Notes under the pieces: model-generated | Database searches by the model: none | What the model was told of the DNA's origin: nothing | The model's input: only the letters and a program-made list of their open reading frames with translations | Source: a virus | IMG/VR virus record: IMGVR_UViG_3300045988_177198 | Strand: one strand, 5' to 3' | DNA length: 64,000 nucleotides | Part shown: positions 1 through 64,000 of the stretch, one piece after another | Layout of the letters: every line of letters starts with the position of its first letter | Position numbering within the stretch: the stretch's first letter is position 1 | Position numbers and translations under genes: made by a program

Positions 1-273
1 AGCGTGCTGAGCATTCCAATCCTCCTTTGCCGTCCGTCATACTTTCAATAACTGCTATAATTATAGCATACTAGTGAAAAAAGAAAGGCGATTCCTCCCC
101 ACCCACAAGAGGTGGGGTATCCTCGCCAAAAAATCATGAAGTCTTTCACGATACTTCAACTTTCTTTTTTAGGTACTTTTATTTCCAGAATATCCGTCGG
201 AACTTGCCACCGGTTTTCAATTCGGGAAACAAAAAAAAGGGGACGGCATCAAGCCGTCCCCGTCAAGGAAAAG

Positions 274-564
274 TCAGATGACCACTACCGTGAGAACCGC
301 TACGATGGTCAGGATGACCACAGCCCATCTCATGTTCGGCCTTTCGCAGAATTCTCCCAACGGAGTATACGTGCCGACCAGTTCCTCGATGGCGGGGATG
401 AGGAACATGAGCAGTAGGATGATGGCTCCAATAGCAATCGCCACAAGCACGTTCTGTTGAGTCAGCCAGCCCAGCATGTCAAGCCGCCTTGTCGAGCTTG
501 GACAGGAGTTCCGTTCCCGCAGGAAGCAGGGTGAGGGTTCCGGAGGCGATGTCAAGTCGGACAA
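274..564 (-). CDS. hypothetical small membrane protein
   Basis: 96-aa ORF with two hydrophobic segments; overlaps 479..922 by 86 nt so one start is probably wrong. Confidence 0.3.
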   Translation of the reverse strand: MSDLTSPPEPSPCFLRERNSCPSSTRRLDMLGWLTQQNVLVAIAIGAIILLLMFLIPAIEELVGTYTPLGEFCERPNMRWAVVILTIVAVLTVVVI

Positions 565-922
565 GCCGGTCAGTCAACAGTTCGACGGCGGCGTTTTCGA
601 AACCGGTCTTGTATGCGTTGGCTGTTCCTTGTCCGGCTTGGCGGAGCAGGTCTTCGCTATTGTGCTCGTACAGGTGGATTGGACGGTCTCCTTCTCCTTG
701 GGAGAGCAGGGTCACTAGGCGTGTTCCATCCTTGGTGAGGGTCGGATTGGATTGTTTGTTACAGAGGATGAGTCCGGCATCCAGCAGTCGTCTGCCGATG
801 TTGCTTTTGAGGATGTTGGCTGTCAGCCTTCCTTTTTCGATGTTGTAGAGGATTCTGGTCTCACCTTCGCTGATACCGGCCATGAGAACACGGAAACGTT
901 GGGTGGAAGATTGTTCGTCCAA
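479..922 (-). CDS. hypothetical protein
   Basis: 147-aa ORF, no recognisable motifs. Confidence 0.4.
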   Translation of the reverse strand: MDEQSSTQRFRVLMAGISEGETRILYNIEKGRLTANILKSNIGRRLLDAGLILCNKQSNPTLTKDGTRLVTLLSQGEGDRPIHLYEHNSEDLLRQAGQGTANAYKTGFENAAVELLTDRLVRLDIASGTLTLLPAGTELLSKLDKAA

Positions 923-959
923 TGCTGCTCCTTTCAGAGGTTTTGGGTTTTTTCTAAGC

Positions 960-1277
960 TCAGAGGATGTTGACGGGAGTGTCGTTCAGACAGTCCCAGT
1001 ATTCGAGTCGCGCCACCGGCGAGAGTTCTTTGAATGTTCTGACCACGCCGTCATGCATGGTTTTCGCTTGCCAGTATTCCTCGCTGGACGATTCGGGATT
1101 GTCCATCATTTTGGTGGAGTATTTTTTCATTTCCAACAGGTCGAGTCTGCGTATGAGTGCTACGCCGTTCTCTTCCAGTCCGATGTTTTTTGCCACCCAG
1201 TCCCGGAGCATCCAGCAGTTGTCGGAGAACATGTGGATTCGTCCACTACGAACGTCCCGTAGCATCTGATAGTTCAC
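960..1277 (-). CDS. hypothetical protein
   Basis: 105-aa ORF co-directional with neighbours. Confidence 0.4.
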   Translation of the reverse strand: MNYQMLRDVRSGRIHMFSDNCWMLRDWVAKNIGLEENGVALIRRLDLLEMKKYSTKMMDNPESSSEEYWQAKTMHDGVVRTFKELSPVARLEYWDCLNDTPVNIL

Positions 1278-2074
1278 AGTACACCGCCGTCCTCATAGCC
1301 GACGGTGTACTTTCCTGCGGTACCATGCAGTCCGCAGTTAATCTGCAATCCGTCCAAGATGACCATGCGGTGTGGGGAGAGTTGCACGTCCTCGCGTAGG
1401 TTTTCCAAACGCATGCCTGACGTCAGTTTTATTAACGTTTGACGGTAGGCTCCGTCCAGTTGGCTCCAATATTTGAGATGTGAGTCTTTCAACTGTCGGA
1501 ATAGAAGGAGCGCATGAACGTATTGGCCTGTCCAATCCACGTCATGCATGAGCCGTTCCAACCGGTTCAGTTGGACGGTCACGTCTTCCGGATTGTTCGC
1601 TTGGAACAGTGTCCCGTACTCATCCAATGCCTCACGTAGTTCCTGCTGTCGCATATCCCGGATTGGGGTTCCTCCGAATTGCGGACTGTTGGCGAGCCAT
1701 ACTGCCAAATCCCATGTTTCAGCCGCGTTCGCGTCGATGTTCGGATACGCGCAGTCACGGACTGTAGTCCAGCTGGCGCTTACCTTGACGAGTCCCCGGA
1801 TTCCCGCCACGAAATTCAGGATGGACAGGAACAGGAAGATGATTTTCCATCCTCCCGTCAGGGAGTTCGAATATGCGAGGAGACATACCGCCACCAGTAG
1901 TCCGAGCGCGTACACCACGGCTTGCGGCAGGACTCCCCTACGGAAGATGGTCTGCAAGACCGCTTCCCGGTCTCCGTTGGAACGTAAAGGGGTTTTGTTC
2001 ACGGTGTAGTCTTGATTATCCAAAAGTTCAGGCTTTCGACGCTTTGATGTATTTCTTTTTCTTGAATCGTTCAT
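1274..2074 (-). CDS. hypothetical membrane protein
   Basis: ORF 1274..2113; internal Met (MNDSRKR) at 2074 used as start; basic N-terminus followed by TM helices. Confidence 0.45.
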   Translation of the reverse strand: MNDSRKRNTSKRRKPELLDNQDYTVNKTPLRSNGDREAVLQTIFRRGVLPQAVVYALGLLVAVCLLAYSNSLTGGWKIIFLFLSILNFVAGIRGLVKVSASWTTVRDCAYPNIDANAAETWDLAVWLANSPQFGGTPIRDMRQQELREALDEYGTLFQANNPEDVTVQLNRLERLMHDVDWTGQYVHALLLFRQLKDSHLKYWSQLDGAYRQTLIKLTSGMRLENLREDVQLSPHRMVILDGLQINCGLHGTAGKYTVGYEDGGVL

Positions 2075-2417
2075 CGACCCGGATGACCCAGCCGGTGTCG
2101 CTGGTTCCGGCAATCTGGTAGCGGACTCTTCGTTGGATTTTCAGTGGCCGCAGATATTTGTTGAGTCGGAGTTGCCCGACGGTGGGCGGGTCTCCTAGGA
2201 TGTGGGGGATTCTTTGTATTCCGTCGTTTGTGTTGAAGTAAATCAGGATTGGTGTCTCGTCCTTGCAGGAGTCAAGAAACCCTCCTACGGTGTCAAGGTC
2301 TTTGCGTGGACGGGAACGTTCTTGGGTTTGACTGTCCGTGATGTCCGTTTCGGTGTTCAAAAAGGAACCTTCCTTGTTTGTGACTGGTTCCACTATAACG
2401 TAGTTTTTCGCAAACAA
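2028..2417 (-). CDS. hypothetical protein
   Basis: 129-aa ORF; 3' end overlaps next gene. Confidence 0.35.
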   Translation of the reverse strand: MFAKNYVIVEPVTNKEGSFLNTETDITDSQTQERSRPRKDLDTVGGFLDSCKDETPILIYFNTNDGIQRIPHILGDPPTVGQLRLNKYLRPLKIQRRVRYQIAGTSDTGWVIRVDERFKKKKYIKASKA

Positions 2418-2442
2418 GGAAGGTTGCAGGAAAAATTCTTTC

Positions 2443-2814
2443 TCAGGCGAGCTTCGAATCGTAATCGTCGATGGGCTGGGTGAGCGTCTTGCCTTCCCTG
2501 ACCATTTTTTCTATGTCCTCGTAGTCGTCGCAAGCCGCCCACAGTCCGAGGTCGGGGTTGAGATGATACATGGTTCCAGATTTCACACCTTCGTCAACAT
2601 AGAGTCCGTGACTGCAAGTGTTGTTGATGTTGGTGGGCTGTGGGTCTTGCTCGTAGTCATCGATGTTCCACGGGTCGCCTTCGGGCAACAGCACGTAGTC
2701 TCCGATGCCGTCGTGAATATCCCGTAGACGCTGTTCCTGTTCGTCTTGGAGGTCTTGTTCCCTGTCGAGCATGAGGTTGATTTGGTGTTCGATGCTGTTG
2801 AAGTAGTTGCTCAT
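2443..2814 (-). CDS. hypothetical acidic protein
   Basis: 123-aa ORF; RBS-like GGAG upstream. Confidence 0.45.
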   Translation of the reverse strand: MSNYFNSIEHQINLMLDREQDLQDEQEQRLRDIHDGIGDYVLLPEGDPWNIDDYEQDPQPTNINNTCSHGLYVDEGVKSGTMYHLNPDLGLWAACDDYEDIEKMVREGKTLTQPIDDYDSKLA

Positions 2815-3120
2815 GTTTTTCTCCTTGGCTGGCTTTTTCTATTATTGTGTGAACACTTCTAGTATAACATCATTTTCTTCTCGAATCGCCACAATGCCGA
2901 TTAGGAAAGGAAATGGTTCCGCCACCCAAAAAAAGAATCCACACACGGGTGGCGGAACCCGAAACACACTCCCCGAGAGGAGCTTTCCACAGAGACCGGG
3001 GAAGAAACCAGATGGTGGAAGATATACCACGAAAACCCGGTCTCAACTGTTACAGTAAACGACTTCGAACATTCATCTGGTGAAAAACCGGAAAAACAGG
3101 AAAAGTTTTTCTAACCAAAA

Positions 3121-4146
3121 TCAGTTGCCGTCGGCCACGCATTGCGTGAGGAACGACTTCGTTTCGGCCTTCTCCCAACTGCTCATGGACAGTTTGTACT
3201 TGTCTTTGATGTACACGCGTTTAGCCATATACGAGCATTGGTACGTCTTGTTGGACGGGAGCCAAATGCTGGGCGTTGCGTCCTTCCACTTGGTCGAGGA
3301 ACCGTTCAACGCCTCGTCCTTAACAAGGTTCACGCCCTGCTGTTTGATGTTGTTCGCTTCTCCTTCGGACGCGACGAGCACTTCCGGGTCGTTCGCATAG
3401 GTGATGCGGTCGCCCTTGCGCGAGTCCTTCCACAGTCCGCTGGCCCAAGCGTCGTTGACCGCCACCACATGGTCGATTTGGACGGCCATACTGTCTCCGC
3501 CTGTTTTCTTCTGTTTGCCGTTGACGGTCTCGTAGGTGTCGCGCTGGAATTTGATGACATTGCCTGTATATGGGTCTTGGAGGGTGCCGGTGAGCACCTT
3601 GCAATTCTTGTCCATGGTCACGTCGGTCATATCGCGTTTGAGGATGTAGTCGCGGGTGGTGCCGTAACCGCAGAGCTGGTTGCTGTTCTGCCATGTGCCG
3701 AAGTCGGTTTTGCGGTTGTATCCTTTGGTGTGCGGGGTTGCGGTTTCGATGTCAGCGAGTTTGTCAAGCGCCTGTTTCGTGGTGATGGGGCTTAAAGCAC
3801 CTTCAGGAACGCTTGTAGAGGCTTTTTGTGTTTGACTTGAGGAATTGTCCCCGTTTTGTGTCTGCGTCGTTTCTGAGGGCGTTTCTGTGGCTTCTGGAGT
3901 ATTGGTTTGCGAATTGGAGCCGGACGACTTCAAGGAAGGCTCCTTCAACCCCAATTTCACATCCGGCTTTACCTTGGAATCCTCACCCGGCATCAACTGG
4001 GATAGACTGTTGATTTCCGGCAATCCGAAAATCTTCGACATGGGAGTCCACAATCCCAGATTCACGATGAGCACCATGGCCGTCAACACGACCAGAATGC
4101 TGCCAATCAACGAACCGGCGGACATGCCGCCTTTCTTCTTAGCCAT
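3121..4146 (-). CDS. membrane-anchored/secreted nuclease-like protein (DUF1524/HNH-like C-terminal domain)
   Basis: N-terminal TM/signal (SLIGSILVVLTAMVLIV), S/T-rich linker, C-terminal 'QIDHVVAVNDAWASG' motif resembling the DUF1524/GmrSD-C His-Me finger nuclease family. Confidence 0.55.
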   Translation of the reverse strand: MAKKKGGMSAGSLIGSILVVLTAMVLIVNLGLWTPMSKIFGLPEINSLSQLMPGEDSKVKPDVKLGLKEPSLKSSGSNSQTNTPEATETPSETTQTQNGDNSSSQTQKASTSVPEGALSPITTKQALDKLADIETATPHTKGYNRKTDFGTWQNSNQLCGYGTTRDYILKRDMTDVTMDKNCKVLTGTLQDPYTGNVIKFQRDTYETVNGKQKKTGGDSMAVQIDHVVAVNDAWASGLWKDSRKGDRITYANDPEVLVASEGEANNIKQQGVNLVKDEALNGSSTKWKDATPSIWLPSNKTYQCSYMAKRVYIKDKYKLSMSSWEKAETKSFLTQCVADGN

Positions 4147-4321
4147 AGGAAACCTCCAAAAAAACTCATCACAGGTTCAGGATGATGCTGATGACGAGAC
4201 ACACGATGAACGCGATGGCGATAATCGCACCGGTCAACGGGCCATTGCTGTTGATGAACTCAGCGAACTTGTCACCCTCACTGGGCTTGTTATGTCCTGT
4301 CAATTTAGTTTTCCTTTCGGA

Positions 4322-5602
4322 TTAGTCGTTCGGCCCCTCATTGGGGTCGCCGGTTACGGAACCGTCATCGGAATTCTGGGATGAACTACTGCTGTTGTTG
4401 TCGGACGAATCCGAATCGGAGGAGTCGGAATCGTCATTGTCGGAACCGTCATCACCGGAACCGCTATCGGAATCCGATGAACTGGAATCGGAAGAATCAT
4501 CATCGTCATCACTGCTGGAGGAGCCAATCAGCGAACGGTCGATGGCATTGCTGAACGCCTTCAACGTGGTCAGACTGCCTTCGGCACCCCAGTCAACGAT
4601 TTTCGCGCTACCACGGGTCGGATTATGGATGAGGACGGTGACGCTCGTTTCCACGTCGCTCGTTGAACCAGTGTCCGCGTTCGGGTCGTTGGCCGTACTC
4701 GCATCAACCTTCTTCTCGTAGGGTTTGAACGAGATGCTGACGCTTGCCGCCGCCCATTCGGGATTGTCGGACTTGTTCTGCTTGTCAACGGTCTTGCCGT
4801 CCTTGGTGCATTGCACAAGCCAGTCGAGGGACGAGTTCAGATACGAACCCAAGCTTGCTGGCTGGTACATGTGGTCGCTGTTCGGGTCTCCGACAAGAAC
4901 CGTCAAAGCGTTGGAGTCTTTGCCGATGTATGCTTTAGACCAAGCGCTGACCACGTTTGTCAGGCTCGTGTTCTGGTCAAGCTGAATGTAATCGTCGGGA
5001 CGGTACGTGTCCGTATTGCTGTTCGAAGTGACGGTCTTTGGAAGCACGGTCGGCGTTCCCACCGCAGTAGCCACTCCGTCGGTGACGGCGACAAGCTGGG
5101 TGATATCCCTCGTGCTTCCATCCGACTTGTCAGTGAGGGACATCTGATGGCTCCAATACTGGGTGGTGGAACCGTTGGAATCGTCCGAAGTGGATGTGCT
5201 GACCTCGGTGGCACCATTCCACCACAAATTCGCATACCCGTATTGGAAAGCGCCCTTGTCATCATCCAGCCAACTGTACACGGCTTGCAACGCGACCTGC
5301 TTGCCGGGCTTGTCGCCGCTGATTTCCTTGTACTTCTCCGTCAGGTAGGAACCCATTTCGTTCAACGTGTTGATTGCGCGGACGGAAATCATCGGAGCGA
5401 CCAGACCGGTGCAGATGAACAGGATGATGAGAACCTTCCACTTCTGGGTGTTCTTCAACGCCTTCTTCCACGCGGTGAGTTCTATCTCGTCCTTGCGTTC
5501 TTTTTCGTCAGCGAACAGGTCGGTCTCATTGTTCGGGTTCTGCTTCGCCTTTTGCTGGCCCATCGGCTGTTTGCCGTTCTTGTCTTTCTTGCTTCCGAAC
5601 AC
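4322..5602 (-). CDS. membrane-anchored protein with C-terminal Ser/Asp-rich low-complexity tail
   Basis: Single N-terminal TM (KVLIILFICTGLVAPMI); ~80-aa C-terminal SSDDDDDSSDSS... tract. Confidence 0.55.
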   Translation of the reverse strand: MFGSKKDKNGKQPMGQQKAKQNPNNETDLFADEKERKDEIELTAWKKALKNTQKWKVLIILFICTGLVAPMISVRAINTLNEMGSYLTEKYKEISGDKPGKQVALQAVYSWLDDDKGAFQYGYANLWWNGATEVSTSTSDDSNGSTTQYWSHQMSLTDKSDGSTRDITQLVAVTDGVATAVGTPTVLPKTVTSNSNTDTYRPDDYIQLDQNTSLTNVVSAWSKAYIGKDSNALTVLVGDPNSDHMYQPASLGSYLNSSLDWLVQCTKDGKTVDKQNKSDNPEWAAASVSISFKPYEKKVDASTANDPNADTGSTSDVETSVTVLIHNPTRGSAKIVDWGAEGSLTTLKAFSNAIDRSLIGSSSSDDDDDSSDSSSSDSDSGSGDDGSDNDDSDSSDSDSSDNNSSSSSQNSDDGSVTGDPNEGPND

Positions 5603-5867
5603 AGTTCCGCTCCGAATTCATTTCCGTTTGTCATGCACTGTCTTCAAGTCTACCTTCCGTCCGAGGTTTCCTATATCGGCTTCGGGGTTTTCGACATGCA
5701 TCCACCGGCCGTGCTGGCTTCTCTGTTTTTCTTTTTCCGGAACTTTTCTTTTTCTCTCTTCCCTCGAAAACATTCAGACCTGTCTAAACGCCAACGTTGT
5801 TGAAACGAAAAACAGCATTGAGGATAATCGTCGCTCAGGGTTCACCCTGTCTGAACGGTCATATTGA

Positions 5868-6060
5868 CATGACTTTTTTTTCTTAAAAGCTTTGAAGATA
5901 CCCTTAAGCAGGTTTAGACCTGTCTGAACGTAGAATCAAAAAAATGGTTTTATTCTAATTTTTTGATTTTTTGCTTCTTTTTGAAAAACTTGTTTTTTGA
6001 AAAAGAAGGGAATACAAGGGATATTAATATCTTTTGTAATCTTTTGTATATCTTTTGCAG
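5868..6060. promoter_or_regulatory. AT-rich tract (candidate DNA-unwinding element of plasmid oriV)
   Basis: ~190 bp of <35% GC (tttttttcttaaaag...ttttgaaaaagaagg) in a ~58% GC replicon, immediately 5' of the iterons and rep. Confidence 0.55.
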
Positions 6061-6103
6061 GTGTCGAAATCCCTTATGGGAGTAGGCGTTTCGGGTCGAA
6101 AGC

Positions 6104-6191
6104 GTGTCGAAAGTGCCCACTTTCCGTGTCGAAAGTGCCCACTTTCCGTGTCGAAAGTGCCCACTTTCCGTGTCGAAAGTGCCCACTTTTT
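6104..6191 (+). repeat. iterons: 4 tandem 22-bp direct repeats GTGTCGAAAGTGCCCACTTTCC
   Basis: Three perfect copies plus one variant copy seen directly; degenerate half-copies at ~6061 and ~6093; located 240 bp upstream of rep. Confidence 0.75.
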
Positions 6192-6429
6192 TGTCTATGT
6201 GTGTCAGAAGTTCCAACTTTTGGTTCCGCTTTCTCACGTTCTGTGGCACTTCCTCATGCCCCGTTCGACCTTTTTCGTAAGCAGTTCGAAGCTACAAAAA
6301 GACGGAGGGTAGAAAAGAATCTATAAGGGGTAGGTAGTGACGTATACTGTTCTGAGAAAAGAAAATCCCCGCACTGTTGGAACCAGCCGGGGAATGGCAA
6401 CCACCTAACACTGAAGGAGTCGTGGTCAC

Positions 6430-7299
6430 ATGACCAATCATAGCAAAGACCTCTACAAGTCGAATACATACAACTACACGCCGTCGGTTATGTCTAAGCT
6501 GAGTTTCCTGCCGCAGTCGAAACCGGAATCTCAGTCCATGAGAAAAATTAACGGAAACTCGTCAATCACAGTCTCGGCCTCCACCGGAGAATGGGCATAC
6601 GGAGCAGCCCCCAGAATGTTCCTCATCCACATCCGTTCTCTCATCAAGAACAGTAGCGACTGTGTGGACGCAGAGAATCATACCGTCTACTTGGACGACA
6701 CCTATCGTTCATTCTGCAAGAGCACTGGAATCCACTATTCAGGGTCCAGCAAGGAGACGGTGATGAACATGGTCAGGAATCTAGCGACAACCTCCATCGT
6801 CCTTGAAAACTGGTCCACTGGCGGATTCACAGCCCACTCTTTCTTCGTTGCCAACATAGTGTCACTCAACTACGACGATGACGGGGCGAAGAAGTCTTAC
6901 ATAAAGTTCTCCCCCGAGATGTGGGCACTGCTGACCGAGAACTGCGTTCCTCTCAACCCATCCATCGTTCGCCAGCTTCGCAACGATGCCCTCGCGTTGG
7001 ACGTATACCAGTGGCTCGCGTTCCGTGCCCATGCCATGCGCCATGAGACGCGCGTGACATGGGAAGCCTTGTTGATGCAGTTCAAGTACGACGGGTATCC
7101 GATGCGTGAATTCAGACGCAAGTTCAGAAGAGCGTTGGAGAAGATTCAGCTCGCATGGCCGGAATTGAAAGCCGAAATCACGGAAACCGGTGTCATAGTC
7201 CGTCCCAGTCTTCCTTCCATCCAGTCGGCTAACGATGATGCCGACACGGACGCGGGCGTGGCGGATGATGAAGAGCCGATGAACCCGTTCGTATCCTGA
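6430..7299 (+). CDS. plasmid replication initiator protein (iteron-type Rep)
   Basis: 289-aa ORF directly downstream of iterons plus AT-rich region; acidic C-terminus; organisation typical of theta/iteron Rep. Confidence 0.6.
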   Translation: MTNHSKDLYKSNTYNYTPSVMSKLSFLPQSKPESQSMRKINGNSSITVSASTGEWAYGAAPRMFLIHIRSLIKNSSDCVDAENHTVYLDDTYRSFCKSTGIHYSGSSKETVMNMVRNLATTSIVLENWSTGGFTAHSFFVANIVSLNYDDDGAKKSYIKFSPEMWALLTENCVPLNPSIVRQLRNDALALDVYQWLAFRAHAMRHETRVTWEALLMQFKYDGYPMREFRRKFRRALEKIQLAWPELKAEITETGVIVRPSLPSIQSANDDADTDAGVADDEEPMNPFVS

Positions 7300-7407
7300 C
7301 TGTGTTTTAGAGAAACCAATGGGGCGTCCGCTCTGTTGTGAGTGTCGCCCCATCTGGAAAACTCCGGTGAAGTCTTTTTGTTCATCCGAATATTAATATA
7401 CCGGAGC

Positions 7408-7863
7408 CTAATCCTTCTGCTCATATTTGTCGATGAGCGTCTGGTCGAAGTGCCCCTGCTGGAAGCAGTAGTCCATCGCGGCATTCAACAATACAGCCTG
7501 TTTCGTCCCGTATTCGATGCTTTTCAATTTCCATGCCCGCCAGTTCTCGACGGTGACGTTGCTTCCGATTCTTTTCTCTTTCGGCGGCTGATGCGTTTCG
7601 GATGGTGCCGGTGTTTCAGGATGGGTTATGTCGGTGATGAGCCGTGCCCGACGGTCGGCTTCTTCCTCCGTGAGCGTTTGGGCATGCATGTCGGCGGACG
7701 TTTGGACTGACTGGTCTGACGGTTCCCGCGTTTCAGGAACGGCCTGTGTCGGTTCCTGCTCCGTGTTCGGTTCGCTAATGTTTTCCGGTGATTCCAATGG
7801 GCGCATGTCACGCTTGTCCTGCATTCCTGTTGCGAAAGCGTTGCGTTTGATGTTCTTGACCAT
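7408..7863 (-). CDS. hypothetical protein; possible small ParB-like partition partner
   Basis: 151-aa ORF immediately downstream of parA in the same operon; no motif support. Confidence 0.35.
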   Translation of the reverse strand: MVKNIKRNAFATGMQDKRDMRPLESPENISEPNTEQEPTQAVPETREPSDQSVQTSADMHAQTLTEEEADRRARLITDITHPETPAPSETHQPPKEKRIGSNVTVENWRAWKLKSIEYGTKQAVLLNAAMDYCFQQGHFDQTLIDKYEQKD

Positions 7864-7893
7864 GATTGCCTACTTACTCCCCTGCTCCTGTTT

Positions 7894-8556
7894 TTATTCT
7901 TCCACCAGATTGATTTCAGACAGATAGTCGATGAGTTCCTGCACGACGCTGGAATATTCCTTGTTGTCGATTTCGGTTGTGCCGTACATGTTCTTGACGG
8001 CTTCACGTTCCGTGATGACGGTTTCGAACCGTGCGATGCCTTCCTCATCCAGTTCGCTGATGCTGTTCCGGGCGAGTTTCGTTCTCGGCTTCACGCGTGT
8101 CAACAGGACGATGCCGTTGCGTGCCGCCGCGTATGTGCGTCCCGCGTGGGTCAAATCGGATACGGATGGCTGGCATGGGATTATCACCACGTCGCCCGCG
8201 TTTATCGCCGCCTGCACCACTCCCGCGTCGGACGGTGGGGTGTCGATGATGACCCAGCCTGAATATTTTTCGCGGATGAGTTCCGGATTGTTCAATACGG
8301 CTTCGTTGGTTTGCACGACGGGGAAGCCGAGCGTGTATGGTTCCGCGTCCGGATTGTCCTGTCTGCGTCTGCGGTTTTCCTGTTCGACGTACATTTCCCA
8401 CATGGTCGCGCCGCCCGTGTTGTCGGAGTCCAAGACTGTGACTTGTTCCCCGCGTTTGTGCAATAGTTCGGCCAATGCCATTGATGTGGTTGTTTTTCCT
8501 GAACCGCCTTTGATGATTGCGACGGTGATGATGACCGTATGGTTTTTGACTCTCAT
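7894..8556 (-). CDS. parA: ParA/Soj-family partition ATPase
   Basis: Deviant Walker A 'IIKGGSGKTT', Walker A' and B motifs; start moved to internal Met (MRVKNH) at 8556 with AAAGGA RBS; track ORF extends to 8790. Confidence 0.8.
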   Translation of the reverse strand: MRVKNHTVIITVAIIKGGSGKTTTSMALAELLHKRGEQVTVLDSDNTGGATMWEMYVEQENRRRRQDNPDAEPYTLGFPVVQTNEAVLNNPELIREKYSGWVIIDTPPSDAGVVQAAINAGDVVIIPCQPSVSDLTHAGRTYAAARNGIVLLTRVKPRTKLARNSISELDEEGIARFETVITEREAVKNMYGTTEIDNKEYSSVVQELIDYLSEINLVEE

Positions 8557-8651
8557 GTTCTGGTTTCCTTTTTCTGCTTCCGGTGTGGACGGAATCATGG
8601 TGGGGGTATGTCTTTTTGTTTCGATGATAACAACGGCGAAAAGTCGGCACG

Positions 8652-8801
8652 CCGAACCAGAAAACCGTTCGGAGAAACATTCCAGTAAAACAGTTGAACG
8701 GCGTACAAGTTTACAGGCGGAACAGAAAAACAGAAAGCCGCGTCCGCGATGAAACGGATACGGCCTTCTTTCGTTTTTACCGCCGAACAAAAATCATTCG
8801 G
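8652..8801. promoter_or_regulatory. two CCGAAC-N7/9-(G/A)TTCGG palindromes upstream of parA (candidate par operator/centromere)
   Basis: ccgaaccagaaaaccgttcgg (~8652-8672) and ccgaacaaaaatcattcgg (~8783-8801) in the 237-bp parA upstream region. Confidence 0.3.
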
Positions 8802-9147
8802 TAGCGGTGAACACCAGTTTGCGAAGGAACTCCATGAACAGTGAACCGATATCAGGCATCTGGGCCGCGATATCCTTCATCCATTCACGCACGGGCAAAC
8901 CCATGACCTCCAAGACACCGGTGATAATCCACACGAACAACAGGAACGCGCAGATGGTCAACGCGGTCATCAACGCGCGGGTGCTTTTCTGCAAGATTGC
9001 GAACACGACACTACCGGCGCAAATAATAATCATCAACAAAGTGAGGATTGCGCCCGTCGGTGTGAACACCCAAGAGAAGAACACAGTGAGCACGTCACCC
9101 AACGTTCGTCCCGCAGTGTCAGCGGCTTGGTTTCCTACCTCTTCCAT
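8794..9147 (-). CDS. small polytopic membrane protein (T4SS accessory?)
   Basis: 117 aa, 3 predicted TM helices; last gene of transfer operon. Confidence 0.4.
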   Translation of the reverse strand: MEEVGNQAADTAGRTLGDVLTVFFSWVFTPTGAILTLLMIIICAGSVVFAILQKSTRALMTALTICAFLLFVWIITGVLEVMGLPVREWMKDIAAQMPDIGSLFMEFLRKLVFTATE

Positions 9148-9248
9148 TTTCTAATCTCCTTGACGTTGGAAGGTTTACGAAAGGGAAACCGGCGTCGAAT
9201 GCTGTGGAAGATGCTCAAAACATTCGACGCCGGATGGTCAAACCGACG

Positions 9249-12200
9249 TCACTTCATGAACGGCGGTTTGGGTGTCGGCTGTCCTCCGGTCGGCGGTTTC
9301 TTCATGTGAAGATTGCCTACGGAGGGGAAACCTGTCAGGTTTGACGGGTTGGCGTCCACTGGCTGTTTGACGGTCGGTGACGGTGTGGTTGGCGGTTGCA
9401 TTCGAACCGACTGCTGCTGCCTCACCTGAGCTTGTGGCTGCGGTTGAGACTGCTGTCGCGGAGCTTGCGCCTGTACCGAACCCTGCTGTTGCGTCCGACC
9501 GGAATCAACCGTGAATTCTCTACTCGGCTGAATTCCATTCGGATTCATGGCACGTTCCGCACTCGCAGGCATCATATCGCTCGGAAGACCAGTCGTCCTA
9601 GTCCACTCCTCCTGCGCCATCCGCAAATGCTCTTCCGGAGACTGCTGTACCGGATTCTCGCGCATGTATGCCTGTTGCAGTGCATTGTTCACCGATTCAG
9701 GCATCGGAGTCGTGTTTCCGGTCGCGTTCTGCCAAGTGGAGGCGGCGGACACGGCGGCGTCCATCGTTCCGGAGGGTAGGGTCTCACCGACAATCTCACC
9801 TGTCTCAGTGTTGTACACCGGCTGATTGGCATTCATCTCAGGTTGAGCCGTCGCATTCTCGATAGGAGATTGATTGTTTTGGCTTATATACGCTTGGACA
9901 GAATTATCGACTTCACCGGAGGCCACGGCTTCTTGGAAAGCCTGTTCCGCATCCTCTTGAGACATGTGCTGGTTATCCACGAAGTCGGCCATCATTCCCG
10001 CACGTACCTGATTGAACGCTTCGTTCTCTCCCATTCGGGGAGCCTGTTGCGCTCCATCGGAAGTTGGAATCGTTTCGGTCGGCGCCCCATCCGAAGTCGG
10101 CATCGCACTACCGGCTCCATTATCCGAACCGGACGGTGTGGGAACCGGACCACCGGCTCCCCCATTGCCATCACCAGTTCCAGTGAACGGCGACGGCAAC
10201 GGAGCGTCACCGTTAGCCATGTCGATGATTCTCTGAGTGCGGTCGAGTCGCTTCTGCAAAGCGTCATGGCCTAACTGCAATCCCTTCCCACCAGCGTGCG
10301 CGATGCCTTTACCTACTTGTGCGGCACCATGCCACGCGTCACGGTCGGTAGCCAGCTTTCCAGCGGCAATCAATCCCAACGGTGCGGTAATCGGATTGGA
10401 GAACAAAGCTCCGGTGACAGCGGCTTTCGCGGCGACCTTCGCCCCGCGTGCGGCTACGTTACGCAAAGGCGCGCTCTTCGCGGCTCGTGCGGCGAAAGCG
10501 AGACCAGCACCGGCCATTGCGGCTCCGGCTCCGGCGACTCTTGCCGCACCTTGGAGTTTGCGTCCGGCATTGTTCAGATGGTTCATCCTTTGCGCTTTGC
10601 GTTGCACATCGTTGAGGGACATGCCCGGGTGACGTTGGGCGATACTATGGGCGAACGCCTCCGTATTGTCCTCGCCATGGAACTTGGAAACGGCTTTGTT
10701 CAACCGTCCCTTGAACTTGCCCGTGGAATCCTCAAAATGGAGTTTCGCACCGGCAAGACTTCCTCTCACCGTGTTCTTGTCCATTCGTGCCCAGTTCTTG
10801 CTTCCGCGTCCGCGCGTCTGAATCGCCTCGAACTCCTTGGCGTTACGATTCATCAGATTCCTATCGCCCTGACTCAACGAATCCTGTTGCGCGCGGCTCA
10901 TCTTGCTTAGGACGGTCTCGCTTTGACGTGCTCCGTTATGGGCCATGCCAGCGCCGGTACCGTTCGTGGACAAACGTCCGACACCATTGCCGCCACGACG
11001 GAATCCGCCACGCATGGCTTGCATCATACGGTACTGTCCAATCATGTGCATTCCCTTGCGAAGACCGGACGCCATTGCGGTTCCACCCGCCATGCCCATG
11101 AGAGCGTTGACGCTGAACGGATTACCACACTTCAACACTTTCGAACAGAACATGCCGATTGCGGCGAGAGCCAACAGCGGACTCAATCCCGCAATCAACT
11201 GGTAGGTAAACGAACCACTGCTGGCAGAGGTGAACTTCAACGTCAGGCCACAAATGAATGTTGCGAGAGCGCCGAGCGCACCGTACAACGCTCCTACCAT
11301 ACTCAACTGGCAGGTGTACGTCGCCCAGTTCTTCAACGCCTTCTTCGGCTTCTCGCCAATCGGGAACGCTTGGACAAGGAACGTGACCACGAGGAACAAC
11401 GCCATCATTATCATCATGAGCTTCGTCAGTATTAGAACAAGGCTCAACAATCCCCAGACCACAAGATTGACGATGCCTCCGATAAGTGTTCCGCAAGCAC
11501 CCAACGTATCGACGTTGTTGTTGCCATACATGTAGTCGATGGTTTTCTTCGCACCGCCCGTGACAGTGGAATCATCCTGAGCGTCACGAAGATTCGCCTC
11601 ACTCCAAGTTCCGGAAACGTTCGGCACGTCGAAACGCCATCCGACCGTGGCGGAGTCACCCCAGTTTGTGTCGTTCTGCTGGTCTTTATAGGTTCCGTCG
11701 TCCTCCTTGTTGATATCGGTGGAACGGGAGAAGATTACGGAACCCTGTTTGAGAATCGTCTGGCAGACCGAAGTGGTCTGTTGGATGGTTTCGTCTTCAC
11801 TGCCGTTCTGTTTCGCGTCCATCACGCCTTTGCCACCGTTGGTCGGTTTCACATTGTCCAAGTCGTCAATTTTGACACGTACTTTCGTACTGCCGTTCTT
11901 GATGTTCTTGGTTCCCGTGTCACCGAGATTGTTGATGAGTGTCGCCCATCCGGCTCGCGCGTAGATTTCCTGATTGCGTTTCGTGCCACAGGTTTCCCAG
12001 AACACGCCCGCACGGCTGAGATATGTCGCGTTCTCCCTTTCCAACGGCTTGTCGGTGAAGTAAGGATTACGCGGGTCTACCCAACCGTCCACGGAGAACA
12101 ACCATTTGGCTCGCTGGTCGCTGATATGCAACGCCATGGCCTTGTTGGTCAAATCCTTCTGGATGGTCGTGTTCGTGTTGGCTTTCATCTCCAACACGTG

Positions 12201-13205
12201 GCAGTAACCTTGCCGGGCGTTTTCCGCGATACGGAACGAGGATGTTCCGGTGGTCTGCGGGTTTCCGTACTGCATGGTCACGAACGAGCGAAGAGAGGTC
12301 TCCTCCCAAATACGGTTGATGGCCTTGGTGACGTTGCTTGTATCCTGATTGCCGTTGGACTTCGCCTGTTCGTCATACGCCTGATGCATGAAGTACAGGT
12401 AATCCTGACAATTGGTTTTCGCACCGTTCGCCGCATGATGGTAGGACATCATGTTTTTATCACTGTCGGCCATACCGTCAAGGTCGAGGTTGACCGAAAG
12501 CTTGTTGATGGTGTTGTTGATTGTCTGCACGACCCACCATGGGCTTCCGGTCGCCGGTTCTGTGGCGTTCTTCCCGGTCTTGGCCGCTCCAGCTCCAAGC
12601 ATCGTGATTGAAGCGAAGCAGAGAACCATGATGACGATTCGTTTGCTCGCCTCTTTGACGGTGCCTATTTGGAATCCAGCCGCGCCAACCCAAGCCACGA
12701 TGCCGAGCACTGCGATGGTGGCGGGGATACCGCCGTCCATCAGACTCGTCACCATGGTGGACACTGCGGAGTCGATGTTCGCACCAGCCTGTTTCATCGG
12801 TTCGAACGAAGCGGCGAACTGGCTGATGGACAATGCGGAAGACCAGCAGACCTGAGTCAACTGCATCAGAATGTTGGGAAGGACGATATGGGTCTGCGAG
12901 CTGATGGTCTGCTTGACGTTCGAGAACCAACCGGCGACATCGCTGCCACTGTACGGTTCCGTACGCGAAGTGATTTCCCCAACGTAGTTTCCCCAACGTC
13001 CGGAAGGAAGACAACTAGAGATGTCTGATGTAGCACTGTCAGTCCCGCCGTTGGCGCATGTTATCGTCGTGGTCGAATCGTTGACCTGTGCGGCGAACAC
13101 GCTGGACGGCAAGACGAACAATGTCATGACCACGCACAACATCAGAATGACGAGCAGGTTCCTTCTACCCGCCCGTTTCACTGGGTCTCGATATTTTGTA
13201 TTCAA
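9249..13205 (-). CDS. large polytopic membrane protein, VirB6/TrbL-like T4SS component with long Q/P-rich C-terminal tail
   Basis: 1318 aa; signal/TM at N-terminus; cluster of ~6 TM helices at aa ~560-680; Ala/Gly-rich and Gln/Pro-rich low-complexity C-terminus; sits between T4SS ATPase and small membrane proteins. Confidence 0.55.
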   Translation of the reverse strand: MNTKYRDPVKRAGRRNLLVILMLCVVMTLFVLPSSVFAAQVNDSTTTITCANGGTDSATSDISSCLPSGRWGNYVGEITSRTEPYSGSDVAGWFSNVKQTISSQTHIVLPNILMQLTQVCWSSALSISQFAASFEPMKQAGANIDSAVSTMVTSLMDGGIPATIAVLGIVAWVGAAGFQIGTVKEASKRIVIMVLCFASITMLGAGAAKTGKNATEPATGSPWWVVQTINNTINKLSVNLDLDGMADSDKNMMSYHHAANGAKTNCQDYLYFMHQAYDEQAKSNGNQDTSNVTKAINRIWEETSLRSFVTMQYGNPQTTGTSSFRIAENARQGYCHVLEMKANTNTTIQKDLTNKAMALHISDQRAKWLFSVDGWVDPRNPYFTDKPLERENATYLSRAGVFWETCGTKRNQEIYARAGWATLINNLGDTGTKNIKNGSTKVRVKIDDLDNVKPTNGGKGVMDAKQNGSEDETIQQTTSVCQTILKQGSVIFSRSTDINKEDDGTYKDQQNDTNWGDSATVGWRFDVPNVSGTWSEANLRDAQDDSTVTGGAKKTIDYMYGNNNVDTLGACGTLIGGIVNLVVWGLLSLVLILTKLMMIMMALFLVVTFLVQAFPIGEKPKKALKNWATYTCQLSMVGALYGALGALATFICGLTLKFTSASSGSFTYQLIAGLSPLLALAAIGMFCSKVLKCGNPFSVNALMGMAGGTAMASGLRKGMHMIGQYRMMQAMRGGFRRGGNGVGRLSTNGTGAGMAHNGARQSETVLSKMSRAQQDSLSQGDRNLMNRNAKEFEAIQTRGRGSKNWARMDKNTVRGSLAGAKLHFEDSTGKFKGRLNKAVSKFHGEDNTEAFAHSIAQRHPGMSLNDVQRKAQRMNHLNNAGRKLQGAARVAGAGAAMAGAGLAFAARAAKSAPLRNVAARGAKVAAKAAVTGALFSNPITAPLGLIAAGKLATDRDAWHGAAQVGKGIAHAGGKGLQLGHDALQKRLDRTQRIIDMANGDAPLPSPFTGTGDGNGGAGGPVPTPSGSDNGAGSAMPTSDGAPTETIPTSDGAQQAPRMGENEAFNQVRAGMMADFVDNQHMSQEDAEQAFQEAVASGEVDNSVQAYISQNNQSPIENATAQPEMNANQPVYNTETGEIVGETLPSGTMDAAVSAASTWQNATGNTTPMPESVNNALQQAYMRENPVQQSPEEHLRMAQEEWTRTTGLPSDMMPASAERAMNPNGIQPSREFTVDSGRTQQQGSVQAQAPRQQSQPQPQAQVRQQQSVRMQPPTTPSPTVKQPVDANPSNLTGFPSVGNLHMKKPPTGGQPTPKPPFMK

Positions 13206-13624
13206 CGGATTTCCATTTCTTGAAGGTCGATAATGTTTTCCGGCTGAGTGGAATTCGGGTAGAAGACCTGCCCTTCAATCTTGCGGCTCTTCATATCCTG
13301 CAAGGTTCTCTTCCACCGTGTCTGTTGGGTGCGGTCTCTAATGGTGCCGACTGCGAAGAACGGAGCCAGTATTCCGCCCAACAGTACGAAGAACGAGCTG
13401 AACATGTATCCGAGCAACGGGGCGAATATGAGGCAAAGAGCCAAGCCCGCCAATGCGCCGACGATAACGGAGAACACGGTTTTGGAACGGGCCTCAGTGT
13501 TCTTGGTTATCTGGAACGTGTTCTTCCGTTCGATTTCCTCCGGGCCGGACACTTCCGTGATGTCGTCCATCGTCAACCTCGGATGCAAGGGACCTTTGTA
13601 TCCTTCGTCTTCCTCATCGCTCAT
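13202..13624 (-). CDS. small membrane protein (VirB3-like?)
   Basis: 140 aa, two adjacent TM helices; 4-nt overlap with downstream gene. Confidence 0.4.
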   Translation of the reverse strand: MSDEEDEGYKGPLHPRLTMDDITEVSGPEEIERKNTFQITKNTEARSKTVFSVIVGALAGLALCLIFAPLLGYMFSSFFVLLGGILAPFFAVGTIRDRTQQTRWKRTLQDMKSRKIEGQVFYPNSTQPENIIDLQEMEIR

Positions 13625-13729
13625 GATTCAACTCTTTTCGTACGTAAGGTTCTTAAAAGAAAACCGGAGTGGGAACAGAACCGGAAAGGTCCTCTTCGCA
13701 TATCCACTCCGGTTTTCCCTCTGCGGATG

Positions 13730-14074
13730 TCAGATTCCCAGATAGGTCTTTCCACTGCCGCCAACCGAGTCAACGAACCAGTCAAACAACTTAAGAATTG
13801 CCGGAATGGTGATGGTCGGGCCAGCGAGAATGAATCCGACTGCGAGGACGACGAGAATACGTCCGATGTTCGGGCAGAACATCTGCACGAGCTTGTTTTG
13901 GCGTCCCAACGCCTTGCAAATGCCACCGGCGATAAGGCCGAGTGCGAGAAGCACTGCTGCGGCAAGACCGATGTTGATCAACACGGTTCCCGCGCTACTG
14001 CTCAAAATGGTGTCGAACATCTTATGATAGGTGCTCTCAAGGCTGTTTCCAGCCAAGGTAATGGTTCCACCCAT
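13730..14074 (-). CDS. small membrane protein (VirB2/pilin-like?)
   Basis: 114 aa with 2-3 hydrophobic helices. Confidence 0.4.
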   Translation of the reverse strand: MGGTITLAGNSLESTYHKMFDTILSSSAGTVLINIGLAAAVLLALGLIAGGICKALGRQNKLVQMFCPNIGRILVVLAVGFILAGPTITIPAILKLFDWFVDSVGGSGKTYLGI

Positions 14075-14240
14075 TTTTTGAGTTCCCTTTCGTTTTCCAA
14101 ACGGAACTCTCCTGCATTTTTCATCCTATCAACCTACGCGGTTGTTTCCAGCCATAGCGAGGTTTTTAGGTATAAAAAATCCGTCCGGAAGTTGAAAGTT
14201 CCGAACGGATTTTGAAAAGCGATATGATGAACGCTAAAAG

Positions 14241-16901
14241 CTAGTCATCATCGTCCATGTCACCATTGCGATAACCGTTATCGAAATCGTTCACATGAAC
14301 AAGGAATGTCGGTTGCAACTGTTCTTGGGTTCGAGTGCGAACAGCCGCCGCATAACGTGGAAGATTCATGACCGCGCCCGAACGCCAACCATCCTCACCG
14401 TCATTGTTTGTCAAACGTTTCGCCGTCATATCGGCAATACGCGGAATCGTCGTATTGTATGTGATGAACGTCGAATAGCCGATGAACGAATCCAACATCG
14501 CGTCGGACAACTGGGTCGGATACTGGGTGGCGAACACGAGAAGAAGACCGAACGAACGACCCTGCTCACGCAACGCGGGCATGATACCGTCATTGCCGTT
14601 AGCCAACAAGCTCAACTCGTCACACACGAGCATCGTCCACTTGCCAGCCTTATCCCAATCCTTGCAATGCGCGAACACCGTATTCCAGAAACGGTACATG
14701 AGCCAGCCGCCGAGAATCTTATCCATACGTTCCGGCAACGAATAACCATTATGAGGTGCGAGCACAATGTGATAATCGCCAGCATGGTCGAGAATGTTCG
14801 TCCAAGTCACTCTGCCACGACGTGCCGTGAACATGTGTTCGATGGGAAGGAACTGATTCACCTTGTTCAACGAGGCGTTCGTCTTGGCGAGAATGTCACG
14901 GTCGGAACGAACCGTATGACCAGCCGCGTCCGGACGGCCATACAATTGCTCGGCGGCACGGGCGGCATACGTCATCTCCTCGAACATGTAGCCACTCTTC
15001 AATTCCATACTCAACGCGCGGCACACATGACCCAACGCTTTCGCGGAACCGGCCTGACCGTCGGAACCGCATAATGCGACGACGGCCCATCCGATTGGAC
15101 TCAACTGCATTCGCAACTGTTCCGCACCCGGATACGATTGTTCGAGCTGATGGCAACGTTTCACAATCTCGCTTTCCCAATCCTTGTTCGCGGATTCGGG
15201 ATTATGCTTGCGTTCCTCCTGCACGTAACGGTCAACCGCCACGCCGATGGTCAACGCTTGGGTGATGATGTTCTGCGAGTCGTTCAGAATATCACCGTCA
15301 TCGAACGAGTAACGCATGGTCTTCGCCACGCTCGCCGCAGTCTCCATCGCATTATTCCCGTCCTTCATGCCGAGCATGTCCAAGCACACACTGTTCGGGT
15401 CGGCCAAATAGACGACGCGTTGCGGACTGGTGAAAACGTGACGTTTGCGATAACGTTCCAACACGTTAACACCGGTATCATCCTTCATCCAAAAATGGAT
15501 GATACGGGAGTCGCGCCCCCAGATTTTCGGACTGGTGGTCTCGCGTGCGCTGATGGCCCACTGGCTGATGCCATGGGTGAGCACGGTCTTACCGGAACCG
15601 GCCTCGCCGTTGATGGCGATACCGCCGAACAATTGCGACGGGTCAAGATAACAGTTACGTCCCGTATCATCCTTCCCAAGGAAGATGCCATCATGCGACA
15701 ATACTTCCGGAACGGGATGCAATTCCTGTTTCATCGCCACTCCCTGAGTGACCGGAGTGAACACGGAGCTTACGATAATCGGAGGAAGAATCAACGTGGT
15801 ACGTTGCGCACCATAAGCCGACACGCGCTCCTTATGCGTGCGCACGCCAAGACGGGTCTGATTATCGGACTCGTTCGCGCCACGGTCGTTCGCAATCGCA
15901 TAATATCTTCGTGGCGTTTGGAAAATGTCATCCCACAACGTCCAGTTCTTCCAACGGATGAACGCGAATACAAGAAGAGGAACGAAAAGAATCGGAATGA
16001 ATGTCGGGAGCGGAAGCAACCCCAACAGCAGGTAAAGCATGAGCGCCACCGCGCCACCGGCAATCTGAGGTCTTGGAATGTAAACGAACGGAATGCACGA
16101 CAACAGCATGAGGAACAGGAACACGACCAACGTCACAGCAAGCAACGGAAGCGCGATTCCGAAACCCCAAGCGGAATGGAACAATGGGAAAATCCCATCC
16201 ATCACGTATCCTCTTGCAAGACCGCACACACTCCAAATCACGGACAACACTTCCAACAGCATGGTGACGAACAGCAACCCGAATTTCGGACGGCTCGCAT
16301 GACTGGACATGTTGGATATGAGCGGGCAGATGATTTGACCAATCTTCTGCGCAAGCTGTCGGTTACGCGAAGCCTGACGGCAACCGAAACTCACACGGGC
16401 GCACATCGTGTTGGTCGAAGCGAGTTCGCTTGAATCCTCCACCGCATTGTATTCGTCGCTAATCCAATTGCGAATACGAATCTGCTCGAAGTATCCCTGA
16501 TTGCGAAGGGTGATGCTCACGTAACTGTCCGGCGGCATGACCTTCTCGATACTTGTACGAACACCGGAATAGTTCGTCCGCATTTTCTCCATGTTGCTTT
16601 TCGAGTTCAACCGGGCGCGGAATGGTACAAGAGGATGTGCCGCACTGTTCACGCCATCCGGCAACACCGGCCCGTCGTCGTCTTCGACCAATTTCGCATC
16701 GAATCCAGCCAACTGTCCGGCGTTGATGATTCCCTCGCCGTCGCCGTAAATGTATTCCTTGACCGGCTCCTCGCCCTTCTTGATGAGGAGAAGGGTGCAA
16801 CCATCCAGTTCGGCTGGAATGCTTTCCATTTTCGAACGTTGCTCGTCCGCGTCAAGCTGTTGCAATGTTCTGGTTATCTGATACCAGTTCGGATTACCCA
16901 T
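14241..16901 (-). CDS. T4SS P-loop ATPase (VirB4/TrsE-like or VirD4-type coupling protein) with internal membrane domain
   Basis: 886 aa; ~190-aa N-domain, then ~5 TM helices (aa ~200-330), Walker A 'GEAGSGKT', Walker B 'MLVCDELS', 'FATQYPTQL' motif. Confidence 0.7.
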   Translation of the reverse strand: MGNPNWYQITRTLQQLDADEQRSKMESIPAELDGCTLLLIKKGEEPVKEYIYGDGEGIINAGQLAGFDAKLVEDDDGPVLPDGVNSAAHPLVPFRARLNSKSNMEKMRTNYSGVRTSIEKVMPPDSYVSITLRNQGYFEQIRIRNWISDEYNAVEDSSELASTNTMCARVSFGCRQASRNRQLAQKIGQIICPLISNMSSHASRPKFGLLFVTMLLEVLSVIWSVCGLARGYVMDGIFPLFHSAWGFGIALPLLAVTLVVFLFLMLLSCIPFVYIPRPQIAGGAVALMLYLLLGLLPLPTFIPILFVPLLVFAFIRWKNWTLWDDIFQTPRRYYAIANDRGANESDNQTRLGVRTHKERVSAYGAQRTTLILPPIIVSSVFTPVTQGVAMKQELHPVPEVLSHDGIFLGKDDTGRNCYLDPSQLFGGIAINGEAGSGKTVLTHGISQWAISARETTSPKIWGRDSRIIHFWMKDDTGVNVLERYRKRHVFTSPQRVVYLADPNSVCLDMLGMKDGNNAMETAASVAKTMRYSFDDGDILNDSQNIITQALTIGVAVDRYVQEERKHNPESANKDWESEIVKRCHQLEQSYPGAEQLRMQLSPIGWAVVALCGSDGQAGSAKALGHVCRALSMELKSGYMFEEMTYAARAAEQLYGRPDAAGHTVRSDRDILAKTNASLNKVNQFLPIEHMFTARRGRVTWTNILDHAGDYHIVLAPHNGYSLPERMDKILGGWLMYRFWNTVFAHCKDWDKAGKWTMLVCDELSLLANGNDGIMPALREQGRSFGLLLVFATQYPTQLSDAMLDSFIGYSTFITYNTTIPRIADMTAKRLTNNDGEDGWRSGAVMNLPRYAAAVRTRTQEQLQPTFLVHVNDFDNGYRNGDMDDDD

Positions 16902-16927
16902 GTTTTACCTTCCTTTCCTTTTTTTGT

Positions 16928-17404
16928 TTAATCATTCGTGCTCTGCTGATACAACTGCGCGTATGGAAAACCTTCCGGCTTCTGGAAAGTGGAAAGCTTC
17001 TCACGTAACGACAATTGGAGAAGCCATGTAGTCATCCGGACGGTTTTCTCCTTCGACTCCAAAGCCCAACCCAATGTCACGTAACCATCGTTCACACTCG
17101 AATCATCGTTGATGGTTTCACGCATGACGCGGATTGTTTTGTTCGCAATCCGCCGGGAAGTGTTGAACATTATCGAATCCAACTGCCAGAGTCGTATCTT
17201 CCGTAATGCGGGAACACGTTGCATGTTCGCCATCAGAAACGGAATGACCAAATGTCTACGTCCCGTCTCACATAATGTCTGAACCTGTTGCAAAGCCCGC
17301 GCACGTTCCAATCTTGCTACATCCAACGCGTCCTGCGTCTGTTGGAATGATTCCTCAGTGGAGACCATCGCAATCCTTTCCAATGAAACCGTAGAAACCG
17401 CCAC
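16928..17404 (-). CDS. hypothetical protein
   Basis: 158-aa ORF; overlaps upstream gene 3' end by 50 nt. Confidence 0.35.
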   Translation of the reverse strand: MAVSTVSLERIAMVSTEESFQQTQDALDVARLERARALQQVQTLCETGRRHLVIPFLMANMQRVPALRKIRLWQLDSIMFNTSRRIANKTIRVMRETINDDSSVNDGYVTLGWALESKEKTVRMTTWLLQLSLREKLSTFQKPEGFPYAQLYQQSTND

Positions 17405-18551
17405 GGTACGCTTCCGGCATCGTCCAACCGGAAACGTCCCAACCCCAATCCTTTTTGATGATGTCCCGCGTCACGTCCCAACCCCATTCGCTGACTTTGC
17501 GAACGTCACGAACCTGCGGAGTGTATTGCACCCACTCGTCGGAGAAAATGTTGCGCCGTGTTCCACTCATGTCCGTATATTCACCGAACCTGTCGGTCGG
17601 CATCCCATGCTCGAACCATTCATCCCAAACCGCGACTCCCATTCGTTGCGACACGGTCGGATTGCCCACGACCATTTCCGTCATGCCTTGCGTGCGTTGT
17701 ATCACCGCATTGAACGATTCGTAACCTTCGTTCGCCTTCGGTATCTGCAACCATACGCAGATGAGTCCGCGACGTTTCATCGGAGAGTAGGCGAGCATCT
17801 TCGCCCAGTTCTGCATCTTCTTATCCAATTCGCTGTTGGACGTTTGGATTTCGATACCCGCCAACACATTGTTCCGGCACAACGTCACCACATCGGTAGC
17901 GCAAGCCTTGCCAACCTTCGACTCGGCAACAGCCTGTGGGTCAACGCTACGGAATTTCCCCCAACCATCACCGGATGAAAATTTCACACGTGAATCGCGT
18001 GCCAACATCAATCCCGCGTGCGCCGCATAAGTGTTATGCCGAACATGGAAACGATTCCCCGCGTAATAGGAAACCGCCATCGTCTCACGCATCCACTTTT
18101 CCATCCCGTACAATTTCATCGCACGGTTGATAAGACGTGGACTGTTCGACGGTGAAAGCCAAACATGATTCACGGTCTGACCGTACAATCGTTCCGCCTG
18201 ACTGAAACCGACGTTGATGATTCCCAAACGGTTCATCGCACCATACAGGTTCGGTTCGTCACGTTCGAAAGCGGGAGCGCCTTTGATGGAAAGTCCCGCA
18301 CGTAGTTGGTCAACCGTGCATGTCTTCCACGTGAACAATGCTCCGAGGATACTCGAAACGAGTTCGCTGTTCGCTTTCACCATTGTCTCCGCGAACAGTT
18401 TGTTCGCAACGAACCACGGGTGGGTCTGCGCGAACAATCCGGGATGCTCCATCTCGAACATGTCGTTGCCTTTATACCAGTCGGCAATGCTTCCGGTCTT
18501 CCAAAGATTCTCGTCGTTCGGGTCGAAAAGAAAACGGTCATCGAATGTCAC
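17355..18551 (-). CDS. hypothetical protein (Trp-rich, soluble)
   Basis: 398-aa ORF, 4-nt overlap with upstream ATPase gene; no relaxase motif recognised. Confidence 0.5.
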   Translation of the reverse strand: MTFDDRFLFDPNDENLWKTGSIADWYKGNDMFEMEHPGLFAQTHPWFVANKLFAETMVKANSELVSSILGALFTWKTCTVDQLRAGLSIKGAPAFERDEPNLYGAMNRLGIINVGFSQAERLYGQTVNHVWLSPSNSPRLINRAMKLYGMEKWMRETMAVSYYAGNRFHVRHNTYAAHAGLMLARDSRVKFSSGDGWGKFRSVDPQAVAESKVGKACATDVVTLCRNNVLAGIEIQTSNSELDKKMQNWAKMLAYSPMKRRGLICVWLQIPKANEGYESFNAVIQRTQGMTEMVVGNPTVSQRMGVAVWDEWFEHGMPTDRFGEYTDMSGTRRNIFSDEWVQYTPQVRDVRKVSEWGWDVTRDIIKKDWGWDVSGWTMPEAYRGGFYGFIGKDCDGLH

Positions 18552-19762
18552 TTACGCCCACGACCTTTCTTTCCTTCACTGTTCTTAGCGTTCGGATTGA
18601 ATCTTTCCGGATTAAAACCACGGTCGGGCAAAGCCCAGTTAAGAATGTTCTCCCTAGCAAAAGCAAGACCGGGGTCATCCCATCTGACATCACCGTTGGC
18701 GATATGGTTGCTTGCCTCGACCGTCTGATATTCGGTTCCGAGAAACGTTCCGTATCTCGTATAGTCGAGTCGCCTGTAACCTTGCAATCCGACCGGAACA
18801 GTGTCCTTGATGCCGATGAGTTCCTTCGGAAGATGATGCTCAGCCAAGGCCGTCAGCAGATTCAACGCGTCTATCTGCGTCTGCCTTCCAGCCTTGACGA
18901 TAACCAGACAAGGGTCTCCCGATTGAATGTATGGAAGCAGTAAACCGTTGGCGATATTCTCCCTATCATCCAAATCGTCCGCGCTGATTCGGTCAAGGTC
19001 GAGCACGACGAAATCCCACAGTCGGCGTGCCGCTTGGATGTACTGACGGTATATCTGCCAGTCCACTCCGACGCCCGCTGGAGGTGCGAAACAGATATCG
19101 TATGGAACCCCAAGGTCACGTCCTCGATTGGCTCCAACCTGCACCTGCATGCCCGGTCGCCAGTCGGCTATCGTATGCAATGGCTTGTCCTGTCTCGGGT
19201 CAAAAAAACTACGTTGGCTGGACTGCCGGATGTTCCCGTCGATGAGTAGAACACGCAATCCGGCTTGCGACGCACGGTCTGCCAACTGTCGGCTGGACGT
19301 GGTCTTCCCCACTCCTCCGGTGTTGGATGTGATGGGTAGGAGAACCGCAGTCTCCTTCACTTTGTTTTGGAGGATATCGACTACGAGACGCTTGTCCGCA
19401 AGCTGGATTCCCCAATAAGTCCGTGCGAAATCAGCCACGCTCATGCGTAACATCTGTTCGCTCATGCCCATGGCTCCGACCGGTATCTGACCGGTGTTGC
19501 ACCAGTAGACCATGTATCCGGCGTTGGCTATCGGAAGCCAGTTTCCAGCCCTGTCGGTGAAGATGATTCCTTTGAACCCGGAGGGCACCGGATGTCTTAT
19601 CAGATAGTCGGCCTGTGCTTGAATATTGTCTGCGGCGGGCACCTGCCAACGCATGTTTCCGGCTCTCGTAAGGGCCTTTTTGATGGTTGTGAGTAGCCCT
19701 CCGGAGCCGATTATCAGGGAAATCGTTCGTTTTTCCAATAAGACCGCCTCCTGATGGGTCAT
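18548..19762 (-). CDS. ParA/MinD-superfamily ATPase with N-terminal extra domain (CpaE/TadZ-like architecture)
   Basis: Deviant Walker A 'ITSNTGGVGKTT' at aa ~145 preceded by ~130-aa domain; first gene of leftward operon. Confidence 0.6.
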   Translation of the reverse strand: MTHQEAVLLEKRTISLIIGSGGLLTTIKKALTRAGNMRWQVPAADNIQAQADYLIRHPVPSGFKGIIFTDRAGNWLPIANAGYMVYWCNTGQIPVGAMGMSEQMLRMSVADFARTYWGIQLADKRLVVDILQNKVKETAVLLPITSNTGGVGKTTSSRQLADRASQAGLRVLLIDGNIRQSSQRSFFDPRQDKPLHTIADWRPGMQVQVGANRGRDLGVPYDICFAPPAGVGVDWQIYRQYIQAARRLWDFVVLDLDRISADDLDDRENIANGLLLPYIQSGDPCLVIVKAGRQTQIDALNLLTALAEHHLPKELIGIKDTVPVGLQGYRRLDYTRYGTFLGTEYQTVEASNHIANGDVRWDDPGLAFARENILNWALPDRGFNPERFNPNAKNSEGKKGRGRK

Positions 19763-20699
19763 GTTCCGTTGTTTTCATCGGAACGTTTACGGTTTTGTCC
19801 GAGTTCTGGCATTTATAGTTTTTGATATTTAGTTTTTTGTTGGTTTTGCTGTTGCTTTTTTCATTGCATTGGCTGTTCCTGTATTGATGTTACCTTGTTC
19901 TGATTGTCGTTGACCTTGTTAGTGAGACTATTGACCTTTTCGCTGTTGTCGTTTTGTGCTGTGGTTGTTGTGTGCCGTCGTGTTGATACTGGTGTTCGGT
20001 TTGTCTTGTGATGGTGTGGCTTGTTGCTTTTCTTGTTTCTTGGGGCGTTTGGGTACTGTTGTTCTTCTGTCCTGTATGTCATATGGGTTGATATGTTGTT
20101 CTTTTGGTGGATGGTTGCGTTGCCTCTGTTGTTTTCATACGTTGTATTCCCGATTTAGGGGTAGACGTTTCTTCTTCTATTGTCCTTTTCTCTGTTGTTC
20201 CTTTCCTGATTATGTTGCTGAGTATTGTCCTGTTCTTCTGTTGCTTCTATTTGCTTAGGATGTCTTCTCTTATTTCTCTTATGTTCTTCTTTTTCTTTTT
20301 TTTCTTTTCTTTCTGGTTTTCTTGGTTCTTCTTTTTGATGTGATGGTGTTTGTTTTCTGATTTTTGGTGGGGAGTGTTTTCTATCTTTTTGTCTTTTTGT
20401 TTTTTGGTTTTTCTCTTTTCTTTTTTGAGTCTGCTATTCATGTTGACCTACCGGCGTGGACTGGATGGTTTTCATGGTTTTTCTGATAATGGTCAGGTGC
20501 TGTTCCTTTTTTCATATTTGTTGGGGACTCTTTTTGGTTCCGCTTTTCTGTTGGAACTACCGGCGCGGGCGGCGCGGGGAATTGTTTTTCCCGTTTTCCC
20601 CGTTTAGGGATGCCGTCGGGCGTTACACTCGTAAATTGAAAATACAGAACACCTCGTTCCGACTGTTAACAGCCTGTACGACCGGAGTGTTCGCTGGAT
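19763..20699. other. ~0.94-kb low-GC, A-depleted (G+T-rich top strand) non-coding spacer between divergent operons
   Basis: Visible composition shift; almost no A on + strand over long stretches; all six-frame ORFs are low-complexity artefacts. Confidence 0.5.
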
Positions 20700-21422
20700 A
20701 TGACGAAAGAAGGTATGATGCCAGACTTCACCAATTGGGGATTCAACAACAACCAGCAGTCGGAGCAGGACAATGGTTACGGTTCCGACAATTATGCTGA
20801 ACCGGAGCAGTCTTCTGTCGAGGAGTCGCAGACGGAATCCGATTCTCTTAATCAGGAGAGTTCGGAACCTGTCGCTGACGTGTCCGCACCGGCTGATGGT
20901 GAGGACATGAACGTGGACGCTGAGTCCACTGAAACCGAAGACAAGCCGAAGGGGAAAGGTAAGGGCCGTTCCAATCGCAAACCGCGTGAAAAGACCATGC
21001 CGCACATCGAGGAACAGTTCGGCAAGAAGCTGATTCCTCTTGTCAAATCGTTGGATGACGAGCGTGTGGTTTCTCTTGCCAAGGCGTTGACCGATACGAA
21101 GAAGAGCACTCCGGAAGCAGTGCTGGACGCATTGACCGAGCCGAAGAACCAACGTCGAATCTCCGAGTTCGCGTCCGCGTTGGAAGGGTTGGCTACAGCC
21201 GAGCCGGGCATGATTGCCGCAGAGGTGACGTTGGTGTTCGCGCAGGGCAAGGATATGACCAACCTGCTGTTCTCCGTGCTGAACGCGGTCGCGCCGGAGA
21301 AGAATTTCGGCCGTCCAGTTGACGACCAGTCTCCTGCCGGAATGCGTAAGAACCTGAGCAAGATTGTCGATAATTGGGGTGACGGTGTTGACCTTTCCGT
21401 TATCGATGAGCTGAAAATCTGA
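20700..21422 (+). CDS. hypothetical acidic protein
   Basis: 240 aa; N-terminal Glu/Ser/Asp-rich region then KGKGKGR basic patch; followed by strong terminator. Confidence 0.5.
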   Translation: MTKEGMMPDFTNWGFNNNQQSEQDNGYGSDNYAEPEQSSVEESQTESDSLNQESSEPVADVSAPADGEDMNVDAESTETEDKPKGKGKGRSNRKPREKTMPHIEEQFGKKLIPLVKSLDDERVVSLAKALTDTKKSTPEAVLDALTEPKNQRRISEFASALEGLATAEPGMIAAEVTLVFAQGKDMTNLLFSVLNAVAPEKNFGRPVDDQSPAGMRKNLSKIVDNWGDGVDLSVIDELKI

Positions 21423-21442
21423 GTTCCCATTCCGACATCATT

Positions 21443-21480
21443 GAGGGGAGTCGGCCTTACGGTCGGCTCCCCTCTTTTCA
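21443..21480. terminator. bidirectional rho-independent terminator
   Basis: gaggggagtcggcc-ttac-ggtcggctcccctc hairpin followed by TTTT; lies between convergent genes. Confidence 0.55.
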
Positions 21481-21488
21481 AGCTTGGA

Positions 21489-22253
21489 CTATTGTCTGCG
21501 ACGTAATCTCAAAGCGTCTTCGGACGAGTACACTCCGAACGGGCTGATGGTCACGCTGTATTTCGTTATACGATACGTCCACTCGTTCTGACTGTCGTTC
21601 AACTCCTTGAATCTATTTAGAAGATTCTGCTTGGAGAGGCTTTGCCTGCTTGCTGGAAGCAGTGATGGAAGGTCTGCCCGTTCGATGATGAGCCTATGGT
21701 CGTTCGGACAATACAATGCCGCCAATACGAGCAGGTCTATCGCTATGGCGCTACCCGCGTTGGGGTACAGACACTTCAACGGCATCTGCCGGACGTTCCT
21801 TGTCATCATTTTTACGAACGGTTCCGTGAACGTGATTTTCCGATGCTCGATAGTGAGACTGTCGGCGGTGATTTCGGTGTGTTCGACCGGCGTGACTTTG
21901 ACTCCGTCCGCTCCGGTGAACTGGATTGACGAGAGCATGAGAAGCTGGTTCCGGACGGTAGTGCGTCCGTCTCCTCCACTGTTCAACCCGCATTTGTTGG
22001 CGAGGAAGAAGAAGTCGTCACCGATGGTGAGCGTGCGGGTTTCCGCATCCCATTCGCGGCTTGGCGTGTTGATGAGAGTGGTGATGATTATGCTTAACAG
22101 TCTCGGTACTCTACCGGAGAAACTGTTCTTGGTTTTCGCACGATAGGGTGCGAACAGTGGATAGGATTCCGCGGTGAGATAGCCGATATCGTAGCCGAGT
22201 ATCGTATGATAGTCGGCTTTCAGGGTCTCCAGCCCATAGGTTCCTTCGTTCAT
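21489..22253 (-). CDS. hypothetical protein
   Basis: 254-aa ORF. Confidence 0.5.
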   Translation of the reverse strand: MNEGTYGLETLKADYHTILGYDIGYLTAESYPLFAPYRAKTKNSFSGRVPRLLSIIITTLINTPSREWDAETRTLTIGDDFFFLANKCGLNSGGDGRTTVRNQLLMLSSIQFTGADGVKVTPVEHTEITADSLTIEHRKITFTEPFVKMMTRNVRQMPLKCLYPNAGSAIAIDLLVLAALYCPNDHRLIIERADLPSLLPASRQSLSKQNLLNRFKELNDSQNEWTYRITKYSVTISPFGVYSSEDALRLRRRQ

Positions 22254-22628
22254 TGTGTCTCCTTATAAAAATGACGGGCGTGTGGTTCCGTCGATAACAC
22301 AATGATACCCCCAGTATTGTGAGGTCGGATACCAAAAGGTGCCGGTTGACAGCATCGTCCACCGGCACCCTTATAGGTTATAAGTCTTTCCTATCCGGCT
22401 TTAAACCGTTCCCATCCGTATCGGGTTTTTTATCCCTACCCACAGGTCTACGAAGTCCAGAACCGGATTGTCCGGCCACACGACGTTCCAATCGAAGCTG
22501 ATACCGAATCTTCTCCAAGGTCTTCGACGTGTCCGTGATGTTCCCTTTACGGGCTTCACGAATCCACAGTTGACAACCCCGGTCGAGCATGACGACATCG
22601 GATAGTTTCGGTTGCCTTCCGGAACGTT

Positions 22629-22895
22629 TCAGTGACTTCGCCGGTGTCTGGTTTTGGTGTTGCTCATCGTCGCACATTCCGCCCACCTTTCCTTTTCACT
22701 GGGGTGGGCGAGCTGGTGTTGCGCCCACTTTCTCGCTTGTTTCATAGCGGCTTTCTTGCCGCCGTTGAGAGTGTGGGCAGTACCGTTCGCAATGGGAGTG
22801 AAGAATCCTTCATCTTCCACTTCGGCGCTCCACAGATATGACATGAAACCGTTTCTGCGGACATTGATATCGAACTTGTATCCGTCACGGTTCAC
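22629..22895 (-). CDS. hypothetical small protein
   Basis: 88 aa, 4-nt overlap with upstream AAA ATPase gene. Confidence 0.3.
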   Translation of the reverse strand: MNRDGYKFDINVRRNGFMSYLWSAEVEDEGFFTPIANGTAHTLNGGKKAAMKQARKWAQHQLAHPSEKERWAECATMSNTKTRHRRSH

Positions 22896-23791
22896 TGGTT
22901 GGAAACCTCCATCTTCAGAGAGTTGAAAGCATTGACGAACAGGTCGGTCGGAATGGTTTCCGAACCGGAAATCAAAGTCTTACGGGACAGATTGTCCACG
23001 GTTTGGACAAGCAGGGCCGGACTAACGTCTTCTATGTCGATGTCGAGCGGTTGAACGTCGGCTTGGATGTTCAACTCCTTGAGTCGGCGCATGATGATGA
23101 GTCTTGAAGTCGCCTTGTCCGGTAGTGTCATATGAACCCGGACGTCGAACCTACGCCATGCGGCACGGTCTATAAGACTGCTCATGTTGGTGGCGCAGAC
23201 GAGAATGCAATCATCTGGTAGCGTGTCGATTTTCTGGAGTACGAGATTGGTGGCTCGACGCATTTCGGCAACGTCATGGGAGTTGTCGCGTCGGGCAAGA
23301 AGCATGTCGCATTCGTCTATGAACAGGAGCTTTCGTTCCACGTGTAGCCGGTCGAACACCAAGGCGATATTGGTTAACGTCTTACCGAGCTGACTGCTGA
23401 TAACACGGTCTGCACGAAGAATAACACCGTCCAGTCCAAGCCTCTCCGACAGGATGGAAGCAAAGGTGGTCTTGCCCGTACCGGGCGCTCCAGTGAGTAT
23501 GATTCGATTACGGGGAGCGAGATTATGCGCTGTCAGAACATCCAGTTTCTTATACTCGGCAACCAGTCCGTCCAATAGTTCCCGCACGGTCTTATCCCAC
23601 ACAGGCTTATGAGTACCGTCCGGTGGGAGCAACGGTTCGGTCAACCCGTCAACCGGTACCAGACTCGCATTGACAGCCAGTCCCTTCTCGCGTTCCGACT
23701 CCGCCAGCAGTTCGATTTGCTGTGCAAATTTCAAATGGTCTCCGTTGCATGCAGCTCTGACCAGTCGAAGCATTTCCGTGCTGTTTAACAT
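22892..23791 (-). CDS. AAA-family ATPase
   Basis: Walker A 'GAPGTGKT', Walker B 'LLFIDECD'. Confidence 0.7.
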   Translation of the reverse strand: MLNSTEMLRLVRAACNGDHLKFAQQIELLAESEREKGLAVNASLVPVDGLTEPLLPPDGTHKPVWDKTVRELLDGLVAEYKKLDVLTAHNLAPRNRIILTGAPGTGKTTFASILSERLGLDGVILRADRVISSQLGKTLTNIALVFDRLHVERKLLFIDECDMLLARRDNSHDVAEMRRATNLVLQKIDTLPDDCILVCATNMSSLIDRAAWRRFDVRVHMTLPDKATSRLIIMRRLKELNIQADVQPLDIDIEDVSPALLVQTVDNLSRKTLISGSETIPTDLFVNAFNSLKMEVSNQ

Positions 23792-23887
23792 ACTGACCTT
23801 CCTGCTTTCTGAAAATGATTCTTGTCAATAAACGTTATGGTCAATGTTTGGGAAGTAGAAGGAAATATAAATACGGCAGTCTTCCAA

Positions 23888-24118
23888 TTATTTGAGAGAG
23901 GAACCATAGACGATGATGGAACCCACCGAAACCGACAACACCAGCAGTGACACGACGGTCATCAGCCGATAGTTGAACAGGTCTGAACGGGATTTCTCGT
24001 CAGGCATCCGACTCATTCTTCCTATCGACAGTCGAGCGTAATGCACCAGCGCGGTCAAGCTCAACGCCGACAATATTATGAGAGAAACCATGCAACATAT
24101 CTGCTCTTTGGAATACAT
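23888..24118 (-). CDS. small membrane protein
   Basis: 76 aa, two TM helices. Confidence 0.3.
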   Translation of the reverse strand: MYSKEQICCMVSLIILSALSLTALVHYARLSIGRMSRMPDEKSRSDLFNYRLMTVVSLLVLSVSVGSIIVYGSSLK

Positions 24119-24459
24119 CAGACGCCTTTACGAAGCCACAAATCTGGATGGTCGAGATACGGGTACAGTTCGGGAATCTTTCGCACAGCTTCCCGAATCC
24201 AACCGTTCTCGCAGATACGTTCTAAATAATCTAATGGCTTGCGTTGCAGGGACTTCGACTTGGTGTTCCGTGCCTTGTGGATTGCTTCCACAGCCTTCTT
24301 GTTCGCCTGTTGGAATGTGATTTTCCCTTTGGCCTTATCGTCCGAAATGGTTTGCAACCTTGCTATCAGACGGTTGATGGTAGCCATATCCTTGGCGTAT
24401 GGGCGTGCCGGAATGGCTGTTCTGCTTATGTCTTCCTTGCCGAATCCGTTGCCGCTCAA
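24118..24459 (-). CDS. hypothetical protein, paralogue A (NGWIREA...YPYLDHP motif)
   Basis: 113 aa; shares C-terminal motif with adjacent gene. Confidence 0.5.
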   Translation of the reverse strand: MSGNGFGKEDISRTAIPARPYAKDMATINRLIARLQTISDDKAKGKITFQQANKKAVEAIHKARNTKSKSLQRKPLDYLERICENGWIREAVRKIPELYPYLDHPDLWLRKGV

Positions 24460-24911
24460 ATCGTTGCCTTCCTTTCCTTTTTACGGCTATGGTCTCGATG
24501 TTTGCCCCACCGTTCCGGATAGTCCAAGTCCGGGTAAACCAAGCCCATCTCATTTGCCGCTTCACGAATCCAACCGTTGGTGCAAAGCTTGCAGAGTCGT
24601 ACCATGGGGCCGCTCGTGGCTCGTGGCATTCCTCCGTTGGTGGTCGCCACCGCGTCCACGGCGAGATGGTTCGCCTCCTCATATGAGATTGTTCCGTCGC
24701 TTTTACCGTCGGCTATCTCCCACAATCTTTTACGCAGGTTGAAGAGCTTCTTGGCCTTCTCGAACGTTGGATGGTATGTCTGTATGGTTTCCGGCATTGT
24801 CCTGTCCGAATACTCCTTTCGTGTTGTCCACTGTGCTCGGATTGCGTTTTTCAGGTCAGAGTCCGGCCTGTTGGAAACGGCCAATCCAATATTTGTAGTC
24901 GGCGTCCGCAT
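24456..24911 (-). CDS. hypothetical protein, paralogue B (NGWIREA...YPDLDYP motif)
   Basis: 151 aa; tandem paralogue of 24118..24459 with 4-nt overlap. Confidence 0.5.
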   Translation of the reverse strand: MRTPTTNIGLAVSNRPDSDLKNAIRAQWTTRKEYSDRTMPETIQTYHPTFEKAKKLFNLRKRLWEIADGKSDGTISYEEANHLAVDAVATTNGGMPRATSGPMVRLCKLCTNGWIREAANEMGLVYPDLDYPERWGKHRDHSRKKERKATI

Positions 24912-25236
24912 ACGCTTTGTTGCATGTGGTGAGGATTTCCTGATATCGGACTTGAAGGTCGGGTTGGTATCGTTCAGTGGACTTCGGGAGCACTGTGGTC
25001 ATGGCCCCATGGTTGAACAGCAACACCTCACGGTCGGCGGCTTCGTGTTCGAGTTTGCGGTCGATTCCCTCAAACCATTGGTGTACCTCGTCGTCGTTTG
25101 GCAGTCGGCCTTCGCCAATCATTCTGCTCATGGTGTCCTTGAGGTCGAGCAGCGCGTCCTGCATGCGTTCGTTCTTGAACAGGAGTCGTTCCACTTCGGT
25201 TCTCGGCTCTCGTTCGGTGTTGTTTTTATCGTCCAT
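24856..25236 (-). CDS. hypothetical protein
   Basis: 126-aa ORF. Confidence 0.4.
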   Translation of the reverse strand: MDDKNNTEREPRTEVERLLFKNERMQDALLDLKDTMSRMIGEGRLPNDDEVHQWFEGIDRKLEHEAADREVLLFNHGAMTTVLPKSTERYQPDLQVRYQEILTTCNKAYADADYKYWIGRFQQAGL

Positions 25237-25680
25237 TGGTTTCCTTCATTCCTGCGAACATGCCTATGCCCCAGTCCGTTCGGGCTGGGGCATTCCTGTT
25301 TGTTTTAGGCGTCGAGTTTCTTGATGAAGTGAGCGAACAGTGCGGTGGAGCTGAGTAGGAATGTGATGCTGGTGATTGCCATTACCACGTGTCCGTAATC
25401 CTGTCTCCACATGAGGAGTGCGCTGACGATTGTGATGAGTGTCAGTGTCAGGTTGATGTTGTTTTCCGTCTGTTTGCTCATGGTTTCTTCTTTTTGTTCT
25501 GGCGTGTTGGGGAGTGTGTGGCTCCCTTTTTTGTGGACGTTTCCAGTATAACAAAGGGTGTGGTCGAACGCAAATCATCCGACTGCGAATCTCCGAACGC
25601 TTGCATACCCCCACCTAGTGTGTTAAGCTGACCTCGCCCACACAAAACATTCCACAGGAACGGAAAAGACCACAAAAACA

Positions 25681-25905
25681 ATGAGCGCAACCGAATACGA
25701 CAACGGCAACACATCCGCACTCCAAGTCATCGACAACGAGGGAACAAACAAGCTCACCATCCTCCAATCCCCCAGCTTCGGCAAGGAACTCATGTTCACC
25801 ATCACCGACAGCGACACCGCGACCAGCGTCGTCGTCAACGATATAGAAACCCTCCGCAAAATCAGAGACTTCCTCAACGAAAGCATCCGCTGGATGGAAG
25901 CGTGA
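25681..25905 (+). CDS. hypothetical small protein
   Basis: 74 aa, first gene of rightward operon. Confidence 0.4.
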   Translation: MSATEYDNGNTSALQVIDNEGTNKLTILQSPSFGKELMFTITDSDTATSVVVNDIETLRKIRDFLNESIRWMEA

Positions 25906-25908
25906 ACC

Positions 25909-26460
25909 ATGGTCGAAGACACCGTCTGCACCATCGGCGTATATGGTGGCCGACAACCGTCTATACTCGTCAACAACCATCTCGTCTACGGTCGGATGCC
26001 CGACTCCGAAACCCAGCCGGACATCATCGCGGACGTTCCGAAGAACAGGCTCGTTGCCAACCTCAACCCAGCCTCCGACGGCATGACGGACAGTCCCAGA
26101 CTTCCGTTGGAACTGTTCGCCGCATGGCTCGCCAACGGTGACGTGGGCATCAGCTCGCTCGCCATCGTCCAACGGCTCACCGGAATCACAATGACCGTGA
26201 ACGGCACGCGCAAACATGGTTGCGAGGACACTCCGAAAGACCCCGGAGACCTACGTCGGATACTCGGAATGTTCGACATGGTGCCAGTCGCACGTGCCTA
26301 TCTGAGTCTCATGCGCGATGTGTCGGACGATTGGAAAACCATCATCGACCATTGGGACGAACTCGAAAAACAGTATCGGAAAGAGGAACACAATCCATCC
26401 GGTTGCGCCCCCAAAACCTACCGGATACTGAAACGATTGAAGGAAGGAAACCATGCCTAA
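25909..26460 (+). CDS. hypothetical protein
   Basis: 183 aa. Confidence 0.45.
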   Translation: MVEDTVCTIGVYGGRQPSILVNNHLVYGRMPDSETQPDIIADVPKNRLVANLNPASDGMTDSPRLPLELFAAWLANGDVGISSLAIVQRLTGITMTVNGTRKHGCEDTPKDPGDLRRILGMFDMVPVARAYLSLMRDVSDDWKTIIDHWDELEKQYRKEEHNPSGCAPKTYRILKRLKEGNHA

Positions 26461-28216
26461 CAAAGACATCAAAACCGAACCACGGTTCATGACCATGATT
26501 CAGAAAGACCTCCTCCCGACATGCAAGGCGTTGAATCTCGACGTTGACCCGTTCGCCAACGCGCGAACCGTGTTCATCGACCGTGACAGCGTGGGACGGA
26601 TTCTCTCCTACATGAGCGACCATGAAATCAACCCCGAATGGTACGGCCTCCTGCCTGATAATCTGTTCGTCGGAACCGGACTGCCGGTACTCACCGGCGT
26701 CGAAGGAGAATACTTCGCCCGTATGACCGGACGGAACCTCACCAAGAAAGTCGCGGCGAAAACATTCATCGCGGACATGGAAGCCTACTGGCTGAGCAAG
26801 GACAATCTGAAACGGACTGACGGTACGAAAGGCAACGGAACCACGCTCGGTTTCGGACGTTGCCCCGGACTACGCGAAGCCAGCCGATACAACGAACGCA
26901 TCTTCAAAAGCAACGAATACGAGTACACGAATCCCGTGGACGAGTATGGCATCGACACTGTTTCACGTTACCGTCAGGTTGGTGAAATCTACAATGAGGT
27001 CGGACAATGCTTCAAGGGAATGGCACAGGCGAGTACTCCCCTCGCACCATTCGTCTTCCTCACCCATAAGGAATACGAGGGCGGACTGGACACGGTTGTG
27101 AACCACTGCCCATACATCACCCATTCGGACGCCACCCGCATCATCGACGGGATGAGACAGTTCCCTCCGAAACGAAGCGTGGACAGGTTCATGCTCGCGT
27201 TCACCATGACCGCGTTCGCGTTCGCCATGAATCAGGTCGAGGAATCCGAACAGTACGAGACGGTCGAAGTGAAACCACCGAAAACCGAAATCAGACGGCA
27301 TTCCGGCGCTCCGAAAACCACGTTGCTTATCCATTTGAAACCGGAAGAGCCAGCACCCAAGGCCACGCCATCCTACGCCGGTGAAACCGACGAATACGAT
27401 TGGGACAGCATCACCGGACGGGTTGAAACCATCACCCCGGACGTTGCCAAGGAAATGCTCGGCGTGAACACCAACAACCGCAACGTGAGCCGCACACAGG
27501 TCGAACTGTTCGCCCGAACCATGGCGCAGAAGGCTTGGAAAATGAACGGCGAAGCCATCAAATTCAGCAACACGGGACGCTTGTTGGACGGCCAGCACAG
27601 GCTCCTCGCATGCGTCGAATCCGGTGTTCCGTTCCGCACTCTGGTCATTCGCGGACTGCCCGAAGACACGCAGGAGACCATGGATGCAGGCAAGAGCCGC
27701 ACCATGGCTAACGTGCTCGAACTGAAAGGCCGTAACAACGCCAAACAGCTTTCCACCGTGGCCCGTTCCATCTATCTGAGCGAACAGTTGGGTGTGGAAG
27801 CCGCATGCGTCAACAACATGTCACCGACCCGAAATGAACTGCTGACGTTCATCGAAAGCACTCCGCAATTGGAGGATACGCTACGACAGGCCAGCACGTT
27901 CTACACGAAAAGCAATCATCTCATGTCCACCAGCATGGCCGCGCTCCTCTACTGGACGTTCAACGAAATCGACGGTGAGGCGTGCGAACGGTTCTTCGAC
28001 ATGCTCGCCTCCGGCGCTAACCTTGACGAGGGAAGCCCCATTCTCGTACTCCGCAACACGCTGTTCGATATCAATAAGCGTGGAGCGCACAGCGACCGTC
28101 CAACCCGCCGACGCATCGTCGGAATCACCATCAAAGCGTGGAACAAATGGCGTGGGGGAGCGACTGTGAAACTCCTCAAATTCTCTCCGAACGAACAGTT
28201 CCCGGACGCAATCTGA
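26453..28216 (+). CDS. ParB/Srx-superfamily DGQHR-domain protein (DndB-like/ParB-like nuclease domain)
   Basis: 587 aa; 'GRLLDGQHRLLA' motif at aa ~385 matches the DGQHR/ParB N-terminal domain signature. Confidence 0.55.
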   Translation: MPNKDIKTEPRFMTMIQKDLLPTCKALNLDVDPFANARTVFIDRDSVGRILSYMSDHEINPEWYGLLPDNLFVGTGLPVLTGVEGEYFARMTGRNLTKKVAAKTFIADMEAYWLSKDNLKRTDGTKGNGTTLGFGRCPGLREASRYNERIFKSNEYEYTNPVDEYGIDTVSRYRQVGEIYNEVGQCFKGMAQASTPLAPFVFLTHKEYEGGLDTVVNHCPYITHSDATRIIDGMRQFPPKRSVDRFMLAFTMTAFAFAMNQVEESEQYETVEVKPPKTEIRRHSGAPKTTLLIHLKPEEPAPKATPSYAGETDEYDWDSITGRVETITPDVAKEMLGVNTNNRNVSRTQVELFARTMAQKAWKMNGEAIKFSNTGRLLDGQHRLLACVESGVPFRTLVIRGLPEDTQETMDAGKSRTMANVLELKGRNNAKQLSTVARSIYLSEQLGVEAACVNNMSPTRNELLTFIESTPQLEDTLRQASTFYTKSNHLMSTSMAALLYWTFNEIDGEACERFFDMLASGANLDEGSPILVLRNTLFDINKRGAHSDRPTRRRIVGITIKAWNKWRGGATVKLLKFSPNEQFPDAI

Positions 28217-28239
28217 CCTTGGAAAGGACGAACAAAAGC

Positions 28240-28608
28240 ATGGTCGAAAAACCGAACACATCCCCGGCGAAGCTTCTGACCGCAGACGAGGCTTTGGCCT
28301 TGGGAAGACGACCGGAAGTCGTCAACGTCTTGAAAAACAAGCACGGATGGTGGGTAATCTTCACCACCCAATTCCAAGACGAAGTGACCCTCCGATATCT
28401 GCAAGGGGAACGTCCCTCGGAGATATTCCGCAGTCACAATCTCGGACCGGAAGTCCTCGGATACAAGCGCATAGAACGTTGCATATACCGGTGGGTCAAC
28501 CATCCCAGCAAAACCCGTATCAGACGTTGGCAAGCGGAACACCGCCTATATGAGACGTTGAACAACAAGCAAACCAATCCTGACAAGAAGGAGAACGGCG
28601 ACAAGTGA
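28240..28608 (+). CDS. hypothetical protein
   Basis: Internal Met (MVEKPN) with AAAGGA RBS; track ORF starts at 28138. Confidence 0.4.
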   Translation: MVEKPNTSPAKLLTADEALALGRRPEVVNVLKNKHGWWVIFTTQFQDEVTLRYLQGERPSEIFRSHNLGPEVLGYKRIERCIYRWVNHPSKTRIRRWQAEHRLYETLNNKQTNPDKKENGDK

Positions 28609-29945
28609 GCGTCCCCACACCAATCCACAAGGACATGGCCGAACAAGTGTTGTTGGGGGCCATGCTTCAAGACGCGGAAACGTTGGACAAGGTCATCAGC
28701 CAACTTTCCGAAGAGGACTTCTACCAGCCGACCAACCAGACCATCTTCCATAATATAAAGGAACTGGCCGCAGACAATAACCGTGTGGACGCGCAAATGC
28801 TGTCCTCGCACATGATGGACAACGGACAGTTGGAACAGGTTGGCGGCATCGACTACATCGCCCAGCTTGTCGGCTCCGCGCCCACGTCGAACAACAGTGA
28901 CTATTTCATCAAGCAGATTCGTGACGCGGCCATCCTCCGCCACATCAACGTGGTCGGACAGCAGTTGCAACAGATGAGCAACGTATCCGACGCGTCAGCC
29001 GAAGACGTGCTCAGCAAATCGTTGGAGGCCGCGTTCTCGTTGGAGGATTCAAGCCGTTCCGAAGACGACGAGTTGAAGACCGCATACCGCCTGTCCGACG
29101 AAATGCTCCAACAGTTGGATGAAATGTCACAGAATCCGAACGAGTTCGGAACACCCACCGGCTTCCGTGACATCGACGCGTTGACGCACGGATTGCAAGC
29201 CGGACAAATGGTCATAGTCGCGGGCCGTCCGGGCATGGGCAAGAGTACTCTCGGCATGGATTTCGCGCGTAACGCCGCACTGCACAAGGGTCTGCCGACT
29301 GTGATTTTCAGTCTGGAAATGGGCGGTCACGAACTCATGCAACGCATGTTCGCAGCCGAAACAGGCATCCGTCTCGCATCGTTCCAACATCCCGAGAATC
29401 TGAACTCGAATGATTGGAACAAACTCAACGCGCTTTGCCATCAGGTCGAGAAGGCACCATTGTGGGTTGATGATTCCGCCATCATCAACATGAGCACCAT
29501 CCGTGCGAAATGCCGTGCTCTCAGCCGCAAGGTCAACGGGTTGAAGCTTATCGTCATCGATTATCTGCAACTCATGTCCTCCGGTAAAACCGTCGAGAAC
29601 CGTCAGCAGGAAGTATCGAACTTCTCCCGCCAATGCAAAATGCTCGCCAAGGAACTGCAATGCCCCGTGGTCGTGCTCTCCCAGTTGAACCGTAATGCGG
29701 AACAACGCGCCGACAAAAGACCGGAACTGTCCGACCTGCGAGAGTCCGGTTCCATCGAACAGGACGCCGACATGGTGTTCCTCGTGCATCGTCCCGAATA
29801 CTACGACCGTGAGGAACGTCCGGGCGAAGCCGACGTGATTCTCGCCAAACACCGTAACGGGCCTACCGAAACGTTCAATCTCGCGTTCATGGGCGAATGC
29901 TCCAAATTCGCGGACATGGCCGCAGACTTCGAAAACGAGTTCTGA
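28605..29945 (+). CDS. dnaB: replicative DNA helicase DnaB
   Basis: 446 aa; N-terminal DnaB helical domain, Walker A 'GRPGMGKST', 'IDYLQLM', 'SQLNR' and 'NGPTE' motifs. Confidence 0.9.
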   Translation: MSVPTPIHKDMAEQVLLGAMLQDAETLDKVISQLSEEDFYQPTNQTIFHNIKELAADNNRVDAQMLSSHMMDNGQLEQVGGIDYIAQLVGSAPTSNNSDYFIKQIRDAAILRHINVVGQQLQQMSNVSDASAEDVLSKSLEAAFSLEDSSRSEDDELKTAYRLSDEMLQQLDEMSQNPNEFGTPTGFRDIDALTHGLQAGQMVIVAGRPGMGKSTLGMDFARNAALHKGLPTVIFSLEMGGHELMQRMFAAETGIRLASFQHPENLNSNDWNKLNALCHQVEKAPLWVDDSAIINMSTIRAKCRALSRKVNGLKLIVIDYLQLMSSGKTVENRQQEVSNFSRQCKMLAKELQCPVVVLSQLNRNAEQRADKRPELSDLRESGSIEQDADMVFLVHRPEYYDREERPGEADVILAKHRNGPTETFNLAFMGECSKFADMAADFENEF

Positions 29946-29995
29946 AACAAGTTCTGTCATAGTGGGTACGCCCACAAAAAAGAAAGGAAAAGTCA

Positions 29996-31393
29996 ATGCC
30001 AACAACATTGATAATCGTCGCGGCAGTGGCGATACTCATCATCCTGCTCGCAACCGCAAGCTACAAGGTCTGCCCCGCCGACCGGGTAATGGTCATCACC
30101 GGGCCGGGCGGACGACGCTTCGTCTCCGGCGGAAGCGCGTTCATCATACCCTTCATCATGCGCGTGGACTGGCTCTCCCTCGGAGCGGTGCAGTCGCTCC
30201 TGAGAACCGACACGCCGATTCCGACGAAGGACGCAATCCTCATCGACGTGAACGCCGTCGCCAACTTCCAAATCGCATCCGAGACCATGACCGTGGACGA
30301 GAACGGTAAACAGGTGAAGGCATTAGAAAACGCCGCCAAGAACTATCTGAACCAGTCCAAGGAGCGAATGGAGAAGGACGTGACACAAGTGCTCCTAGGC
30401 AAGCTGCGCGAGGTCATCGGCAGAACCGAGTTGAAGGCACTCATGGAGAACAGGGACACGTTCGCCGCGACCGTGGCCGAATCCGCCCGCGTGGACATGG
30501 AACGGCTTGGCCTTCAATTGACCACGTTCAACATTCAAGACTTCACCGACCGTCAGAACGTCATCGCCAACATGGGCGCTGAAATGGCCGCCGAAATCAG
30601 CCGGAATGCGAAGCTCGCGTCCATCAACGCGGAACAGGATGTGGCCGTCCGTCAGAACCAGCTCGACCTGAAACGAGCCGAACTCCAATCCATCTCCGAC
30701 AAGGCGCAGGCCGAGGCCGACGCGGTGAAGGACATCACCGCCGCCGAACAGTCCAAAACTCTCAAAGTCAAGGAGCAGGAGGCGGAAATCGCCGCCGCCG
30801 AAAAGAAGGCAGTCCTCGAACAGAAGAACGCCGAAATCGAAGAGCAGAAACTGAACGCGACCATCCGCAAGAAGGCCGACGCCGACAGATACGCAGCCGA
30901 ACAACAGGCCGACGCACAAGTGTACACGACCCGCAAGCATGCGGATGCGGAACTGTATCTACGTCAGCAGGAGGCTCAGGCCACCCAATCCACCGCCGAC
31001 GCGGACGCACACGCGACCGAAGTCAAAGGCAAGGCCGAGGGTTCCGCCGCACAGGCCAAGGGTGTAGGCGAAGCCGAGGCAATCCGCGCCCAAGGCCGAG
31101 CCTACAATGCGATGAACAACACGTACATCCTCGCCCAACAGTACATTCAGATTCTCCCCGACATGGTTCGGGCCGCCGCCGAACCGCTCACCAAGGTTGA
31201 CCACATCACCATGTATGGCGACGGAAACAGCACGAAGCTCGTGGGCGACACGGTGAACAGTGTGAGCCAGTTGAGTGAGGGATTGTCTCAATCCTTGGGC
31301 ATCGATTTGAAAGCTTTGCTGAACAGTATGGTGGCCGGTCATGCCGCCGGTTCCGCACTAGGTGGGAAAGGTTCCGAACAGTCCGGAAACTAA
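29996..31393 (+). CDS. flotillin-like SPFH/band-7 protein
   Basis: 465 aa; N-terminal TM, SPFH core, long Ala/Glu/Gln-rich coiled-coil. Confidence 0.8.
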   Translation: MPTTLIIVAAVAILIILLATASYKVCPADRVMVITGPGGRRFVSGGSAFIIPFIMRVDWLSLGAVQSLLRTDTPIPTKDAILIDVNAVANFQIASETMTVDENGKQVKALENAAKNYLNQSKERMEKDVTQVLLGKLREVIGRTELKALMENRDTFAATVAESARVDMERLGLQLTTFNIQDFTDRQNVIANMGAEMAAEISRNAKLASINAEQDVAVRQNQLDLKRAELQSISDKAQAEADAVKDITAAEQSKTLKVKEQEAEIAAAEKKAVLEQKNAEIEEQKLNATIRKKADADRYAAEQQADAQVYTTRKHADAELYLRQQEAQATQSTADADAHATEVKGKAEGSAAQAKGVGEAEAIRAQGRAYNAMNNTYILAQQYIQILPDMVRAAAEPLTKVDHITMYGDGNSTKLVGDTVNSVSQLSEGLSQSLGIDLKALLNSMVAGHAAGSALGGKGSEQSGN

Positions 31394-31572
31394 CCTGTTC
31401 AGGGGCATGTTGGAGGGTATGGGAAGCCATGCCCTCCTTATTTTTAAGGGCTGAAAGCGTTCTTTCAAGGTTTTTAATGAGGGTGCTTGCGGTATATTAG
31501 GAATGTAATCCGATATTGACCCTGTTCGATGAATGAACGTGCGCCGGGTCTAGTAAGGAAAGGAAAACAAAG

Positions 31573-33300
31573 GTGAAAACCAAAAACCTGTTGAAGGCAA
31601 CGGTCGCCACGCTTGTGGCCGGTGCCATGGGTTTGGCTGGAGTCGGCTCCGCCATGGCTGATACCACGCGTATCAGCGCTGAGGATTTGGCGAAGAATCA
31701 GACGTTGACGGTTGAGGCTAATGGTGATATTAGCAATCGCACGTTGAAGGCTGTGCCGCTCGCCTACTATTCGTATGCGCAGACTGATGGCACTGATAAT
31801 ATCACCGGCTTTGACCTGATTGACGCGGGCAAGGCTTCTGCTATCGCTGACGCATTGACTAAAGCCAATATTGACACTAAGTCCAAGAAAGACCAGACCG
31901 CCGGATACGACTATGATGCGTCCAATCCGATGGTGTGGGTCGTGCAGAATCTCCTTGATTCCGAGGACAGGCCGTGGGCTGGCAAGCTTCGTGACTTCAT
32001 CGACCAACTGAAGAACGAGGCCGCCGTGACCGACGATAATGGCACCAAGTTCATCGCTACCCCGGACGATAATACCGAGCAGACCGCGTCCGTCCGTCCG
32101 GGCGTGTACGCGGTCGTGGACACCACCAAGACCGGTCAGGCGTCCATCGTCATGTTCAACGGCACCGGCATCGACGGCAAGACCACGTTGAAGAACGGCA
32201 ACAAGCCCTACACGCTGCTGGGCACCGTGTCCTATAAGGTGCATGACGCTAGAGTCGCCAAGGCTATCACCTCTGTTGAGAATGGTGATGTGGATGAGAA
32301 AATCACTGGGGATGAGGATGGGCCACGTCAAGCAGGGGAGGAACAGTATGCGGTAGCCAAGACCTCCATCGGCAAGAAGGTCTCTTTCAAGATGGCCAGC
32401 TGGGTGCCTGTGTGGACTGGCTACGACCATTACTATTATGCGCTCAACGATACGTATTCGGATGGTCTGACGTTCAACGCGGATAGTGTGAAGGTCACTG
32501 TCGGTGGTAAGGCTTTGACTGCTGGCAAGGATTACAAGGTGACGACCGAGACGGGCAAGTTCCATATCCTGTTCGCCCCGACCGCTGATGGTTCTTCCGA
32601 CATCATCGCCGCCAAGACCACGTTCCCGGTCGATGCGGAAGTGCTTGTCACTTATAACATGACCGTGAACAAGAACGCCCACGTGGACGGTGTTGACACC
32701 AACACGAGCGAAGTCGAATACTCCCACAATCCGAACAACGTCACCGACCATCAGAAGACTCCGGGCAACACCAACTACGTGTACGTCGGCAAGTTCACTC
32801 TGACCAAGACCGATACGAACAACGCTCCGCTCGCGGGTGCCGTGTTCAACATCAAGGACGCCAAGAACAATATCGTCAAGTTCGTCAAGGTGAAGGATAA
32901 CGAGTATCGTGTCGCCGACTCGACTGAGGCCGCTACCGCAAGCGCCGACATCACCACCGCCGATAAGAACAATGGCGTCATCACCTTGAAGGGCATGTAC
33001 GGCGCCTACACGGTGACCGAAACCAAGAGTCCGTTCGGCGGCAGCATTCTGCCGGAGTTCACTCTGACCGTTGGCGTGGCCCAGTCCACAGACCATAACA
33101 CCAGCACTTCGTCCCTCACCGCATTCGGACAAGATTCGAACAAGCTGGCCTCCAAGACCGGTGACGATGGAGTGACCGTCATCAACGCCCGCAACATCGC
33201 TGACATGCCGAAGACCGGTGCGGTCTGGCTGTCCATCTTCGGCGTGATGACCGTCCTGTTGGCTGGCGCTTCCGCCCTGCTGCTTCGTCGCAAGGCGTGA
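31573..33300 (+). CDS. sortase-dependent major pilin (SpaA/FimA-type)
   Basis: Signal peptide, E-box 'YTVTETKSPFGG', C-terminal sorting signal 'MPKTG' plus hydrophobic helix plus 'RRKA'. Confidence 0.8.
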   Translation: MKTKNLLKATVATLVAGAMGLAGVGSAMADTTRISAEDLAKNQTLTVEANGDISNRTLKAVPLAYYSYAQTDGTDNITGFDLIDAGKASAIADALTKANIDTKSKKDQTAGYDYDASNPMVWVVQNLLDSEDRPWAGKLRDFIDQLKNEAAVTDDNGTKFIATPDDNTEQTASVRPGVYAVVDTTKTGQASIVMFNGTGIDGKTTLKNGNKPYTLLGTVSYKVHDARVAKAITSVENGDVDEKITGDEDGPRQAGEEQYAVAKTSIGKKVSFKMASWVPVWTGYDHYYYALNDTYSDGLTFNADSVKVTVGGKALTAGKDYKVTTETGKFHILFAPTADGSSDIIAAKTTFPVDAEVLVTYNMTVNKNAHVDGVDTNTSEVEYSHNPNNVTDHQKTPGNTNYVYVGKFTLTKTDTNNAPLAGAVFNIKDAKNNIVKFVKVKDNEYRVADSTEAATASADITTADKNNGVITLKGMYGAYTVTETKSPFGGSILPEFTLTVGVAQSTDHNTSTSSLTAFGQDSNKLASKTGDDGVTVINARNIADMPKTGAVWLSIFGVMTVLLAGASALLLRRKA

Positions 33301-33435
33301 GATTGGAAGATTGGAATACTGCCGTATGAGAAAACTTTTCTGACCGTTTGACGGTTGGAAAAGCATGAAATGTTCCGCTTGGCGTGTCGGGAACCCAAAT
33401 ATCGACACGCCACCTTTTAGATTCTTTATAACCGC

Positions 33436-34341
33436 ATGGGAGGGGTTTTGGGAAAACATACGGCGAAACCGAAAGGCTTGGGAAATCGAGCCATAGCGGG
33501 ACTTCTCTGCCTAATCCTATCCGCCCTGTCCGGAACCATCCCATTCATTCTCATGATTTCGAACAGTAGCCAATCCAACCGGTTGACCGACTCTCACGCG
33601 CAAGCCGTGGGAAACACCGACGTGAAACGAATCGTCCAAGAGTATGCGGACGCGCAAGCCTACAATCAACGCCTATACGAGGAAGGCCAGCCCATTCTTG
33701 GTGAGGCGGAAGACCCTTGGACGGGCGTCAACAAGTCCGAAACGGACAACACGTATCGGAAGCAACTATCCACCCCCAAGGATGGGGTCATGGCTACCAT
33801 CAAATATCCACGCTTGGGCATCAACCTGCCCATCCGGCATGGCACGTCGCAAAACGTGTTGGCCGCTGGAGCCGGACACTTATATGGTTCCAGTCTCCCC
33901 GTCGGTGGCAAGAACACGCATACTGTCATATCCGCGCACACGGGTTTGGCAGACCAGCTCATGTTCGACAAGCTGCGAGGCTTCGGCAGTGAAGCCAAAA
34001 AGGGAGACGTCTTCTATCTGATAACCGCCGGACATACGCTCGCCTACAAGGTCACGGATATTAGCGTGGTAGACCCATCCGATTTCACCAAACTGAAAAT
34101 CGTCACCGGAAAAGACCTCTCCACACTCCTAACCTGCACACCATACGGCATCAACAACAAGCGACTCCTAGTGACCGGCACGCGCACCAGCATGCCACAC
34201 CCCGCACCCAAACCCGAAAACGCGCCGAAAGACCACACGAACCAATGGCTCATACTGTACGTCGGCGGATTCTGGCTTGCGGTAATCATCATCACCATTC
34301 TCATCATCCGTAGAAAAAACCACGCAAAGAAGGAACACTAA
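33436..34341 (+). CDS. srtC: class C (pilus-specific) sortase
   Basis: Catalytic His 'ISAHTG', Cys 'LLTCTPYG', C-terminal TM anchor. Confidence 0.85.
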   Translation: MGGVLGKHTAKPKGLGNRAIAGLLCLILSALSGTIPFILMISNSSQSNRLTDSHAQAVGNTDVKRIVQEYADAQAYNQRLYEEGQPILGEAEDPWTGVNKSETDNTYRKQLSTPKDGVMATIKYPRLGINLPIRHGTSQNVLAAGAGHLYGSSLPVGGKNTHTVISAHTGLADQLMFDKLRGFGSEAKKGDVFYLITAGHTLAYKVTDISVVDPSDFTKLKIVTGKDLSTLLTCTPYGINNKRLLVTGTRTSMPHPAPKPENAPKDHTNQWLILYVGGFWLAVIIITILIIRRKNHAKKEH

Positions 34342-37300
34342 TGAGTATTCTCAAAAAGCATGTGGCACATCCGGTAGCATTATTGGCCGCAATCGCCACA
34401 CTGGCATCCGGCCTGACATGCATGACCAATCCGGTAGCCTCTCCAAAAGCGCATGCGGACGAGTTGAAACCCGCGTATGCTACTGCGAAAATCGTTAAGA
34501 AAGCCGACGGTACGGGGCATGGCACGAGTTCGCAAACGTTCGTGAATTCGAAGAACGGGTTCGCCACGGGCGATGATTCCCCTACCGATGGCGTGGTCGC
34601 ATCCGGTGATACGGTCGAATATTCATTGACGTTGAACTTCAACGCGGCGGGCAAGCGTACCATCAACGTGAAGTTCGACTTGGACGACGCGCCGTATTTG
34701 CAGACTGTTGATGGTGGTGGCTTCTGCCAGCCGGGACAACTCGTCACCGCGAAGAAAAACAGTGACGGCTCCTGCTCCTACACGGTTCCAGCCGGTGGCG
34801 TGGAAACCATGACCCAAACCTTCTATCTGAAAGCAAAAGACACGGGAGGCTTGGTCAAGCCGGGTCAGATTCCGAAAATCGTCGTCGCCCGCGAAGGTGG
34901 AACGTCAACCACGTATCGTACGGATGAGTTGACTGTAGTATCCGCTCCGGCGGCTGACTTGGTCATTGACAATGGCGGCAATCCGGTGAAAGGCCAATAC
35001 TCGTATGAGCATCGTACTTATTGGAGTCAGAACACCGACGCGACCGGCGATTTCACTATTCGTGCCGACGCGTTGACCTATCCGGGTTATTCGTCCACGA
35101 AGGGCGCGTCCACCAGCATCGATTGGACGACCAAAGTGGATATTTCCGACTTCCCGCAGGGCACCGTGTGGACTGTAGGCGGTCAGCGGATTACCCGTAA
35201 CAGTGATAAAGAACAGTATTTGACCGTATCCAGTGGCAAGAACGGTGCGGCGGCGACAATCAGCTACAGGATTCCCGCCGGAACCGACGCGCTCAAAAAC
35301 ATGAAAGAAGGAGACGTCAAATATTACGATGTCCACCTTGTTCCCGACGAAACCGTGTTCAGTGTCAAAGACGATAACGGCGACGCACTGTTGAACATGG
35401 GCAAGGGCGGCGAACCCGGCTGGAACATTGGACGGGACAAGAGCACCTACGACAAGGATACGGGTGCCCGCGTAGGCTACCCGTATGCGAACAATGACTG
35501 GTCACGAGCCATCATCCAACGGCTCAAGCCGACTCCAGCTGGCAAGATTCCACTGTTCGGCAAAGGACTGCAACGTCCTAACACTGCGTCCAAGACCATG
35601 TTCGACAAGGAGAATCTGACGTTCGACGCCGCCGAAGGCAAAGCTGACATCTACCATTACTATTCCGACGGTTCCGGCGACACCGTGTCCCGTAGAACGC
35701 AAGTCAAAACCATTTTGGAAATGTATGCGGCGAACGTTACGGCGGACAAGCTTAAAAACACTACGCCGACCATGCAGGACGAGTGGGATAATACGCGCAT
35801 GCGGTGGGATGGAAGCTTGGAAGTCACCCAGAACGGCGCTCCGGTTTCCGACTACAAAGTTCAATGGGCTGATAGCAGAGACAATTGGCATGACGGGGAA
35901 CCATCCGACACGGACGCTCCGAACGTCAAGAAGATTCGGGTGACGTTCAACCCCGACACTTTGACTTTGGGAAAGGGTGCGCCGAACGTTCAGGTCACGT
36001 TCAACACGCTCGCCATAGCCGACGTGTCCAAAGGCAATGTGGAAGCTTTGGATACGCTGACCGCATGGCTTACCGAAGACGATAAGGCGAGCGTCACCAA
36101 TTGGGTGTGGATTGCCAAGCCGGTAGACCCGACCACCAGTATCGACATCAGTCTGAAAGCCTACGATGGTGAAGGCAATCAAGTGTATGCGAACAACAGT
36201 TCCAATCACCCGTCCGGAAGCGCAGTCGATTTGACTCCCGGCATGCGAGTGGATTATACGGTCACGGAACAGTTGCGCACCATTCTCCTGTCCAATACGA
36301 GCATGACGCCGACCATCACGGTGCCGAAACCGAAAGGCTTGTACAATCCGACCTGTGATGATTCGTTCTGGCAGATGAAAGTGGACGGGAATAATCTCGT
36401 GTTCACGCCACGTTCCGGCAAAGTCACGCCTGAAGTAGACCGTATGGGGTCGGCCACTTTGCCTGACCTGCATTTCAGTGGCATCGTATCCAATCTCGCC
36501 ACCGGGACTGTCACCGCCAGTGCGAATATGAGCGTGGACGTTGACGAGAACGGCGCATTGCAAGCCCAAACCATCAAAAGCAATACGCCCAGCGTCCCAT
36601 TCCCTGTCTCCAATGCGGAAACCAACAGTGGCATCATGCGTGTGAAGACCACAAAGGCTGAAATCGGCGACCCGCTTACTTGGGAGTTCAACGTGTACGG
36701 CAAGGGCGACGGCCATACCGGCACCATGGATAGCATGCTACTGCTTCCTGCGAATGGTGATGAGAAGTACGTGCAGGACAAGCTGGTCGAATATGAGCGT
36801 GGATACAGCAACTATCATGGCTCCTACGAACTGACCCAGCCCGTCACGGTCAATATGGACAATTCGACCAGTACGACCGTCTACTATTCAACCACCACCG
36901 GAAAGAAGTCGGATAACCCGGCTGACTACGAGTGGAAGACATGGGATGAATTGTCCGCCACCGAGAAGAAGAACATCACCGCCATCCGACTGACCAGCAC
37001 TGTCGTCGCGTCCGACGATAAACTGTCCTATTCGGCGGTGAACGGCACCATCACGCTCACCCCATCCGACAATGTGAAAGACGACAAGTACACGCTGTGG
37101 CTTGGCCGCAACTATTATTCCGACGCTTCCGACAAACCGGCGGGCAACCAGCCGTGGCCTGACGTGGCGAAGGTAGTGGCCGGTAGCATCAGCGGCGCCG
37201 TCTGGTGGGATAAGGATGAGAACACGCTCATCGGTGACAATGAGGAGCACATCGAAGGAGTGGAAGTCACCCTCGGCAAGCAGGATTCAAGCGGCGGCTG

Positions 37301-39731
37301 GCAGACCGTCAAAACGGTGAAGACCGACAAGGACGGCTACTACGAGTTCAACCTGCTCCACTCCGGCACCTACCGTACTTCGGTGAAACGCAACACTGGC
37401 ACCAGTACGGGTGATGGCGTACAGACGCAAGTCAAAACCTACTACAACAAGCTCGAAAACGTGACGAACACGCGCAGCTGGTCGAACAAAATCAAGTCCA
37501 ACGCGAAAGACACGTCCGACGACATCCACCTAGGCATCGGCGCAGACCAGAAAAACGTGGACTACGGGTATGCGAAACCAGACCCGAAAGCCACCGTGGA
37601 CAAAACCGTCACCGGCACCAGCTGCACCGACACGAAATGCGTCATCAACTGGGATGTCAAAGTACAGAATTCTGGCACTAGCCGTTTTGACACGTCCAGT
37701 GTCGTTTCTGACCGTATGAGCGCTGATGTGCATGATGTTTCCGCTACCGCCGGTACGGTTTCCATCGAATCTGGTGGCGCGAAGCAGGTTGCGACGAGTG
37801 GCGACCATAAGTTTGTGTTGACGAACGAGGGCTTGTTGTATGCGTGGGGTAACAACCAGTATGGTCAATTAGGTTTCAAGCCTGACACGACGAATACCGC
37901 TACCCCAACGAACGTGAACAAGCCGACCATCGTGAACGGTAGTTGGCTGAAAGTCGCCGCCGGTGGCAAACACTCCGCCGCCATCAGCACGGACGGCCAC
38001 TTGTACACGACTGGTTGGAACGGTAAAGGCCAATTGGGTACGGGTGATACGGATAATCGTGACCAGTGGACTCTAGTCGCAGAAGATAAGACGTTTGTTG
38101 ACGTGGCGTGCGGCAACCAGTTCACTGTGGCGATAGCAAGTGACGGCACCTTGTGGGTGGTCGGAAAAGTCAGTTCCACCTCGTATTCAACGTGGACGCA
38201 AATCCAGTCGGGTAAGACGTTCACGCAGGTCAGCGCCAGCACGTACAGGTGGGTCGCGTTGACGTCCTACGGCGGTTGTGTGGTGGACGGCGACGAGTTT
38301 TTCTCTATTGGTTTCACGCAAGTTGTCGCCTCATTCGGCAACGCCTACGGGTTGACTGACGCGGGTACAGTGATAGTGCTCGTCGGCGGAGGTGATAGCG
38401 GTATCGACCAGTCCAATGTGTCTAATCTGAGGTACATCACCCGTATCGGTGTCGGATACAACACTTTCTACGCCATCGACAAGAACCAACACTTGTGGGC
38501 GGCTGGCTGGAATGGTGACGGCCAATTAGCGAACGGTAAGACCGGTACAGGCAGGTATTGGACCAACGGCAGTACGAGCGGCAACGCGGATATTGTTTCC
38601 ACGCCAATCGATACGGGCATTACCGCATCCGACGTTGCGGGCGGCGACCGTGACGTGCTCATTGTCGGCAAGCAGGTCATGATTGCGGGCTTCGACCCGT
38701 ATGGTGACGGCAAGACGGGTGGCGCACGTTCCACCGGTTTGAAGGGAATGGTCGTATCGTCCGACCCGACCGCCGTACCGGTCGAACCGTTGAGCGAGTC
38801 CACGGAGAAGGGGTTGACGACACGCACGTACAATCTGCCATACGGTATTGAACCGGGAGGCTACGTCATCTACCATTTCACCGGCACCGTTGACCGTGAC
38901 ACGACGGACACGACCAAGTGGACGGACGAACAAATCAGCACATGGGTCAAGGAGCATACGAAGACCATCCTCAATCAGGCATGGTTCGACTCCGAACACA
39001 CGCCATATTCGGGCACGCCGCACGCGAACGGTAAAACCACGCCGGACAATCCGGACGCGTCCAAACTGGAATCGAACACCAGCGACGTGACCGGCAACAT
39101 GACATGCCGCACCGACTCGGACTATGCGGAGGATGGACGCCAACACTGGTTCAGCACCGGTGATGAGGACTCCTGCGACCAAGTCGGCACCACTATCACC
39201 CCGACCGCCAGCGCGAAGAAGCTCGGCACCATCAGCGGACTCTACTGGGAGGATACTGACAAGGACGGAGTCAGAAGCGACAGCGAATCGAAACGGTTCG
39301 CCAACCAGACCGTAATTCTCTATGACAAGGACGGCAAGCAGGTGGCATCCACCAAGACCGACAAGGACGGCAAGTACAAGTTCGAACACTTGGACGCGGA
39401 CGGCGACCAGTACACCATCCAATTCAGCCGCGTCACCCACCAAGAGTTCACCAAGCCGGATGCGAACGACATGGACATTCCGAATGACGCGAGTTCCACC
39501 GACTCCGACGCGAACACGAGCGACGACAAGTACGGTGAATCCACGTTCACCATCATCCTCACACAGGATAAGCCGGACAAGGAGAATGTGGACGCGGGCG
39601 TCCTACCAGAAACATGGATGATGAGCATGCCCCACACCGGCATGGGCTTACTGTTGCCAATCCTCATACTCGTCAGCATTCTGGGACTCGTCACCGCAAT
39701 CATCCTGTTGAGAAAGGAAGACCGTAAGTGA
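34341..39731 (+). CDS. giant sortase-anchored pilus tip adhesin with RCC1-like beta-propeller and SdrD-B/CnaB-like domains
   Basis: 1796 aa; signal peptide; repeated 'GxNxxGQLG' RCC1 blades (aa ~1150-1400); two 'WxDxDxDG...DGxYxF' B-type domains; sorting signal 'MPHTG' plus TM plus 'RKEDRK'. Confidence 0.85.
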   Translation: MSILKKHVAHPVALLAAIATLASGLTCMTNPVASPKAHADELKPAYATAKIVKKADGTGHGTSSQTFVNSKNGFATGDDSPTDGVVASGDTVEYSLTLNFNAAGKRTINVKFDLDDAPYLQTVDGGGFCQPGQLVTAKKNSDGSCSYTVPAGGVETMTQTFYLKAKDTGGLVKPGQIPKIVVAREGGTSTTYRTDELTVVSAPAADLVIDNGGNPVKGQYSYEHRTYWSQNTDATGDFTIRADALTYPGYSSTKGASTSIDWTTKVDISDFPQGTVWTVGGQRITRNSDKEQYLTVSSGKNGAAATISYRIPAGTDALKNMKEGDVKYYDVHLVPDETVFSVKDDNGDALLNMGKGGEPGWNIGRDKSTYDKDTGARVGYPYANNDWSRAIIQRLKPTPAGKIPLFGKGLQRPNTASKTMFDKENLTFDAAEGKADIYHYYSDGSGDTVSRRTQVKTILEMYAANVTADKLKNTTPTMQDEWDNTRMRWDGSLEVTQNGAPVSDYKVQWADSRDNWHDGEPSDTDAPNVKKIRVTFNPDTLTLGKGAPNVQVTFNTLAIADVSKGNVEALDTLTAWLTEDDKASVTNWVWIAKPVDPTTSIDISLKAYDGEGNQVYANNSSNHPSGSAVDLTPGMRVDYTVTEQLRTILLSNTSMTPTITVPKPKGLYNPTCDDSFWQMKVDGNNLVFTPRSGKVTPEVDRMGSATLPDLHFSGIVSNLATGTVTASANMSVDVDENGALQAQTIKSNTPSVPFPVSNAETNSGIMRVKTTKAEIGDPLTWEFNVYGKGDGHTGTMDSMLLLPANGDEKYVQDKLVEYERGYSNYHGSYELTQPVTVNMDNSTSTTVYYSTTTGKKSDNPADYEWKTWDELSATEKKNITAIRLTSTVVASDDKLSYSAVNGTITLTPSDNVKDDKYTLWLGRNYYSDASDKPAGNQPWPDVAKVVAGSISGAVWWDKDENTLIGDNEEHIEGVEVTLGKQDSSGGWQTVKTVKTDKDGYYEFNLLHSGTYRTSVKRNTGTSTGDGVQTQVKTYYNKLENVTNTRSWSNKIKSNAKDTSDDIHLGIGADQKNVDYGYAKPDPKATVDKTVTGTSCTDTKCVINWDVKVQNSGTSRFDTSSVVSDRMSADVHDVSATAGTVSIESGGAKQVATSGDHKFVLTNEGLLYAWGNNQYGQLGFKPDTTNTATPTNVNKPTIVNGSWLKVAAGGKHSAAISTDGHLYTTGWNGKGQLGTGDTDNRDQWTLVAEDKTFVDVACGNQFTVAIASDGTLWVVGKVSSTSYSTWTQIQSGKTFTQVSASTYRWVALTSYGGCVVDGDEFFSIGFTQVVASFGNAYGLTDAGTVIVLVGGGDSGIDQSNVSNLRYITRIGVGYNTFYAIDKNQHLWAAGWNGDGQLANGKTGTGRYWTNGSTSGNADIVSTPIDTGITASDVAGGDRDVLIVGKQVMIAGFDPYGDGKTGGARSTGLKGMVVSSDPTAVPVEPLSESTEKGLTTRTYNLPYGIEPGGYVIYHFTGTVDRDTTDTTKWTDEQISTWVKEHTKTILNQAWFDSEHTPYSGTPHANGKTTPDNPDASKLESNTSDVTGNMTCRTDSDYAEDGRQHWFSTGDEDSCDQVGTTITPTASAKKLGTISGLYWEDTDKDGVRSDSESKRFANQTVILYDKDGKQVASTKTDKDGKYKFEHLDADGDQYTIQFSRVTHQEFTKPDANDMDIPNDASSTDSDANTSDDKYGESTFTIILTQDKPDKENVDAGVLPETWMMSMPHTGMGLLLPILILVSILGLVTAIILLRKEDRK

Positions 39732-39742
39732 AAGGAACAAAA

Positions 39743-40711
39743 ATGGGCATGCACGCCAGTAACCGTGTGAACCGCCACTTGGGACAACGAATCCTCGCCA
39801 CCCTCGCCATCGTGGCGGCGGTCTGCGGCGGACTCATCACCGGTAGCGCCATCGCTTCGGAACCGGCCAAATGTTCGACCGGCGTGGACAAGGTCTGCTA
39901 TGCGGGCTACAACGCCGCAGGATTGAAGCAGATTGCCGACGATTTGAGCGACAAAGGCAAGGGAAGCTCCTACTATGCGGAAATGGAAGACAACCTTAAT
40001 AAAGGCACGCAAGGTTCGCTCACCCTATCGGACGGGTCTAACCTCCCGTTCAAACTCATCGGCATCCTCCACGACGACAAGGCCGACGGTAGCGGTAAAA
40101 AGGCTGGTTTGACGTTCATGGCGTGGAACTCGTTGCCGAAAGCGTACTGCATGAACGGAACTATGCCCAATGACAACACCACTACGTGTGCTTCTGACGG
40201 CTACACCAACAAAGGCGGATGGCGCGACAGCAACCTCCGCCAATGGATGAACACTGGGGAAATCTGGAACCAATTCCCCACCGACTTCCAAAACAACGTG
40301 ACCACCGTATTGAAGCAAACCAACAACATGTACTACGGAAACACTTCCGGCTCCGCCGCATCCGCCACAGCAGACAAGGTGTGGCTCGTCTCCTACAGGG
40401 AACTCGTACCAACCATATACGACGGGTGGAAAAGCTATAACGGTTTCCCAGCGTTAAGTCAGGAGGGAAGTCAATACGAGTATTTCCAAGGCAAGGTGAT
40501 GCACAACTATTCAAACAATAATATTCTGTCTGGAATCTACGAAACCGTTTCCGGTTCAGCGCCCTCCGGTGCCAGCTACTACTATTGGTGGGAGCGTTCG
40601 CCCTACCCGCGCTACAGCGACTCTTTCCTCCGAGTCTACTCGGGCGGCGACCCCAGCGACAGCAACAGTGCGTATTATCGCTTCTCCGTTGTCCCCGCTT
40701 TCTCCTTCTAA
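39743..40711 (+). CDS. secreted DGR target protein (variable C-terminal ligand-binding domain)
   Basis: Signal peptide with AIA|SE cleavage site; 3' 155 nt form the VR of the DGR; start at ATG 39743 with AAAGGAA RBS (track start GTG 39728). Confidence 0.7.
   Translation: MGMHASNRVNRHLGQRILATLAIVAAVCGGLITGSAIASEPAKCSTGVDKVCYAGYNAAGLKQIADDLSDKGKGSSYYAEMEDNLNKGTQGSLTLSDGSNLPFKLIGILHDDKADGSGKKAGLTFMAWNSLPKAYCMNGTMPNDNTTTCASDGYTNKGGWRDSNLRQWMNTGEIWNQFPTDFQNNVTTVLKQTNNMYYGNTSGSAASATADKVWLVSYRELVPTIYDGWKSYNGFPALSQEGSQYEYFQGKVMHNYSNNNILSGIYETVSGSAPSGASYYYWWERSPYPRYSDSFLRVYSGGDPSDSNSAYYRFSVVPAFSF
40545..40700 (+). other. DGR variable repeat (VR)
   Basis: ~156-nt repeat of 41334-41489 with ~20 mismatches, every one at a position where the other copy has A. 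Confidence 0.75.
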
Positions 40712-40712
40712 T

Positions 40713-40749
40713 CCCCCATCTTTAGGGGGTGGGGTTCATCCCCACCCCC
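40713..40749 (+). promoter_or_regulatory. GC-rich hairpins immediately 3' of VR (DGR homing hairpin candidate)
   Basis: cccccatctttaggggg and gggggtggggttcatccccaccccc stem-loops. Confidence 0.5.
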
Positions 40750-40777
40750 GCTAAAACATCACACGAAAGAAGCCCCT

Positions 40778-41299
40778 ATGACAGTACCCGCCAGCAAGCG
40801 GACAAAAGCAAAAAGCGAATATGCGAACCAAGCGAGAATCGTACTCTACGCCACCAGAAACCTCTTCCGGAAATGGCCCAAAAGCCGAGACAACATCGAA
40901 ACCATACACGTCATGCACATCGCCTACGACATGTACACAGCCGCCTACAGCGCCGACACCATCTACGCGAGCACCCTCGAAGAGCATAAGATGAAACTGC
41001 AACTCTTATGCAAGGCCCAAGGAATGCTGAACGCACTCTCCGGCCTCGTAGACGACTGGATAGACTATCCACCACGAGAACGCGACATGAAAGCCTACCA
41101 GAACAGTCAGGAAGGCGACCCCACCTACAATCCCGTAATCAAGGAGAAGAAATTTGTCAACTATGCGGGCACACTCTACAAAGCCATGGGAGTGTTCACG
41201 GGGGCAGTCCGATACGAGCGAGACCAGTTGAAGAAAGCCAAAACCGTCGAGTCAAAGACCACCACTAGAATGGATACTTGGGTTCAACCCCAAATATAA
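40778..41299 (+). CDS. Avd-like DGR accessory protein (predicted helical)
   Basis: 173-aa basic helical ORF located between VR and TR, the canonical position of avd. Confidence 0.45.
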   Translation: MTVPASKRTKAKSEYANQARIVLYATRNLFRKWPKSRDNIETIHVMHIAYDMYTAAYSADTIYASTLEEHKMKLQLLCKAQGMLNALSGLVDDWIDYPPRERDMKAYQNSQEGDPTYNPVIKEKKFVNYAGTLYKAMGVFTGAVRYERDQLKKAKTVESKTTTRMDTWVQPQI

Positions 41300-41333
41300 C
41301 TAAACAAAACCGGCCATATCCAAAATGGTGTTT

Positions 41334-41489
41334 CCGTTTCCGGTTCAGCACCCTCCGGTGCCAACAACAACAATTGGTGGGAGCGTTCGCCCAACCCGAA
41401 CAACAGCAACAATTTCCTCCAAGTCAACTCGAACGGCGACCCCAGCAACAACAACAATGCGAATTATCGCTACTCCGTTGTCCCCGATT
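41334..41489 (+). other. DGR template repeat (TR)
   Basis: AAC/AAT-rich copy of the VR; lies 190 nt upstream of the RT gene. Confidence 0.75.
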
Positions 41490-41681
41490 CCTCTTACCAA
41501 AAAACTAACATCAGATAGGCCAGTAGCCCAATGGGTGAAAGCCTCCCGAAGGGGAAGGGGATATGGTCGAATGCGCGGCCCCTCGAAAAATGGGTTGCGT
41601 GTGAAATAGGTTGAGGGAGATATTAAGACTGTCGGAAACGACGGATACTCGCCCCTTAAGCTGGGCGTCCAACATCATTGC

Positions 41682-42911
41682 ATGTCTTGGGTTGTTGCCG
41701 ACGACCTGCCCTCAACCATTCTTTTCTCTTTCCCTAGTGAAGGAAGCATTAAAATCGTGAATGCGAGTCAAAGACGTAGAAGACGCCAACGCAGACTGCA
41801 ACAACGCTCGGATGATAAGTACAGGAAGCTCCACCGTTACATCGACTTCCAACAAACATTCGGATTCGACGCGCTCTACCAAGCCGCAAGAAAATGCAAA
41901 CGCGGCGTCACATGGAAAAACACAGTGTTGAACTTCGACAATAGGCGTGCCGTCAACTGTTGGAAACTCGCCCAAGAATTAGAGGACGGCACATACAAGA
42001 AGAGAGCGCCAATCCGATTCGACATTTCCGAACGAGGCAAACTCCGCCACATCAGCGCGGTATCCTTCCGAGACCGGGTGGTGCAACGCGCCTTATGCGA
42101 CAACAGTCTCGTCCCCATCGTGGAAAGCCAACTGATATACGATAATGCGGCAAGCCTACCGAAACGTGGAACATCGTTCGCCCGAAAACGGTTCGAACTA
42201 CACTATAAGCGGGCTTTGGGCAAATGGGAGCATCCGTATGCTGTCATCTTCGACTGTTCCAACTATTTCGGAAGTATCAGCTCCCAACGAGCGTTCGATA
42301 TGATTTCCACCCTGTACCGGAGCATCGCCCGCACCGGACGGGAGAAGCAGGATGTGGAACGGATTCTAACCGTATTGAGAATCTTCGTATTGGACGAACC
42401 TCACTTGGGTTTAGGCAATCAGACAAGCCAAACCATGGCTATCTGGTATTTGAACAAGGTTGACCACTGGTGCATGTCGCAAGGATTCTACGGACGGTAT
42501 ATGGATGATGCCTACTGTTTCTGCAAGAATCGTGAACAGGCCGAACGTGTGCTGGCCGGTTACGAGCGGCATGTCAATCAATTGGGATTGCGGTTGAACA
42601 AGCGTAAGACCCGCATAGTGGACTGTCGCACCGGTCAACTCACATTCCTGAAACGCGTATACAGCGTACAGGATGACGGCAGTATTCTTATCCGCATGCA
42701 CCATAAGGCGTTGCGTGCAAGCCGACGGCATGCGCGTAACCTTATCCGCTCATATGATGGCGTGCATGTGGGATTGCGGACAGTTCAGGATTCTTGGACG
42801 AGCCATGAGAGCACACTGTCGGGTCTAACTCACCGTCGTGGACTGTGCGCTCGGGAGAAAGCGTGGTATCGGAGGCATTGTGGAATGCGGAAGCTGGCTT
42901 TTCACCCGTGA
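41682..42911 (+). CDS. DGR-type reverse transcriptase
   Basis: RT motifs 'RDRVVQ', 'IFDCSNYFGSI', 'GLGNQTSQ' (DGR-specific SQ) and 'YMDDAYCF'. Confidence 0.85.
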   Translation: MSWVVADDLPSTILFSFPSEGSIKIVNASQRRRRRQRRLQQRSDDKYRKLHRYIDFQQTFGFDALYQAARKCKRGVTWKNTVLNFDNRRAVNCWKLAQELEDGTYKKRAPIRFDISERGKLRHISAVSFRDRVVQRALCDNSLVPIVESQLIYDNAASLPKRGTSFARKRFELHYKRALGKWEHPYAVIFDCSNYFGSISSQRAFDMISTLYRSIARTGREKQDVERILTVLRIFVLDEPHLGLGNQTSQTMAIWYLNKVDHWCMSQGFYGRYMDDAYCFCKNREQAERVLAGYERHVNQLGLRLNKRKTRIVDCRTGQLTFLKRVYSVQDDGSILIRMHHKALRASRRHARNLIRSYDGVHVGLRTVQDSWTSHESTLSGLTHRRGLCAREKAWYRRHCGMRKLAFHP

Positions 42912-43180
42912 TTTCCGGACTTTCCAGATTGGTGGAGGGGTGTAATCTGCTGGAAGCGGTGGCGCAGAATCTTCCGCTTCCTCAATCGTTTGGATGAGAT
43001 TTCGTGAGGCTTGGATTGTATCGTATTTCACTCGGCATGCTTGTCGGCTAGTTTTTCTTCCCAGCTTGGTGTTACACTGGGTTTACTTGCATTTCCTTCC
43101 TCGGGACTTCGCCCATGTGGGGCTTTAGAGGTTATCAGCGCATTGGTCAGAGTATGCCGTTTGAGTGAAAGGAAACTGTC

Positions 43181-43792
43181 ATGGCAGGTTTTGATGATAT
43201 TACGGTCACTCGCAGTGATGTCCGTTTGAAGGTTAAGGCTCCGTATAATCCGTTGTTCGCACGTCGCTCCCGCGCGTTGGGTGGAACGTTTGATGACAAG
43301 TTGAAGACTTGGACGTTCGATATGCGTGTGGAAAGGCTGGTGTTCGAAGCTTTAGACAAATATTTCTGGTGGCATAAGGGCGTGGACGCTGAAAAGCGTG
43401 TCACAGTCACCATCGACCCCTACGACTACTTGTACGCGTACTCCAAGCAGGATAGCGACATTATCTGGTTCGCTGGTCGAATCCTAGTCGAAAAATATCA
43501 GCCCGACCGTCCACCGCGCATGATGCCGAATGTGGCTCTCGTGGATGGCATGTGGCCTAAAACCGGCTTGTATACGGGGTTGAATCTCAGTCCCGACAAA
43601 CTCCGATTATTGGTATGGGATGTTCCCACCAGTTTTCTGGAACGACTGTCGTCCGGCAAGTATGAGTTGTCTGAGCCGGATGGTGACACGTTGACTGCGG
43701 TTGACGTTCGTATTCAGGCTGTGGAGGAACGGTTAGGCCGGTTGAGGGAACTCCGAACCCGACTCGCCTCTAATAGTGAGGATGGTGAATGA
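43181..43792 (+). CDS. hypothetical protein
   Basis: 203 aa. Confidence 0.45.
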   Translation: MAGFDDITVTRSDVRLKVKAPYNPLFARRSRALGGTFDDKLKTWTFDMRVERLVFEALDKYFWWHKGVDAEKRVTVTIDPYDYLYAYSKQDSDIIWFAGRILVEKYQPDRPPRMMPNVALVDGMWPKTGLYTGLNLSPDKLRLLVWDVPTSFLERLSSGKYELSEPDGDTLTAVDVRIQAVEERLGRLRELRTRLASNSEDGE

Positions 43793-44796
43793 TGCTCTCC
43801 GTGCCGATTAATGGTCAAGTCCAGTCGCGTCTCATTCCGCCCACGTTCGTGGAAGACAACATCAGCGACATGTTCAAGGCTGTGGACGCCGGACACAATA
43901 TCGTCGTGACGGCAGTGGACGAGTACGGTAATCGAACCAGTATTACCACGCCGGATAATGTGAATCATGACATGCTGGGGCGTCCTCTCGAATTCGCGTC
44001 CCATCCCGTACTGATGCGGAATGTGCGCCGTTGGATGGTTTGGCTGTTGCAAGCGCAATACTGCAAGGATTACAAGTGGGATACGAACAGGCTTGGAGGT
44101 TGGATGGAAGTGTTGGGTTTACCAGCCGACCTTGATATTCCCGTAACGGAGGAACATTTACGCGTGTTGAAGCCTGTGTTTAACAAGGATGATGCCGACC
44201 CGTATCGGCTTGTCGCACGATACGACAAGCAACATTATGCTTCATGCACCCTCAGCACTCTCATACGGTTAGCCGAACAAACCACGCCGAACTATGCCCT
44301 GAACAATCCCGCCCGCTGGTGCCAAACCGACCGATACCGCAAACTCAGCATCCAACCCAATCCGAAAGAAAACTGGGACGGAATGGACAGGGTACGCGAC
44401 TGTTGGAGCGGATGCGAATGGGCATACCCCGCATTGGAACGCTACTATAATCCGATTCGACTATTACGCGACGAATACCGGCGGGGAGGACTACCTGAAA
44501 CCTTCCACTATCCAATACACACGACAAGAGGAGAATACCGGTTGGCGAAAGGACAAATCAGCCCCCACGCAACAATCCTCCTCAACGGCAAGCCGGTAGG
44601 ACTCATGTTCAGCGACGATTGCGAGGAACCATTCACCGACCGGATACCACCCGAATGGTGCGCCACACCCTTACCGGAAAACTATAAGACCACGCCACTC
44701 AACCGAAACATTCCCGTAAACGGCGAATTCAAACCATCATTCCAGCAAGCCATGCTGGGATTCGTGGAATGGTATGAGAAAACGCACAAGGGATAG
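43789..44796 (+). CDS. hypothetical protein (Trp/Cys-rich)
   Basis: 335 aa, 4-nt overlap with upstream gene. Confidence 0.5.
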   Translation: MMLSVPINGQVQSRLIPPTFVEDNISDMFKAVDAGHNIVVTAVDEYGNRTSITTPDNVNHDMLGRPLEFASHPVLMRNVRRWMVWLLQAQYCKDYKWDTNRLGGWMEVLGLPADLDIPVTEEHLRVLKPVFNKDDADPYRLVARYDKQHYASCTLSTLIRLAEQTTPNYALNNPARWCQTDRYRKLSIQPNPKENWDGMDRVRDCWSGCEWAYPALERYYNPIRLLRDEYRRGGLPETFHYPIHTTRGEYRLAKGQISPHATILLNGKPVGLMFSDDCEEPFTDRIPPEWCATPLPENYKTTPLNRNIPVNGEFKPSFQQAMLGFVEWYEKTHKG

Positions 44797-44803
44797 CAAA
44801 AAG

Positions 44804-44832
44804 AAAAGCCCCTCGACTGAGGGGCTTTTCAG
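44804..44832. terminator. bidirectional intrinsic terminator
   Basis: aaaagcccctc-gactga-gaggggctttt hairpin between convergent genes. Confidence 0.55.
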
Positions 44833-44902
44833 TAAATGTCACATGGTGTCGGGATTGAATTCTTCCAGCTTGTCCATGCTAAACCGCCCAGAACAACAAA
44901 AC

Positions 44903-46060
44903 CTAGTTCTCCGAGCGTTCGCTGATATTCTCCCGCATCTGCAAATAAGCCCCATGCTCACGCAAGTAATCCCGCAAATACGGCATTTTGAAAGCGACTT
45001 CACCGTAACCGACCGGCTCAATCAAATCGTTCTCAATCAGCTTGGTTCTATACACGTTGGCGAACTGTGGCGAACGGTTCAACCGACGGGCGATTTCACC
45101 TGTATTCGACACCGTATCATCCACCGACATGGCAAGTAGATAGTTCACCGCATGGGATGGCAAGCCATGCAATGCTGGGGCGTGAACCATATCCCCTAGT
45201 TTGGCTTGGGCTTTTTCGATACCCTTGACCGCGTCCTCCTCGGTCACTTGATTCACATGACCGTTGGTTTCGGACATCCGCCAAGCCCAATAGCCCACCA
45301 GCTGAATCATGAACGGATAACCGTGAGTGGCGTTGGTCAACCGTATCAGCGTTTCCATTCCGGCTTTCTTCTCGCCGCTGAAGGATTCCTCGAACGCCTT
45401 CAATACCTTTTCCGTGGGGACAGACCCCAAATGGTATCGTTCCGCCCGTTGCAGGAAAGTGATGGCATTGTCGGACAGCACGTCGTTCACTGCGGACGGC
45501 AGTCCGGCGAAAACGAACGCGATGTTCCGTCCTTCCCGGATGAGATGCTGCACTGCGGTGGACAGTGCTCTGATTTCGTCCATGGAACCGGACTGCACCT
45601 CATCCAATGTGATGAGGATTCCTTGTTTGGTCTCGTTCATTTTGTCCAATCGTTTTCCGACCGCTTGGCGGAGTGTCAGGGAACGTTCCTCATTATGTTC
45701 GAGTTCGATTCTCCCTAAGCTCAGTTCAAGATTCCCGACGTCCCCTTTCAATCCTACTTTGGGCATGTCGTATGCGGATATGCGGGTGGTGTCCTTGCCG
45801 GTGAGCGCGTCCACGAGTCTTCGGGTGAAGCCTTTGTCGGCGCTTTCGTTGTAGATTTGCCAACCTTGTTTTTGGGCGTGCTCTCCCAGTGTGTCCAGCA
45901 TGACTGTTTTGCCGACTCCTCTGGCTCCTGTGAGGAACATCAGCCGTCCGGGGCTTCCCACACCGTCTTTCAGCGCATAGTCGAAGTCTTCGATGATTTC
46001 TTCTCGTCCGACGAGTATCGGTGGGATACGTCCGGCGGTTGGTTTGAATGGGTTGGTCAT
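44903..46060 (-). CDS. ATP-binding protein (AAA/archaeal-ATPase-like with C-terminal wHTH)
   Basis: Walker A 'GARGVGKT', Walker B 'ILITLDEV'; start at internal Met (MTNPFKP) with AAGGAAAC RBS. Confidence 0.65.
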   Translation of the reverse strand: MTNPFKPTAGRIPPILVGREEIIEDFDYALKDGVGSPGRLMFLTGARGVGKTVMLDTLGEHAQKQGWQIYNESADKGFTRRLVDALTGKDTTRISAYDMPKVGLKGDVGNLELSLGRIELEHNEERSLTLRQAVGKRLDKMNETKQGILITLDEVQSGSMDEIRALSTAVQHLIREGRNIAFVFAGLPSAVNDVLSDNAITFLQRAERYHLGSVPTEKVLKAFEESFSGEKKAGMETLIRLTNATHGYPFMIQLVGYWAWRMSETNGHVNQVTEEDAVKGIEKAQAKLGDMVHAPALHGLPSHAVNYLLAMSVDDTVSNTGEIARRLNRSPQFANVYRTKLIENDLIEPVGYGEVAFKMPYLRDYLREHGAYLQMRENISERSEN

Positions 46061-46297
46061 GTCTGTTTCCTTGATTTTATAATAATTATAATAAGTATAA
46101 TACTTTAAAAAAGCATGTACCAAGAGGTTAAGTTCGATAATGGGCGAGCTTTGTCGAGAGTAGAGGTTGACGACCTAAACGGAAGTGGTTTAAAATAGAT
46201 TCTTGTTTGAGATAAGGTCACTTTTCTAAAAGGCATTGAGGGACGGTTCCCGTTTCGGTTTCCGTTCCTCTTTTTTGTGTTGTTTTCATACTTGAGG

Positions 46298-46318
46298 TAT
46301 ACTGGAATTGTTCACACA
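46298..46318 (+). promoter_or_regulatory. conserved promoter/leader element copy 1 (TATACTGGAATTGTTCACACA)
   Basis: -10-like TATACT plus conserved downstream 15-mer, 30 nt before RBS of 46348 gene. Confidence 0.55.
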
Positions 46319-46347
46319 GGAAAAGTCGAAAAACCAAGGAGCAAAAA

Positions 46348-47172
46348 ATGAGCAACATCGACAGCATCATCGAACGCATCAACAACCTCATGGCAATAGC
46401 CGAAAACGAAGCATCCAGCGACAATGAGGCGCAAATGGCGTTCGAGCGGGCACAGAAACTCATTAACGAATATCGTATCGAAGACTGGAAACGCGACCGC
46501 ACCCGCACGAACAAGCCAATCATCGAACGTGGCGTGAACGTAAGCAAAACCACCATCTACCATCAGCAAGGCTACCTTGCGACCATCATCGCCCAAGCTA
46601 ACGAATGCCGCGCCTACCTTCACGAAAGCCGGTGTGGCGGAAGGATTGAGGAACGTGCCGTCATGTTCGTAGGCGAGGAGGACGATGTGAACGCCGCAGT
46701 CCTTCTCTTCCAAAGCATCGACCTATACTGCTCAGTCCACGCCCGTACTAGCTACGCGGACATGATTGACAAGCACGCCAAAGCGTACTATGAGGACAAC
46801 AAGGAATACGTCGAAACGCATTACGGACGTGAATCCTATCCGACGCTGACGGAATGCAAACAGTACATGCGTCGTGATTATCCACGCGCCAAGTTCTACT
46901 ATGGTTATCGCGGTGGATTCAACGAACGTTTGAGCGAACGTTTCGAGGAGCTTCGCAAGCAGAGTCTCGCCATTCCTTCCGGTCGTGAGCTGGTGTCATG
47001 TAAGAGTCAGCGTCTGAACGAGTATTTTGACAAGCTTGAGCTGGTGTCGGGTCATGCGGCCACTGCTCGTGGTAGCAAGGATGGTTTTGCCCGTGGTGTG
47101 AGTGACGCGAACAATGTGGGTTTGGGTTTGTCTGAAATGGGTGTTTCGTCCCACGCTTTGCTGAATGCCTGA
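46348..47172 (+). CDS. hypothetical protein (first gene of conserved-promoter array)
   Basis: 274 aa; conserved promoter element 50 nt upstream; AAGGAG RBS. Confidence 0.55.
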   Translation: MSNIDSIIERINNLMAIAENEASSDNEAQMAFERAQKLINEYRIEDWKRDRTRTNKPIIERGVNVSKTTIYHQQGYLATIIAQANECRAYLHESRCGGRIEERAVMFVGEEDDVNAAVLLFQSIDLYCSVHARTSYADMIDKHAKAYYEDNKEYVETHYGRESYPTLTECKQYMRRDYPRAKFYYGYRGGFNERLSERFEELRKQSLAIPSGRELVSCKSQRLNEYFDKLELVSGHAATARGSKDGFARGVSDANNVGLGLSEMGVSSHALLNA

Positions 47173-47234
47173 CTTTTCAGCCCGCTTCCTTGCTTTGGGG
47201 AGTGGGCTGTTTTTGTTTTTCACAACAAACATGG

Positions 47235-47255
47235 TATACTGGGATTGTTCACACA
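47235..47255 (+). promoter_or_regulatory. conserved element copy 2 (TATACTGGGATTGTTCACACA)
   Basis: Upstream of 47287 gene; preceded by terminator hairpin 47178-47220. Confidence 0.55.
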
Positions 47256-47286
47256 AAAAATAGATTCCAACAAGGAGGAACAAAAA

Positions 47287-47781
47287 ATGATTAACACAAT
47301 CGTCAACCTCAAAATCACCAAACTACGCGAACTCTCCACCTTGTCAGTGGATAGGGAATATCTCACAATAGACTACTTGGACGAGGATGGCGAAGAACAG
47401 CGAATCGAAAAACTCGCCCACGAGGAAGACCTTGGCGAATACAATGTCAAGACCGACCTTTGGGCGGACATTCTCGAAGATTGGCGGCTCACCAAGCCGA
47501 TTCCAGTACCCTCTGCCGAAAAGGAGGACTGGAAACTGCTGGAAGACTATCTTTGGAACCTCTCCGACTCGCGATATCAGGAACTTTTGGACAATCGCAA
47601 CAAATTATACGAAGCCGACGACGTGGCGAACATCCTCCGCAATATCAGCCGTCTCAGCGACGTAGGACGAGCCACGTTGAACGAACTGCTGGACAATGGT
47701 CCCAAGGATGTGGAGGACAAGTATGAGGAACAGTGGAACCGTATCGTTCCGCTCCGTCAGGCGGACAGTGACGAAGAATAG
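47287..47781 (+). CDS. hypothetical acidic protein
   Basis: Start at Met 15 of track ORF (AAGGAGG RBS). Confidence 0.5.
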   Translation: MINTIVNLKITKLRELSTLSVDREYLTIDYLDEDGEEQRIEKLAHEEDLGEYNVKTDLWADILEDWRLTKPIPVPSAEKEDWKLLEDYLWNLSDSRYQELLDNRNKLYEADDVANILRNISRLSDVGRATLNELLDNGPKDVEDKYEEQWNRIVPLRQADSDEE

Positions 47782-47793
47782 GAAGTGAGAAAA

Positions 47794-48171
47794 ATGAAGG
47801 CACGAGACGTTAGCTTCTTCAAGAAAAACGCTTGGAAGGGCACGTATTCCAGCATCCTCACCATTCCGGTTGAAGCGTTGGCCGACAAGTGTTTCAACAC
47901 TTGGCTGGACATAGAGGACACGAATTTTGCGGAAGCCTCCCTACCGGACGAGAAGCTTGCCGGACGGTTCCGTGAGCTGGTCGATTCCGACGCCGAACAG
48001 GCGGAATGGGATGAATTCTATGCTTCCGTTGGCAAGGCTTTTTCCGCCATGTCGGTGGATGAACTGGCGTCCAAGTTCGTGGAGTTGAACGACCCTGCGA
48101 CCATCCGTCGTGTTCTTTGGGGTTACGGGGACAAATGGTATCTCGATTCCGATTGCGAGCATGAGTTCTGA
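47794..48171 (+). CDS. hypothetical protein, paralogue of 48639..49028
   Basis: ~45% identity to 48639..49028 product. Confidence 0.5.
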   Translation: MKARDVSFFKKNAWKGTYSSILTIPVEALADKCFNTWLDIEDTNFAEASLPDEKLAGRFRELVDSDAEQAEWDEFYASVGKAFSAMSVDELASKFVELNDPATIRRVLWGYGDKWYLDSDCEHEF

Positions 48172-48245
48172 CCGTCGGGTTTTAGCGCCTCTCCCTTGGG
48201 TGGGTGGGGCGCTTTTTGTTTGGCGTGTCGTGCCCCAACATGATG

Positions 48246-48266
48246 TATACTGGAATTGTTCACACA
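48246..48266 (+). promoter_or_regulatory. conserved element copy 3
   Basis: Upstream of 48306; preceded by hairpin plus CTTTTTGTTT. Confidence 0.55.
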
Positions 48267-48305
48267 AACAAGGGTTCGTAAAACCCATCACCAAAAGGAG
48301 AAAAA

Positions 48306-48506
48306 ATGCATATCAAGGACGTTCTGCTCATGACGCTTGTCACCATCGCTTTCGGTGGGACGGCAACCGCAGTCGCGTTCGGCATCTACTCGTTCGGCAC
48401 TTGGCTGTTCACGTTTGGCCGCACGTTCGGTATCGTATCCGTGTGCGCCATTACGGTGGTGTTGCTGACCGTCGCGGTTGAGGTTCGTTTGAGTATAAAT
48501 CGTTAG
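48306..48506 (+). CDS. small two-TM membrane protein
   Basis: 66 aa; own conserved promoter element. Confidence 0.45.
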   Translation: MHIKDVLLMTLVTIAFGGTATAVAFGIYSFGTWLFTFGRTFGIVSVCAITVVLLTVAVEVRLSINR

Positions 48507-48585
48507 TTTTGGTTTGTGGCCCCGTCGTTTTGGCGGGGCTTTTTGTTTTTTGGCGTGTCCGTGTTGCCTGTTTTACAAAGTGCGC

Positions 48586-48606
48586 TATACTGGAATCGTT
48601 CACACA
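48586..48606 (+). promoter_or_regulatory. conserved element copy 4 (TATACTGGAATCGTTCACACA)
   Basis: Upstream of 48639; preceded by terminator 48519-48551. Confidence 0.55.
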
Positions 48607-48638
48607 AAAACAGAAAGCCATTGAATAGGAGTTAGACC

Positions 48639-49028
48639 ATGGAACACAAGACCAAGGCCGTAGAAGTCAGTTTTCTAAAGAAAACCAAGTGGACGGGCAC
48701 CGCCACGAGAATGTTGACCTTCCCGGTCGTCGAACTGGCTGACAGGTGCCTGAACGCATGGCTCGACATCACGGATGAAGGATTCTCCCATGCCATACTC
48801 CCATCCGCGCAACTGGCGGAACGGTTCTCCACGCTCATGGAATCAGACGCCGACCAAGCCGTTTGGGACGAATTCTATAAAGCCGTGGGCGAGGAGTTTT
48901 CCCGCTTGTCAGTGGACGAGCTTGCCGCGTTTTTCATCGACCTGAACGACCCTTCGACCATAGAGGCCGTGCTGTGGAGCGACGGCGAACACGAGTTTTT
49001 GGATTCCGGTTGCGAATACCGGTATTAA
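48639..49028 (+). CDS. hypothetical protein, paralogue of 47794..48171
   Basis: 129 aa; own conserved promoter element. Confidence 0.55.
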   Translation: MEHKTKAVEVSFLKKTKWTGTATRMLTFPVVELADRCLNAWLDITDEGFSHAILPSAQLAERFSTLMESDADQAVWDEFYKAVGEEFSRLSVDELAAFFIDLNDPSTIEAVLWSDGEHEFLDSGCEYRY

Positions 49029-49046
49029 CGAAAAGGATACACGACG

Positions 49047-49226
49047 ATGAGAACCAAAGCCAAGGAACTGCCAGCCATCCTCACTATAGCTGACACGATG
49101 GCCTACCTCTCCTGCTCACGACAGCACGTGTACGACCTGCTGAAGGCCGGTCGCATACGCACCTACAAAATCGGACGACGCCGATACATCGACGCCGATT
49201 CGCTCGCCCACCTGTTCTGGAGGTAA
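49047..49226 (+). CDS. excisionase/AlpA-type helix-turn-helix DNA-binding protein
   Basis: 59 aa 'LTIADTMAYLSCSRQHVYDLLKAGRIRTYKIGRRRYI' matches HTH_17/Xis pattern; AAAGGA RBS. Confidence 0.5.
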   Translation: MRTKAKELPAILTIADTMAYLSCSRQHVYDLLKAGRIRTYKIGRRRYIDADSLAHLFWR

Positions 49227-49230
49227 CGCG

Positions 49231-49389
49231 ATGCCGAACGTGAACCGTGTGGTCATGTTGCCCGCCGACCTGTACCGGCAGACCATGCAATACGCCGACG
49301 ATAACGAACTCACGTGGAACGCGGCGGTGAGAGCACTGGTCGAACGGGGGCTGAGGCAAACCGTCGAACCATGTGGGGAGCTGTCGTGA
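49231..49389 (+). CDS. possible ribbon-helix-helix small protein
   Basis: 52 aa, beta-alpha-alpha-like pattern. Confidence 0.3.
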   Translation: MPNVNRVVMLPADLYRQTMQYADDNELTWNAAVRALVERGLRQTVEPCGELS

Positions 49390-49709
49390 CCGGGGACAGG
49401 CTACCCGCGTTCTTTCTCAAGGGCGTGTGGCAGGGGTTGAAAATAGCCCTCATACCGCACGCCCGTCTGCGTGACCCGTTGGGTCCCATGCCGACCGTGC
49501 GCGATTGGCTCGACATGTACGGAGGCACCCGCATGGACGCGGACATGTTCGACCGTTGCGAGAGCGAATGGTACGCACTGCTGGAGCAACGGAAACGTCG
49601 GATGAGCGCGTTCCTCGCGGGCGGATACGCGGGCACGTGGATGTATGCGATTGGGGTGCTCGTACTGTTGGGGTTGGTCGGCTGGTGGATTTGGCAGCTG
49701 ATTCCCTGA
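49371..49709 (+). CDS. hypothetical membrane protein
   Basis: C-terminal TM helix; start ATG 49371 or GTG 49386. Confidence 0.4.
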   Translation: MWGAVVTGDRLPAFFLKGVWQGLKIALIPHARLRDPLGPMPTVRDWLDMYGGTRMDADMFDRCESEWYALLEQRKRRMSAFLAGGYAGTWMYAIGVLVLLGLVGWWIWQLIP

Positions 49710-49788
49710 GATTCTAAACCCGTCGGATTCGACGGGTTTAGCTTTTTGCGGCTGTGCAGTGAGGGATTTTTGCATTATCCCTCTGTGG

Positions 49789-49809
49789 CATACTGGAATC
49801 GTCCACACA
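49789..49809 (+). promoter_or_regulatory. conserved element copy 5 (CATACTGGAATCGTCCACACA)
   Basis: Upstream of 49871. Confidence 0.5.
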
Positions 49810-49870
49810 AAAACCATTTAAAAAGGAGAACAACCTGTATATAGAACACGCCTACCAGCAGACACAGCAG

Positions 49871-50305
49871 GTGTGGCCGGTCGAATACGAAGACCAGCTC
49901 ACACTCTTAACTTCGCTTGAGAGCGCCGAACAGTACACCCACGAACACGGGAGAACCATCCTCGACCCCATGCCCGTGCTCTCCGCACGCACCGTATGGC
50001 ACTGCGTCACACTGCGAATCACGGACGGCGAACACGGCGCAACATACTCGCTCGTGGGAAGCGACGAACCCGAGAGACTGAAGCCCATCACCACCAAAAG
50101 CCCTTCCGTCCGATACGTGGGCTTCTATTTCTATCCCGACCTTACGCTGGAGGTTGCCGCCGAGACCGAGGAACGCGCCTGTGAGATTGCCGAAAAGCTT
50201 GGTGCCGCTCTTGTGGAATGGTATGGGGAGAGAAAGTCGTGGGAGCGTACCCCGAAGGCTCTGAGGTCTTTCGTCAGGGCGCAGGGCTTGGTCTTCCGCT
50301 TCTAG
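49871..50305 (+). CDS. hypothetical protein
   Basis: 144 aa; GTG start per track; conserved promoter variant (CATACT) upstream. Confidence 0.45.
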   Translation: MWPVEYEDQLTLLTSLESAEQYTHEHGRTILDPMPVLSARTVWHCVTLRITDGEHGATYSLVGSDEPERLKPITTKSPSVRYVGFYFYPDLTLEVAAETEERACEIAEKLGAALVEWYGERKSWERTPKALRSFVRAQGLVFRF

Positions 50306-50357
50306 GCGCTGGTCGGCATTTTTTGTTTTTTCGTATTGTGATATTTCAGACCATGTG

Positions 50358-50378
50358 TTATAGTGGTCATGTCCACAC
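50358..50378 (+). promoter_or_regulatory. conserved element copy 6 (TATAGTGGTCATGTCCACACA)
   Basis: Upstream of 50417; preceded by CATTTTTTGTTTTTT. Confidence 0.5.
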
Positions 50379-50416
50379 AAAAAGGGTTCGGCCTCACAAC
50401 AACAAAAGGAGAAAAC

Positions 50417-50713
50417 ATGAACACCATCCAGCCAATCGCATTCGACAACGGCACCATCAGCATCGTCGCAAGCGACAACACCTACGACCACGCCTACGCA
50501 GACAGGTCCATGACCGAAGCTATCGTGGAAACCTCCCACCACAAGCCCAATCCAATCAACTGGAAGCACGTCGTATCCAACTGCGACGAACGTTGGAACC
50601 TCATCAAAGGCAATGTGTGCTTGGCTGTCCTGAGCGGCAACTGGGACGTTTTCGAGAACCGCCTCGAAAACAGAATCATGCTCGTCACCCGCAAGGGAAC
50701 CCGAATCCTCTGA
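50417..50713 (+). CDS. hypothetical protein
   Basis: Start at Met 19 of track ORF (AAAAGGAG RBS). Confidence 0.45.
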   Translation: MNTIQPIAFDNGTISIVASDNTYDHAYADRSMTEAIVETSHHKPNPINWKHVVSNCDERWNLIKGNVCLAVLSGNWDVFENRLENRIMLVTRKGTRIL

Positions 50714-50798
50714 CCTATGCTAAAAGCCTCGGGGAGAAGCGTCATCCAGACCGCTTCTCCCCTCTCTCATATCCGACAAAAAAGAAAGGAAGCCTTGT

Positions 50799-51521
50799 AT
50801 GAAAGAACGGGATGTCTCGCTGGAAAACGACCTCATGATGTTAGGTCAGGAACCGATGGACGAACCCGACTCGTCCACCACCATCGAACTTCAAAGAGTG
50901 GTCAAAGAGACGGAACGGAAAATGTTGAAACCACCGGCACCGCCCATGGAAGCTGAAAAGAAGAACGTTCCTAAGCCCGTCGAATCGAAGAACGACCCTA
51001 CAGTCAAGACGGAACCTAAAGCAAAGACCGAAACCGTGTCCACGAAAGAACCGAAGACCTACAAGCCGACCATCTCACGCAAACAGTCAAAACCCGTCAA
51101 ATCCGCGACGACCCTCACCAATCCCTATGCTCCCGTCGAGTACGATTGCAACGGCAATTGGCGTCAACTCGTGGCCGGAATCGCCATCATCGGCGTTCTC
51201 GTGTCGGTAATCGCCCTACTGGTAGGGGCCAAAACATATTGGCGGTTCATCACCGTAGGAGTATTAGCCGCTTTCGCCATGCTCCCACTTTATGGTTGGT
51301 TTGATGAACTCGAACGGGATATGGCCATCAAAGCCGTGGAAAAGGATTACAGGATTCGTATTCTGCAAGCGAACGGTGGCGGCGGACTGGTGGAAGTTTA
51401 TTACACGTTCCAGCAGAATCCGACCGTCAAAGCTGGTGTTGTTTCCTATGGTCACGGCTTGGCATGGTTGCGGAACGCGGACGGTAAGAAGATTGTCGGA
51501 CGCGGCAGACCGTTGGACTGA
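50799..51521 (+). CDS. hypothetical membrane protein
   Basis: 240 aa; Lys/Pro/Thr-rich N-region, two TM helices. Confidence 0.5.
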   Translation: MKERDVSLENDLMMLGQEPMDEPDSSTTIELQRVVKETERKMLKPPAPPMEAEKKNVPKPVESKNDPTVKTEPKAKTETVSTKEPKTYKPTISRKQSKPVKSATTLTNPYAPVEYDCNGNWRQLVAGIAIIGVLVSVIALLVGAKTYWRFITVGVLAAFAMLPLYGWFDELERDMAIKAVEKDYRIRILQANGGGGLVEVYYTFQQNPTVKAGVVSYGHGLAWLRNADGKKIVGRGRPLD

Positions 51522-51526
51522 TTGAG

Positions 51527-51547
51527 TTAATCTGGAAGCAATCACAC
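51527..51547 (+). promoter_or_regulatory. degenerate element copy (TAATCTGGAAGCAATCACACC)
   Basis: Upstream of 51572. Confidence 0.35.
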
Positions 51548-51571
51548 CTACTACGGTAAGGAGCATTCGAC

Positions 51572-51982
51572 GTGCTGAACAACGGAATCTGCGCAATCTG
51601 CAAAACAAACAAGTGGACTATCCTCTGCCCCGAATGCTCCCGACCGTTATGCTCCGACTGCATGAAAGACTTGGACGGATACCATCGTTGCGAACGTTGC
51701 CTGAACAAGGATTTGAAACGCGGTGAACAGTATTCCCGCGCGGTGTACACGGTTCTGCATGACGAACGGACTAAAGAGCAGTTCGGAAGCCTGTTCTGGG
51801 ATATGGTCGAAACCATGTTCGAAAGCCTATCGTTCGACACTGACGGCATGTTGCGTTACAAGGACGGGCAAGTGTTCTACCTCACCAAACATGATGTTGA
51901 AGCGCTTGGAACGGATATTCTCATACCTGAACTGAACGAGTTGCTTGTGAGGATAGGCGAAGAGCCGTTAACTTTTCGATAG
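51572..51982 (+). CDS. hypothetical zinc-ribbon protein
   Basis: N-terminal CxxC...CxxC...CxxC...HxCxxC cluster; GTG start with AAGGAG RBS. Confidence 0.45.
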   Translation: MLNNGICAICKTNKWTILCPECSRPLCSDCMKDLDGYHRCERCLNKDLKRGEQYSRAVYTVLHDERTKEQFGSLFWDMVETMFESLSFDTDGMLRYKDGQVFYLTKHDVEALGTDILIPELNELLVRIGEEPLTFR

Positions 51983-51991
51983 GAGTAGAAA

Positions 51992-52343
51992 ATGGGTTTA
52001 TTGGACACGGTGCGTAATCCGGCGTTCCGTATGGGGTTGCGCCGTTCCGCGCAAATCTGGCGGCATAATATTCCACCGTATCCGGCATTGCCACCATTGG
52101 ATATGGAGGGGATTCTTCTACCTGCCGTATCAGCCTAGCCCGTTCGACCGTGACGGCAATTGGCTCACGCAGAACGAGTTGACCGATAAGGTTCAGGCTT
52201 GGAGCCGCAAAATGGAAGAGGTCGGTAGGGAGAACGATTCTCGCGTATTGGCTTGGGGATGGGGTCTGCGGGTTGGATTGTCTCTTATGGTTCTGGCCTA
52301 TCTGTCGATTATTGCATTGATAGGCTTGCTGGTTTTTGTGTGA
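51992..52343 (+). pseudogene. small membrane-protein gene apparently split by a +1 frameshift near 52136
   Basis: Frame A (ATG 51992, AGGAG RBS) stops at 52138; the overlapping frame is open from 51990 to 52343 without a start codon and encodes a C-terminal TM helix. Confidence 0.3.
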
Positions 52344-52394
52344 TTGGGTAGTTTGTTTTGACGTGCCGACTTGCGTGATTGCTATTCTTGAATA

Positions 52395-52415
52395 TATACT
52401 GGGATTGTTCACACA
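52395..52415 (+). promoter_or_regulatory. conserved element copy 7
   Basis: TATACTGGGATTGTTCACACA upstream of 52444. Confidence 0.55.
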
Positions 52416-52443
52416 AAAACTTGGTCTACAAAAGGAGCAACCC

Positions 52444-52821
52444 ATGAACACCTACTACGCCGCCATAGTCAACCATCCCAACCAGAAGCTCGACCCTGAC
52501 AACAACATTCCACTAATCCAGATTTTCCACAGCGCCACCGAACGCAATAACTGGGTGAAAGCCTACGCTGATAATCCCCATGTGAAGACCATCGATTCGA
52601 AACAGGCGATTCGTTGGCTCCGCTTCACCTACCGCCAGTATCGAAACCAGAAGATTCCCTCCCGCATGAGCAGAGACGGCGTGGTCACGAAGTTCCTCCG
52701 CACTTGCTCGTTCCAACCCCTGCTCCACACGAAGAGAATCAGCCTTACGCCGGAAGAGGTCATCAAGCATCTCTCCGACCCCGAAGACCATGTGCTGAGG
52801 AAAATCGGATACACTCGCTGA
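52444..52821 (+). CDS. hypothetical protein
   Basis: Start at Met 37 of track ORF (AAAAGGAG RBS). Confidence 0.45.
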   Translation: MNTYYAAIVNHPNQKLDPDNNIPLIQIFHSATERNNWVKAYADNPHVKTIDSKQAIRWLRFTYRQYRNQKIPSRMSRDGVVTKFLRTCSFQPLLHTKRISLTPEEVIKHLSDPEDHVLRKIGYTR

Positions 52822-52832
52822 AAGGACAAAAA

Positions 52833-53027
52833 ATGAGTGAAACTATCGAAGACGCCAAGACCGAACCCCGTCCGATTTGGACGAAGCTAAAGGACGGTTG
52901 GAAAGTCCGAATCCCGAAAGAGTGGTGGGACAATTGGAGCGAGGCTGGTGAAACCGACGAGTTCCCGGTATTCAAAGCCAACGGCGAGGTGTCTCACGTG
53001 AACATCTTGACTTCCTCACGGGATTGA
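52833..53027 (+). CDS. hypothetical small protein
   Basis: 64 aa; AAAGGA RBS. Confidence 0.4.
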   Translation: MSETIEDAKTEPRPIWTKLKDGWKVRIPKEWWDNWSEAGETDEFPVFKANGEVSHVNILTSSRD

Positions 53028-53029
53028 AA

Positions 53030-54640
53030 TCCCGTGATTCCTGTTGCCGGTCGGACGTGTCTTTCTTAATGTTTTTTAATGGAAGAGATTCCGACCGGTA
53101 TTGCAGGGGTTTGAGTTTCATCGACGTTGCTTCCCATCGGTTTTCACCAGTGTGGAAGCTTGTTGTCTCCACTCGTAGGCATCGTCCGTGCCTTCCGGTT
53201 CTAAAGCGCGGTTGAGAATGTTCTTGGCCGCGTTCACGTCGGCGTTCGCCTCATGTCCGCAATTGTGGCAGTGGAACTCCGCTTGGCTTTCACGGTTGTT
53301 CTTGTCGCAGTATCCGCAGACGTTGCAAATGCGTGACGTGTCATAGGCGGGTACCTGAACGAGTCGGGTTCCCGCAAGCTTGGCTTTGTATTCGAGACAA
53401 TGCAGGAGGTCAGTCCAACGGTTGGCGAGGATGCTACGGTTCAAACCGCTTTTCCTCTTCCGCCCATTGGGGAGATAATGTCCCGGATTGTCGGGGTCTG
53501 GTTTCGGTCGGACGCTTCGGCTCATGGCTTTCACGTTCAACCGTTCCATGGCGATGAAATCGTATTCCCGGACGAGCATGGTGGTCGTTTTGGCTATCCA
53601 ATCGTCCTTGCGATTGTCTATCCGACGTTGGATGCTCCGCATGGCTTGGAGAGTACGCTTGCGGCTTTTGGACGCGAATTTGGCGTTCCTGCCGCCACGT
53701 TTCTCGTTCGTCCTGTCCTGTCGGGCGAGCTTGCGTTGCAGACGCTTATACTCGTCCACTTCCTTCGCCGACGGTTGCAGCATGTCGAGGAACAGTCCAT
53801 CCGACGTGGCGAGGGTATGCACGCAACCCCTATCCAAACCGACCATCATACCGGTATCGGTTCGGATGATAGGGAGTGGACTATTGGTAAACACGAGTGT
53901 CCTGTTCGTCCAGTTCACCGCCACACTTGTATATTCACGAATGGGTTGGCTCACCCGCACGTGAATGGCGATACGCCAACGAGCCTCGTTCTCACCCTCA
54001 CGACGATACTGTCTCGGCACACTGCCCGTGATGACGACCACACCGGCACGCTTGCCCGTCCGATAATACAAGGCGTTACCGGTCTTCGACTGGTTACGCC
54101 AGCACACGAAATACTGAGGAGCCTTATGACGGGAACGGAAACCCGGAACCCGGCCACCACTGGTCTTCTTTCGTTTCAATCCGGCGAACCATCCCGTATT
54201 CTCGACACGTTCGCACGAGGAGAGGATAGGCGAGGGGATGCACGCCAGCCAAAGACAATCCAATCGTGCCTGACTGTCCTTGACTGCGGGCTTCACATCC
54301 GCGCCGCCCAAAGGCACGTCCACCCAAATACGCTCACGGGTTTCGACATCCTCCACGAGCCTACGCTGGGGACGATGCGCCCTATGCTGGTTGTACCGGC
54401 TTCTCCACCCGTCGCACAACCAGTCCATGATACGTTCCGGACTACGAGTCCACATACGATTCCCGTAAGAGTCCAAGCCGAGGAACACACTGCACCCCGC
54501 ATGCCGGACTTTCAGGATTCGTACTTTTTGGCTCATACCAATATGATACCATATACCTTGAGTAATCAACAAAAAACACGCATAGCGTGCAAACCCGGCA
54601 TTAAAATACCGGGCTTATACGCAACAAAACCGTCAAGGTC
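53030..54640 (-). mobile_element. IS200/IS605-family (IS1341-like) insertion sequence carrying only tnpB
   Basis: tnpB plus right-end hairpin ccggtcgga...tccgaccgg (~53045-53098); ends approximate; no tnpA present. Confidence 0.45.
53118..54536 (-). CDS. tnpB: TnpB (OrfB) RNA-guided nuclease/transposase accessory protein
   Basis: RuvC-like motifs, C-terminal zinc finger 'CNVCGYC...CHNCGHEANADVNAAKNIL'; start at Met 13 (MSQKVRIL). Confidence 0.85.
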   Translation of the reverse strand: MSQKVRILKVRHAGCSVFLGLDSYGNRMWTRSPERIMDWLCDGWRSRYNQHRAHRPQRRLVEDVETRERIWVDVPLGGADVKPAVKDSQARLDCLWLACIPSPILSSCERVENTGWFAGLKRKKTSGGRVPGFRSRHKAPQYFVCWRNQSKTGNALYYRTGKRAGVVVITGSVPRQYRREGENEARWRIAIHVRVSQPIREYTSVAVNWTNRTLVFTNSPLPIIRTDTGMMVGLDRGCVHTLATSDGLFLDMLQPSAKEVDEYKRLQRKLARQDRTNEKRGGRNAKFASKSRKRTLQAMRSIQRRIDNRKDDWIAKTTTMLVREYDFIAMERLNVKAMSRSVRPKPDPDNPGHYLPNGRKRKSGLNRSILANRWTDLLHCLEYKAKLAGTRLVQVPAYDTSRICNVCGYCDKNNRESQAEFHCHNCGHEANADVNAAKNILNRALEPEGTDDAYEWRQQASTLVKTDGKQRR

Positions 54641-54950
54641 AGCAAGCCGTTCGTGTTGGACGGTGTGGAATACGTCATAGGCACGCCAAGGAAGGAAACC
54701 TACCGTCGTGGGTCTGCCCTCTCCCGCACTCCCAATACCGCTCGTAAGCGCAGTGGCATTCGTTGTGAGGAGTGCGGCTCCACCAAGGGCGTGCATCTGA
54801 CAAGGGATATTAACGGCATCGGTTGCCTGTTATGCTCTCTTTGCGATGATGGTTCCGCGAGCGTCTGCTGATTGGGTTTGCGGGGATTATTGGCTTGTTG
54901 CTGTAGTTCCCGCTTTTTTGTTTTTTAGCGTGTTTTGTCCAAGCAAATTG

Positions 54951-54971
54951 TATACTGGAATTGTTCACACA
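54951..54971 (+). promoter_or_regulatory. conserved element copy 8
   Basis: TATACTGGAATTGTTCACACA upstream of 54998; preceded by CGCTTTTTTGTTTTTT. Confidence 0.55.
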
Positions 54972-54997
54972 AAAATATGGAAGCCAAGGAGCAAAAA

Positions 54998-55918
54998 ATG
55001 AGCGACATCAACTGGAACGAAACCGCAGTCTACGAATTCATGCGATTCGAGCGTGAACCCGAACGCCGAGTATTCCCCGACCGCGACATCACCAAACTCG
55101 CCAAAGCCGGACTCATTCAGGAAAACGAGACGGGCGACTGGACTCTCACCCAAACAGGCGAAGACGAACTCGCCAACATCAGACAGCATTTCAACTCCGG
55201 CAAACTCTCCGAACTACCCCTGAAAGTCCGTAACTACTACTTCGACTGGCGCGTATACGACGAAAAGAAACTACCCGTCAAGGAACTATCCAAAGTTGCC
55301 CTACATGACAGGAGCGCCGAGATTCGCAAGAAAGCGGCCACAATGCTCAACAAGTTCAGCAAGCTCGACAAGGAAACGTCGAACGGTTTGGCCCACGACG
55401 AGGATTATCAGATTCGACTCATGGCGGCAAAGAACGCAGACCCTCACCTCTTCTTCGAGGAGTCGGACGAGCGCGTGGTCAAGACTCTTATCTATAACCA
55501 TAATTTCGATGAGGAATGCGTCGAACATTGGCTGGACAATCCCAACAGTCAGATTCGCGTTCAGGCGGCTCTTCTGACCGAAGACGGCAAGGTGGATGAA
55601 GTGTTGGCCCGCCTCGACTCACAGGATGTGGCGCATGTACTGGCCTGCAAGCCGCAGTGGGCCACGCGTGAACGAGTCATGAACGCTTGGGAGAACGCGG
55701 ACGAGGCGGGACGTTACAGGCTGGTCAAGGTCATGCGCGACATGCCGGACTCATTCATCAATCAGGCGTTCAAAAGCGACGCGTACATGGCCTTGCATGA
55801 CCGTTTGGAGGAATACCGAGAAGCTGTCCGTCAAGTGTTGGAGTTGGGTACGATGTTCTCCGAGGACAGTGAGATTCGCCGGAAGATTTGGGAGCGTGCC
55901 GAGCGCGAGATTGGTTGA
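54998..55918 (+). CDS. HEAT/PBS-lyase-like repeat protein, paralogue 1
   Basis: Repeated 'D..IR..AA' helical repeats; shares architecture and C-terminal 'SEIRRKIWERAER' motif with 56366..57331. Confidence 0.55.
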   Translation: MSDINWNETAVYEFMRFEREPERRVFPDRDITKLAKAGLIQENETGDWTLTQTGEDELANIRQHFNSGKLSELPLKVRNYYFDWRVYDEKKLPVKELSKVALHDRSAEIRKKAATMLNKFSKLDKETSNGLAHDEDYQIRLMAAKNADPHLFFEESDERVVKTLIYNHNFDEECVEHWLDNPNSQIRVQAALLTEDGKVDEVLARLDSQDVAHVLACKPQWATRERVMNAWENADEAGRYRLVKVMRDMPDSFINQAFKSDAYMALHDRLEEYREAVRQVLELGTMFSEDSEIRRKIWERAEREIG

Positions 55919-55929
55919 AAGGGATAGCA

Positions 55930-56226
55930 ATGCGAAAAGCGACATTTATCAGAAAATACTACGGGCACGGATACGACGCACATATGGTCTATCTTGTCTA
56001 CAGCTATCGCGGGCACGAATACACGGTGTATGAGAACCTAGCCCAAGGCAACGAACCACTTTCATGGCAGCACCGCAATGAGCAAAGCCAAATAGACCAG
56101 TTGATAGAGCAGAAAGAGCAGGAAAAGAACGCACAGCCGAAGCCATGCCGTTATGAAGATACCGCGCAATATGCCTTCGACCAGTTTTTAAACTACGTCA
56201 ATGGTGAACCGTCGGACTTTGACTAA
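55930..56226 (+). CDS. hypothetical protein
   Basis: 98 aa. Confidence 0.45.
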   Translation: MRKATFIRKYYGHGYDAHMVYLVYSYRGHEYTVYENLAQGNEPLSWQHRNEQSQIDQLIEQKEQEKNAQPKPCRYEDTAQYAFDQFLNYVNGEPSDFD

Positions 56227-56320
56227 CTAATAGTGGGAAAAATTTCCGAGTCATGTGAATGCTTTTTGTATTTGCACGGCTTTTTGTTTTTTGCGCTTTT
56301 GCGCTTTCTCTTAAATATGA

Positions 56321-56341
56321 TATACTGGAATTGTTCACACA
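56321..56341 (+). promoter_or_regulatory. conserved element copy 9
   Basis: TATACTGGAATTGTTCACACA upstream of 56366. Confidence 0.55.
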
Positions 56342-56365
56342 AGATATACCAGAAAAGGAGAAACC

Positions 56366-57331
56366 ATGGACAACAACGAAATCAAAACTCTCACCAAAAA
56401 GTGGAACGCCAACCTCGTCTACTACTTCGAGGACTTCGACAACGAAACCCACTCGCAACGACTGAGCGCATACATCGACCAGAAGCCCTTAGACAAAATC
56501 AAGGAAGCCAACCTAATCGAACTGACCAAGGAACACGACCGTTGGAAGCTTACCAACAAGGGAATCGACCTGCTGGAAAGCATCAAGAACATCTACCGGA
56601 GTGGAAGAATATTTCTGCTCCCCCTACCATTCCGTCACTACTACATCAACTGCAAGTTGAAGTACAACATGAAAATCGAGGACGGAAAAATATACGACGG
56701 ACTGCGTGAAACCGTGTTGAAAGACCGGAGTCGTGACGTTCGCCGCAAAGTGGCCGACTATTTGGAATACAAGGGAAAGCTTAACTATAAGACCGCGATT
56801 GGTCTCGCCAAGGACAAAGACCCCGAACTACGCAAGCTCGCCGCAAAGCATACCGTTGCAAGCATGTACTGGGAGGAGACGGATTACGACGTTATCCGCT
56901 ACATGGTGGAAAACAAGCTGGCCGATAGGCTCTGCTTCGAGCATTGGGTAAAAAGCGAAGACGAAACCATTCGCGCCCTATCGGCACCATTGGCGGAAGA
57001 AACGGACATAGACCCATTGCTGGACTCCCTCTCCGACGAATCCGCCATCCAAGTCTTGTTTAATAATCCGGAATGGGTCAAAGGTAAGCGTGCCGTGCGC
57101 TTGTGGCGTCGCATGGGCGGGGAAAACCGCCGTTGGATTATGTCCTTTATGTGGGATGTTCCCGATTCTCTGATTGAGGAGTCGTTGGCGGAACCTCGTA
57201 ATTGGCAAATCTCTTCTCGATTGGAGGAGTATAAGAAGGCGTTGCAGACCGTGGCCCGTATGGAGCGCTTGTTTGCCAAGGGTAGCGAGATTAAACGCAA
57301 GATGCGTGCCCGTGCCGGTTTGTCCGATTGA
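56366..57331 (+). CDS. HEAT/PBS-lyase-like repeat protein, paralogue 2
   Basis: 'VRRKVA', 'SEIKRKMRARA' motifs parallel to paralogue 1. Confidence 0.55.
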   Translation: MDNNEIKTLTKKWNANLVYYFEDFDNETHSQRLSAYIDQKPLDKIKEANLIELTKEHDRWKLTNKGIDLLESIKNIYRSGRIFLLPLPFRHYYINCKLKYNMKIEDGKIYDGLRETVLKDRSRDVRRKVADYLEYKGKLNYKTAIGLAKDKDPELRKLAAKHTVASMYWEETDYDVIRYMVENKLADRLCFEHWVKSEDETIRALSAPLAEETDIDPLLDSLSDESAIQVLFNNPEWVKGKRAVRLWRRMGGENRRWIMSFMWDVPDSLIEESLAEPRNWQISSRLEEYKKALQTVARMERLFAKGSEIKRKMRARAGLSD

Positions 57332-57412
57332 GGTTTGATGGAGGGGAGGCGGGATGCTGTTTTGGTGTCCTGCTTTTGTTTTTTGGGGTTTTGCGGTTTC
57401 TCTCAAGTGTGC

Positions 57413-57433
57413 TATAGTGGAATTGTTCACACA
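57413..57433 (+). promoter_or_regulatory. conserved element copy 10 (TATAGTGGAATTGTTCACACA)
   Basis: Upstream of 57464. Confidence 0.55.
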
Positions 57434-57463
57434 AAGAGCGATAGGCAAAAAGGAGCACATAAC

Positions 57464-57721
57464 ATGTACGCAATCCACTACATCGGCGGCGCAATGAACG
57501 TAAGGAAAATGCCCAAAGCCCAAGCCATCGAATACGCCAAACAAATCAATGACAACCCCACAGGCACATTCCCCGAAAGCGTAAAACTCGCACAAAGCGC
57601 CGAAGCCCGCGACGTCATGCAAAACAGACTCTTCGCAAAAGACATCTACGCCCACCACAGCGACGTGTACGGCATGAGCATGGCTGAACTCGTCAACGCA
57701 GTCAACGAATACTGTTGCTGA
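57464..57721 (+). CDS. hypothetical small protein
   Basis: 85 aa. Confidence 0.45.
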   Translation: MYAIHYIGGAMNVRKMPKAQAIEYAKQINDNPTGTFPESVKLAQSAEARDVMQNRLFAKDIYAHHSDVYGMSMAELVNAVNEYCC

Positions 57722-57784
57722 AAAACAATCGCCACAAAAACCCCAACCACACAAAACCGACCACACGAAAAAAGGACAATCAGA

Positions 57785-58147
57785 ATGTACTCGAAAATCA
57801 GCGAAGACACCTATCGGAAACTCATTGACAAGCTTGTCAAAATCCCATACGTGACCGGCGCACACGCCACCCACGCCATCTTCGGAGACGGAATCGAAGT
57901 CGCATTCCAATGCCCATACATGGGCAAGATGTTCGAATACTATCTTGTGGCAGACTCGCAACATAACGGCAGACGTTCCTACCGTTGGAGTGGAGGAGTA
58001 TACACGGTTTCGGTCGAGCATTGGACTTTCGACGACGGGGAATACACTCCCGTGGATTTGCCGTCGCACAAGCTGGAATCGTTGGATGTTGACGGACTGT
58101 ATGACGCGATTGTGTCCGATTTAGACAAGGCTATGAGGGAATTGTAG
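57785..58147 (+). CDS. hypothetical protein
   Basis: 120 aa. Confidence 0.45.
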   Translation: MYSKISEDTYRKLIDKLVKIPYVTGAHATHAIFGDGIEVAFQCPYMGKMFEYYLVADSQHNGRRSYRWSGGVYTVSVEHWTFDDGEYTPVDLPSHKLESLDVDGLYDAIVSDLDKAMREL

Positions 58148-58157
58148 AAAAACGAAA

Positions 58158-58532
58158 ATGCGATTCACGGACGGCAAGGAAAAGCTGGAAATTGAAATCC
58201 ACGAAGGTCAGCATTCTTGGGATACGACGGTAGGATTCTTCGACCATTTGACGGCTCCCATTCTGAATGGGACTCGTCAGGTGGGAAACGTTCGCACTCT
58301 ACTGACGAACGTGTACAACAGGATTCTAGGCATGTCCGGCTATCCCGCACCGGAAGCCGACACTCGGGCAATCTACACCATCACCGACTTGGCTGGTAAC
58401 ATTGTCAGGGAAGGTTCTTTCGCTTCGTCCGACAATCCGGACAACATGTATTGCAGCGGTTGCGGTTGTCTGCTAACCGACGAAAACGAGAATCCGTGCG
58501 GGGACACCGGTTGGTGCGATGACTGCTACTGA
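58158..58532 (+). CDS. hypothetical protein with C-terminal Cys cluster
   Basis: 124 aa, 'CSGCGC...CGDTGWCDDC'. Confidence 0.45.
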   Translation: MRFTDGKEKLEIEIHEGQHSWDTTVGFFDHLTAPILNGTRQVGNVRTLLTNVYNRILGMSGYPAPEADTRAIYTITDLAGNIVREGSFASSDNPDNMYCSGCGCLLTDENENPCGDTGWCDDCY

Positions 58533-58545
58533 AAGTAGAAAAAAA

Positions 58546-58710
58546 ATGAGCAACCACGACTGGATTAACACCGGCAATGCCAACAAGAACAACACTCACA
58601 GGGAAAACCGTTCCACTCACATCGAATGGGATGCAGGTAGCGCTTGGAATCCGCAAGCCAAGAAACGAAACGAATATGGCAGACGCAACACCGACTTGTG
58701 CGACGAATAA
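58546..58710 (+). CDS. hypothetical small basic protein
   Basis: 54 aa. Confidence 0.3.
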   Translation: MSNHDWINTGNANKNNTHRENRSTHIEWDAGSAWNPQAKKRNEYGRRNTDLCDE

Positions 58711-58803
58711 AAGTCGGTAAAAAAGTCTATTATTGAGCGCGATTGCGCTGGTGTTTCAGACAAAGTTCTGAAGCCTCGCGAAATCGAATAATAAGCTAAG
58801 AAT

Positions 58804-58842
58804 GCCTGTGGAAAATCGTTGCCCACAGGCTTTTTCTTTTCA
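58804..58842 (+). terminator. rho-independent terminator
   Basis: gcctgtgg-aaaatcgttg-cccacaggc followed by TTTTTCTTTT. Confidence 0.5.
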
Positions 58843-58861
58843 ATTTTTGGAAGGAGCACGA

Positions 58862-59077
58862 ATGCCCCACTATCTTTTGGATGCAGCCAATAATGCGACG
58901 GAACTTCCCTTCGCAGACTTAGACTCCGTCCAGTCGATTCTGAACACCATGCCTACTCTGGCTCCGGAAGCACCCGTATTGGCTTGCGAAATTTTGGACG
59001 CGTGGGCAGAGGATTGCAGGATTCTGCGCCGCCGTCCGAAACTGGTGTTGTTGAATGTTGAGGAGCCGGAATTCTAA
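58862..59077 (+). CDS. hypothetical small protein
   Basis: 71 aa; GGAAGGAG RBS. Confidence 0.4.
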   Translation: MPHYLLDAANNATELPFADLDSVQSILNTMPTLAPEAPVLACEILDAWAEDCRILRRRPKLVLLNVEEPEF

Positions 59078-59122
59078 GTGTGGGAAGGTGGTTTTTCGTT
59101 CTTTGCATTACCCCTGTTGTGT

Positions 59123-59143
59123 TAGAGTGAGATAGCCCACACC
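59123..59143 (+). promoter_or_regulatory. degenerate element copy 11 (TAGAGTGAGATAGCCCACACC)
   Basis: Upstream of 59159. Confidence 0.4.
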
Positions 59144-59158
59144 AAAAAAGGAAAACCA

Positions 59159-59404
59159 ATGGCCTTAAAAGAACTTCCCTATCAAGACGGAATCAACTGG
59201 AAAGAATTCGAAGGCAAGTCCGCGATATTCAAATGGAACGGCAAACCCATGGCCGGAACCCTCTACTTGGACGGTTTCAGCAATCTCGCAGTTCGTGAAC
59301 TGTCCGGTTACATGCCGGTCTTATATATTTGGCCGGATGATACGAGTCATGTCAACGTCGAGCGTGTGACGGATTTTCATGTGTTCGAGTTCGTTGAGGA
59401 TTAG
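59159..59404 (+). CDS. hypothetical small protein
   Basis: 81 aa. Confidence 0.45.
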   Translation: MALKELPYQDGINWKEFEGKSAIFKWNGKPMAGTLYLDGFSNLAVRELSGYMPVLYIWPDDTSHVNVERVTDFHVFEFVED

Positions 59405-59834
59405 TGTAGTTCGGGACGCTGGCACTGCGGCTTCTATTCCCATTCCGGGGACAATCCGAACGTATTATCCCGGCTTCGATATTTGGTTCGACCGCACGGT
59501 TCTCCCCTCATTGGGGGAAGACCGTGTGATTCTTTTAGCCTATATAGACGGTGAGTTGGCGGGGTTTTGCGTTCTCAAGAGAAATCCGTCTGAACGGAAG
59601 ATTTGCACTTTGTATGTCTACGAGGGTTTTCGGAGTCGAGGGGTTGGTTCCACGCTGGTCGAATATGCATTGAAATCGCTGGATGAACGGTTCCCTCTGG
59701 TGACAGTGCCGGAAGAGTTGTTGCCGATGTATGAGGGTTTCTTCCGTCGTTTTGATTTTCGTCTGTCCGTCTCTCGTGTGGGTTTGTATCGGGTTGGGAA
59801 GAGGGAGTTCTTTTTTAACGGGACGCTGGCTTAG
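59379..59834 (+). CDS. GNAT-family N-acetyltransferase
   Basis: Acetyl-CoA binding motif 'RSRGVGSTLVEYAL' and flanking GNAT pattern; start uncertain. Confidence 0.6.
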   Translation: MCSSSLRISVVRDAGTAASIPIPGTIRTYYPGFDIWFDRTVLPSLGEDRVILLAYIDGELAGFCVLKRNPSERKICTLYVYEGFRSRGVGSTLVEYALKSLDERFPLVTVPEELLPMYEGFFRRFDFRLSVSRVGLYRVGKREFFFNGTLA

Positions 59835-59867
59835 GTTTGCGTGTTGCGTTTTTCTACCCCCTTGTGT

Positions 59868-59888
59868 TATAGTGGGATTGTTCACAAC
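59868..59888 (+). promoter_or_regulatory. conserved element copy 12 (TATAGTGGGATTGTTCACAAC)
   Basis: Upstream of 59923. Confidence 0.5.
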
Positions 59889-59922
59889 AAAAACAAAGAC
59901 AAAACCCAAAAAGGAGGACGCA

Positions 59923-60294
59923 TTGAATCAAGCAACTAAATTCGGCAAACGAATCCTCTTCGATGACCACCCAACTCGCGCGGTATTCGACACCAAGGAA
60001 CTGCCAACATATGACTCCTATGCGCTCTACCGCGTATGCCTTCGTTCTTGGCAACGGCATTCCTGCCGACCGGGAACCGAGGATACTCCCATGTTCGACG
60101 TGATATGCCCGGCAAGATGGTGCCGTTGGATTGCTCACGTCAGCATTCTGAACTATTTGGACGGCATAAGCTGGTTGGCTTGGCCGGTGGAAGGTGGTGT
60201 CAGTTGGCGGCATAGGACAATCGACCCTTATTCCGTCCACTATTCCGCCGATACCCATATTCCGGTAATCGACTTGCGCGAAAGCGAAGAATAG
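59923..60294 (+). CDS. hypothetical protein (Trp/Cys-rich)
   Basis: TTG start 5 nt after AGGAGG; promoter element upstream. Confidence 0.4.
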   Translation: MNQATKFGKRILFDDHPTRAVFDTKELPTYDSYALYRVCLRSWQRHSCRPGTEDTPMFDVICPARWCRWIAHVSILNYLDGISWLAWPVEGGVSWRHRTIDPYSVHYSADTHIPVIDLRESEE

Positions 60295-60302
60295 GAGAGA
60301 AC

Positions 60303-60698
60303 ATGTCCGACAATCAGAACACGCCTCGATTCTCGACCATAGGCGTCACCTACACGAAGCATCAGAACAATGCGGCGCTTAGCATGAGTTCCGCCGAAGA
60401 TTCGACCATGCGCCGACTGGGGTTCACCGACCACCGTGAGGGGTATTGGTACCTCTGCCGTTCAGTCTCCCCCGACCATGACATGACATTGAATGTCGAG
60501 ATTGCCAAGGACGGTAGCGACTGGCAGATTGACGTGTTGGACGAGAACTTCTGCCAACCCTACGACTACCAGTATTTACTCAACGTGAACCCGACGTTGG
60601 ATTATCCCAACAAGGTGGCTGACGAATGCGAGAAATGGTTCCGGAAACTATCCGAATGGGGTTTGCTACACGGCTGGCATGAGGGAATGTACGTCTGA
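60303..60698 (+). CDS. hypothetical protein
   Basis: 131 aa. Confidence 0.45.
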   Translation: MSDNQNTPRFSTIGVTYTKHQNNAALSMSSAEDSTMRRLGFTDHREGYWYLCRSVSPDHDMTLNVEIAKDGSDWQIDVLDENFCQPYDYQYLLNVNPTLDYPNKVADECEKWFRKLSEWGLLHGWHEGMYV

Positions 60699-60723
60699 AA
60701 AAACAGAAAGGAAAAACAAAAAA

Positions 60724-60993
60724 ATGAGCATTCTCAACGAAGAACTGGAAGAACGGTATCCCATCGAGGAAGGAGACTTCATCACGCTCACACGGGAGCA
60801 GTTGGCGTTGCAGTTGCGTCGCGCATACAAGGCGGGTGCGACCCGCGACTATAAGCGCACTCCGCACGGGCATACGGAACTGTTGAAGATTATCGGAACC
60901 CTCCAAGACTCCCACCTATTGCCTGACGGCACGGACTTCGAGGATGTCGTGAGAACGGTTCTGGACGGGCGTGTCAAGGCCATCACCAAATAG
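60724..60993 (+). CDS. hypothetical small protein
   Basis: 89 aa. Confidence 0.4.
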   Translation: MSILNEELEERYPIEEGDFITLTREQLALQLRRAYKAGATRDYKRTPHGHTELLKIIGTLQDSHLLPDGTDFEDVVRTVLDGRVKAITK

Positions 60994-60997
60994 GCGT

Positions 60998-61018
60998 TAT
61001 ACTAGAAACGTCCACACA
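60998..61018 (+). promoter_or_regulatory. conserved element copy 13 (TATACTAGAAACGTCCACACA)
   Basis: Upstream of exonuclease gene 61044. Confidence 0.5.
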
Positions 61019-61043
61019 TTCAATTACCCGAGGAGACCACACC

Positions 61044-61628
61044 ATGAGCTGGGACAAATACCAAAGTCGAGACCCCAGAAGAATCGACCCAATGAAAACA
61101 CCACTCTACGATTACGTGGTCTTGGATACCGAAACCACCGGTTTCAAACCTGAAAACGGGGCTAAACTCATTGAAATCGGAGCCGTGAAAATCCATGACG
61201 GAAAACTCGTAGACCGATACGAGCAACTGATTGACCCACACCAGCCAATCCCCGAATACATCACCTCGCTCACCGGAATCAACGACAGTATGGTCGTCGG
61301 ACAACCCGACGTAAGCCAAGCCATCATCCGATTCGACAAGTGGATTGGCCCGCGAACCATCATCATGGCGCATAACGCGTCATTCGATTTGAGTTTCTTG
61401 GACGCGGCCATGAAAACCGTGAACGGTGGAATGTTCTTCTTCCCGCACCGGTTCGTGGACACGTTGGAAATGAGTCGGAAAATCCATCCCGAAAAGCCGA
61501 GCCATAAGGTTGCCGTGCTTATCCGCGACTATGGTATCGGTGACGTGGAGGAGCATCGTGCCTTGTCTGACGCGACTCAGGAGAACATGCTGTATGAGGC
61601 TATGCGTAGAGAGGAGTTTGGACGCTGA
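61044..61628 (+). CDS. DnaQ-like (DEDDh) 3'-5' exonuclease
   Basis: Exo I 'VLDTETTG', Exo II 'HNASFDLSFL', Exo III 'HRALSDA'. Confidence 0.8.
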   Translation: MSWDKYQSRDPRRIDPMKTPLYDYVVLDTETTGFKPENGAKLIEIGAVKIHDGKLVDRYEQLIDPHQPIPEYITSLTGINDSMVVGQPDVSQAIIRFDKWIGPRTIIMAHNASFDLSFLDAAMKTVNGGMFFFPHRFVDTLEMSRKIHPEKPSHKVAVLIRDYGIGDVEEHRALSDATQENMLYEAMRREEFGR

Positions 61629-61883
61629 ATGGGGTATGAGGACATGTTCAATCCCGAATGCAGGGACTATCTGAAATCACGCAAGCCGTCGCAACGGGAG
61701 CGGGAGATAGCGAAGCTTGAGAAACAAGCCGACAACAAGCACGACATGTATGGCGACAAAAGCTATGCGGTTTCTGGCGAGGTTGCGGCTATCTACGAAA
61801 ATCAGCAAGCGTTGCGACTGCGGTTGGAAAGCATCGAAGAAAAACTGGACAAACTGCTGGAAACCAGAGAGGAACAGTCGTGA
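61629..61883 (+). CDS. hypothetical coiled-coil small protein
   Basis: 84 aa. Confidence 0.4.
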   Translation: MGYEDMFNPECRDYLKSRKPSQREREIAKLEKQADNKHDMYGDKSYAVSGEVAAIYENQQALRLRLESIEEKLDKLLETREEQS

Positions 61884-62449
61884 AGAATCTGCTCACCTGC
61901 CCATGTTGCAGTGGAACCCCGAAATTCAGATATCAGGCCAAAAACGAAATGTGCGGAATGTGGGACGGGTACCTACTCTACCGACCTAAAGGCTGGGAAT
62001 ACTCCCACCTATGTCTGGATGAACACGGATTGCAAACGACTGGAGGAAACGGATTCGCAACACTGCACGAGGCAGAACGCGACTGGCAATACAAGGTAGG
62101 AAGCTTCCTGCGGAACCCGATGAACAGTTTCCACCCGTTCATCGAAACCGGCGCTGAACTAGTGACCAAATTGGATGATTATCTCGTCGGAGAACGATTG
62201 CATCTTGGCGACAAGGTAACATTGAGTCGGCGTTCCATGACCGTTCGTGGCGTTGTGCAGTTCATCCAACGGACTTCCGTCGGGGAAATCAGTATCATTC
62301 TCCGTGACACGGATACCATCAAGTTCGTGATTTACACTCCGGTCAGGGAGCGCCGAAAGTACATGTTCTCCTATCATGTCGAAAGGCGGCTTCATTGGAC
62401 AAAAAAGCCGAAAGGCTCCTCTGTGACGCGTACCATCGCGGGCGCTTAG
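61880..62449 (+). CDS. hypothetical protein with N-terminal CxCC zinc-ribbon-like motif
   Basis: 189 aa, 'CPCCSGTPKF'. Confidence 0.45.
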   Translation: MKNLLTCPCCSGTPKFRYQAKNEMCGMWDGYLLYRPKGWEYSHLCLDEHGLQTTGGNGFATLHEAERDWQYKVGSFLRNPMNSFHPFIETGAELVTKLDDYLVGERLHLGDKVTLSRRSMTVRGVVQFIQRTSVGEISIILRDTDTIKFVIYTPVRERRKYMFSYHVERRLHWTKKPKGSSVTRTIAGA

Positions 62450-62627
62450 CGGAGGTTGACGAAAATAATCTGGATGCGGCTGTGTCCCTTATCGATAGCA
62501 GGTATGCCGACTGTTGGTGTACCTTGTTGGGGCATGAAGCCATCAGAGCGACCGGCCATGGGTTTGGTGTCGCACGGAAGCTGGAGTTGGATTGCTGAGT
62601 TTTCAGCATTTTCCAAATCTTTATTGT

Positions 62628-62649
62628 TATACTGGAACAGTGGGCACAA
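62628..62649 (+). promoter_or_regulatory. conserved element copy 14 (TATACTGGAACAGTGGGCACAA) with leader hairpin
   Basis: Upstream of 62689 micro-ORF. Confidence 0.45.
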
Positions 62650-62688
62650 TACTGTGCTCGCTGTTTTTCTTTTTTAGAAGGAGTCGAA

Positions 62689-62790
62689 ATGGCCCAGCAT
62701 AGTAACAAAAGCCGCAAGAACAAGAAGGTCGTGGTCATCGAGAAGGTGCGGGACAAGTATGGTTCCGTTATCGCTTTGAAGAGGGGGTAG
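62689..62790 (+). CDS. 33-aa basic micro-ORF behind leader hairpin
   Basis: GAAGGAG RBS; preceded by promoter element and a gcaca-atac-tgtgc hairpin plus T-run. Confidence 0.25.
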   Translation: MAQHSNKSRKNKKVVVIEKVRDKYGSVIALKRG

Positions 62791-62814
62791 TTGTCCTCTT
62801 TGAGAGGTTTATGT

Positions 62815-62835
62815 TATACTGGGGGTGTTCACATA
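62815..62835 (+). promoter_or_regulatory. conserved element copy 15 (TATACTGGGGGTGTTCACATA)
   Basis: Upstream of 62863. Confidence 0.5.
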
Positions 62836-62862
62836 AAAACCATTCCAAAAAAGGAGAACACC

Positions 62863-63195
62863 ATGAAAAACATCGACCCATACGAACTCAGGCACGCTAC
62901 CTACAACGACAATCGCGTGAAAGACCAGAAAATCCTCTCCACCCTATGCCCAGAAGACACGCTCCTCCTTCAGCTAGGCGACAAGAAGGGCAAGACCGTA
63001 GGAATCGTCATCATCAACATTCCGGACGACCACCCCGACACTGCTCTTTATACGCTCTACCTTTCGCTGGAAGACATGGAATACAACGACGAATACTCAC
63101 ACGGCCACTACGACTTCTCCGAAGACGACGACTACGAAAAAGGCGCTCGAAGCCTCGTAACCGACTGCATGAACGACCTCGAACTGGAACAGTAA
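62863..63195 (+). CDS. hypothetical acidic protein
   Basis: Start at Met 25 of track ORF (AAAAGGAG RBS). Confidence 0.45.
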   Translation: MKNIDPYELRHATYNDNRVKDQKILSTLCPEDTLLLQLGDKKGKTVGIVIINIPDDHPDTALYTLYLSLEDMEYNDEYSHGHYDFSEDDDYEKGARSLVTDCMNDLELEQ

Positions 63196-63210
63196 GAGAG
63201 GACGGACATC

Positions 63211-63837
63211 ATGCACAGCTTATACAAGACCGCAGGTAAATGCACTCTGAACCGAAGCAAAGTCCGCTACCCCAACAAAAGGGAAGCCCAACTCGCATTG
63301 GCCGTCATCAAAGGACGAGGAAACCCGAAACACACTGAGAAACGCGCATACCATTGCCCCATATGCCACGGATGGCATCTGACCAGCGCCGAAACCGTTA
63401 ATGATACAGTCCTTTCCGGGAGCGTGCTCCAACACACCAATCCAGACGCGTTCGACACAGGAATGAAAGCGTTCCTCTCTGGTTCCAAACGCGGCAAATA
63501 TTCCGCAAGCAAAGCCAGCCTGACCCGACGTGTCCGACATTTGCTCCACTTGTTCGCGGCCAACGATATTCCGAATGACTCTTGGGACAATCCATGGTTG
63601 TGGGCAACTCTTAGATTCCAAATCATGTGGAGGGGCGGAGACCAGAAGGCCGAACAGCTTCTATCCACTTCGAAAAAAACGGTCAAAATGGCGGGCGACA
63701 TGCTCACCGAAGACAAGGAGCCGTTCCTTCGCGTGGCTGAAACCCGGAAGGAAGCACAAAAATTACAGAATACACCACTACCGGCATGGTTGGCCGTCGC
63801 ACTGATGGCCGACAAGGGAAAGGAGCAGAAAGTTTGA
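63211..63837 (+). CDS. hypothetical protein with CxxC...CxxC motif
   Basis: 208 aa, 'HCPICHGWH'. Confidence 0.45.
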   Translation: MHSLYKTAGKCTLNRSKVRYPNKREAQLALAVIKGRGNPKHTEKRAYHCPICHGWHLTSAETVNDTVLSGSVLQHTNPDAFDTGMKAFLSGSKRGKYSASKASLTRRVRHLLHLFAANDIPNDSWDNPWLWATLRFQIMWRGGDQKAEQLLSTSKKTVKMAGDMLTEDKEPFLRVAETRKEAQKLQNTPLPAWLAVALMADKGKEQKV

Positions 63838-64000
63838 ACGAAAACGAACTGAAAGAAAGGGCCGTCCACTCATTGCTCCAATCGAAGCTTGGTAAAGTCG
63901 CTCCGGCGGAAGCGTTTGTCATCGGATGGCGGAAAGGCTGGGACGAGGCTATCGACATGGCTTTGGAAATCGTTCGCAATGAACTCGATAAAGATGGCGA
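63834..64000 (+). CDS. hypothetical protein (3' truncated by window end)
   Basis: Open frame continuing past the window. Confidence 0.3.
   Translation, partial: MNENELKERAVHSLLQSKLGKVAPAEAFVIGWRKGWDEAIDMALEIVRNELDKDG

Follow-up and report, generated by a model that had tools for sequence, protein, structure and literature searches.

An adenine-depleted, strand-polarised spacer upstream of a putative DNA-processing operon in a pMP7017-like plasmid, a possible origin of transfer

The window, as we call the whole 64-kb stretch of DNA that was analysed, is part of a ~220-kb relative, probably from Bifidobacterium adolescentis, of the conjugative megaplasmid pMP7017. This relative was found in hundreds of contigs, all eight places among those listed being human-gut or similar assemblies; PLSDB gave no near-identical DNA match. 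To our knowledge, no large conjugative plasmids other than those of the pMP7017 type have been characterised in Bifidobacterium. MOB-suite types the pMP7017-type plasmids as non-mobilizable, although the literature describes pMP7017 as conjugative, and neither an oriT nor a relaxase is described in the pMP7017 literature searched. The spacer studied here separates a leftward operon from a divergent rightward gene. The pMP7017 supplement tabulates neither promoters nor TSSs, and the genes on either side of the spacer do not appear in it.

The first gene of the leftward operon (18548-19762, minus strand) encodes a ParA/MinD-like ATPase of 404 aa with a ~135-aa N-terminal extension. Its Pfam matches, CbiA (4.9e-07) and AAA_31, cover the Walker A region only (residues 144-179), and the protein shares 57% identity with its counterparts from pMP7017 and the B. 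longum plasmid, in conserved synteny. The true partition ParA of the window is a different gene (7894-8790), where the best VirC1 Pfam hit of the window also falls. The fourth gene of the operon (14241-16901, minus strand) encodes an 886-aa homologue of type IV coupling proteins (T4CP), recognised by BLASTP at 26% identity over 485 aa (E 2e-35) to a pACHL01 protein annotated as [quoted passage not shown], which itself has a weak TraG-D_C hit. The 886-aa protein gave no direct hit in Pfam or NCBIfam. The gene order of this operon is kept in all fetched relatives.

Between these two genes, a 398-aa protein (17355-18551, minus strand) is predicted to combine an N-terminal winged-helix DNA-binding domain with a PD-(D/E)xK restriction-endonuclease catalytic fold. 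Winged helix plus PD-(D/E)xK is the architecture of MOBC relaxases (PMC12857230), and from its fold we consider the protein a candidate MOBC-like relaxase. It has no sequence hit in Pfam, NCBIfam or PDB and no match to any relaxase profile; sequence searches of the proteins flanking the spacer against PDB also gave no hits. Residues D220, E234, Q236 and K245 are invariant in its alignment. A preliminary description of this DNA had called the genes on the left transfer genes, which agrees with the ParA-like ATPase, the candidate relaxase (by fold) and the coupling-protein homologue.

On the right side, the divergent gene (20715-21422, plus strand) encodes a product of 234/235 aa whose N-terminus is acidic and of low complexity and whose C-terminal domain is conserved, and has no family hit in Pfam or NCBIfam. 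Limits of 19763 and 20699 had been proposed for the spacer. The left one holds, while the right one has to be moved to about 20714, for a spacer of 0.95 kb, because the rightward gene more likely starts at 20715/20718, preceded by a GAAGG ribosome-binding site, and a 234-aa product is given in public gene calls. The probable promoter of this gene is marked by a -10-like TACACT (20624-20629, plus strand; read from the motif). A TAnnnT hexamer occurs on the plus strand 20-58 nt to the right of the GC-rich repeats: TACACT in the window and L012, TAGATT in L011, TAGAGT in pMP7017, TAGACT in L013, TAATCT in L016 and TACAGT in B. longum. The window does not contain the 34-bp promoter motif described for pMP7017 (PMC10832533).

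The spacer had been reported as A-poor, low in GC and T-rich on the plus strand, and composition and skew computed per strand bear this out. Base counts for the plus strand at 19763-20699 are A 10.6%, C 16.9%, G 24.2% and T 48.3%, compared with A 24.1% and T 23.0% in the whole window. The low-complexity tract itself, which has no strand assignment, spans 19800-20540 (plus strand A 8.9%, T 52.9%, G 23.3%, C 14.8%); its core at 19820-20440 has A 8.1% and T 54.6%, and the sub-core at 20180-20440 has A 6.5% and T 61.3%. AT skew ranges from -0.50 to -0.79 across 19700-20600 and GC is 0.33-0.45 in the spacer against about 0.53, with normal composition in the final ~100 bp (20600-20699). This is not a chance fluctuation. 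The lowest A content among all 300- or 600-nt windows of the 64 kb (7.3-7.5%, starts at 19828-19832) lies in the spacer, and the depletion is kept in 14 lineages. The tract is also the least stable 400-600-bp duplex of the window. According to the ORF list, with part of the base-poor stretches checked singly, the spacer is the sole non-coding A-poor stretch of such kind in the 64 kb, the remaining ones being under long ORFs, as at 30528-31270 within an SPFH/flotillin-like gene. The homologous tract of pMP7017 (52.7-53.4 kb) is likewise the only one of its kind in the whole 190-kb plasmid. Evasion of AT-binding silencers through few TpA steps was considered and rejected, TpA being undepleted (24 in 621 nt versus 25 in a 600-nt control region).

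The tract is flanked by two conserved islands, on the operon side a -10-like box and on the far side a distal element that closes with direct repeats of GC-rich 9-mers. Between the first of them and the operon, a conserved leader (19763-19823, minus strand) abuts the start codon of the ParA-like gene and contains the palindrome GTTCCG-N10-CGGAAC (19763-19784), which adjoins the ATG and is found in lineage L011 and every window-like lineage. Only 3 of the first 61 leader positions differ from L011, while the other spacer sequence is 45% identical overall and the ParA-like protein 78%. The proximal box (19863-19898, minus strand; operon-sense GGTAACATCA) was recognised by eye in the alignments and has a -10-like TAACAT at 19892->19887. 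This hexamer is TAACAT in the window, L018, L019 and L021, TATCAT in L011, L012 and L023, TAATAT in pMP7017 and B. longum and TAATCT in L015 and L016, and the sequence around it cannot be aligned between distant lineages. We regard it as the probable promoter of the operon, a nic-type site being the alternative. The consensus promoter scan did not call this box, since it has no -35 element.

At the other end, two copies of ctaccggcg(c/t)gg had been noticed earlier. They are present at 20448-20459 and 20557-20568 and show that 109 bp of the distal module are duplicated in tandem (20448-20556, no strand assigned). Alignment of co-circulating variants revealed that this duplication is polymorphic in the population: L001, L002, L003 and L007 lack exactly the segment separating the two CTACCGGCG copies, and L011 aligns to one copy of the module. 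A 38-nt direct repeat (74% identity, 109-nt spacing) was detected in it. Wherever the module is duplicated, the GC repeats are kept in one copy and decayed in the other, which in the window is copy 1 (CTACCGGCGTGGACTGG). The GC-rich direct repeats so noticed belong to the best-conserved element of the spacer. This distal element (20529-20579, no strand assigned), defined by repeat search and comparison of lineages, consists of TTTTTGGTTCCGCTTTTC, the inverted repeat GGTTCC-N11-GGAAC (20536-20557), CTACC and two tandem 9-mers CGGCGCGGG with 100% identity (20561-20578, inside a GC run at 20560-20579). Within the 64 kb, the sequence GGCGCGGG is confined to two copies in the distal element.

In most lineages a related module, ...GTYCCGCT...ACCGGCGCGG(G)n, is found at the equivalent place, and a [GC]>=9 run or repeats occupy the distal position in 12 of 14 lineages, the other two having no clear GC run. 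The inverted repeat abutting the GC repeats is restricted to 4-5 of 13 lineages, with shuffle probabilities of 0.01-0.11 each, and a compensatory inverted repeat was therefore rejected as a general feature. Likeness of the distal element to the pMP7017 CRISPR I-E repeat (CTACC...GGCGCGGGGA) was also discarded, as its score of 20 compares with 21-23 at unrelated sites of the window. A scan of genome contigs with the ParA alignment found nothing. Matches of the GC-rich 20-mer in genome contigs were chance matches in GC-rich genomes only, and two labelled as Bifidobacterium were unrelated coding DNA.

Conservation in related plasmids was a check proposed in the preliminary description, and it turned out positive for the A-poor tract. 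In 14 lineages, with ParA-like identity down to 45%, the position of the spacer, its polarity and its A-depletion are all kept, and no lineage has lost the tract. Of 11 lineages scanned in 200-nt steps of sequence for their minimum A content, 9 reach 1-6.5% and the other two 9.5-10%. Spacer sequences cannot be aligned between distant lineages, their tracts vary from ~200 to ~840 nt, and no sequence motif common to all of them was found. Two variants with ~99% identity in most flanking genes differ in the spacer by 3.85% plus 9 indel events, a substitution level about 3.5 times that of most flanking genes. Since the depletion persists in all 14 lineages while the spacers of near-identical variants diverge in this way, it is the composition of the tract that is maintained and not its sequence. 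In every lineage but L014, a homologue of the divergent gene adjoins the spacer; L014 has an additional gene, followed by a terminator-like hairpin of its own, inserted between the GC repeats and the divergent gene, which indicates that tract and repeats travel with the transfer operon.

Fast change of this kind could also be expected of neutral low-complexity DNA that grows and shrinks by replication slippage of T-rich oligomers and is skewed only by descent, with function confined to the two islands. The indels, mostly 1-bp changes in T runs, agree with such a history, as do the 6-7-nt oligomer periodicity of several lineages (z 15.9 in L016 and 6.3 in L011), the raised substitution level, the variable length and the missing common motif. 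On the other hand, A-depletion outlasts the alignability of the sequence, whereas strand-symmetric point mutation should restore A ~ T, as we infer from Chargaff's second parity rule. Sites with A are mutable, given that A takes part in 12 of the 32 differences that separate the two variants. The tract is lost in no lineage, and AT-rich intergenic regions elsewhere on the plasmid are strand-symmetric (AT skew of -0.05 to -0.17 in the window versus -0.71 in the tract). Neutrality of the tract is quite unlikely.

The ORFs of the spacer had been taken for artefacts and the spacer for non-coding, a view that the variants corroborate. Two variants with 96-99% identity differ by nine indel events, mostly 1-bp T-run changes, including one 7-bp T-run deletion and one 3-bp gap, besides the 109-bp duplication. 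The 1-bp and 7-bp indels break every frame, and the spacer is therefore non-coding. The ORF list contains no ORF of more than 100 aa within the spacer and no reading frame is shared across lineages, since the longest ORF of each lineage lies in a different frame or strand and has a different length, reaching 59-247 aa on the sense strand. A low-complexity protein, Lys/Asn/Thr/Gln-rich from the minus strand or Cys/Phe/Leu-rich from the plus strand, is what an annotated 91-aa CDS inside the pMP7017 tract and the 64-95-aa genes called there in some public assemblies would suggest; scarce stops leave open frames of 50-250 codons on both strands. With only four start codons on the sense strand and those frame-breaking indels, we find a protein gene hardly credible.

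Folding predictions suggest that both strands of the tract are nearly free of secondary structure. As single-stranded DNA, the predicted energy is -11 kcal/mol over 741 nt compared with -123 for a neighbouring stretch of equal length, and the minimum free energy (MFE) has a z-score of +0.9 against its own shuffles. For the operon-sense RNA, MFE per nt is 0 to -0.08 over ~650 nt against a background of -0.27. Known sso and ssi elements are strongly folded. A single-strand origin, one of the functions suggested beforehand, is consequently unlikely for a tract that is almost unfolded. In 621 nt of the sense strand there are 2 TAnnnT motifs and 4 start codons, where 19 and 29.5 would be expected in strand-symmetric DNA of the same GC. 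The idea that both strands are devoid of promoter hexamers was only half true, since the plus strand has 11 TAnnnT motifs, below the strand-symmetric expectation (19) and above the window average (4.4).

These properties also fit the main rival explanation, in which the tract is the ~850-nt 5' leader of the transfer operon, transcribed from a promoter to the right of ~20580. The product would be an untranslated RNA without structure, rich in A and C and poor in U. Such a leader would act after initiation, for example through Rho-dependent attenuation or altered RNA stability, and a long unstructured CA-rich minus-strand RNA, as previously proposed, is possible. The polarity is uniform in 14 of 14 Bifidobacterium lineages, always with a T-poor sense strand, and both the weak predicted folding of the sense RNA and its shortage of start codons and TAnnnT motifs fit an untranslated transcript. 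In L014, where the tract stays with the operon, a TATAGT hexamer lies between the upstream terminator-like hairpin and the repeats. However, the conserved -10-like box (TAACAT/TATCAT/TAATAT) stands at the downstream end of the tract, so that the simplest promoter assignment leaves the tract untranscribed, and neither the promoter scan nor reading of the sequences revealed a consistent sense promoter upstream of it across lineages. The sense strand does not have consistently more C than G, as Rho loading would favour, and Rfam 15 gave no match at E <= 1 on either strand of 18500-22500. Long untranslated leader RNAs, structured ones, are present in Gram-positive conjugation operons such as that of pLS20, with antitermination. 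The likeness is in the long non-coding stretch that leads from a regulatory region to a large transfer operon and ends at its first gene, but the sequence here is predicted to be nearly structure-free and transcription through the tract is hypothetical. On balance, the leader RNA seems somewhat unlikely.

Within the tract sequence, the top enriched 6-mers are CCTGTT and GTTTTC, and TTCCTGTTTTC is about four-fold enriched, always on one strand (22 at <=1 mismatch versus about 5.6 expected). Together with the ParA-like gene directly downstream, they might indicate a binding platform for this ATPase or an adaptor, formed by a loose array of short sites in the same orientation that would position the plasmid at the transfer apparatus. 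ParA-like ATPases are known at transfer origins, as VirC1 with overdrive in Ti plasmids and StbB/StbA with the stbDR repeats in R388, and both situations share with ours a ParA/MinD-type ATPase gene by a presumed transfer origin and an adjoining T/G-rich cis region. Yet TTCCTGTTTTC is irregularly spaced, absent in 3 lineages and represented by only 2 loose copies in the window. The Ti overdrive core TGTTTGTT is not enriched over composition, and no common period, as in a centromere- or iteron-like regular array, was found among the lineages tested, which differs from VirC1 and StbA. Curved DNA from phased A-tracts was also rejected, given z values of -1.0 to +0.5 for the 10.5-bp period in 11 of 11 lineages tested, and no helical phasing supports the platform. 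We consider it very unlikely.

An oriT or nic region had been suggested for the spacer, a reasonable reading because it adjoins transfer genes, here the ParA-like, winged-helix plus PD-(D/E)xK (relaxase by fold) and T4CP genes that lie downstream. We suggest that the spacer may be the oriT and promoter region of the plasmid, with a hairpin-free and easily melted tract selected for composition, and give this reading, made from sequence features, a probability of roughly 40%. The spacer would be a cis-acting control region placed before the DNA-processing operon of a pMP7017-family conjugative megaplasmid. It would comprise the proximal -10-like box and leader driving the operon, a 0.65-0.75-kb tract with all A:T pairs pointing one way, and the distal element that ends in GC-rich 9-mer direct repeats beside the promoter of the divergent gene. 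Plasmid proteins would bind one or both islands and nick there; accessory proteins, the candidate relaxase through its winged-helix domain, or both, could do so. The boxes at 19863-19898 and 20529-20579 are no more than candidates for the nic site, for which this plasmid family has no consensus. The tract, as the least stable duplex of the region and selected for composition rather than sequence, could offer an unobstructed zone for unwinding and loading, or form the end of the strand that is transferred. Because one strand is without A and the other without T, unwound strands could not form hairpins, and the same base depletion would leave few palindromes and few sense-strand promoter hexamers and start codons. 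We infer the oriT function from position and anatomy, and with it protein binding, nicking and a role of the tract in unwinding or transfer.

One tract in the window and one in pMP7017 would be the expected look of a single-copy cis site. The MOBC relaxase TraX has a direct-repeat binding site 70-120 bp from nic (PMC12857230), which the GC-rich direct repeats unique in the window resemble in kind; that one copy keeps these repeats wherever the module is duplicated also speaks for this reading. As in the MOBC oriT of pAD1 (oriT2/TraX), a non-coding region lies beside a winged-helix plus PD-(D/E)xK gene, and short direct repeats are a probable protein-binding site apart from other conserved sequence (PMC12857230). 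Unlike in that system, the 398-aa protein is outside the relaxase profiles and assigned by fold only, and the spacer has GC-rich 9-mers in 2-3 copies where pAD1 oriT2 has five repeats. Against an oriT, the inverted repeat occurs in just 4-5 of 13 lineages, two lineages have no clear GC run, and the strict polarity in all Bifidobacterium lineages suits an RNA equally well. The oriT regions known to us are of a few hundred bp and none is depleted of a single base; we know of no oriT with a 0.65-kb tract of this kind, which makes the tract unprecedented in such a role.

One strand is T-rich in the DNA unwinding elements (DUEs) of replication origins, among them the oriC 13-mers and plasmid iteron origins. 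Like the tract, they are AT-rich, least-stable, strand-asymmetric duplexes next to a GC-rich, repeated protein-binding sequence, but DUEs have tens of bp and the tract 650. The iteron region beside the RepA_C gene of the window has an AT-rich segment that is strand-symmetric. The replication origin of pMP7017 was mapped at ~118 kb (PMC8313286), away from the spacer homologue at 52.7-53.4 kb.

The analysis singles out a short region that can be put to the test and a candidate relaxase. Should both be confirmed, the movement of pMP7017-type plasmids would be explained and bifidobacterial genetic tools would gain an oriT cassette. The tract further offers a clear example of selection that acts on base composition and strand polarity but not on sequence, unusual for bacterial non-coding DNA, and it would be more interesting if this were true upstream of homologous modules in soil actinobacterial plasmids too. 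Upstream of the homologous T4CP-nuclease pair in Micrococcales plasmids, base-depleted tracts were found in either polarity, which fits a DNA-level property better than a sense-strand RNA. The longer ones have a polarity opposite to that of Bifidobacterium, a point against the leader RNA, and the GC-rich ones have 65-75% GC, for which the argument of an easily melted oriT fails. Long non-coding tracts nearly devoid of one base on one strand could form a distinct class of selected cis-elements that act single-stranded before the T4CP/PD-(D/E)xK modules of actinobacterial megaplasmids, in Bifidobacterium and possibly in Pseudarthrobacter and Curtobacterium, a reading that as a whole we hold to be unlikely. 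They might be hairpin-free leading or trailing segments of the transferred strand, for relaxases that do not pilot DNA covalently, or else a U-free RNA. In pACHL01 and pS16, a T-poor sense segment lies directly upstream of the T4CP gene, an arrangement that also favours the leader RNA.

The spacer between the leftward transfer operon and the divergent rightward gene (19763-20699) contains 10.6% A, 16.9% C, 24.2% G and 48.3% T on the + strand, against 24.1% A and 23.0% T in the whole window. In its core (19820-20440), T reaches 54.6% and A falls to 8.1%. With an AT skew of -0.50 to -0.79 over 19700-20600 and a GC content of 0.33-0.45 (about 0.53 in the window), the near-absence of adenine and the lower GC noted in the preliminary description are borne out, as are two copies of ctaccggcg(c/t)gg, located at 20448 and 20557. 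The A-poor stretch proposed there is real, but 20715 or 20718 is a likelier start for the rightward gene than 20700, and the final ~100 bp of the interval have an ordinary base composition. The lowest A content of all 300- and 600-nt windows in the 64 kb falls inside the spacer. Judging from the ORF lists, the remaining base-poor stretches appear to sit beneath long ORFs, such as 30528-31270 within an SPFH/flotillin-like gene (29996-31393). Other AT-rich intergenic regions are strand-symmetric, with AT skews of -0.05 to -0.17 compared with -0.71 in the spacer.

The claim that the spacer is non-coding was also upheld, since it has no ORF longer than 100 aa, accumulates indels that the adjoining genes lack, and has different open frames in different lineages. 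Two co-circulating variants of the region, present in public assemblies, show 32 substitutions and 9 indel events across the spacer. The indels are largely 1-bp changes in T runs, the rest being a 7-bp T-run deletion, a 3-bp gap and a 109-bp indel; the adjoining genes show zero indels. The longest open frame varies among lineages in strand, frame and length, and an Rfam search with both strands of the spacer region returned no match. In the Bifidobacterium megaplasmid pMP7017, a 91-aa hypothetical CDS (B7017_RS00305; 53034-53309, or 5351-5626 of our locus L009) is contained entirely in the A-depleted tract, on its A-poor strand, and is probably a spurious gene call. Calls of this kind, 64-95 aa long, have also been made for the window's lineage in some metagenome assemblies.

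We gathered 14 lineages whose ParA-like proteins are 45-100% identical to that of the window. In all of them the ParA-like gene is preceded by a spacer of 511-1380 bp, depleted of A on the strand antisense to the operon, so the proposed check for conservation in related plasmids gave a long A-depleted spacer of the same polarity in 14/14. Of 11 lineages scanned in 200-nt windows, nine have a minimum A content of 1-6.5% and the other two (L014 and L017) one of 9.5-10%; the three lineages fetched later have 100-nt windows with 2-4% A. Across all 190 kb of pMP7017, no non-coding tract other than the homologous spacer is this depleted; the remaining depleted stretches are inside surface-protein and lipoprotein genes.

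Distant lineages could not be aligned through the tract. Even between the near-identical variants, the spacer diverges by 3.85%, compared with ~1% for most flanking genes, which indicates that its primary sequence is close to unconstrained. The exceptions are the coupling-protein gene (14241-16901; 4.85%) and an AAA-ATPase gene (22892-23791; 10.9%, with a 57-column gap), where the divergence suggests recombination or diversifying patches. A-depletion persists where divergence has wiped out all alignable sequence, and strand-symmetric mutation should, by Chargaff's second parity rule, have made A equal to T. Either selection therefore maintains the composition, or slippage of T-rich units keeps regenerating it; the 6-7-nt oligomer periodicity in the tracts of some lineages is a mark of slippage. 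A 10.5-bp phasing of T tracts was looked for and is absent.

Three parts of the spacer are conserved. The 60 nt beside the ParA-like start codon differ at only 3 of 61 positions from a lineage with a 78%-identical ParA-like protein, and contain the palindrome GTTCCG-N10-CGGAAC, which abuts the ATG. A conserved box marks the end of the tract nearest the operon and, in the window, lies 125-130 nt upstream of the ATG. Read from alignments and sequences, it is GGTA(A/T)(C/T)ATCA in the operon sense, and its -10-like hexamer (TAACAT, TATCAT, TAATAT or TAATCT) always fits TAnnnT. The distal element (...TTTTTG-R-GTYCCGCT-NTTC...GGAAC-YACCGGCGCGG...) ends in two or three GC-rich 9-mers, being two copies of CGGCGCGGG at 20561-20578 in the window; GGCGCGGG is found nowhere else in the 64 kb. 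The divergent gene probably has its promoter at a + strand TAnnnT hexamer to the right of these repeats. In the window's lineage, the distal module is duplicated over 109 bp, with the GC repeats kept in one copy and decayed in the other; in L018 and L021 the kept and decayed copies are swapped. L014 has an additional gene, with a terminator-like hairpin, separating the divergent gene from the repeats, so tract and repeats belong with the transfer operon. The tracts are enriched about four-fold in a same-strand motif, TTCCTGTTTTC (operon-sense GAAAACAGGAA), with 22 matches at ≤1 mismatch against about 5.6 expected. It recurs in the spacers of L011, L015, L018, L012, L023 and others, and window-like lineages as well as L011 also have it directly right of the GC repeats, but it is missing from three lineages and is not universal.

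Our best candidate for the region that holds the oriT and the promoter of the transfer operon is this spacer. We base this on its position, its uniqueness on each plasmid, its conserved element with repeats and the fact that neither an oriT nor a relaxase has been described. The two conserved islands (the proximal box and the distal element) would be the specific sites of binding, nicking and transcription initiation, and the intervening tract would be under selection for AT-richness and uniform A:T polarity. Such a composition would let the duplex open easily while its strands could not fold back; palindromes would be rare, as would promoter hexamers and start codons on the sense strand. The tract is the least stable 400-600-bp duplex of the window, and its predicted folding energy as single-stranded DNA is -11 kcal/mol over 741 nt, against -123 for a neighboring stretch of equal length. 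Between 19820 and 20440, TAnnnT hexamers number 2 and start codons 4 on the sense strand, where 19 and 29.5 are expected for strand-symmetric DNA of the same GC content. The operon-sense RNA is essentially unstructured (MFE per nt of 0 to -0.08, background -0.27); in that of the + strand, G-U pairs preserve some structure. The main alternative, transcription of the tract from its distal end as a long U-poor leader RNA, accounts for the strict polarity, but the -10-like box sits downstream of the tract and we found no consistent sense promoter at the distal end.

Two Micrococcales plasmids also speak against a leader. Upstream of a homologous T4CP-nuclease pair, pACHL01 (1020-2100) and the Curtobacterium plasmid pS16 (2000-3290) have unannotated regions of 1.5-1.9 kb with an A-depleted tract (1-10% A over 650-900 nt, 65-75% GC), followed by a T-depleted segment of 250-300 nt adjoining the gene. 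The polarity of these A-depleted tracts relative to the coupling-protein gene is opposite to that in Bifidobacterium, an observation from two incompletely annotated plasmids whose tracts may be coding. Nothing like the base-depleted tracts was found in a Glaciihabitans plasmid (L026). The high GC of the Micrococcales tracts weakens the easily melted part of our own explanation. An oriT and control region with an unprecedented compositional spacer is the most economical view.

The leftward operon starts with a ParA/MinD-like ATPase with an N-terminal extension of ~135 aa (18548-19762, -), followed by a 398-aa protein without family annotation (17355-18551, -), a 158-aa protein and an 886-aa protein (14241-16901, -) homologous to a pACHL01 protein annotated as type IV coupling protein (26% identity, E 2e-35). 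The 398-aa protein has a predicted winged helix and PD-(D/E)xK nuclease fold, the architecture of MOBC relaxases such as TraX of pAD1, which binds five direct repeats located 70-120 bp from nic (PMC12857230). In Micrococcales megaplasmids, the coupling-protein gene is followed by one for a distant homolog of the 398-aa protein. From this fold and neighborhood, we take the 398-aa protein as a candidate relaxase. It is conserved beside coupling-protein genes in Bifidobacterium and Micrococcales megaplasmids typed as non-mobilizable, whose missing relaxase it may be; MOB-suite types pMP7017 and all its B. longum relatives in this way. The literature searched on pMP7017 mentions neither an oriT nor a relaxase, and the tract and any oriT for this plasmid family are undescribed there. 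A ~0.95-kb fragment and a candidate relaxase are thus named for a widespread gut plasmid family and are worth a bench test.

Identical copies of the ParA-like protein occur on hundreds of contigs; among the eight places listed, these measure 207-228 kb, and the window is part of an element of about that size. A protein from Bifidobacterium adolescentis falls in the same 90% cluster as the ParA-like protein. The nearest annotated relatives, the B. breve conjugative megaplasmid pMP7017 and B. longum plasmids, share the gene order at 57% amino-acid identity. Such megaplasmids have been reported for B. longum and B. breve only (pMP7017 literature), and, judging by the 57% identity of backbone proteins, the element seems to be a separate, common branch. 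Mapping has placed the replication origin of pMP7017 at ~118 kb and its terminus at ~37 kb (PMC8313286); the plasmid's homologous spacer lies at 52.65-53.36 kb, which rules out a vegetative origin.

An iteron-type origin-like region is found at 5860-6240, upstream of a RepA_C gene (6430-7299), with four tandem 22-bp repeats, GTGTCGAAAGTGCCCACTTTCC, at ~6088-6190, preceded by strand-symmetric AT-rich DNA (5860-6060; GC 27%, AT skew -0.17). A 15-mer at 6218-6232, TTTTGGTTCCGCTTT, recurs exactly within the spacer's distal element (20532-20546). Five GTTCC-N8-14-GGAAC palindromes occur in the window (0.8 expected; five reached in 0 of 100 shuffles) and could be operators of one regulator: two bracket the spacer (19763-19784 and 20537-20557) and the others are at 7722-7740, 33372-33394 and 43622-43643, one being directly upstream of sortase/pilin genes. 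The region 33436-39731 encodes a sortase and then a 1796-aa surface protein with RCC1-like, SpaA and SdrD B-like domains. A reverse-transcriptase gene (RVT_1; 41682-42911) lies further on. Further cargo of the window includes genes for a GmrSD-like nuclease (3121-4146), a plasmid DnaB helicase (28605-29945) and the SPFH/flotillin-like protein (29996-31393).

Follow-up and report, generated by a model that had tools for sequence, protein, structure and literature searches.

Diversity-generating retroelements (DGRs) are best known from their prototype in Bordetella phage BPP-1 (mtd-avd-TR-brt), where a target gene ending in a variable repeat (VR) is followed by an accessory gene, a template repeat (TR), a spacer and the reverse transcriptase (RT) gene. 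In that phage, mutagenesis is adenine-specific, the TR is rich in AAC, and the variable protein, of C-type-lectin (CLec) fold, sits at the tail-fibre tip. The pilus DGRs of Bacteroides are cellular rather than viral: in these Gram-negative human-gut commensals a C-terminal CLec VR is part of a pilus operon that travels on an ICE, a horizontally mobile element; its diversification is evident in human metagenomes, and the protein that varies is the tip pilin itself, a lipoprotein of a type V pilus. The paper describing them does not mention Bifidobacterium, sortase or Gram-positives. Gut phages carry DGRs that diversify DUF6273 proteins (tentaclins and Mtd-like proteins, PMC10743442; the Toutatisvirus hotspot, bioRxiv 10.1101/2024.10.15.618418). 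The domain has a CLec-like fold, with the VR at its C-terminal end; these targets serve the phage as structural or receptor-binding proteins and often carry fused Ig-like domains, and some relatives keep the target without a DGR. Two cellular variable proteins with solved structures, TvpA of Treponema denticola (a lipoprotein) and TaqVP of Thermus aquaticus, are of the FGE-sulfatase/DUF323 type, not DUF6273, and lack a pilus operon context. Finally, conjugative megaplasmids of the pMP7017 family have been described in B. breve and B. longum (PMC10832533, PMC8313286); the paper on the megaplasmid transcriptome speaks of neither an RT or DGR nor a plasmid-borne sortase pilus.

Here we analyse a 64-kb stretch of DNA (the window) whose relevant features are collected in Table 1. 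We are confident that it holds a complete, canonical DGR, comprising target, accessory gene, TR, spacer RNA and RT, on an apparent relative of the pMP7017-type megaplasmids, and that this DGR rewrites a probably secreted lectin encoded in a sortase pilus/adhesin operon. As originally predicted, the components follow the canonical order; it is that of BPP-1, and the locus also shares with BPP-1 the adenine-specific mutagenesis, the AAC-rich TR, the CLec-fold variable protein, an IMH-like fixed difference at the 3' end of the VR and a GC hairpin downstream of it. Unlike BPP-1, the element appears cellular and plasmid-borne rather than phage-borne, and its target is predicted to be secreted; its accessory protein (173 aa) has no detectable sequence similarity to Avd, its hairpin has a 5-nt loop (TTCAT) and lies ~13 nt past the stop codon, and its spacer of ~190-270 nt has a conserved structure of its own. 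Both the DGR mechanism and DUF6273 as a DGR target were already known, while the bifidobacterial pilus-operon setting appears to be undescribed. Because the mechanism is canonical and the target domain familiar, the advance is one of context and biology, not of kind.

Table 1. Coordinates of the DGR, its target and the adjoining pilus/adhesin operon in the window.
Feature	Position	Strand	Description
Backbone pilin gene, first of operon	31573..33300	+	575 aa; Pfam GramPos_pilinBB E 5e-19, SpaA
Sortase gene	33436..34341	+	301 aa; Pfam Sortase E 3e-21
Surface adhesin gene	34341..39731	+	1796 aa; RCC1-like beta-propeller, SdrD_B/SpaA/Cna-B-type domains; Pfam WD40_RLD E 4e-47, RCC1, SdrD_B, SpaA
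DGR target gene	39743..40711	+	322 aa; Pfam DUF6273, C-type-lectin-like; predicted secreted
Predicted Sec signal peptide	39743..39856	+	aa 1-38, cleavage between AIA and SE; basic n-region and hydrophobic core
Variable repeat (VR)	40545..40700	+	22/22 TR mismatches at TR adenines; mutagenised span 40561-40683
IMH-like 3' boundary element of VR	40685..40711	+	TCCGTTGTCCCCGCTTTCTCCTTCTAA; fixed non-A differences from TR end
GC-rich hairpin/cruciform 3' of VR	40725..40749	+	GGGGGTGGGG-TTCAT-CCCCACCCCC; 10-bp stem, loop TTCAT
Accessory gene, avd position	40778..41299	+	173 aa, pI 9.4; predicted four-helix bundle
Template repeat (TR)	41334..41489	+	non-coding; 43 adenines; 16 in-register Asn codons
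IMH*-like TR counterpart	41474-41500	+	TCCGTTGTCCCCGATTCCTCTTACCAA
Spacer (Sp-like) non-coding RNA, TR to RT	41490..41756	+	conserved core 41517-41695
Covarying spacer-RNA helices	41571-41576/41597-41602; 41667-41677/41680-41692	+	compensatory changes
Reverse transcriptase gene	41682..42911	+	ORF call from ATG 41682; probable start GTG 41757 (384 aa); Pfam RVT_1 E 3e-13

The repeat pair is the clearest signature of the element. In a pairwise alignment, VR and TR run side by side over 156 nt without a gap, at an offset of 789. The original prediction had counted about 20 mismatches, every one at a TR adenine; we find 22, and the TR base is indeed A at all of them, with G (10), T (9) or C (3) in the VR. 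Given 43 adenines among the 156 TR bases, the probability that all 22 mismatches would fall on A sites by chance is ~3e-15 (hypergeometric). One of them, at 40698 (VR C, TR A), does not vary among 79 homologues or in any related locus and is therefore a fixed IMH/IMH* difference rather than a product of mutagenesis. The identity ends sharply 5' of 40545, and 3' of 40700 the mismatches lose their A-specificity (T/C, C/T, T/A, T/C), which marks a boundary element there. The VR corresponds to codons 268-320 of the 322-codon target gene, and the TR lies 192-267 nt upstream of the RT. Asn accounts for 16 of the 52 in-frame TR codons (12 AAC, 4 AAT), so an earlier description of the TR as almost wholly AAC/AAT codons was too strong. 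We found no second VR within the 64-kb window.

The ends of VR and TR show non-A differences that are fixed: every related locus has the same ones, even lineages whose RT is 67% identical. By analogy with BPP-1, the VR end may act as IMH and its TR counterpart as IMH*. The sequence pattern known from DGRs, an IMH/IMH* asymmetry with a hairpin downstream, is thus present, with a putative function in marking the recipient. Two GC-rich stem-loops had been proposed 3' of the VR. The one listed in Table 1 is kept in 7/7 related loci that cover the site (L002-L008) and also in an RT-less B. moukalabense locus (L020); it shows a compensatory change in L002/L003 (GGTGG/CCACC), its loop is invariant, and no T tract follows its stem. 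The other, a ccccc...ggggg stem, is not conserved across related loci. Between TR and RT, the spacer RNA retains blocks of sequence across five lineages; 10 of its 35 pairs show compensatory changes, giving a covariation score of 0.347 compared to 0.04-0.11 in slid controls. No Rfam family matches it, and Rfam has no hits anywhere in the window.

Avd is a Pfam PF05635-type four-helix bundle, basic and pentameric. The gene between VR and TR had been called Avd-like, and its product is so in position, size, basic pI and predicted four-helix fold (AF2 helices at residues 14-31, 39-60, 67-96 and 119-166), but not in sequence: none of 19 family members has a Pfam match, and profile-profile comparison with canonical Avd using hhalign is not significant (P 0.04-0.12). 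Homology to Avd is not demonstrable. In a fold search the pentameric bundle 2gsc reached a TM of 0.77 (target-normalised), among generic four-helix bundles at E >0.01. The accessory family is small: a set of 1.84 billion proteins yields 27 representatives. Its gene adjoins the RT in both Bifidobacterium and Coriobacteriia relatives.

If the element follows BPP-1, as its homology suggests, the TR-spacer RNA would be transcribed and the RT, with the basic four-helix accessory protein as its probable partner in reverse transcription, would copy the TR with misincorporation opposite template adenines. The cDNA would then replace the VR, steered by the IMH-like boundary and the conserved GC hairpin, so that ~21 codons, mostly templated by AAC/AAT, could be rewritten on the ligand-binding face of a Sec-secreted DUF6273 lectin-fold protein.

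The target protein has the C-type-lectin fold typical of DGR variable proteins. Within its signal region A36, A38, E40 and P41 never vary among 79 homologues, and residues 1-37 have AF2 pLDDT <50; secretion by the Sec route is the likely outcome. An alternative start, GTG 39728, would overlap the adhesin stop. DUF6273 is the sole Pfam domain, with no Cna-B/SpaA domains, and the translated C-terminus (...VVPAFSF) has no LPXTG-type sorting signal, TM segment or pilin motif. The protein is thus no pilin, and it cannot be built covalently into a pilus; any association with the pilus would, speculatively, be non-covalent. Of the original idea of a hypervariable secreted or pilus-associated protein, the VR diversity and the C-terminal position of the VR are directly visible; the predicted signal peptide suggests secretion, and the conserved synteny suggests pilus association.

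That setting is a sortase-dependent operon, with a terminator-like site (31412-31437) just upstream of the pilin gene. The 1796-aa adhesin ends in a sorting-signal-like tail (MPHTG, TM segment, RKEDRK) and is the putative tip adhesin. The target gene starts 11 nt past the adhesin stop and, as had been noted, abuts this gene. Pilin, sortase, RCC1 adhesin and DUF6273 gene keep this order in L003, L007/L008, L018/L019 and the chromosomal L020; in L007/L008, whose RT is 67% identical, the adhesin stop and target start overlap. Physical linkage and conserved synteny thus uphold the proposed joining of the DGR to a pilus operon.

Linkage of genes may still not mean association of proteins. There is a substantial possibility, which we put somewhat below an even chance, that the DGR is real but pilus-independent, the lectin being a free secreted or cell-surface ligand-binding protein whose position reflects operon hitch-hiking or the history of island insertion. 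In favour of this, the target has a predicted signal peptide and no LPXTG-like motif, TM anchor or pilin domains. DUF6273 also occurs in unrelated settings, namely in tentaclins and Mtd-like proteins of phages and as the N-terminal domain of an IgA protease anchored by sortase (PMC10743442; PMC12402451), and in Coriobacteriia relatives it is fused to other large surface proteins outside any pilus operon. Against this, the four-gene order persists at identities down to 63-67%, both on megaplasmids and in chromosomes, and the adhesin and target genes are separated by the 11-nt gap or overlap, with no terminator-like site between the genes.

The element resembles the Bacteroides systems as a cellular DGR of human-gut commensals that is tied to a pilus operon on a mobile element, has a C-terminal CLec VR and shows signs of diversification in human metagenomes. 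Compared to them, the operon here is Gram-positive and sortase-dependent, the protein that varies is a distinct, probably secreted DUF6273 protein that lacks a sorting signal, and the vehicle is a megaplasmid relative. Compared to the gut-phage systems, with which it shares the Pfam family, the target stands alone and belongs to a bacterial adhesin operon. The likely role of the DGR is quick variation of an adhesive or ligand-binding specificity tied to the surface apparatus. A more far-reaching proposal, which we offer tentatively and consider rather doubtful as a whole, is that this is a Gram-positive equivalent of the pilus DGRs in Bacteroides: the lectin would dock non-covalently on the sortase pilus or RCC1 adhesin as a hypervariable, exchangeable tip that moves between strains on a conjugative megaplasmid, with an Actinomycetota-restricted accessory family replacing Avd. 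Bifidobacteria are key early-life colonisers of the gut, and their sortase pili have an established part in colonisation. By continuously rewriting a pilus-operon lectin, a retroelement would allow fast adaptation of host- or glycan-binding specificity, and the recently described theme of DGR-diversified pilus adhesins on mobile elements would extend from the Gram-negative Bacteroides to Gram-positive commensals.

Natural variation shows the DGR at work. The A-only pattern of the window is repeated in seven further lineages; the eight independent TR/VR pairs together have ~163 mismatches, of which 2-3 lie outside TR adenines, and lineage-specific non-A substitutions in a TR are mirrored in its cognate VR. 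L004 and L005/L006 have identical TRs and VRs that differ at A sites only. Across 79 homologues, mean entropy is 2.67 bits at TR-A-templated codons compared to 0.70 elsewhere. The carrier, a megaplasmid-like element, is widely distributed, with 930 sequences in the 90% RT cluster and 1229 distinct variants in the 90%-identity target cluster, which differ almost only at TR-A-coded codons. In 15 sampled members of the target cluster, 22 of 23 A-templated codons vary, and the AAC-templated repertoire comprises D/G/H/N/S/Y/C/R/I/F/L. The DGR works: information passes from TR to VR in an adenine-specific manner across natural lineages and, in public assemblies, at population level, where VR heterogeneity of the kind expected from ongoing retrohoming is found.

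It is unlikely, in our judgment, that the copy in the window is nonetheless a quiescent or decaying relic with an effectively frozen VR. Decay does occur among relatives: a 185-kb B. pseudocatenulatum contig has a 4-kb deletion of most of the accessory gene, TR and RT, the B. moukalabense chromosome keeps only a remnant locus, the L003 RT call is short (328 aa), and many Bacteroides DGRs are reported to be quiescent in vitro (bioRxiv 10.1101/2024.11.15.621889). In the window, however, all parts are intact (full RT ORF with YMDD, accessory ORF, TR, spacer core, IMH-like end, hairpin) and the TR retains its 43 adenines. Among near-identical elements (RT 98-99%), the VRs differ although the TR is identical or almost so, and several related contigs end inside the VR or TR, as a heterogeneous repeat predicts. 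The B. pseudocatenulatum and B. moukalabense relatives kept the target after losing the RT cassette, which implies that the lectin functions without diversification and that the DGR is dispensable; they provide natural frozen-VR controls.

The backbone genes in the window include RepA_C, two ParA-like ATPases, DnaB and a T4CP-like ATPase. DnaB is 52-54% and the 886-aa T4CP-like ATPase 59% identical to proteins of pMP7017-family Bifidobacterium megaplasmids, and related contigs reach 185-217 kb. The element thus sits on what resembles a pMP7017-type megaplasmid relative of human-gut Bifidobacterium. Of the original prediction of a conjugative replicon, the plasmid-like backbone is supported; conjugation itself is suggested by the 54-59% identity to pMP7017-family genes, and no relaxase or VirB4 was recognised within the 64-kb window. 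Among the characterised pMP7017-family megaplasmids in PLSDB, none has this RT (best plasmid hit 30%) or any DUF6273 target.

IMG/VR files contigs of 111-217 kb with a 98-99% identical RT as viral genomes, which raises the idea that the element is borne by a jumbo phage or phage-plasmid and that the variable protein serves in receptor binding, as it does in most DUF6273 DGRs. DUF6273 targets and the best-matching PHROG RT family are phage-associated (PMC10743442), and the ORF at 26453-28216 matches phrog_5931 (E 4e-69). We nevertheless regard a phage carrier as highly improbable: no terminase, portal, capsid or tail match was found among the large ORFs scanned, the backbone genes listed above match pMP7017-family megaplasmids best, the pilus-DUF6273 module lies between housekeeping genes in a Bifidobacterium chromosome, and the phage collection gave no megablast match.

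The RT supports assignment to the DGR type. All four motifs predicted earlier (RDRVVQ, IFDCSNYFGSI, GLGNQTSQ, YMDD) are in the translation, and YMDD is accompanied by LGNQTSQ, the [I/L/V]GxxxSQ motif that replaces the QG motif of other RTs. In the PDB, the closest match to the RT is Bordetella bRT (8ub7, E 3e-13), whose R74 and I181 align with the R and L of RHISAV and LGNQTSQ, so that R74, [I/L]GxxxSQ and YMDD are conserved between the two; the RT matches PHROG 1423 with E 5e-57, and its top annotated plasmid hits by tblastn are RTs beside annotated avd and FGE-family targets. An RT of another class (group II intron, retron, Abi/DRT) beside a coincidental duplication can be set aside as exceedingly improbable, since the top NCBIfam score, to a group II intron RT/maturase model (E 9e-25), is 87.5 bits against a cut-off of 300 and the weak Drt4 and retron matches score 42.8 against 450 and 25.9 against 235, all far under the curated cut-offs, Rfam finds no group II intron or retron RNA in the window, bRT is the closest structural relative, and the A-only mismatches recur in eight lineages.

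The RT start needs correction. The earlier call from ATG 41682 is probably an ORF-calling artefact within a conserved RNA helix; GTG 41757 is the probable true start, because a GAAGGA Shine-Dalgarno sequence lies upstream of it and it fits the homologues better.

Local alignment pairs the variable repeat (VR) of the target with the template repeat (TR) over 156 nt each, without gaps and at an offset of 789 nt. The two copies differ at 22 positions, and at 22 of 22 the TR base is an A (VR: G 10, T 9, C 3), confirming by a computed alignment the earlier claim that mismatches are confined to TR adenines; given the 43 adenines in the TR, the hypergeometric probability is 3e-15. The likeness stops abruptly 5' of 40545, and beyond 40700 on the 3' side the differences are no longer A-specific. 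One mismatch, A/C at 40698, belongs to the fixed boundary set described below; as residue 319 does not vary over 79 homologues, mutagenesis accounts for 21 of the 22. That the TR is almost wholly AAC and AAT was an overstatement, as Asn codons make up 16 of its 52 codons in the target frame (12 AAC, 4 AAT), but nearly all of the diversified codons are of this type. Scanning both strands at full and half length with TR adenines masked gave no further VR in the window. Target, accessory ORF, TR and RT form the complete diversity-generating retroelement (DGR) that had been proposed, in canonical order, with the arrangement, and presumably the textbook mechanism, of Bordetella phage BPP-1.

Features of the retroelement, the pilus operon and other genes discussed in the text
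Feature	Position	Strand	Remarks
ORF with GmrSD_C domain	3121-4146	-	restriction-endonuclease domain, E 1e-6
ORF upstream of dnaB	26453-28216	+	587 aa
Backbone pilin	31573-33300		upstream of target
Sortase	33436-34341		upstream of target
Adhesin	34341-39731		1796 aa; RCC1-like propeller, SdrD_B/SpaA domains, sorting-signal-like tail
DGR target ORF	39743-40711		Pfam DUF6273, E 1.6e-18
VR	40545-40700		
Boundary element, VR side	40685-40711		final 27 nt of target; TR counterpart 41474-41500
Hairpin GGGGGTGGGG-TTCAT-CCCCACCCCC	40725-40749		13 nt past target stop codon
Accessory ORF	40778-41299		173 aa; basic, pI 9.4
TR	41334-41489		
Spacer RNA, conserved core	41517-41695		non-coding, between TR and RT; no Rfam family
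RT ORF	41682-42911		Pfam RVT_1 match
Overlapping ORFs past RT	43181-43792, 43789-44796	+	203 and 335 aa
TnpB/IS605 OrfB-type gene	53118-54572	-	Pfam OrfB_IS605 and Cas12f1-like TNB

By its matches, the RT is of the predicted DGR type. Among solved structures it is closest to bRT of the Bordetella phage (8ub7, E 3e-13); there, bRT residues R74 and I181 align with the R of RHISAV and the L of LGNQTSQ, and YMDD is kept. NCBIfam models for group II introns, Drt and retrons give it scores far under their cut-offs. Across the whole window, Rfam at gathering thresholds gave no match, intron and retron RNAs included, and neither did a tRNA scan. The RT matches PHROG 1423 (E 5e-57), and its top tblastn plasmid matches adjoin genes annotated as avd and as FGE-family targets. 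The mechanical ORF call used an ATG, at 41682, that falls within a conserved helix of the spacer RNA, and homologues support a putative start at GTG 41757, preceded by GAAGGA. A near-identity DNA search of PLSDB plasmids and INPHARED phages gave no match to the cassette, and a scan of genome contigs with the single RT gave no match. Rescanning contigs of species-representative genomes with an RT alignment found no close RT relative; the best match, at 52%, lies on a 9.4-kb contig from a Ruthenibacterium bin, and the next, at 39%, in Gordonibacter.

The exact RT is present on a human-gut metagenome scaffold (ERZ28659586, 135,849 bp), presumably the one from which the window derives, and we compared related loci with RT identities of 99, 97, 80, 67 and about 50%. 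Eight independent TR/VR pairs yield about 163 mismatches, all but 2-3 of them at TR adenines. Lineage-specific non-A changes in the TR reappear in the cognate VR (GGTTCAGC vs GGCTCAGC vs GGTTCCACTCCTCTT; also AGCAAC vs AGCGGC and CCCAAC vs CCCGAC), which demonstrates transfer of information from TR to VR. The related loci L004 and L005/L006 have identical TRs, and VRs that are unlike only at A sites. Over the 79 homologues, mean entropy is 2.67 bits at A-templated codons vs 0.70 bits elsewhere. The 90%-identity cluster holding the target has 1229 distinct members; among 15 that we sampled, variation affects 22 of 23 A-templated codons (on average 4.8 residue types, taken from the AAC repertoire) and only 28 of 299 other positions. 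Several short related contigs stop within the VR or TR, and the C-terminus of one protein of the cluster, P0274, is the translated TR plus its downstream flank (…ANNNNWWERSPNPNNSNNFLQVNSNGDPSNNNNANYRYSVVPDSSYQKTNIR), most likely an assembly chimera in which the VR collapsed onto the TR. Both are expected because the repeat is hypervariable.

At the 3' ends of the two repeats, the differences between the paired boundary elements are fixed, not A-specific, and the same in every related lineage. This is how IMH/IMH*, the boundary elements of the BPP-1 DGR, would be expected to behave. Two GC-rich stem-loops had been predicted 3' of the VR, and one of them stands: the hairpin at 40725-40749 is kept in the seven related loci spanning the site, with an invariant loop and, in one lineage, a compensatory GGTGG/CCACC change, and it is still present in an RT-less chromosomal relic. 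The ccccc...ggggg stem (40713-40717/40725-40729) is absent as a conserved feature from L003 and L007, two related loci, and was dropped. Two helices of the spacer RNA (41571-41602 and 41667-41692) covary over five lineages. For the spacer RNA, compensatory changes are seen in 10 of 35 predicted pairs, and the covariation score is 0.347 vs 0.04-0.11 with slid partners.

The target domain, DUF6273, is an already recognised DGR target, known as C-type-lectin-like in gut phages (PMC10743442; bioRxiv 10.1101/2024.10.15.618418); the paper on an IgA protease gives that protein's DUF6273 domain no function. Modelled by AlphaFold2 from 79 homologues, the target reaches a pLDDT of 83. The N-terminus looks like the Sec signal peptide proposed earlier (AIA|SE), as the AxA|SE cleavage site does not change across homologues and model confidence is low over this segment. 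No sorting signal is found at the C-terminus of the translation. A lipoprotein anchored through Cys28 is out: its -1 residue is Val and Cys28 varies among homologues, whereas AxA|SE is invariant.

The ORF in the avd position (Avd: accessory variability determinant) has four long helices by prediction, the last of them preceded by a variable loop. It had been described as Avd-like, which holds for its position, length and helices. As to homology, phmmer and a family profile against PDB, Pfam on 19 family members and Foldseek all gave nothing significant for Avd, and hhalign of two family alignments against three annotated Avd proteins did not reach significance. The hhalign alignments are colinear and set the RKWPKSR loop opposite the RFPKxxRF loop of Avd; being non-significant, they are not evidence of homology. 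Since homology to Avd is not shown, we call it the accessory protein in the avd position; it is possibly a very divergent Avd. The family is small (27 cluster representatives out of 1.84 billion proteins) and goes with the RT in every Bifidobacterium relative spanning the site and in Coriobacteriia relatives (Gordonibacter, Atopobiaceae). It is Actinomycetota-restricted and cannot be recognised as Avd. The DGRs of Gordonibacter faecis and an Atopobiaceae MAG (L022 8951-9469; L028 9168-9638) carry this same non-Pfam family, with MSVPKxKR…LPKRW…GAIKxxR; in these, the RTs are 35-39% identical and the DUF6273 targets are fused onto large surface proteins.

The target starts 11 nt past the adhesin stop, and no terminator-like sites lie in between from pilin through target. 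L003, L007/L008 (RT 67% identical; adhesin stop and target start overlap), L018/L019 (Bifidobacterium pseudocatenulatum contigs of 185-194 kb) and L020 (the B. moukalabense chromosome, where housekeeping genes flank the module) all keep this series of pilin, sortase, RCC1 adhesin and DUF6273 genes in the same order. This conserved order bears out the predicted junction of DGR and pilus operon; that the variable protein itself associates with the pilus is what we infer. The adhesin tail (39620-39731) is atypical, with MPHTG where LPXTG is canonical, a hydrophobic segment and RKEDRK, and an RCC1-like beta-propeller is unusual for a pilus-operon adhesin.

In L018/L019 (10891-11500), a clean 4-kb deletion corresponding to window positions 40936-44951 takes most of the accessory gene, the TR, the RT and two downstream ORFs. 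All that is left in L020 (10780-11300) is the VR, the hairpin, the opening codons of the accessory gene and the 3' end of the TR. In these cultured species (the 185-kb B. pseudocatenulatum contig and the B. moukalabense chromosome), pilin, sortase, adhesin and DUF6273 remain and the RT cassette is lost; it follows that the DGR has long been associated with this operon and that its repeated loss left a frozen lectin. The two ORFs immediately past the RT, of unassigned function, have one weak match (phrog_18108); they occur in 99%-identical relatives, are missing from L003, L004 and L007, and were lost with the RT in L018. In two further loci (L016 1095-2225 and 6041-9116; L017 5081-6391), RT homologues 47% identical lack a recognisable TR within 560 nt upstream and might be DGR RTs that were rearranged or orphaned; L016 also has a SpaA pilin and sortase 4-7 kb downstream.

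Large DGR catalogues record that Bifidobacterium DGRs exist. A paper on pilus-linked DGRs in Bacteroides deals neither with Bifidobacterium nor with sortase pili or Gram-positives, and in full-text searches we found no paper joining DGR, sortase and pilus, or megaplasmid, Bifidobacterium and retroelement; the transcriptome paper on the Bifidobacterium megaplasmid pMP7017 mentions neither RT nor DGR. The original interpretation is supported, and the sortase-pilus setting, the Actinomycetota-restricted accessory family and the natural RT-less derivatives are worth following.

The window encodes RepA_C, two ParA-like ATPases, DnaB and a T4CP-like ATPase, the last two 54% and 59% identical to their best matches in pMP7017-family megaplasmids. 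Unlike this window, the characterised members of that family have neither its RT nor a DUF6273 gene. From the DnaB and T4CP-like matches we infer that the replicon may be conjugative. Five near-identical elements in IMG/VR (L101-L105; RT 98-99%; contigs of 13-217 kb, 4 of 5 of them 111-217 kb) are filed as viral genomes. They could be an unrecognised phage-plasmid; a mis-filed megaplasmid is more likely, because no phage structural genes were found among the window ORFs scanned. The 587-aa ORF just upstream of dnaB has no Pfam domain and matches phrog_5931 (E 4e-69), of unassigned function, and the GmrSD_C ORF may be a defence gene carried by the plasmid backbone. The TnpB-type gene has homologous copies whose location differs between L004 and L018, pointing to an IS that is active in this family of replicons.

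Follow-up and report, generated by a model that had tools for sequence, protein, structure and literature searches.

A Plasmid-Type Promoter Module That Probably Heads Short Gene Cassettes

A reiterated element in the 64,000-nucleotide stretch of DNA analysed here (the window, IMG/VR record IMGVR_UViG_3300045988_177198) is, judged by its sequence, the form taken on a Bifidobacterium adolescentis megaplasmid by a promoter motif that is specific to plasmids and has been described before on the B. breve megaplasmid pMP7017 (PMC10832533, 2024). We consider it likely that the element is a pMP7017-type promoter module, specific to plasmids and placed at the head of short gene cassettes. What is added here is the rigid unit formed by the -10 and a downstream block, the unstructured A-rich leaders, and the clustering of breakpoints at the motif edges.

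The replicon encodes RepA, ParA, DnaB, a T4SS-like module and sortase pili, its exact protein matches are NCBI Bifidobacterium adolescentis proteins, and it is syntenic with pMP7017 at 35-68% amino-acid identity, which upholds its assignment as a plasmid. Neither the window nor the 8-10 kb beyond it yielded a relaxase or an oriT, and MOB-suite detected no relaxase on pMP7017. IMG/VR classes these contigs as viral. The proteins scanned included no capsid, terminase or RNAP, and two large ones of 1318 and 886 aa are T4SS-like membrane or ATPase proteins; the description of the region as phage-like and early in the first-pass annotation thus holds as an analogy only.

Anatomy of the Module

The module has the form TGnTATACT-G-N5-GTYCACAYAAA, with 14-15 plus-strand copies within 46.3-63.8 kb, nearly the 15 or more counted at first, and about five more elsewhere in the window. 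Its consensus TATACTGGAATTGTTCACACA had 10 matches at ≤3 mismatches vs 0.00 expected from shuffles, and in a PWM scan of the window the highest shuffle score was 7.0. A logo built from 272 unique copies on related contigs showed a sharply bounded motif, with an information content of about 2 bits from 0 to +22 and about 0 outside, preceded by T at -23 (0.76), T at -22 (0.66) and G at -21, and by TG at -3/-2. These features correspond to a -35 TTG, 17-nt spacing and an extended -10 TGn followed by TATACT, and they bear out the view that the element is a promoter. When the register was tested by anchoring on GTYCACAYA alone, 253/281 unique contexts had a TAnAnT hexamer at a distance of exactly 6 nt on the upstream side, and one had it at 7 nt. 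The -10 was TATACT in 76%, TATAGT in 9% and TATATT in 7.5%, and the host consensus TATAAT was used in 0/293. The element is not a dispersed chromosomal repeat, since a search of 185,579 species, each represented by one genome, gave a single, chance-level match; the pMP7017 motif is likewise reported to be absent from bifidobacterial chromosomes (PMC10832533).

Each copy is best read as a sigma-A-type promoter of the host, in which a weak TTG at -35 is separated by a 17-nt spacer from an extended -10 (TGn, then TATACT). Fused to it in one fixed register are a single G, five variable discriminator nucleotides and the 11-nt block GTYCACAYAAA. This block would start at the predicted +1, a position placed from the -10 spacing only, so that every transcript would open with its ~11 nt; the leader that comes next is rich in A and unstructured, and a strong AAGGAG RBS comes after it. 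About 17 nt after the -10 are selected and common to many unrelated genes, which makes a common regulatory or leader element, as first suggested, a fair reading. Since the C of TATACT is conserved and TATAAT is never used, the conservation includes untranscribed bases, which favours a reader at the DNA level. Tentatively, we prefer that the block from +1 to +11 acts on DNA and RNAP within the composite site, either through RNAP alone or through RNAP together with a putative plasmid-encoded factor that would tune all module promoters together. No trans-acting reader of the block was found, the conserved backbone proteins scanned being devoid of a DNA-binding domain.

Against this DNA-level preference, the block begins at the predicted start behind a variable discriminator, which an RNA 5'-end function fits equally, and a promoter-less block copy on pMP7017 (60373) hints at a role in RNA or translation. 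Somewhat doubtful to us, but a real possibility, is accordingly a common 5'-terminal mRNA leader, in which GUYCACAYAAA would act as RNA at the 5' end of ~20-40 different plasmid mRNAs, whether by enhancing translation, by offering ribosomes a standby site, by determining stability, or by binding a plasmid-encoded RNA-binding protein; the outcome would be a post-transcriptional regulon. Conservation does restart at the predicted +1, a defined 5' end requires exactly such a fixed -10 spacing, and at least one pMP7017 copy, the one at 60373, lies between cistrons of the dnaB operon, with an A-run and an RBS after it. The leaders are single-stranded as well, with a mean MFE of -4.0 vs -9.5 kcal/mol for random 50-mers and 45% A. 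A gene follows each copy in the window, with its start codon ~40-57 nt away, and a co-oriented AGGAG-type RBS and start codon lie downstream of all copies; but over 276 family copies the distance from TATACT to the start codon varies (median 50 nt, IQR 46-57 nt, range ~30-65), which is unexpected for a ribosome-positioning element. Conservation also takes in the untranscribed C of TATACT, the next G and TGn, promoter-less block copies make up only ~1 in 250 of the window's motif family, and neither an Rfam family nor a structure was found.

Cassettes of the 46.3-63.8 kb Array

All array copies and the terminators between them are on the plus strand. The first copy (TATACTGGAATTGTTCACACAGGAA, 46298..46322, PWM 40.0) precedes a DUF2786/DUF7168 gene (46348-47172) and is followed by an intrinsic terminator (47178..47221, -24.6 kcal/mol) with a 13-bp stem and a TTTTTGTTTTT tail that reaches into the UP/-35 zone of the promoter after it (47235..47259, PWM 47.7), which heads 47287-47781 and 47794-48171. 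A hairpin with TTTTTGTTTGG (approximately 48184..48224, -25.2 kcal/mol) lies upstream of the copy at 48246..48270, which precedes a 2-TM protein gene (48306-48506). After a terminator with CTTTTTGTTTTTT (48518..48551), the copy at 48586..48610 heads 48639-49028, an HTH_17 gene (49047-49226), a weak RHH match (49231-49389) and a TM peptide (49533-49709). A terminator with a 12-bp stem (49714..49751) then precedes a copy with CATACT and the GTCCACACA variant (49789..49813), whose ORF apparently runs from a CTG at 49835 to 50305. The copy at 50359..50383 (TATAGT...GTCCACACAAAAA) heads 50417-50713, 50799-51521, a zinc-ribbon gene (51572-51982) and small ORFs, and that at 52395..52419 heads 52444-52821 and 52833-53027. 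An IS605-family insertion on the opposite strand (53002..54637; ORF 53118-54572), with Cas12f1-like_TNB and OrfB_IS605 domains, interrupts the array here; its TnpB is 88% identical to a B. longum megaplasmid tnpB, and 53.1-54.6 kb was rejected as part of the array or regulon.

Beyond the insertion, a hairpin with TTTTTTGTTTTTT (approximately 54880..54926, -18.9 kcal/mol) precedes the copy at 54951..54975, which heads a HEAT-repeat paralogue (54998-55918), and a hairpin with CTTTTTGTTTTTT (approximately 56249..56292) precedes that at 56321..56345, which heads a winged-helix-like and HEAT/ARM protein gene (56366-57331). A terminator with a 15-pair stem and GTTTTTT (57345..57384) lies before a TATAGT copy (57413..57437) that heads 57464-57721 and further genes to ~59077. 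A weak, degenerate copy (TAGAGTGAGATAGCCCACACCAAAA, 59123..59147, PWM 9.3) precedes 59159-59404 and a GNAT gene (59379-59834), and the copy at 59868..59892 (PWM 34) precedes 59923-60294, 60303-60698 and 60724-60993. Another GTCCACACA variant (60998..61022) heads a DEDDh/RNase_T exonuclease gene (61044-61628), 61629-61883 and 61880-62449. A degenerate copy (TATACTGGAACAGTGGGCACA, 62628..62675) is joined at once by a hairpin and T-run (62634-62667), an RBS and a 33-aa ORF (62689-62790), and the last copy (GTTCACATAAAAA, 62815..62839, PWM 36) precedes 62863-63195 and 63211-63837.

The terminator tail CTTTTTGTTTTTT had 24 matches at ≤2 mismatches vs 2.5 expected, and hairpins of -15 to -25 kcal/mol with a TTTTTGTTTTTT tail lie upstream of nine or ten of the 15 copies. 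A terminator before most copies is thus borne out, with the exception of five or six copies where it is weak or lacking (52395, 59123, 59868, 60998, 62628, 62815). The first-pass picture of each gene as a separate terminator-promoter-gene unit was too strong, since ~34 plus-strand ORFs share 14-15 promoters, giving units of 1-7 genes. Over the whole window, ~20 copies would head such one-to-seven-gene cassettes, most of them probably ending in an intrinsic terminator with its T-tail in the UP/-35 zone of the following promoter. With the same module at the head and a terminator at the end, each cassette would have its transcriptional input and its mRNA 5' end in common with all the others, whatever lies next to it.

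The cargo is mostly ORFan. The exonuclease (E 1.5e-33), the GNAT, the HTH, the HEAT/ARM paralogues (31% identical; model pLDDT 88.7), zinc-ribbon proteins (51572 and 58158) and small TM proteins (48306, 49533, 50799 and 52212) were all recovered as first listed, but the supposed RHH pair came down to one weak match (E 0.015). No known anti-restriction family was matched in the window cargo, which leaves the proposal of an anti-defence island unsupported.

The earlier proposal of one master switch for establishment genes corresponds to a repressor operator with zygotic induction, in which a putative plasmid repressor would bind the block or the whole 25 bp and the cassettes would fire transiently on entry into a repressor-free recipient and then be damped. 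A cis element reiterated on many promoters and overlapping -10 to +11 would suit this, and the HTH_17 and weak RHH products are small DNA-binding candidates within a module-driven unit; on pMP7017 the genes behind the motif include ssb and those for DUF4192, DUF2786 and exonuclease proteins, a set typical of early or establishment genes, and a transcription-factor site is also what the pMP7017 authors favour (PMC10832533). We nevertheless judge this unlikely. The pMP7017 motif was discovered on highly transcribed genes of established, exponentially growing carriers (PMC10832533), which partly contradicts a master switch; the default state there would be on, which counts against a silent one. 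The site is asymmetric, as we read it, sharing only TG.A....T.CA, and is held in a strict single register that is unusual for operators, and no homologue of the HTH_17 or RHH gene was detected on pMP7017, though the motif core is common to both plasmids. The regulon, moreover, is not confined to establishment functions, as dnaB and tRNA genes belong to it.

Copies Outside the Array

The element is not restricted to 46-64 kb, and copies also lie beyond the window end in related contigs. On the minus strand, TATACTAGAAGTGTTCACACAATAA (2842..2866) precedes 2443-2814(-), whose pMP7017 orthologue (34788-35150) has the motif at 35196(-), and a weak copy (TATAGTGGAACCAGTCACAAACAAG, 2373..2397, PWM 10.7) precedes 2028-2360(-), whose orthologue (35792-36070) has it at 36118(-). 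A further minus-strand copy (25526..25550; pMP7017 orthologue 56070(-)) precedes an operon from ~25480 down to 24118. Divergent from it, a degenerate plus-strand copy read from the sequence (TAAGCTGACCTCGCCCACACAAAAC, 25624..25648), orthologous to pMP7017 56120(+), precedes ORF 25681-25905, which leads to 26453-28216 and dnaB (28605-29945), so that the dnaB operon of the window is also module-headed. A weak plus-strand copy (CATAGTGGGTACGCCCACAAAAAAG, 29958..29982, PWM 8.1) precedes a Band_7/SPFH gene (29996-31393).

Exchange of Cassettes at the Module

Among 296 unique copies, 68 upstream and 61 downstream types occurred in 102 combinations. Non-redundant left breakpoints fell at -6 to +6 in 17/36 and at -29 to -39 in 11/36, and right breakpoints at +17 to +23 in 14/16, these counts being drawn from related, non-independent plasmids. 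At one locus (L141), window position 47174 is joined directly to 56317. Breakpoints between related plasmids thus cluster at the motif edges, which indicates that cassettes were swapped there, and the shared 25-bp module probably serves as a preferred crossover point for cassette gain, loss and exchange. For the window, 15/69 breakpoints lay at motif copies vs 6% expected, 10 of them exactly at motif edges; 78% of array homology breakpoints lay away from motif copies, which makes the module one favoured junction and not the sole one.

Such mosaic junctions, together with the duplication on pMP7017 of a whole ~60-bp cassette including the RBS even before a tRNA array (120545), would also be expected of a strong mobile promoter spread by duplication or recombination, its likeness reflecting recent descent or gene conversion and not selection on the downstream block. 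We hold this to be quite improbable, because the edges stay sharp in 272 copies before 61 unrelated gene types, whereas neutral sequence would decay and conversion tracts would not stop at the same base each time. In addition, the core is kept at orthologous positions between plasmid families: at least seven promoter-gene pairs retain the motif with proteins only 21-56% identical, among them the 46298 promoter (pMP7017 28290(-)), the 54998 HEAT gene (79231, motif at 79185) and the 61044 exonuclease gene (82026, 56% identity, motif at 81979).

It is scarcely credible that the module serves a polymerase or sigma factor encoded by the element, on the logic of the 23-bp T7 promoters, or that it is an Frpo-type promoter active on single-stranded DNA in a leading region: a ~25-bp conserved block across the start site, the avoidance of TATAAT and the viral class of the contigs would suit this, but the -35 TTG at 17 nt and TGn are canonical sigma-A features, no RNAP or sigma domain occurs in the large ORFs of the window or is listed in the pMP7017 annotation, and no second conserved block for pairing in ssDNA and no consistent hairpin covering the motif were found.

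Comparison with Known Plasmid Promoter Systems

The Gram-positive plasmid p576 offers a precedent for an operator, four of its promoters being repressed by the RHH protein Reg576 (PMC6294495); the window module has no heptad repeat and no clear dyad, which counts against such an operator. On pMP7017, a 34-bp motif, AWAYATGY-TATACT-GAATATGTCCACATAAAAWA, was reported on 19 promoters (PMC10832533) and at least 24 copies occur across 190 kb; the genes behind them include ssb, cas genes, a tRNA array and the dnaB and RNA-ligase operons. The motif is not regional, and a leading or establishment region, as first proposed, is no more than a possibility. The window module stands in the same register as this motif and is identical to it at 13/18 bases after the -10.

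Distribution of the Promoter Module

The array on the plus strand between 46.3 and 63.8 kb of the window is a real and strongly non-random feature, of a kind that has already been published. Its repeated element is a 25-bp module, TGnTATACT-G-N5-GTYCACAYAAA, whose downstream part GTYCACAYAAA (the block) is predicted to span +1 to +11. The 21-mer TATACTGGAATTGTTCACACA was matched 10 times in the window at ≤3 mismatches, against 0.00 matches expected from dinucleotide shuffles, and looser matching with a position-weight scan recovered 14 plus-strand copies, starting from 46298 to 62815, together with a degenerate copy at 62628. The same approach placed copies outside the array at 2866(-), 2397(-), 25550(-) and 29958(+), and a degenerate copy at 25624(+), upstream of the dnaB operon, was found by eye; in total the 64-kb window holds about 20 copies. 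The count of at least 15 in the first-pass annotation is close to the 14 plus-strand copies and degenerate 62628, but leaves out the copies lying outside 46-64 kb. At 49789, 50359, 60998 and 25550 the block takes the variant form GTCCACA. An AGGAG-type ribosome-binding site (RBS) and a start codon are co-oriented with all module copies, and the distance from TATACT to the start codon has a median of 50 nt (interquartile range 46-57 nt) among 276 copies on related contigs.

More than 100 stretches with the motif were found in IMG/VR, on contigs of 100-217 kb, with 61 types of downstream gene behind the module in the Bifidobacterium adolescentis plasmid family, and the motif is spread across the whole replicon both in the window's family and in pMP7017, a related megaplasmid of Bifidobacterium breve. 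A chromosome scan covering 185,579 species, one representative genome each, gave a single match, in an unrelated metagenome-assembled genome, where about 4 would be expected by chance by our own arithmetic. A dispersed repeat of the REP/BIME type was ruled out, since the motif is non-palindromic, confined to plasmids and co-oriented about 50 nt before start codons.

Identity of the Replicon

The window encodes RepA_C (6430-7299), ParA (7894-8790, minus strand; two ParA-like ATPases in total), a DnaB helicase and a cluster of membrane proteins and ATPases that looks like a Gram-positive type IV secretion system (T4SS); the large unknown ORFs are membrane or ATPase proteins of this T4SS-like kind. 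A sortase-dependent pilus operon (31573-40711), which parallels the pilus locus of pMP7017, comprises a GramPos_pilinBB/SpaA pilin, a 1796-aa adhesin with RCC1 repeats and SdrD B-like domains, and a sortase homologue assigned solely from tblastn similarity to the pMP7017 sortase. No capsid or terminase family was matched among the window proteins scanned. IMG/VR files the related contigs of 100-217 kb (loci L002-L141) as viral genomes; given RepA, the ParA-like ATPases, the T4SS-like cluster, the sortase pili and the lack of a capsid or terminase match, they probably represent a family of plasmids that was catalogued as viral. The window's RepA and DnaB match NCBI proteins of B. adolescentis exactly, and these sequences recur on hundreds of contigs from metagenomes, which reach about 220-250 kb (exact RepA on 619 contigs, the exact exonuclease on 952). 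RepA shares 35-38% identity with its counterparts on megaplasmids of Bifidobacterium longum and B. breve, and 1-30 kb of the window is syntenic with 34-60 kb of pMP7017 at 35-68% amino-acid identity. The array DNA had no match in phage databases, and its sole match in plasmid databases was a TnpB insertion. Neither a relaxase domain nor oriT was found in the window or in the 8-10 kb beyond it, and the leading region proposed in the first-pass annotation is accordingly not assigned here; pMP7017 is typed as non-mobilizable by MOB-suite. The 8-10 kb past the window end encode an RNA ligase, an ATP-grasp protein, DUF3310 and a second TnpB (locus L116, 8849-9733).

An AAA ATPase at 22892-23791(-) matches IetA of the IetAS anti-phage system (PADLOC E 3e-59); the adjoining 254-aa ORF 21489-22253(-), which had no Pfam or PHROGs match, could be its partner protease. 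At 41682-46123 a stand-alone reverse transcriptase (RVT_1), with PADLOC matches of the DRT/UG type up to 1e-16, is followed by two ORFans (43181-43792 and 43789-44796) and then by a convergent AAA_16/STAND-like ATPase (44903-46123). No group II intron RNA was found in this segment with Rfam; its genes, which lie immediately before the array, may form a defence module. A GmrSD_C/DUF1524-type nuclease at 3121-4146(-), 51% identical to a pMP7017 protein, adjoins small genes driven by the module.

Anatomy of the Promoter

The anatomy was drawn from about 270-330 unique module copies. The logo showed TTG at exactly 17-nt spacing upstream of TATACT and an extended -10 (TGn), with an information content of about 2 bits from 0 to +22 and about 0 outside, the values inside being inflated by the way the copies were collected. 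This collection bias was removed by anchoring on the downstream block alone: a TAnAnT hexamer then lay exactly 6 nt upstream of GTYCACAYA in 253/281 unique contexts and 7 nt upstream in 1, the remaining contexts being mostly degenerate -10 variants with the register unchanged. The block-anchored hexamer (n = 293) was TATACT in 76%, TATAGT in 9%, TATATT in 7.5% and TATAAT in 0/293; the mapped bifidobacterial -10 consensus is TATAAT (PMC5746004). A G nearly always comes directly after the hexamer, the following five bases are variable, and transcription should start at the G/T of GTYCACA if the usual 6-8-nt distance from -10 to start applies. The leaders after the block are 45% A and unstructured, with a mean MFE of -4.0 kcal/mol versus -9.5 kcal/mol for random 50-mers from the same loci. 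A known RNA family or structured leader was rejected, as the leaders are less structured than random sequence and Rfam at gathering thresholds matched no RNA family in the whole window. There is good support for promoter function and for the cassette logic, and the earlier proposal of a promoter joined to a shared operator or leader proved right in outline, with a -35 TTG, TGn and a conserved downstream block.

Conservation of the Motif in pMP7017

[quoted passage not shown] According to that study, it was found first on six highly expressed genes and then at 13 more promoters (19 in total), from which transcription of 56 genes (24% of the coding capacity) is predicted; the motif does not occur on bifidobacterial chromosomes and is described as 'likely a transcription factor binding site', and the high transcription seen from it by RNA-seq concerns pMP7017 only (PMC10832533). 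Our own scan located at least 24 copies on pMP7017, and the hexamer is TATACT in 14/23 pMP7017 copies. The window consensus aligns with the published one without gaps, 13/18 bases after the -10 being identical, and the downstream block GTCCACATAAAA of the pMP7017-type motif has its counterpart in GTYCACAYAAA of the window family, likewise at a constant distance from the -10. The minority variants of one family (GTCCACA, CACATA) are the majority states of the other.

Seven orthologous promoter-gene pairs keep the motif in both families. Genes of this kind encode a DUF2786 protein (window 46298, pMP7017 28290), a HEAT-like protein (window 54951 and 56321, pMP7017 79185) and an exonuclease (window 60998, pMP7017 81979), or are small genes at 2443-2814(-) (motif 2866(-), pMP7017 35196) and 2028-2360(-) (motif 2397(-), pMP7017 36118). 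Also orthologous is a divergent promoter pair (window 25550(-) and 25624(+), pMP7017 56070 and 56120) that serves a minus-strand operon starting near 25480 and the dnaB operon. The proteins behind the orthologous promoters are just 21-56% identical, and the motif is therefore far more constrained than the genes that it serves.

At pMP7017 60373 (position 10373 of L113, the pMP7017 stretch), between two cistrons of the dnaB operon, a block copy GTCCACATAAAAA with an A-run and an RBS stands without a -10 hexamer, which hints at activity of the block independent of a promoter.

Units, Terminators and Cargo

About 34 plus-strand ORFs share 14-15 promoters, and therefore each unit, i.e., the gene cassette behind one module copy, holds 1-7 genes. 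For the tail CTTTTTGTTTTTT, 24 matches at ≤2 mismatches were counted where 2.5 would be expected, and a hairpin (-15 to -25 kcal/mol) with this tail stands ahead of 9-10 of the 15 array copies; a convincing terminator is missing before several copies. The description of the array in the first-pass annotation as one promoter and one terminator per gene is thus overstated, and the 53.1-54.6 kb segment that it counted as array is an insertion on the opposite strand. This insertion (53002-54637; ORF 53118-54572, minus strand) carries an IS605-family TnpB, of the RNA-guided nuclease family, with 88% DNA identity to a copy on a B. longum megaplasmid (NZ_CP143940.1); no omega-RNA family was matched for it in Rfam.

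The array cargo is mostly ORFan. A DEDDh exonuclease, a GNAT, an HTH_17 protein, HEAT/ARM paralogues, zinc ribbons and small membrane proteins were confirmed as previously named, but the RHH is a weak match (E 0.015). This RHH-like protein (49231) and HTH_17 (49047, E 2.7e-12) both lie within the 48586 unit. The HEAT proteins at 54998 and 56366 are a paralogue pair with 31% identity; the predicted model shows an N-terminal winged-helix-like fold, and a fold search gave generic HEAT/ARM matches only. The ORFans 47794-48171 and 48639-49028, in neighbouring cassettes, are clear paralogues with the motif ...SF(F/L)KK..W.GT....LT.PV..LAD.C.N.WLDI.D..F....

At 62628-62790 the degenerate module copy is directly followed by a 15-pair hairpin with a T-run (62634-62667), which resembles an attenuator or a hairpin that stabilises the 5' end, and then by a strong RBS and a very basic 33-aa ORF (MAQHSNKSRKNKK...). 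Behind the 49789 promoter, ORF 49823-50305 has a good RBS (AAGGAG) and CTG (49835) as the sole well-spaced in-frame codon; either CTG serves as a rare start codon or the gene is decaying.

Cassette Exchange at the Module

Among 296 unique copies, 68 upstream-flank types and 61 downstream-flank types occur in 102 combinations. Breakpoints were counted with one representative per flank-type pair. When the downstream gene is shared, homology stops at -6 to +6 in 17/36 and at -29 to -39, the promoter's upstream edge, in 11/36; when the upstream flank is shared, it stops at +17 to +23 in 14/16. In window coordinates, 15/69 distinct breakpoints fall within -40 to +30 of a motif start versus 6% expected by length, and 10 of the 69 fall exactly at a motif edge, these counts coming from related plasmids and indicating a pattern rather than numbers of events. 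In the related locus L141, window position 47174 is joined directly to 56317, with 9 kb of cassettes skipped. Since breakpoints cluster at the motif edges, the 25-bp module is a favoured crossover point, though not the sole one.

Discussion

How the block at +1 to +11 is read admits several answers. The one we favour, tentatively, is that it would be read as a composite site at the level of DNA or of RNA polymerase (RNAP), with or without a putative plasmid factor. Counted for this are the single rigid register and the family-specific conservation of untranscribed bases, namely the C of TATACT, the following G and TGn. A factor that modulates the module promoters is possible; candidate readers were sought among the backbone proteins shared with pMP7017, of which ten small ones showed no DNA-binding domain, while the HEAT-repeat protein has the winged-helix-like fold described above. 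A role of the block in the RNA leader, at the 5' end of the transcript, is rather unlikely; consistent with it are a block that starts at the predicted +1 behind a variable discriminator, leaders that are single-stranded, and the promoter-less intercistronic copy of pMP7017, followed by its A-run and RBS.

Repression of the module promoters in the manner of Reg576 (PMC6294495) we consider unlikely. Against a tight repressor, and against the 'one master switch' that had been envisaged for the array, stand the asymmetry of the module site and the high expression of the module promoters in established pMP7017 carriers (PMC10832533). Unlikely as a whole, too, is a broader proposal, in which some 20-40 megaplasmid mRNAs would carry the block as a shared tag at their 5' end, read by a putative plasmid-encoded factor, and the module would be the crossover site of an integron-like platform. 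If true, the factor would recognise the block either in RNA form or in the DNA of the initiating complex, the plasmid would set the output of all its accessory cassettes apart from host genes, and each integron-like cassette would bring its own promoter and terminator. That the module is a hitch-hiking mobile promoter is highly improbable. Other polymerases or ssDNA promoters are scarcely credible: Pfam, PHROGs and PDB sequence searches found no element-encoded RNA polymerase or sigma factor in the large unknown ORFs, a phage-type single-subunit RNAP promoter was rejected as no RNAP domain was found and sigma-70 features (-35 TTG, TGn) are present, and an ssDNA hairpin promoter was rejected as there is no conserved complementary block and the motif is not consistently paired in ssDNA folds.

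The type I-E Cascade of pMP7017, with no cas3 annotated, and an ATG PAM-like triplet before the motif were the grounds for examining a CRISPR guide role, which was rejected, since none of the 25 spacers in pMP7017's two type I-E arrays matches the motif (best local score 8 of 33). These arrays (L113; 67,688-68,338 and 72,564-73,520) have no cas3 annotated nearby, and among their spacers are self-targeting ones, one matching pMP7017 81718-81750 at 33/33 and another 4383-4411 at 28/29. The actinobacterial LexA box is TCGAAC-N4-GTTCGA and the CRP/GlxR box is TGTGA-N6-TCACA; in a by-eye comparison with the motif, host LexA, CRP/GlxR and NrdR boxes were rejected, since neither spacing nor half-sites fitted.

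The host plasmid belongs to a very common family of megaplasmids, ~220 kb in size, from B. adolescentis, which is a dominant commensal of the adult gut, and our literature searches found no description of a megaplasmid of this species. Retention of the motif across a distant lineage, at orthologous promoters, marks it as a family-wide selected control element rather than a single-plasmid curiosity, while the rigid unit of -10 and block, the avoidance of TATAAT and the variable discriminator narrow the choice of bases worth mutating. The breakpoint pattern suggests a way in which megaplasmids shuffle large ORFan cargo, and the module offers a ready-made, insulated expression cassette for Bifidobacterium genetics.

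Comparison with Known Systems

Co-oriented small genes are also a feature of the anti-defence leading regions of conjugative elements with Frpo-type single-strand promoters (PMC11541004). An early-function flavour is shared with these regions, in the form of ssb (pMP7017), the exonuclease and DUF2786; unlike them, the window has no ssDNA hairpin promoter, its motif copies are dispersed plasmid-wide, and no oriT or relaxase was located. The suggestion of an anti-defence island found no backing among known families: Pfam scans of ~35 array proteins gave no match to ArdA, KlcA, Ocr or a methylase, and 3 array proteins run through PADLOC matched generic entries only (DEDDh, PDC-S48 and PDC-M11A). 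The array ORFans could be undescribed anti-defence genes.

The early promoters of large lytic phages such as T5 and T4 are strong and sigma-70-type, with conservation past the -10 into +1 to +20 and many small ORFans behind them, a layout shared with the module; the sequences are unrelated, the window is of plasmid, not phage, character, and the module has no known connection with host takeover. The stoperators of cluster A mycobacteriophages (L5 gp71) are short asymmetric sites present in tens of copies in one orientation to transcription, and like the module they are co-oriented, multi-copy sites on an actinobacterial mobile element. Stoperators sit within and between genes, independent of promoters, whereas the block in the window family almost never occurs without a -10 at 6-nt spacing.

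RK2 (KorA/KorB) and R388 exemplify the global repressor networks of conjugative plasmids, in which a shared cis element gives regulon-wide control. Reg576 controls the establishment promoters of the Bacillus plasmid p576 (PMC6294495), and these, like those of the window, are double-strand promoters with a reiterated cis element overlapping the core promoter. The operators of Reg576, RK2 and R388 are dyads or paired heptamers bound by dimers; in contrast, the module is asymmetric and rigidly fused to the -10, its logo by inspection being one asymmetric block without internal repeat and with just a partial TG.A....T.CA symmetry. Candidate small HTH and RHH genes lie within the window regulon; homologues of HTH_17 and RHH were not detected in pMP7017. 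A further difference from the Reg576 type is that the pMP7017 promoters are highly active at steady state (PMC10832533).

The closest known system is pMP7017 itself. Both plasmids carry TGy-TATACT-G-N5-GTCCACAYAAAA in identical register and architecture, and in both the motif is plasmid-only, with copies ≤60 nt from the start codons of unrelated genes. The consensus states differ (GGAATT-GTTCACACA versus GAATAT-GTCCACATA), each being also a minority variant in the other family, and the region from block to RBS is variable in the window family, whereas in pMP7017 the copies have the entire cassette in common as far as the RBS. The hosts differ, B. adolescentis and B. breve, with RepA just 37% identical; unlike in pMP7017, the window copies are concentrated in a dense, terminator-punctuated array, and the pattern of breakpoints at the motif, seen in the window family, has no mention in the accessible text of the pMP7017 study (PMC10832533). 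New here are the conservation of the motif in a megaplasmid lineage of B. adolescentis that is both distant and very prevalent, a sharper definition of the invariant core and its rigid register, the dense terminator-punctuated array, and the link between the module and cassette shuffling.
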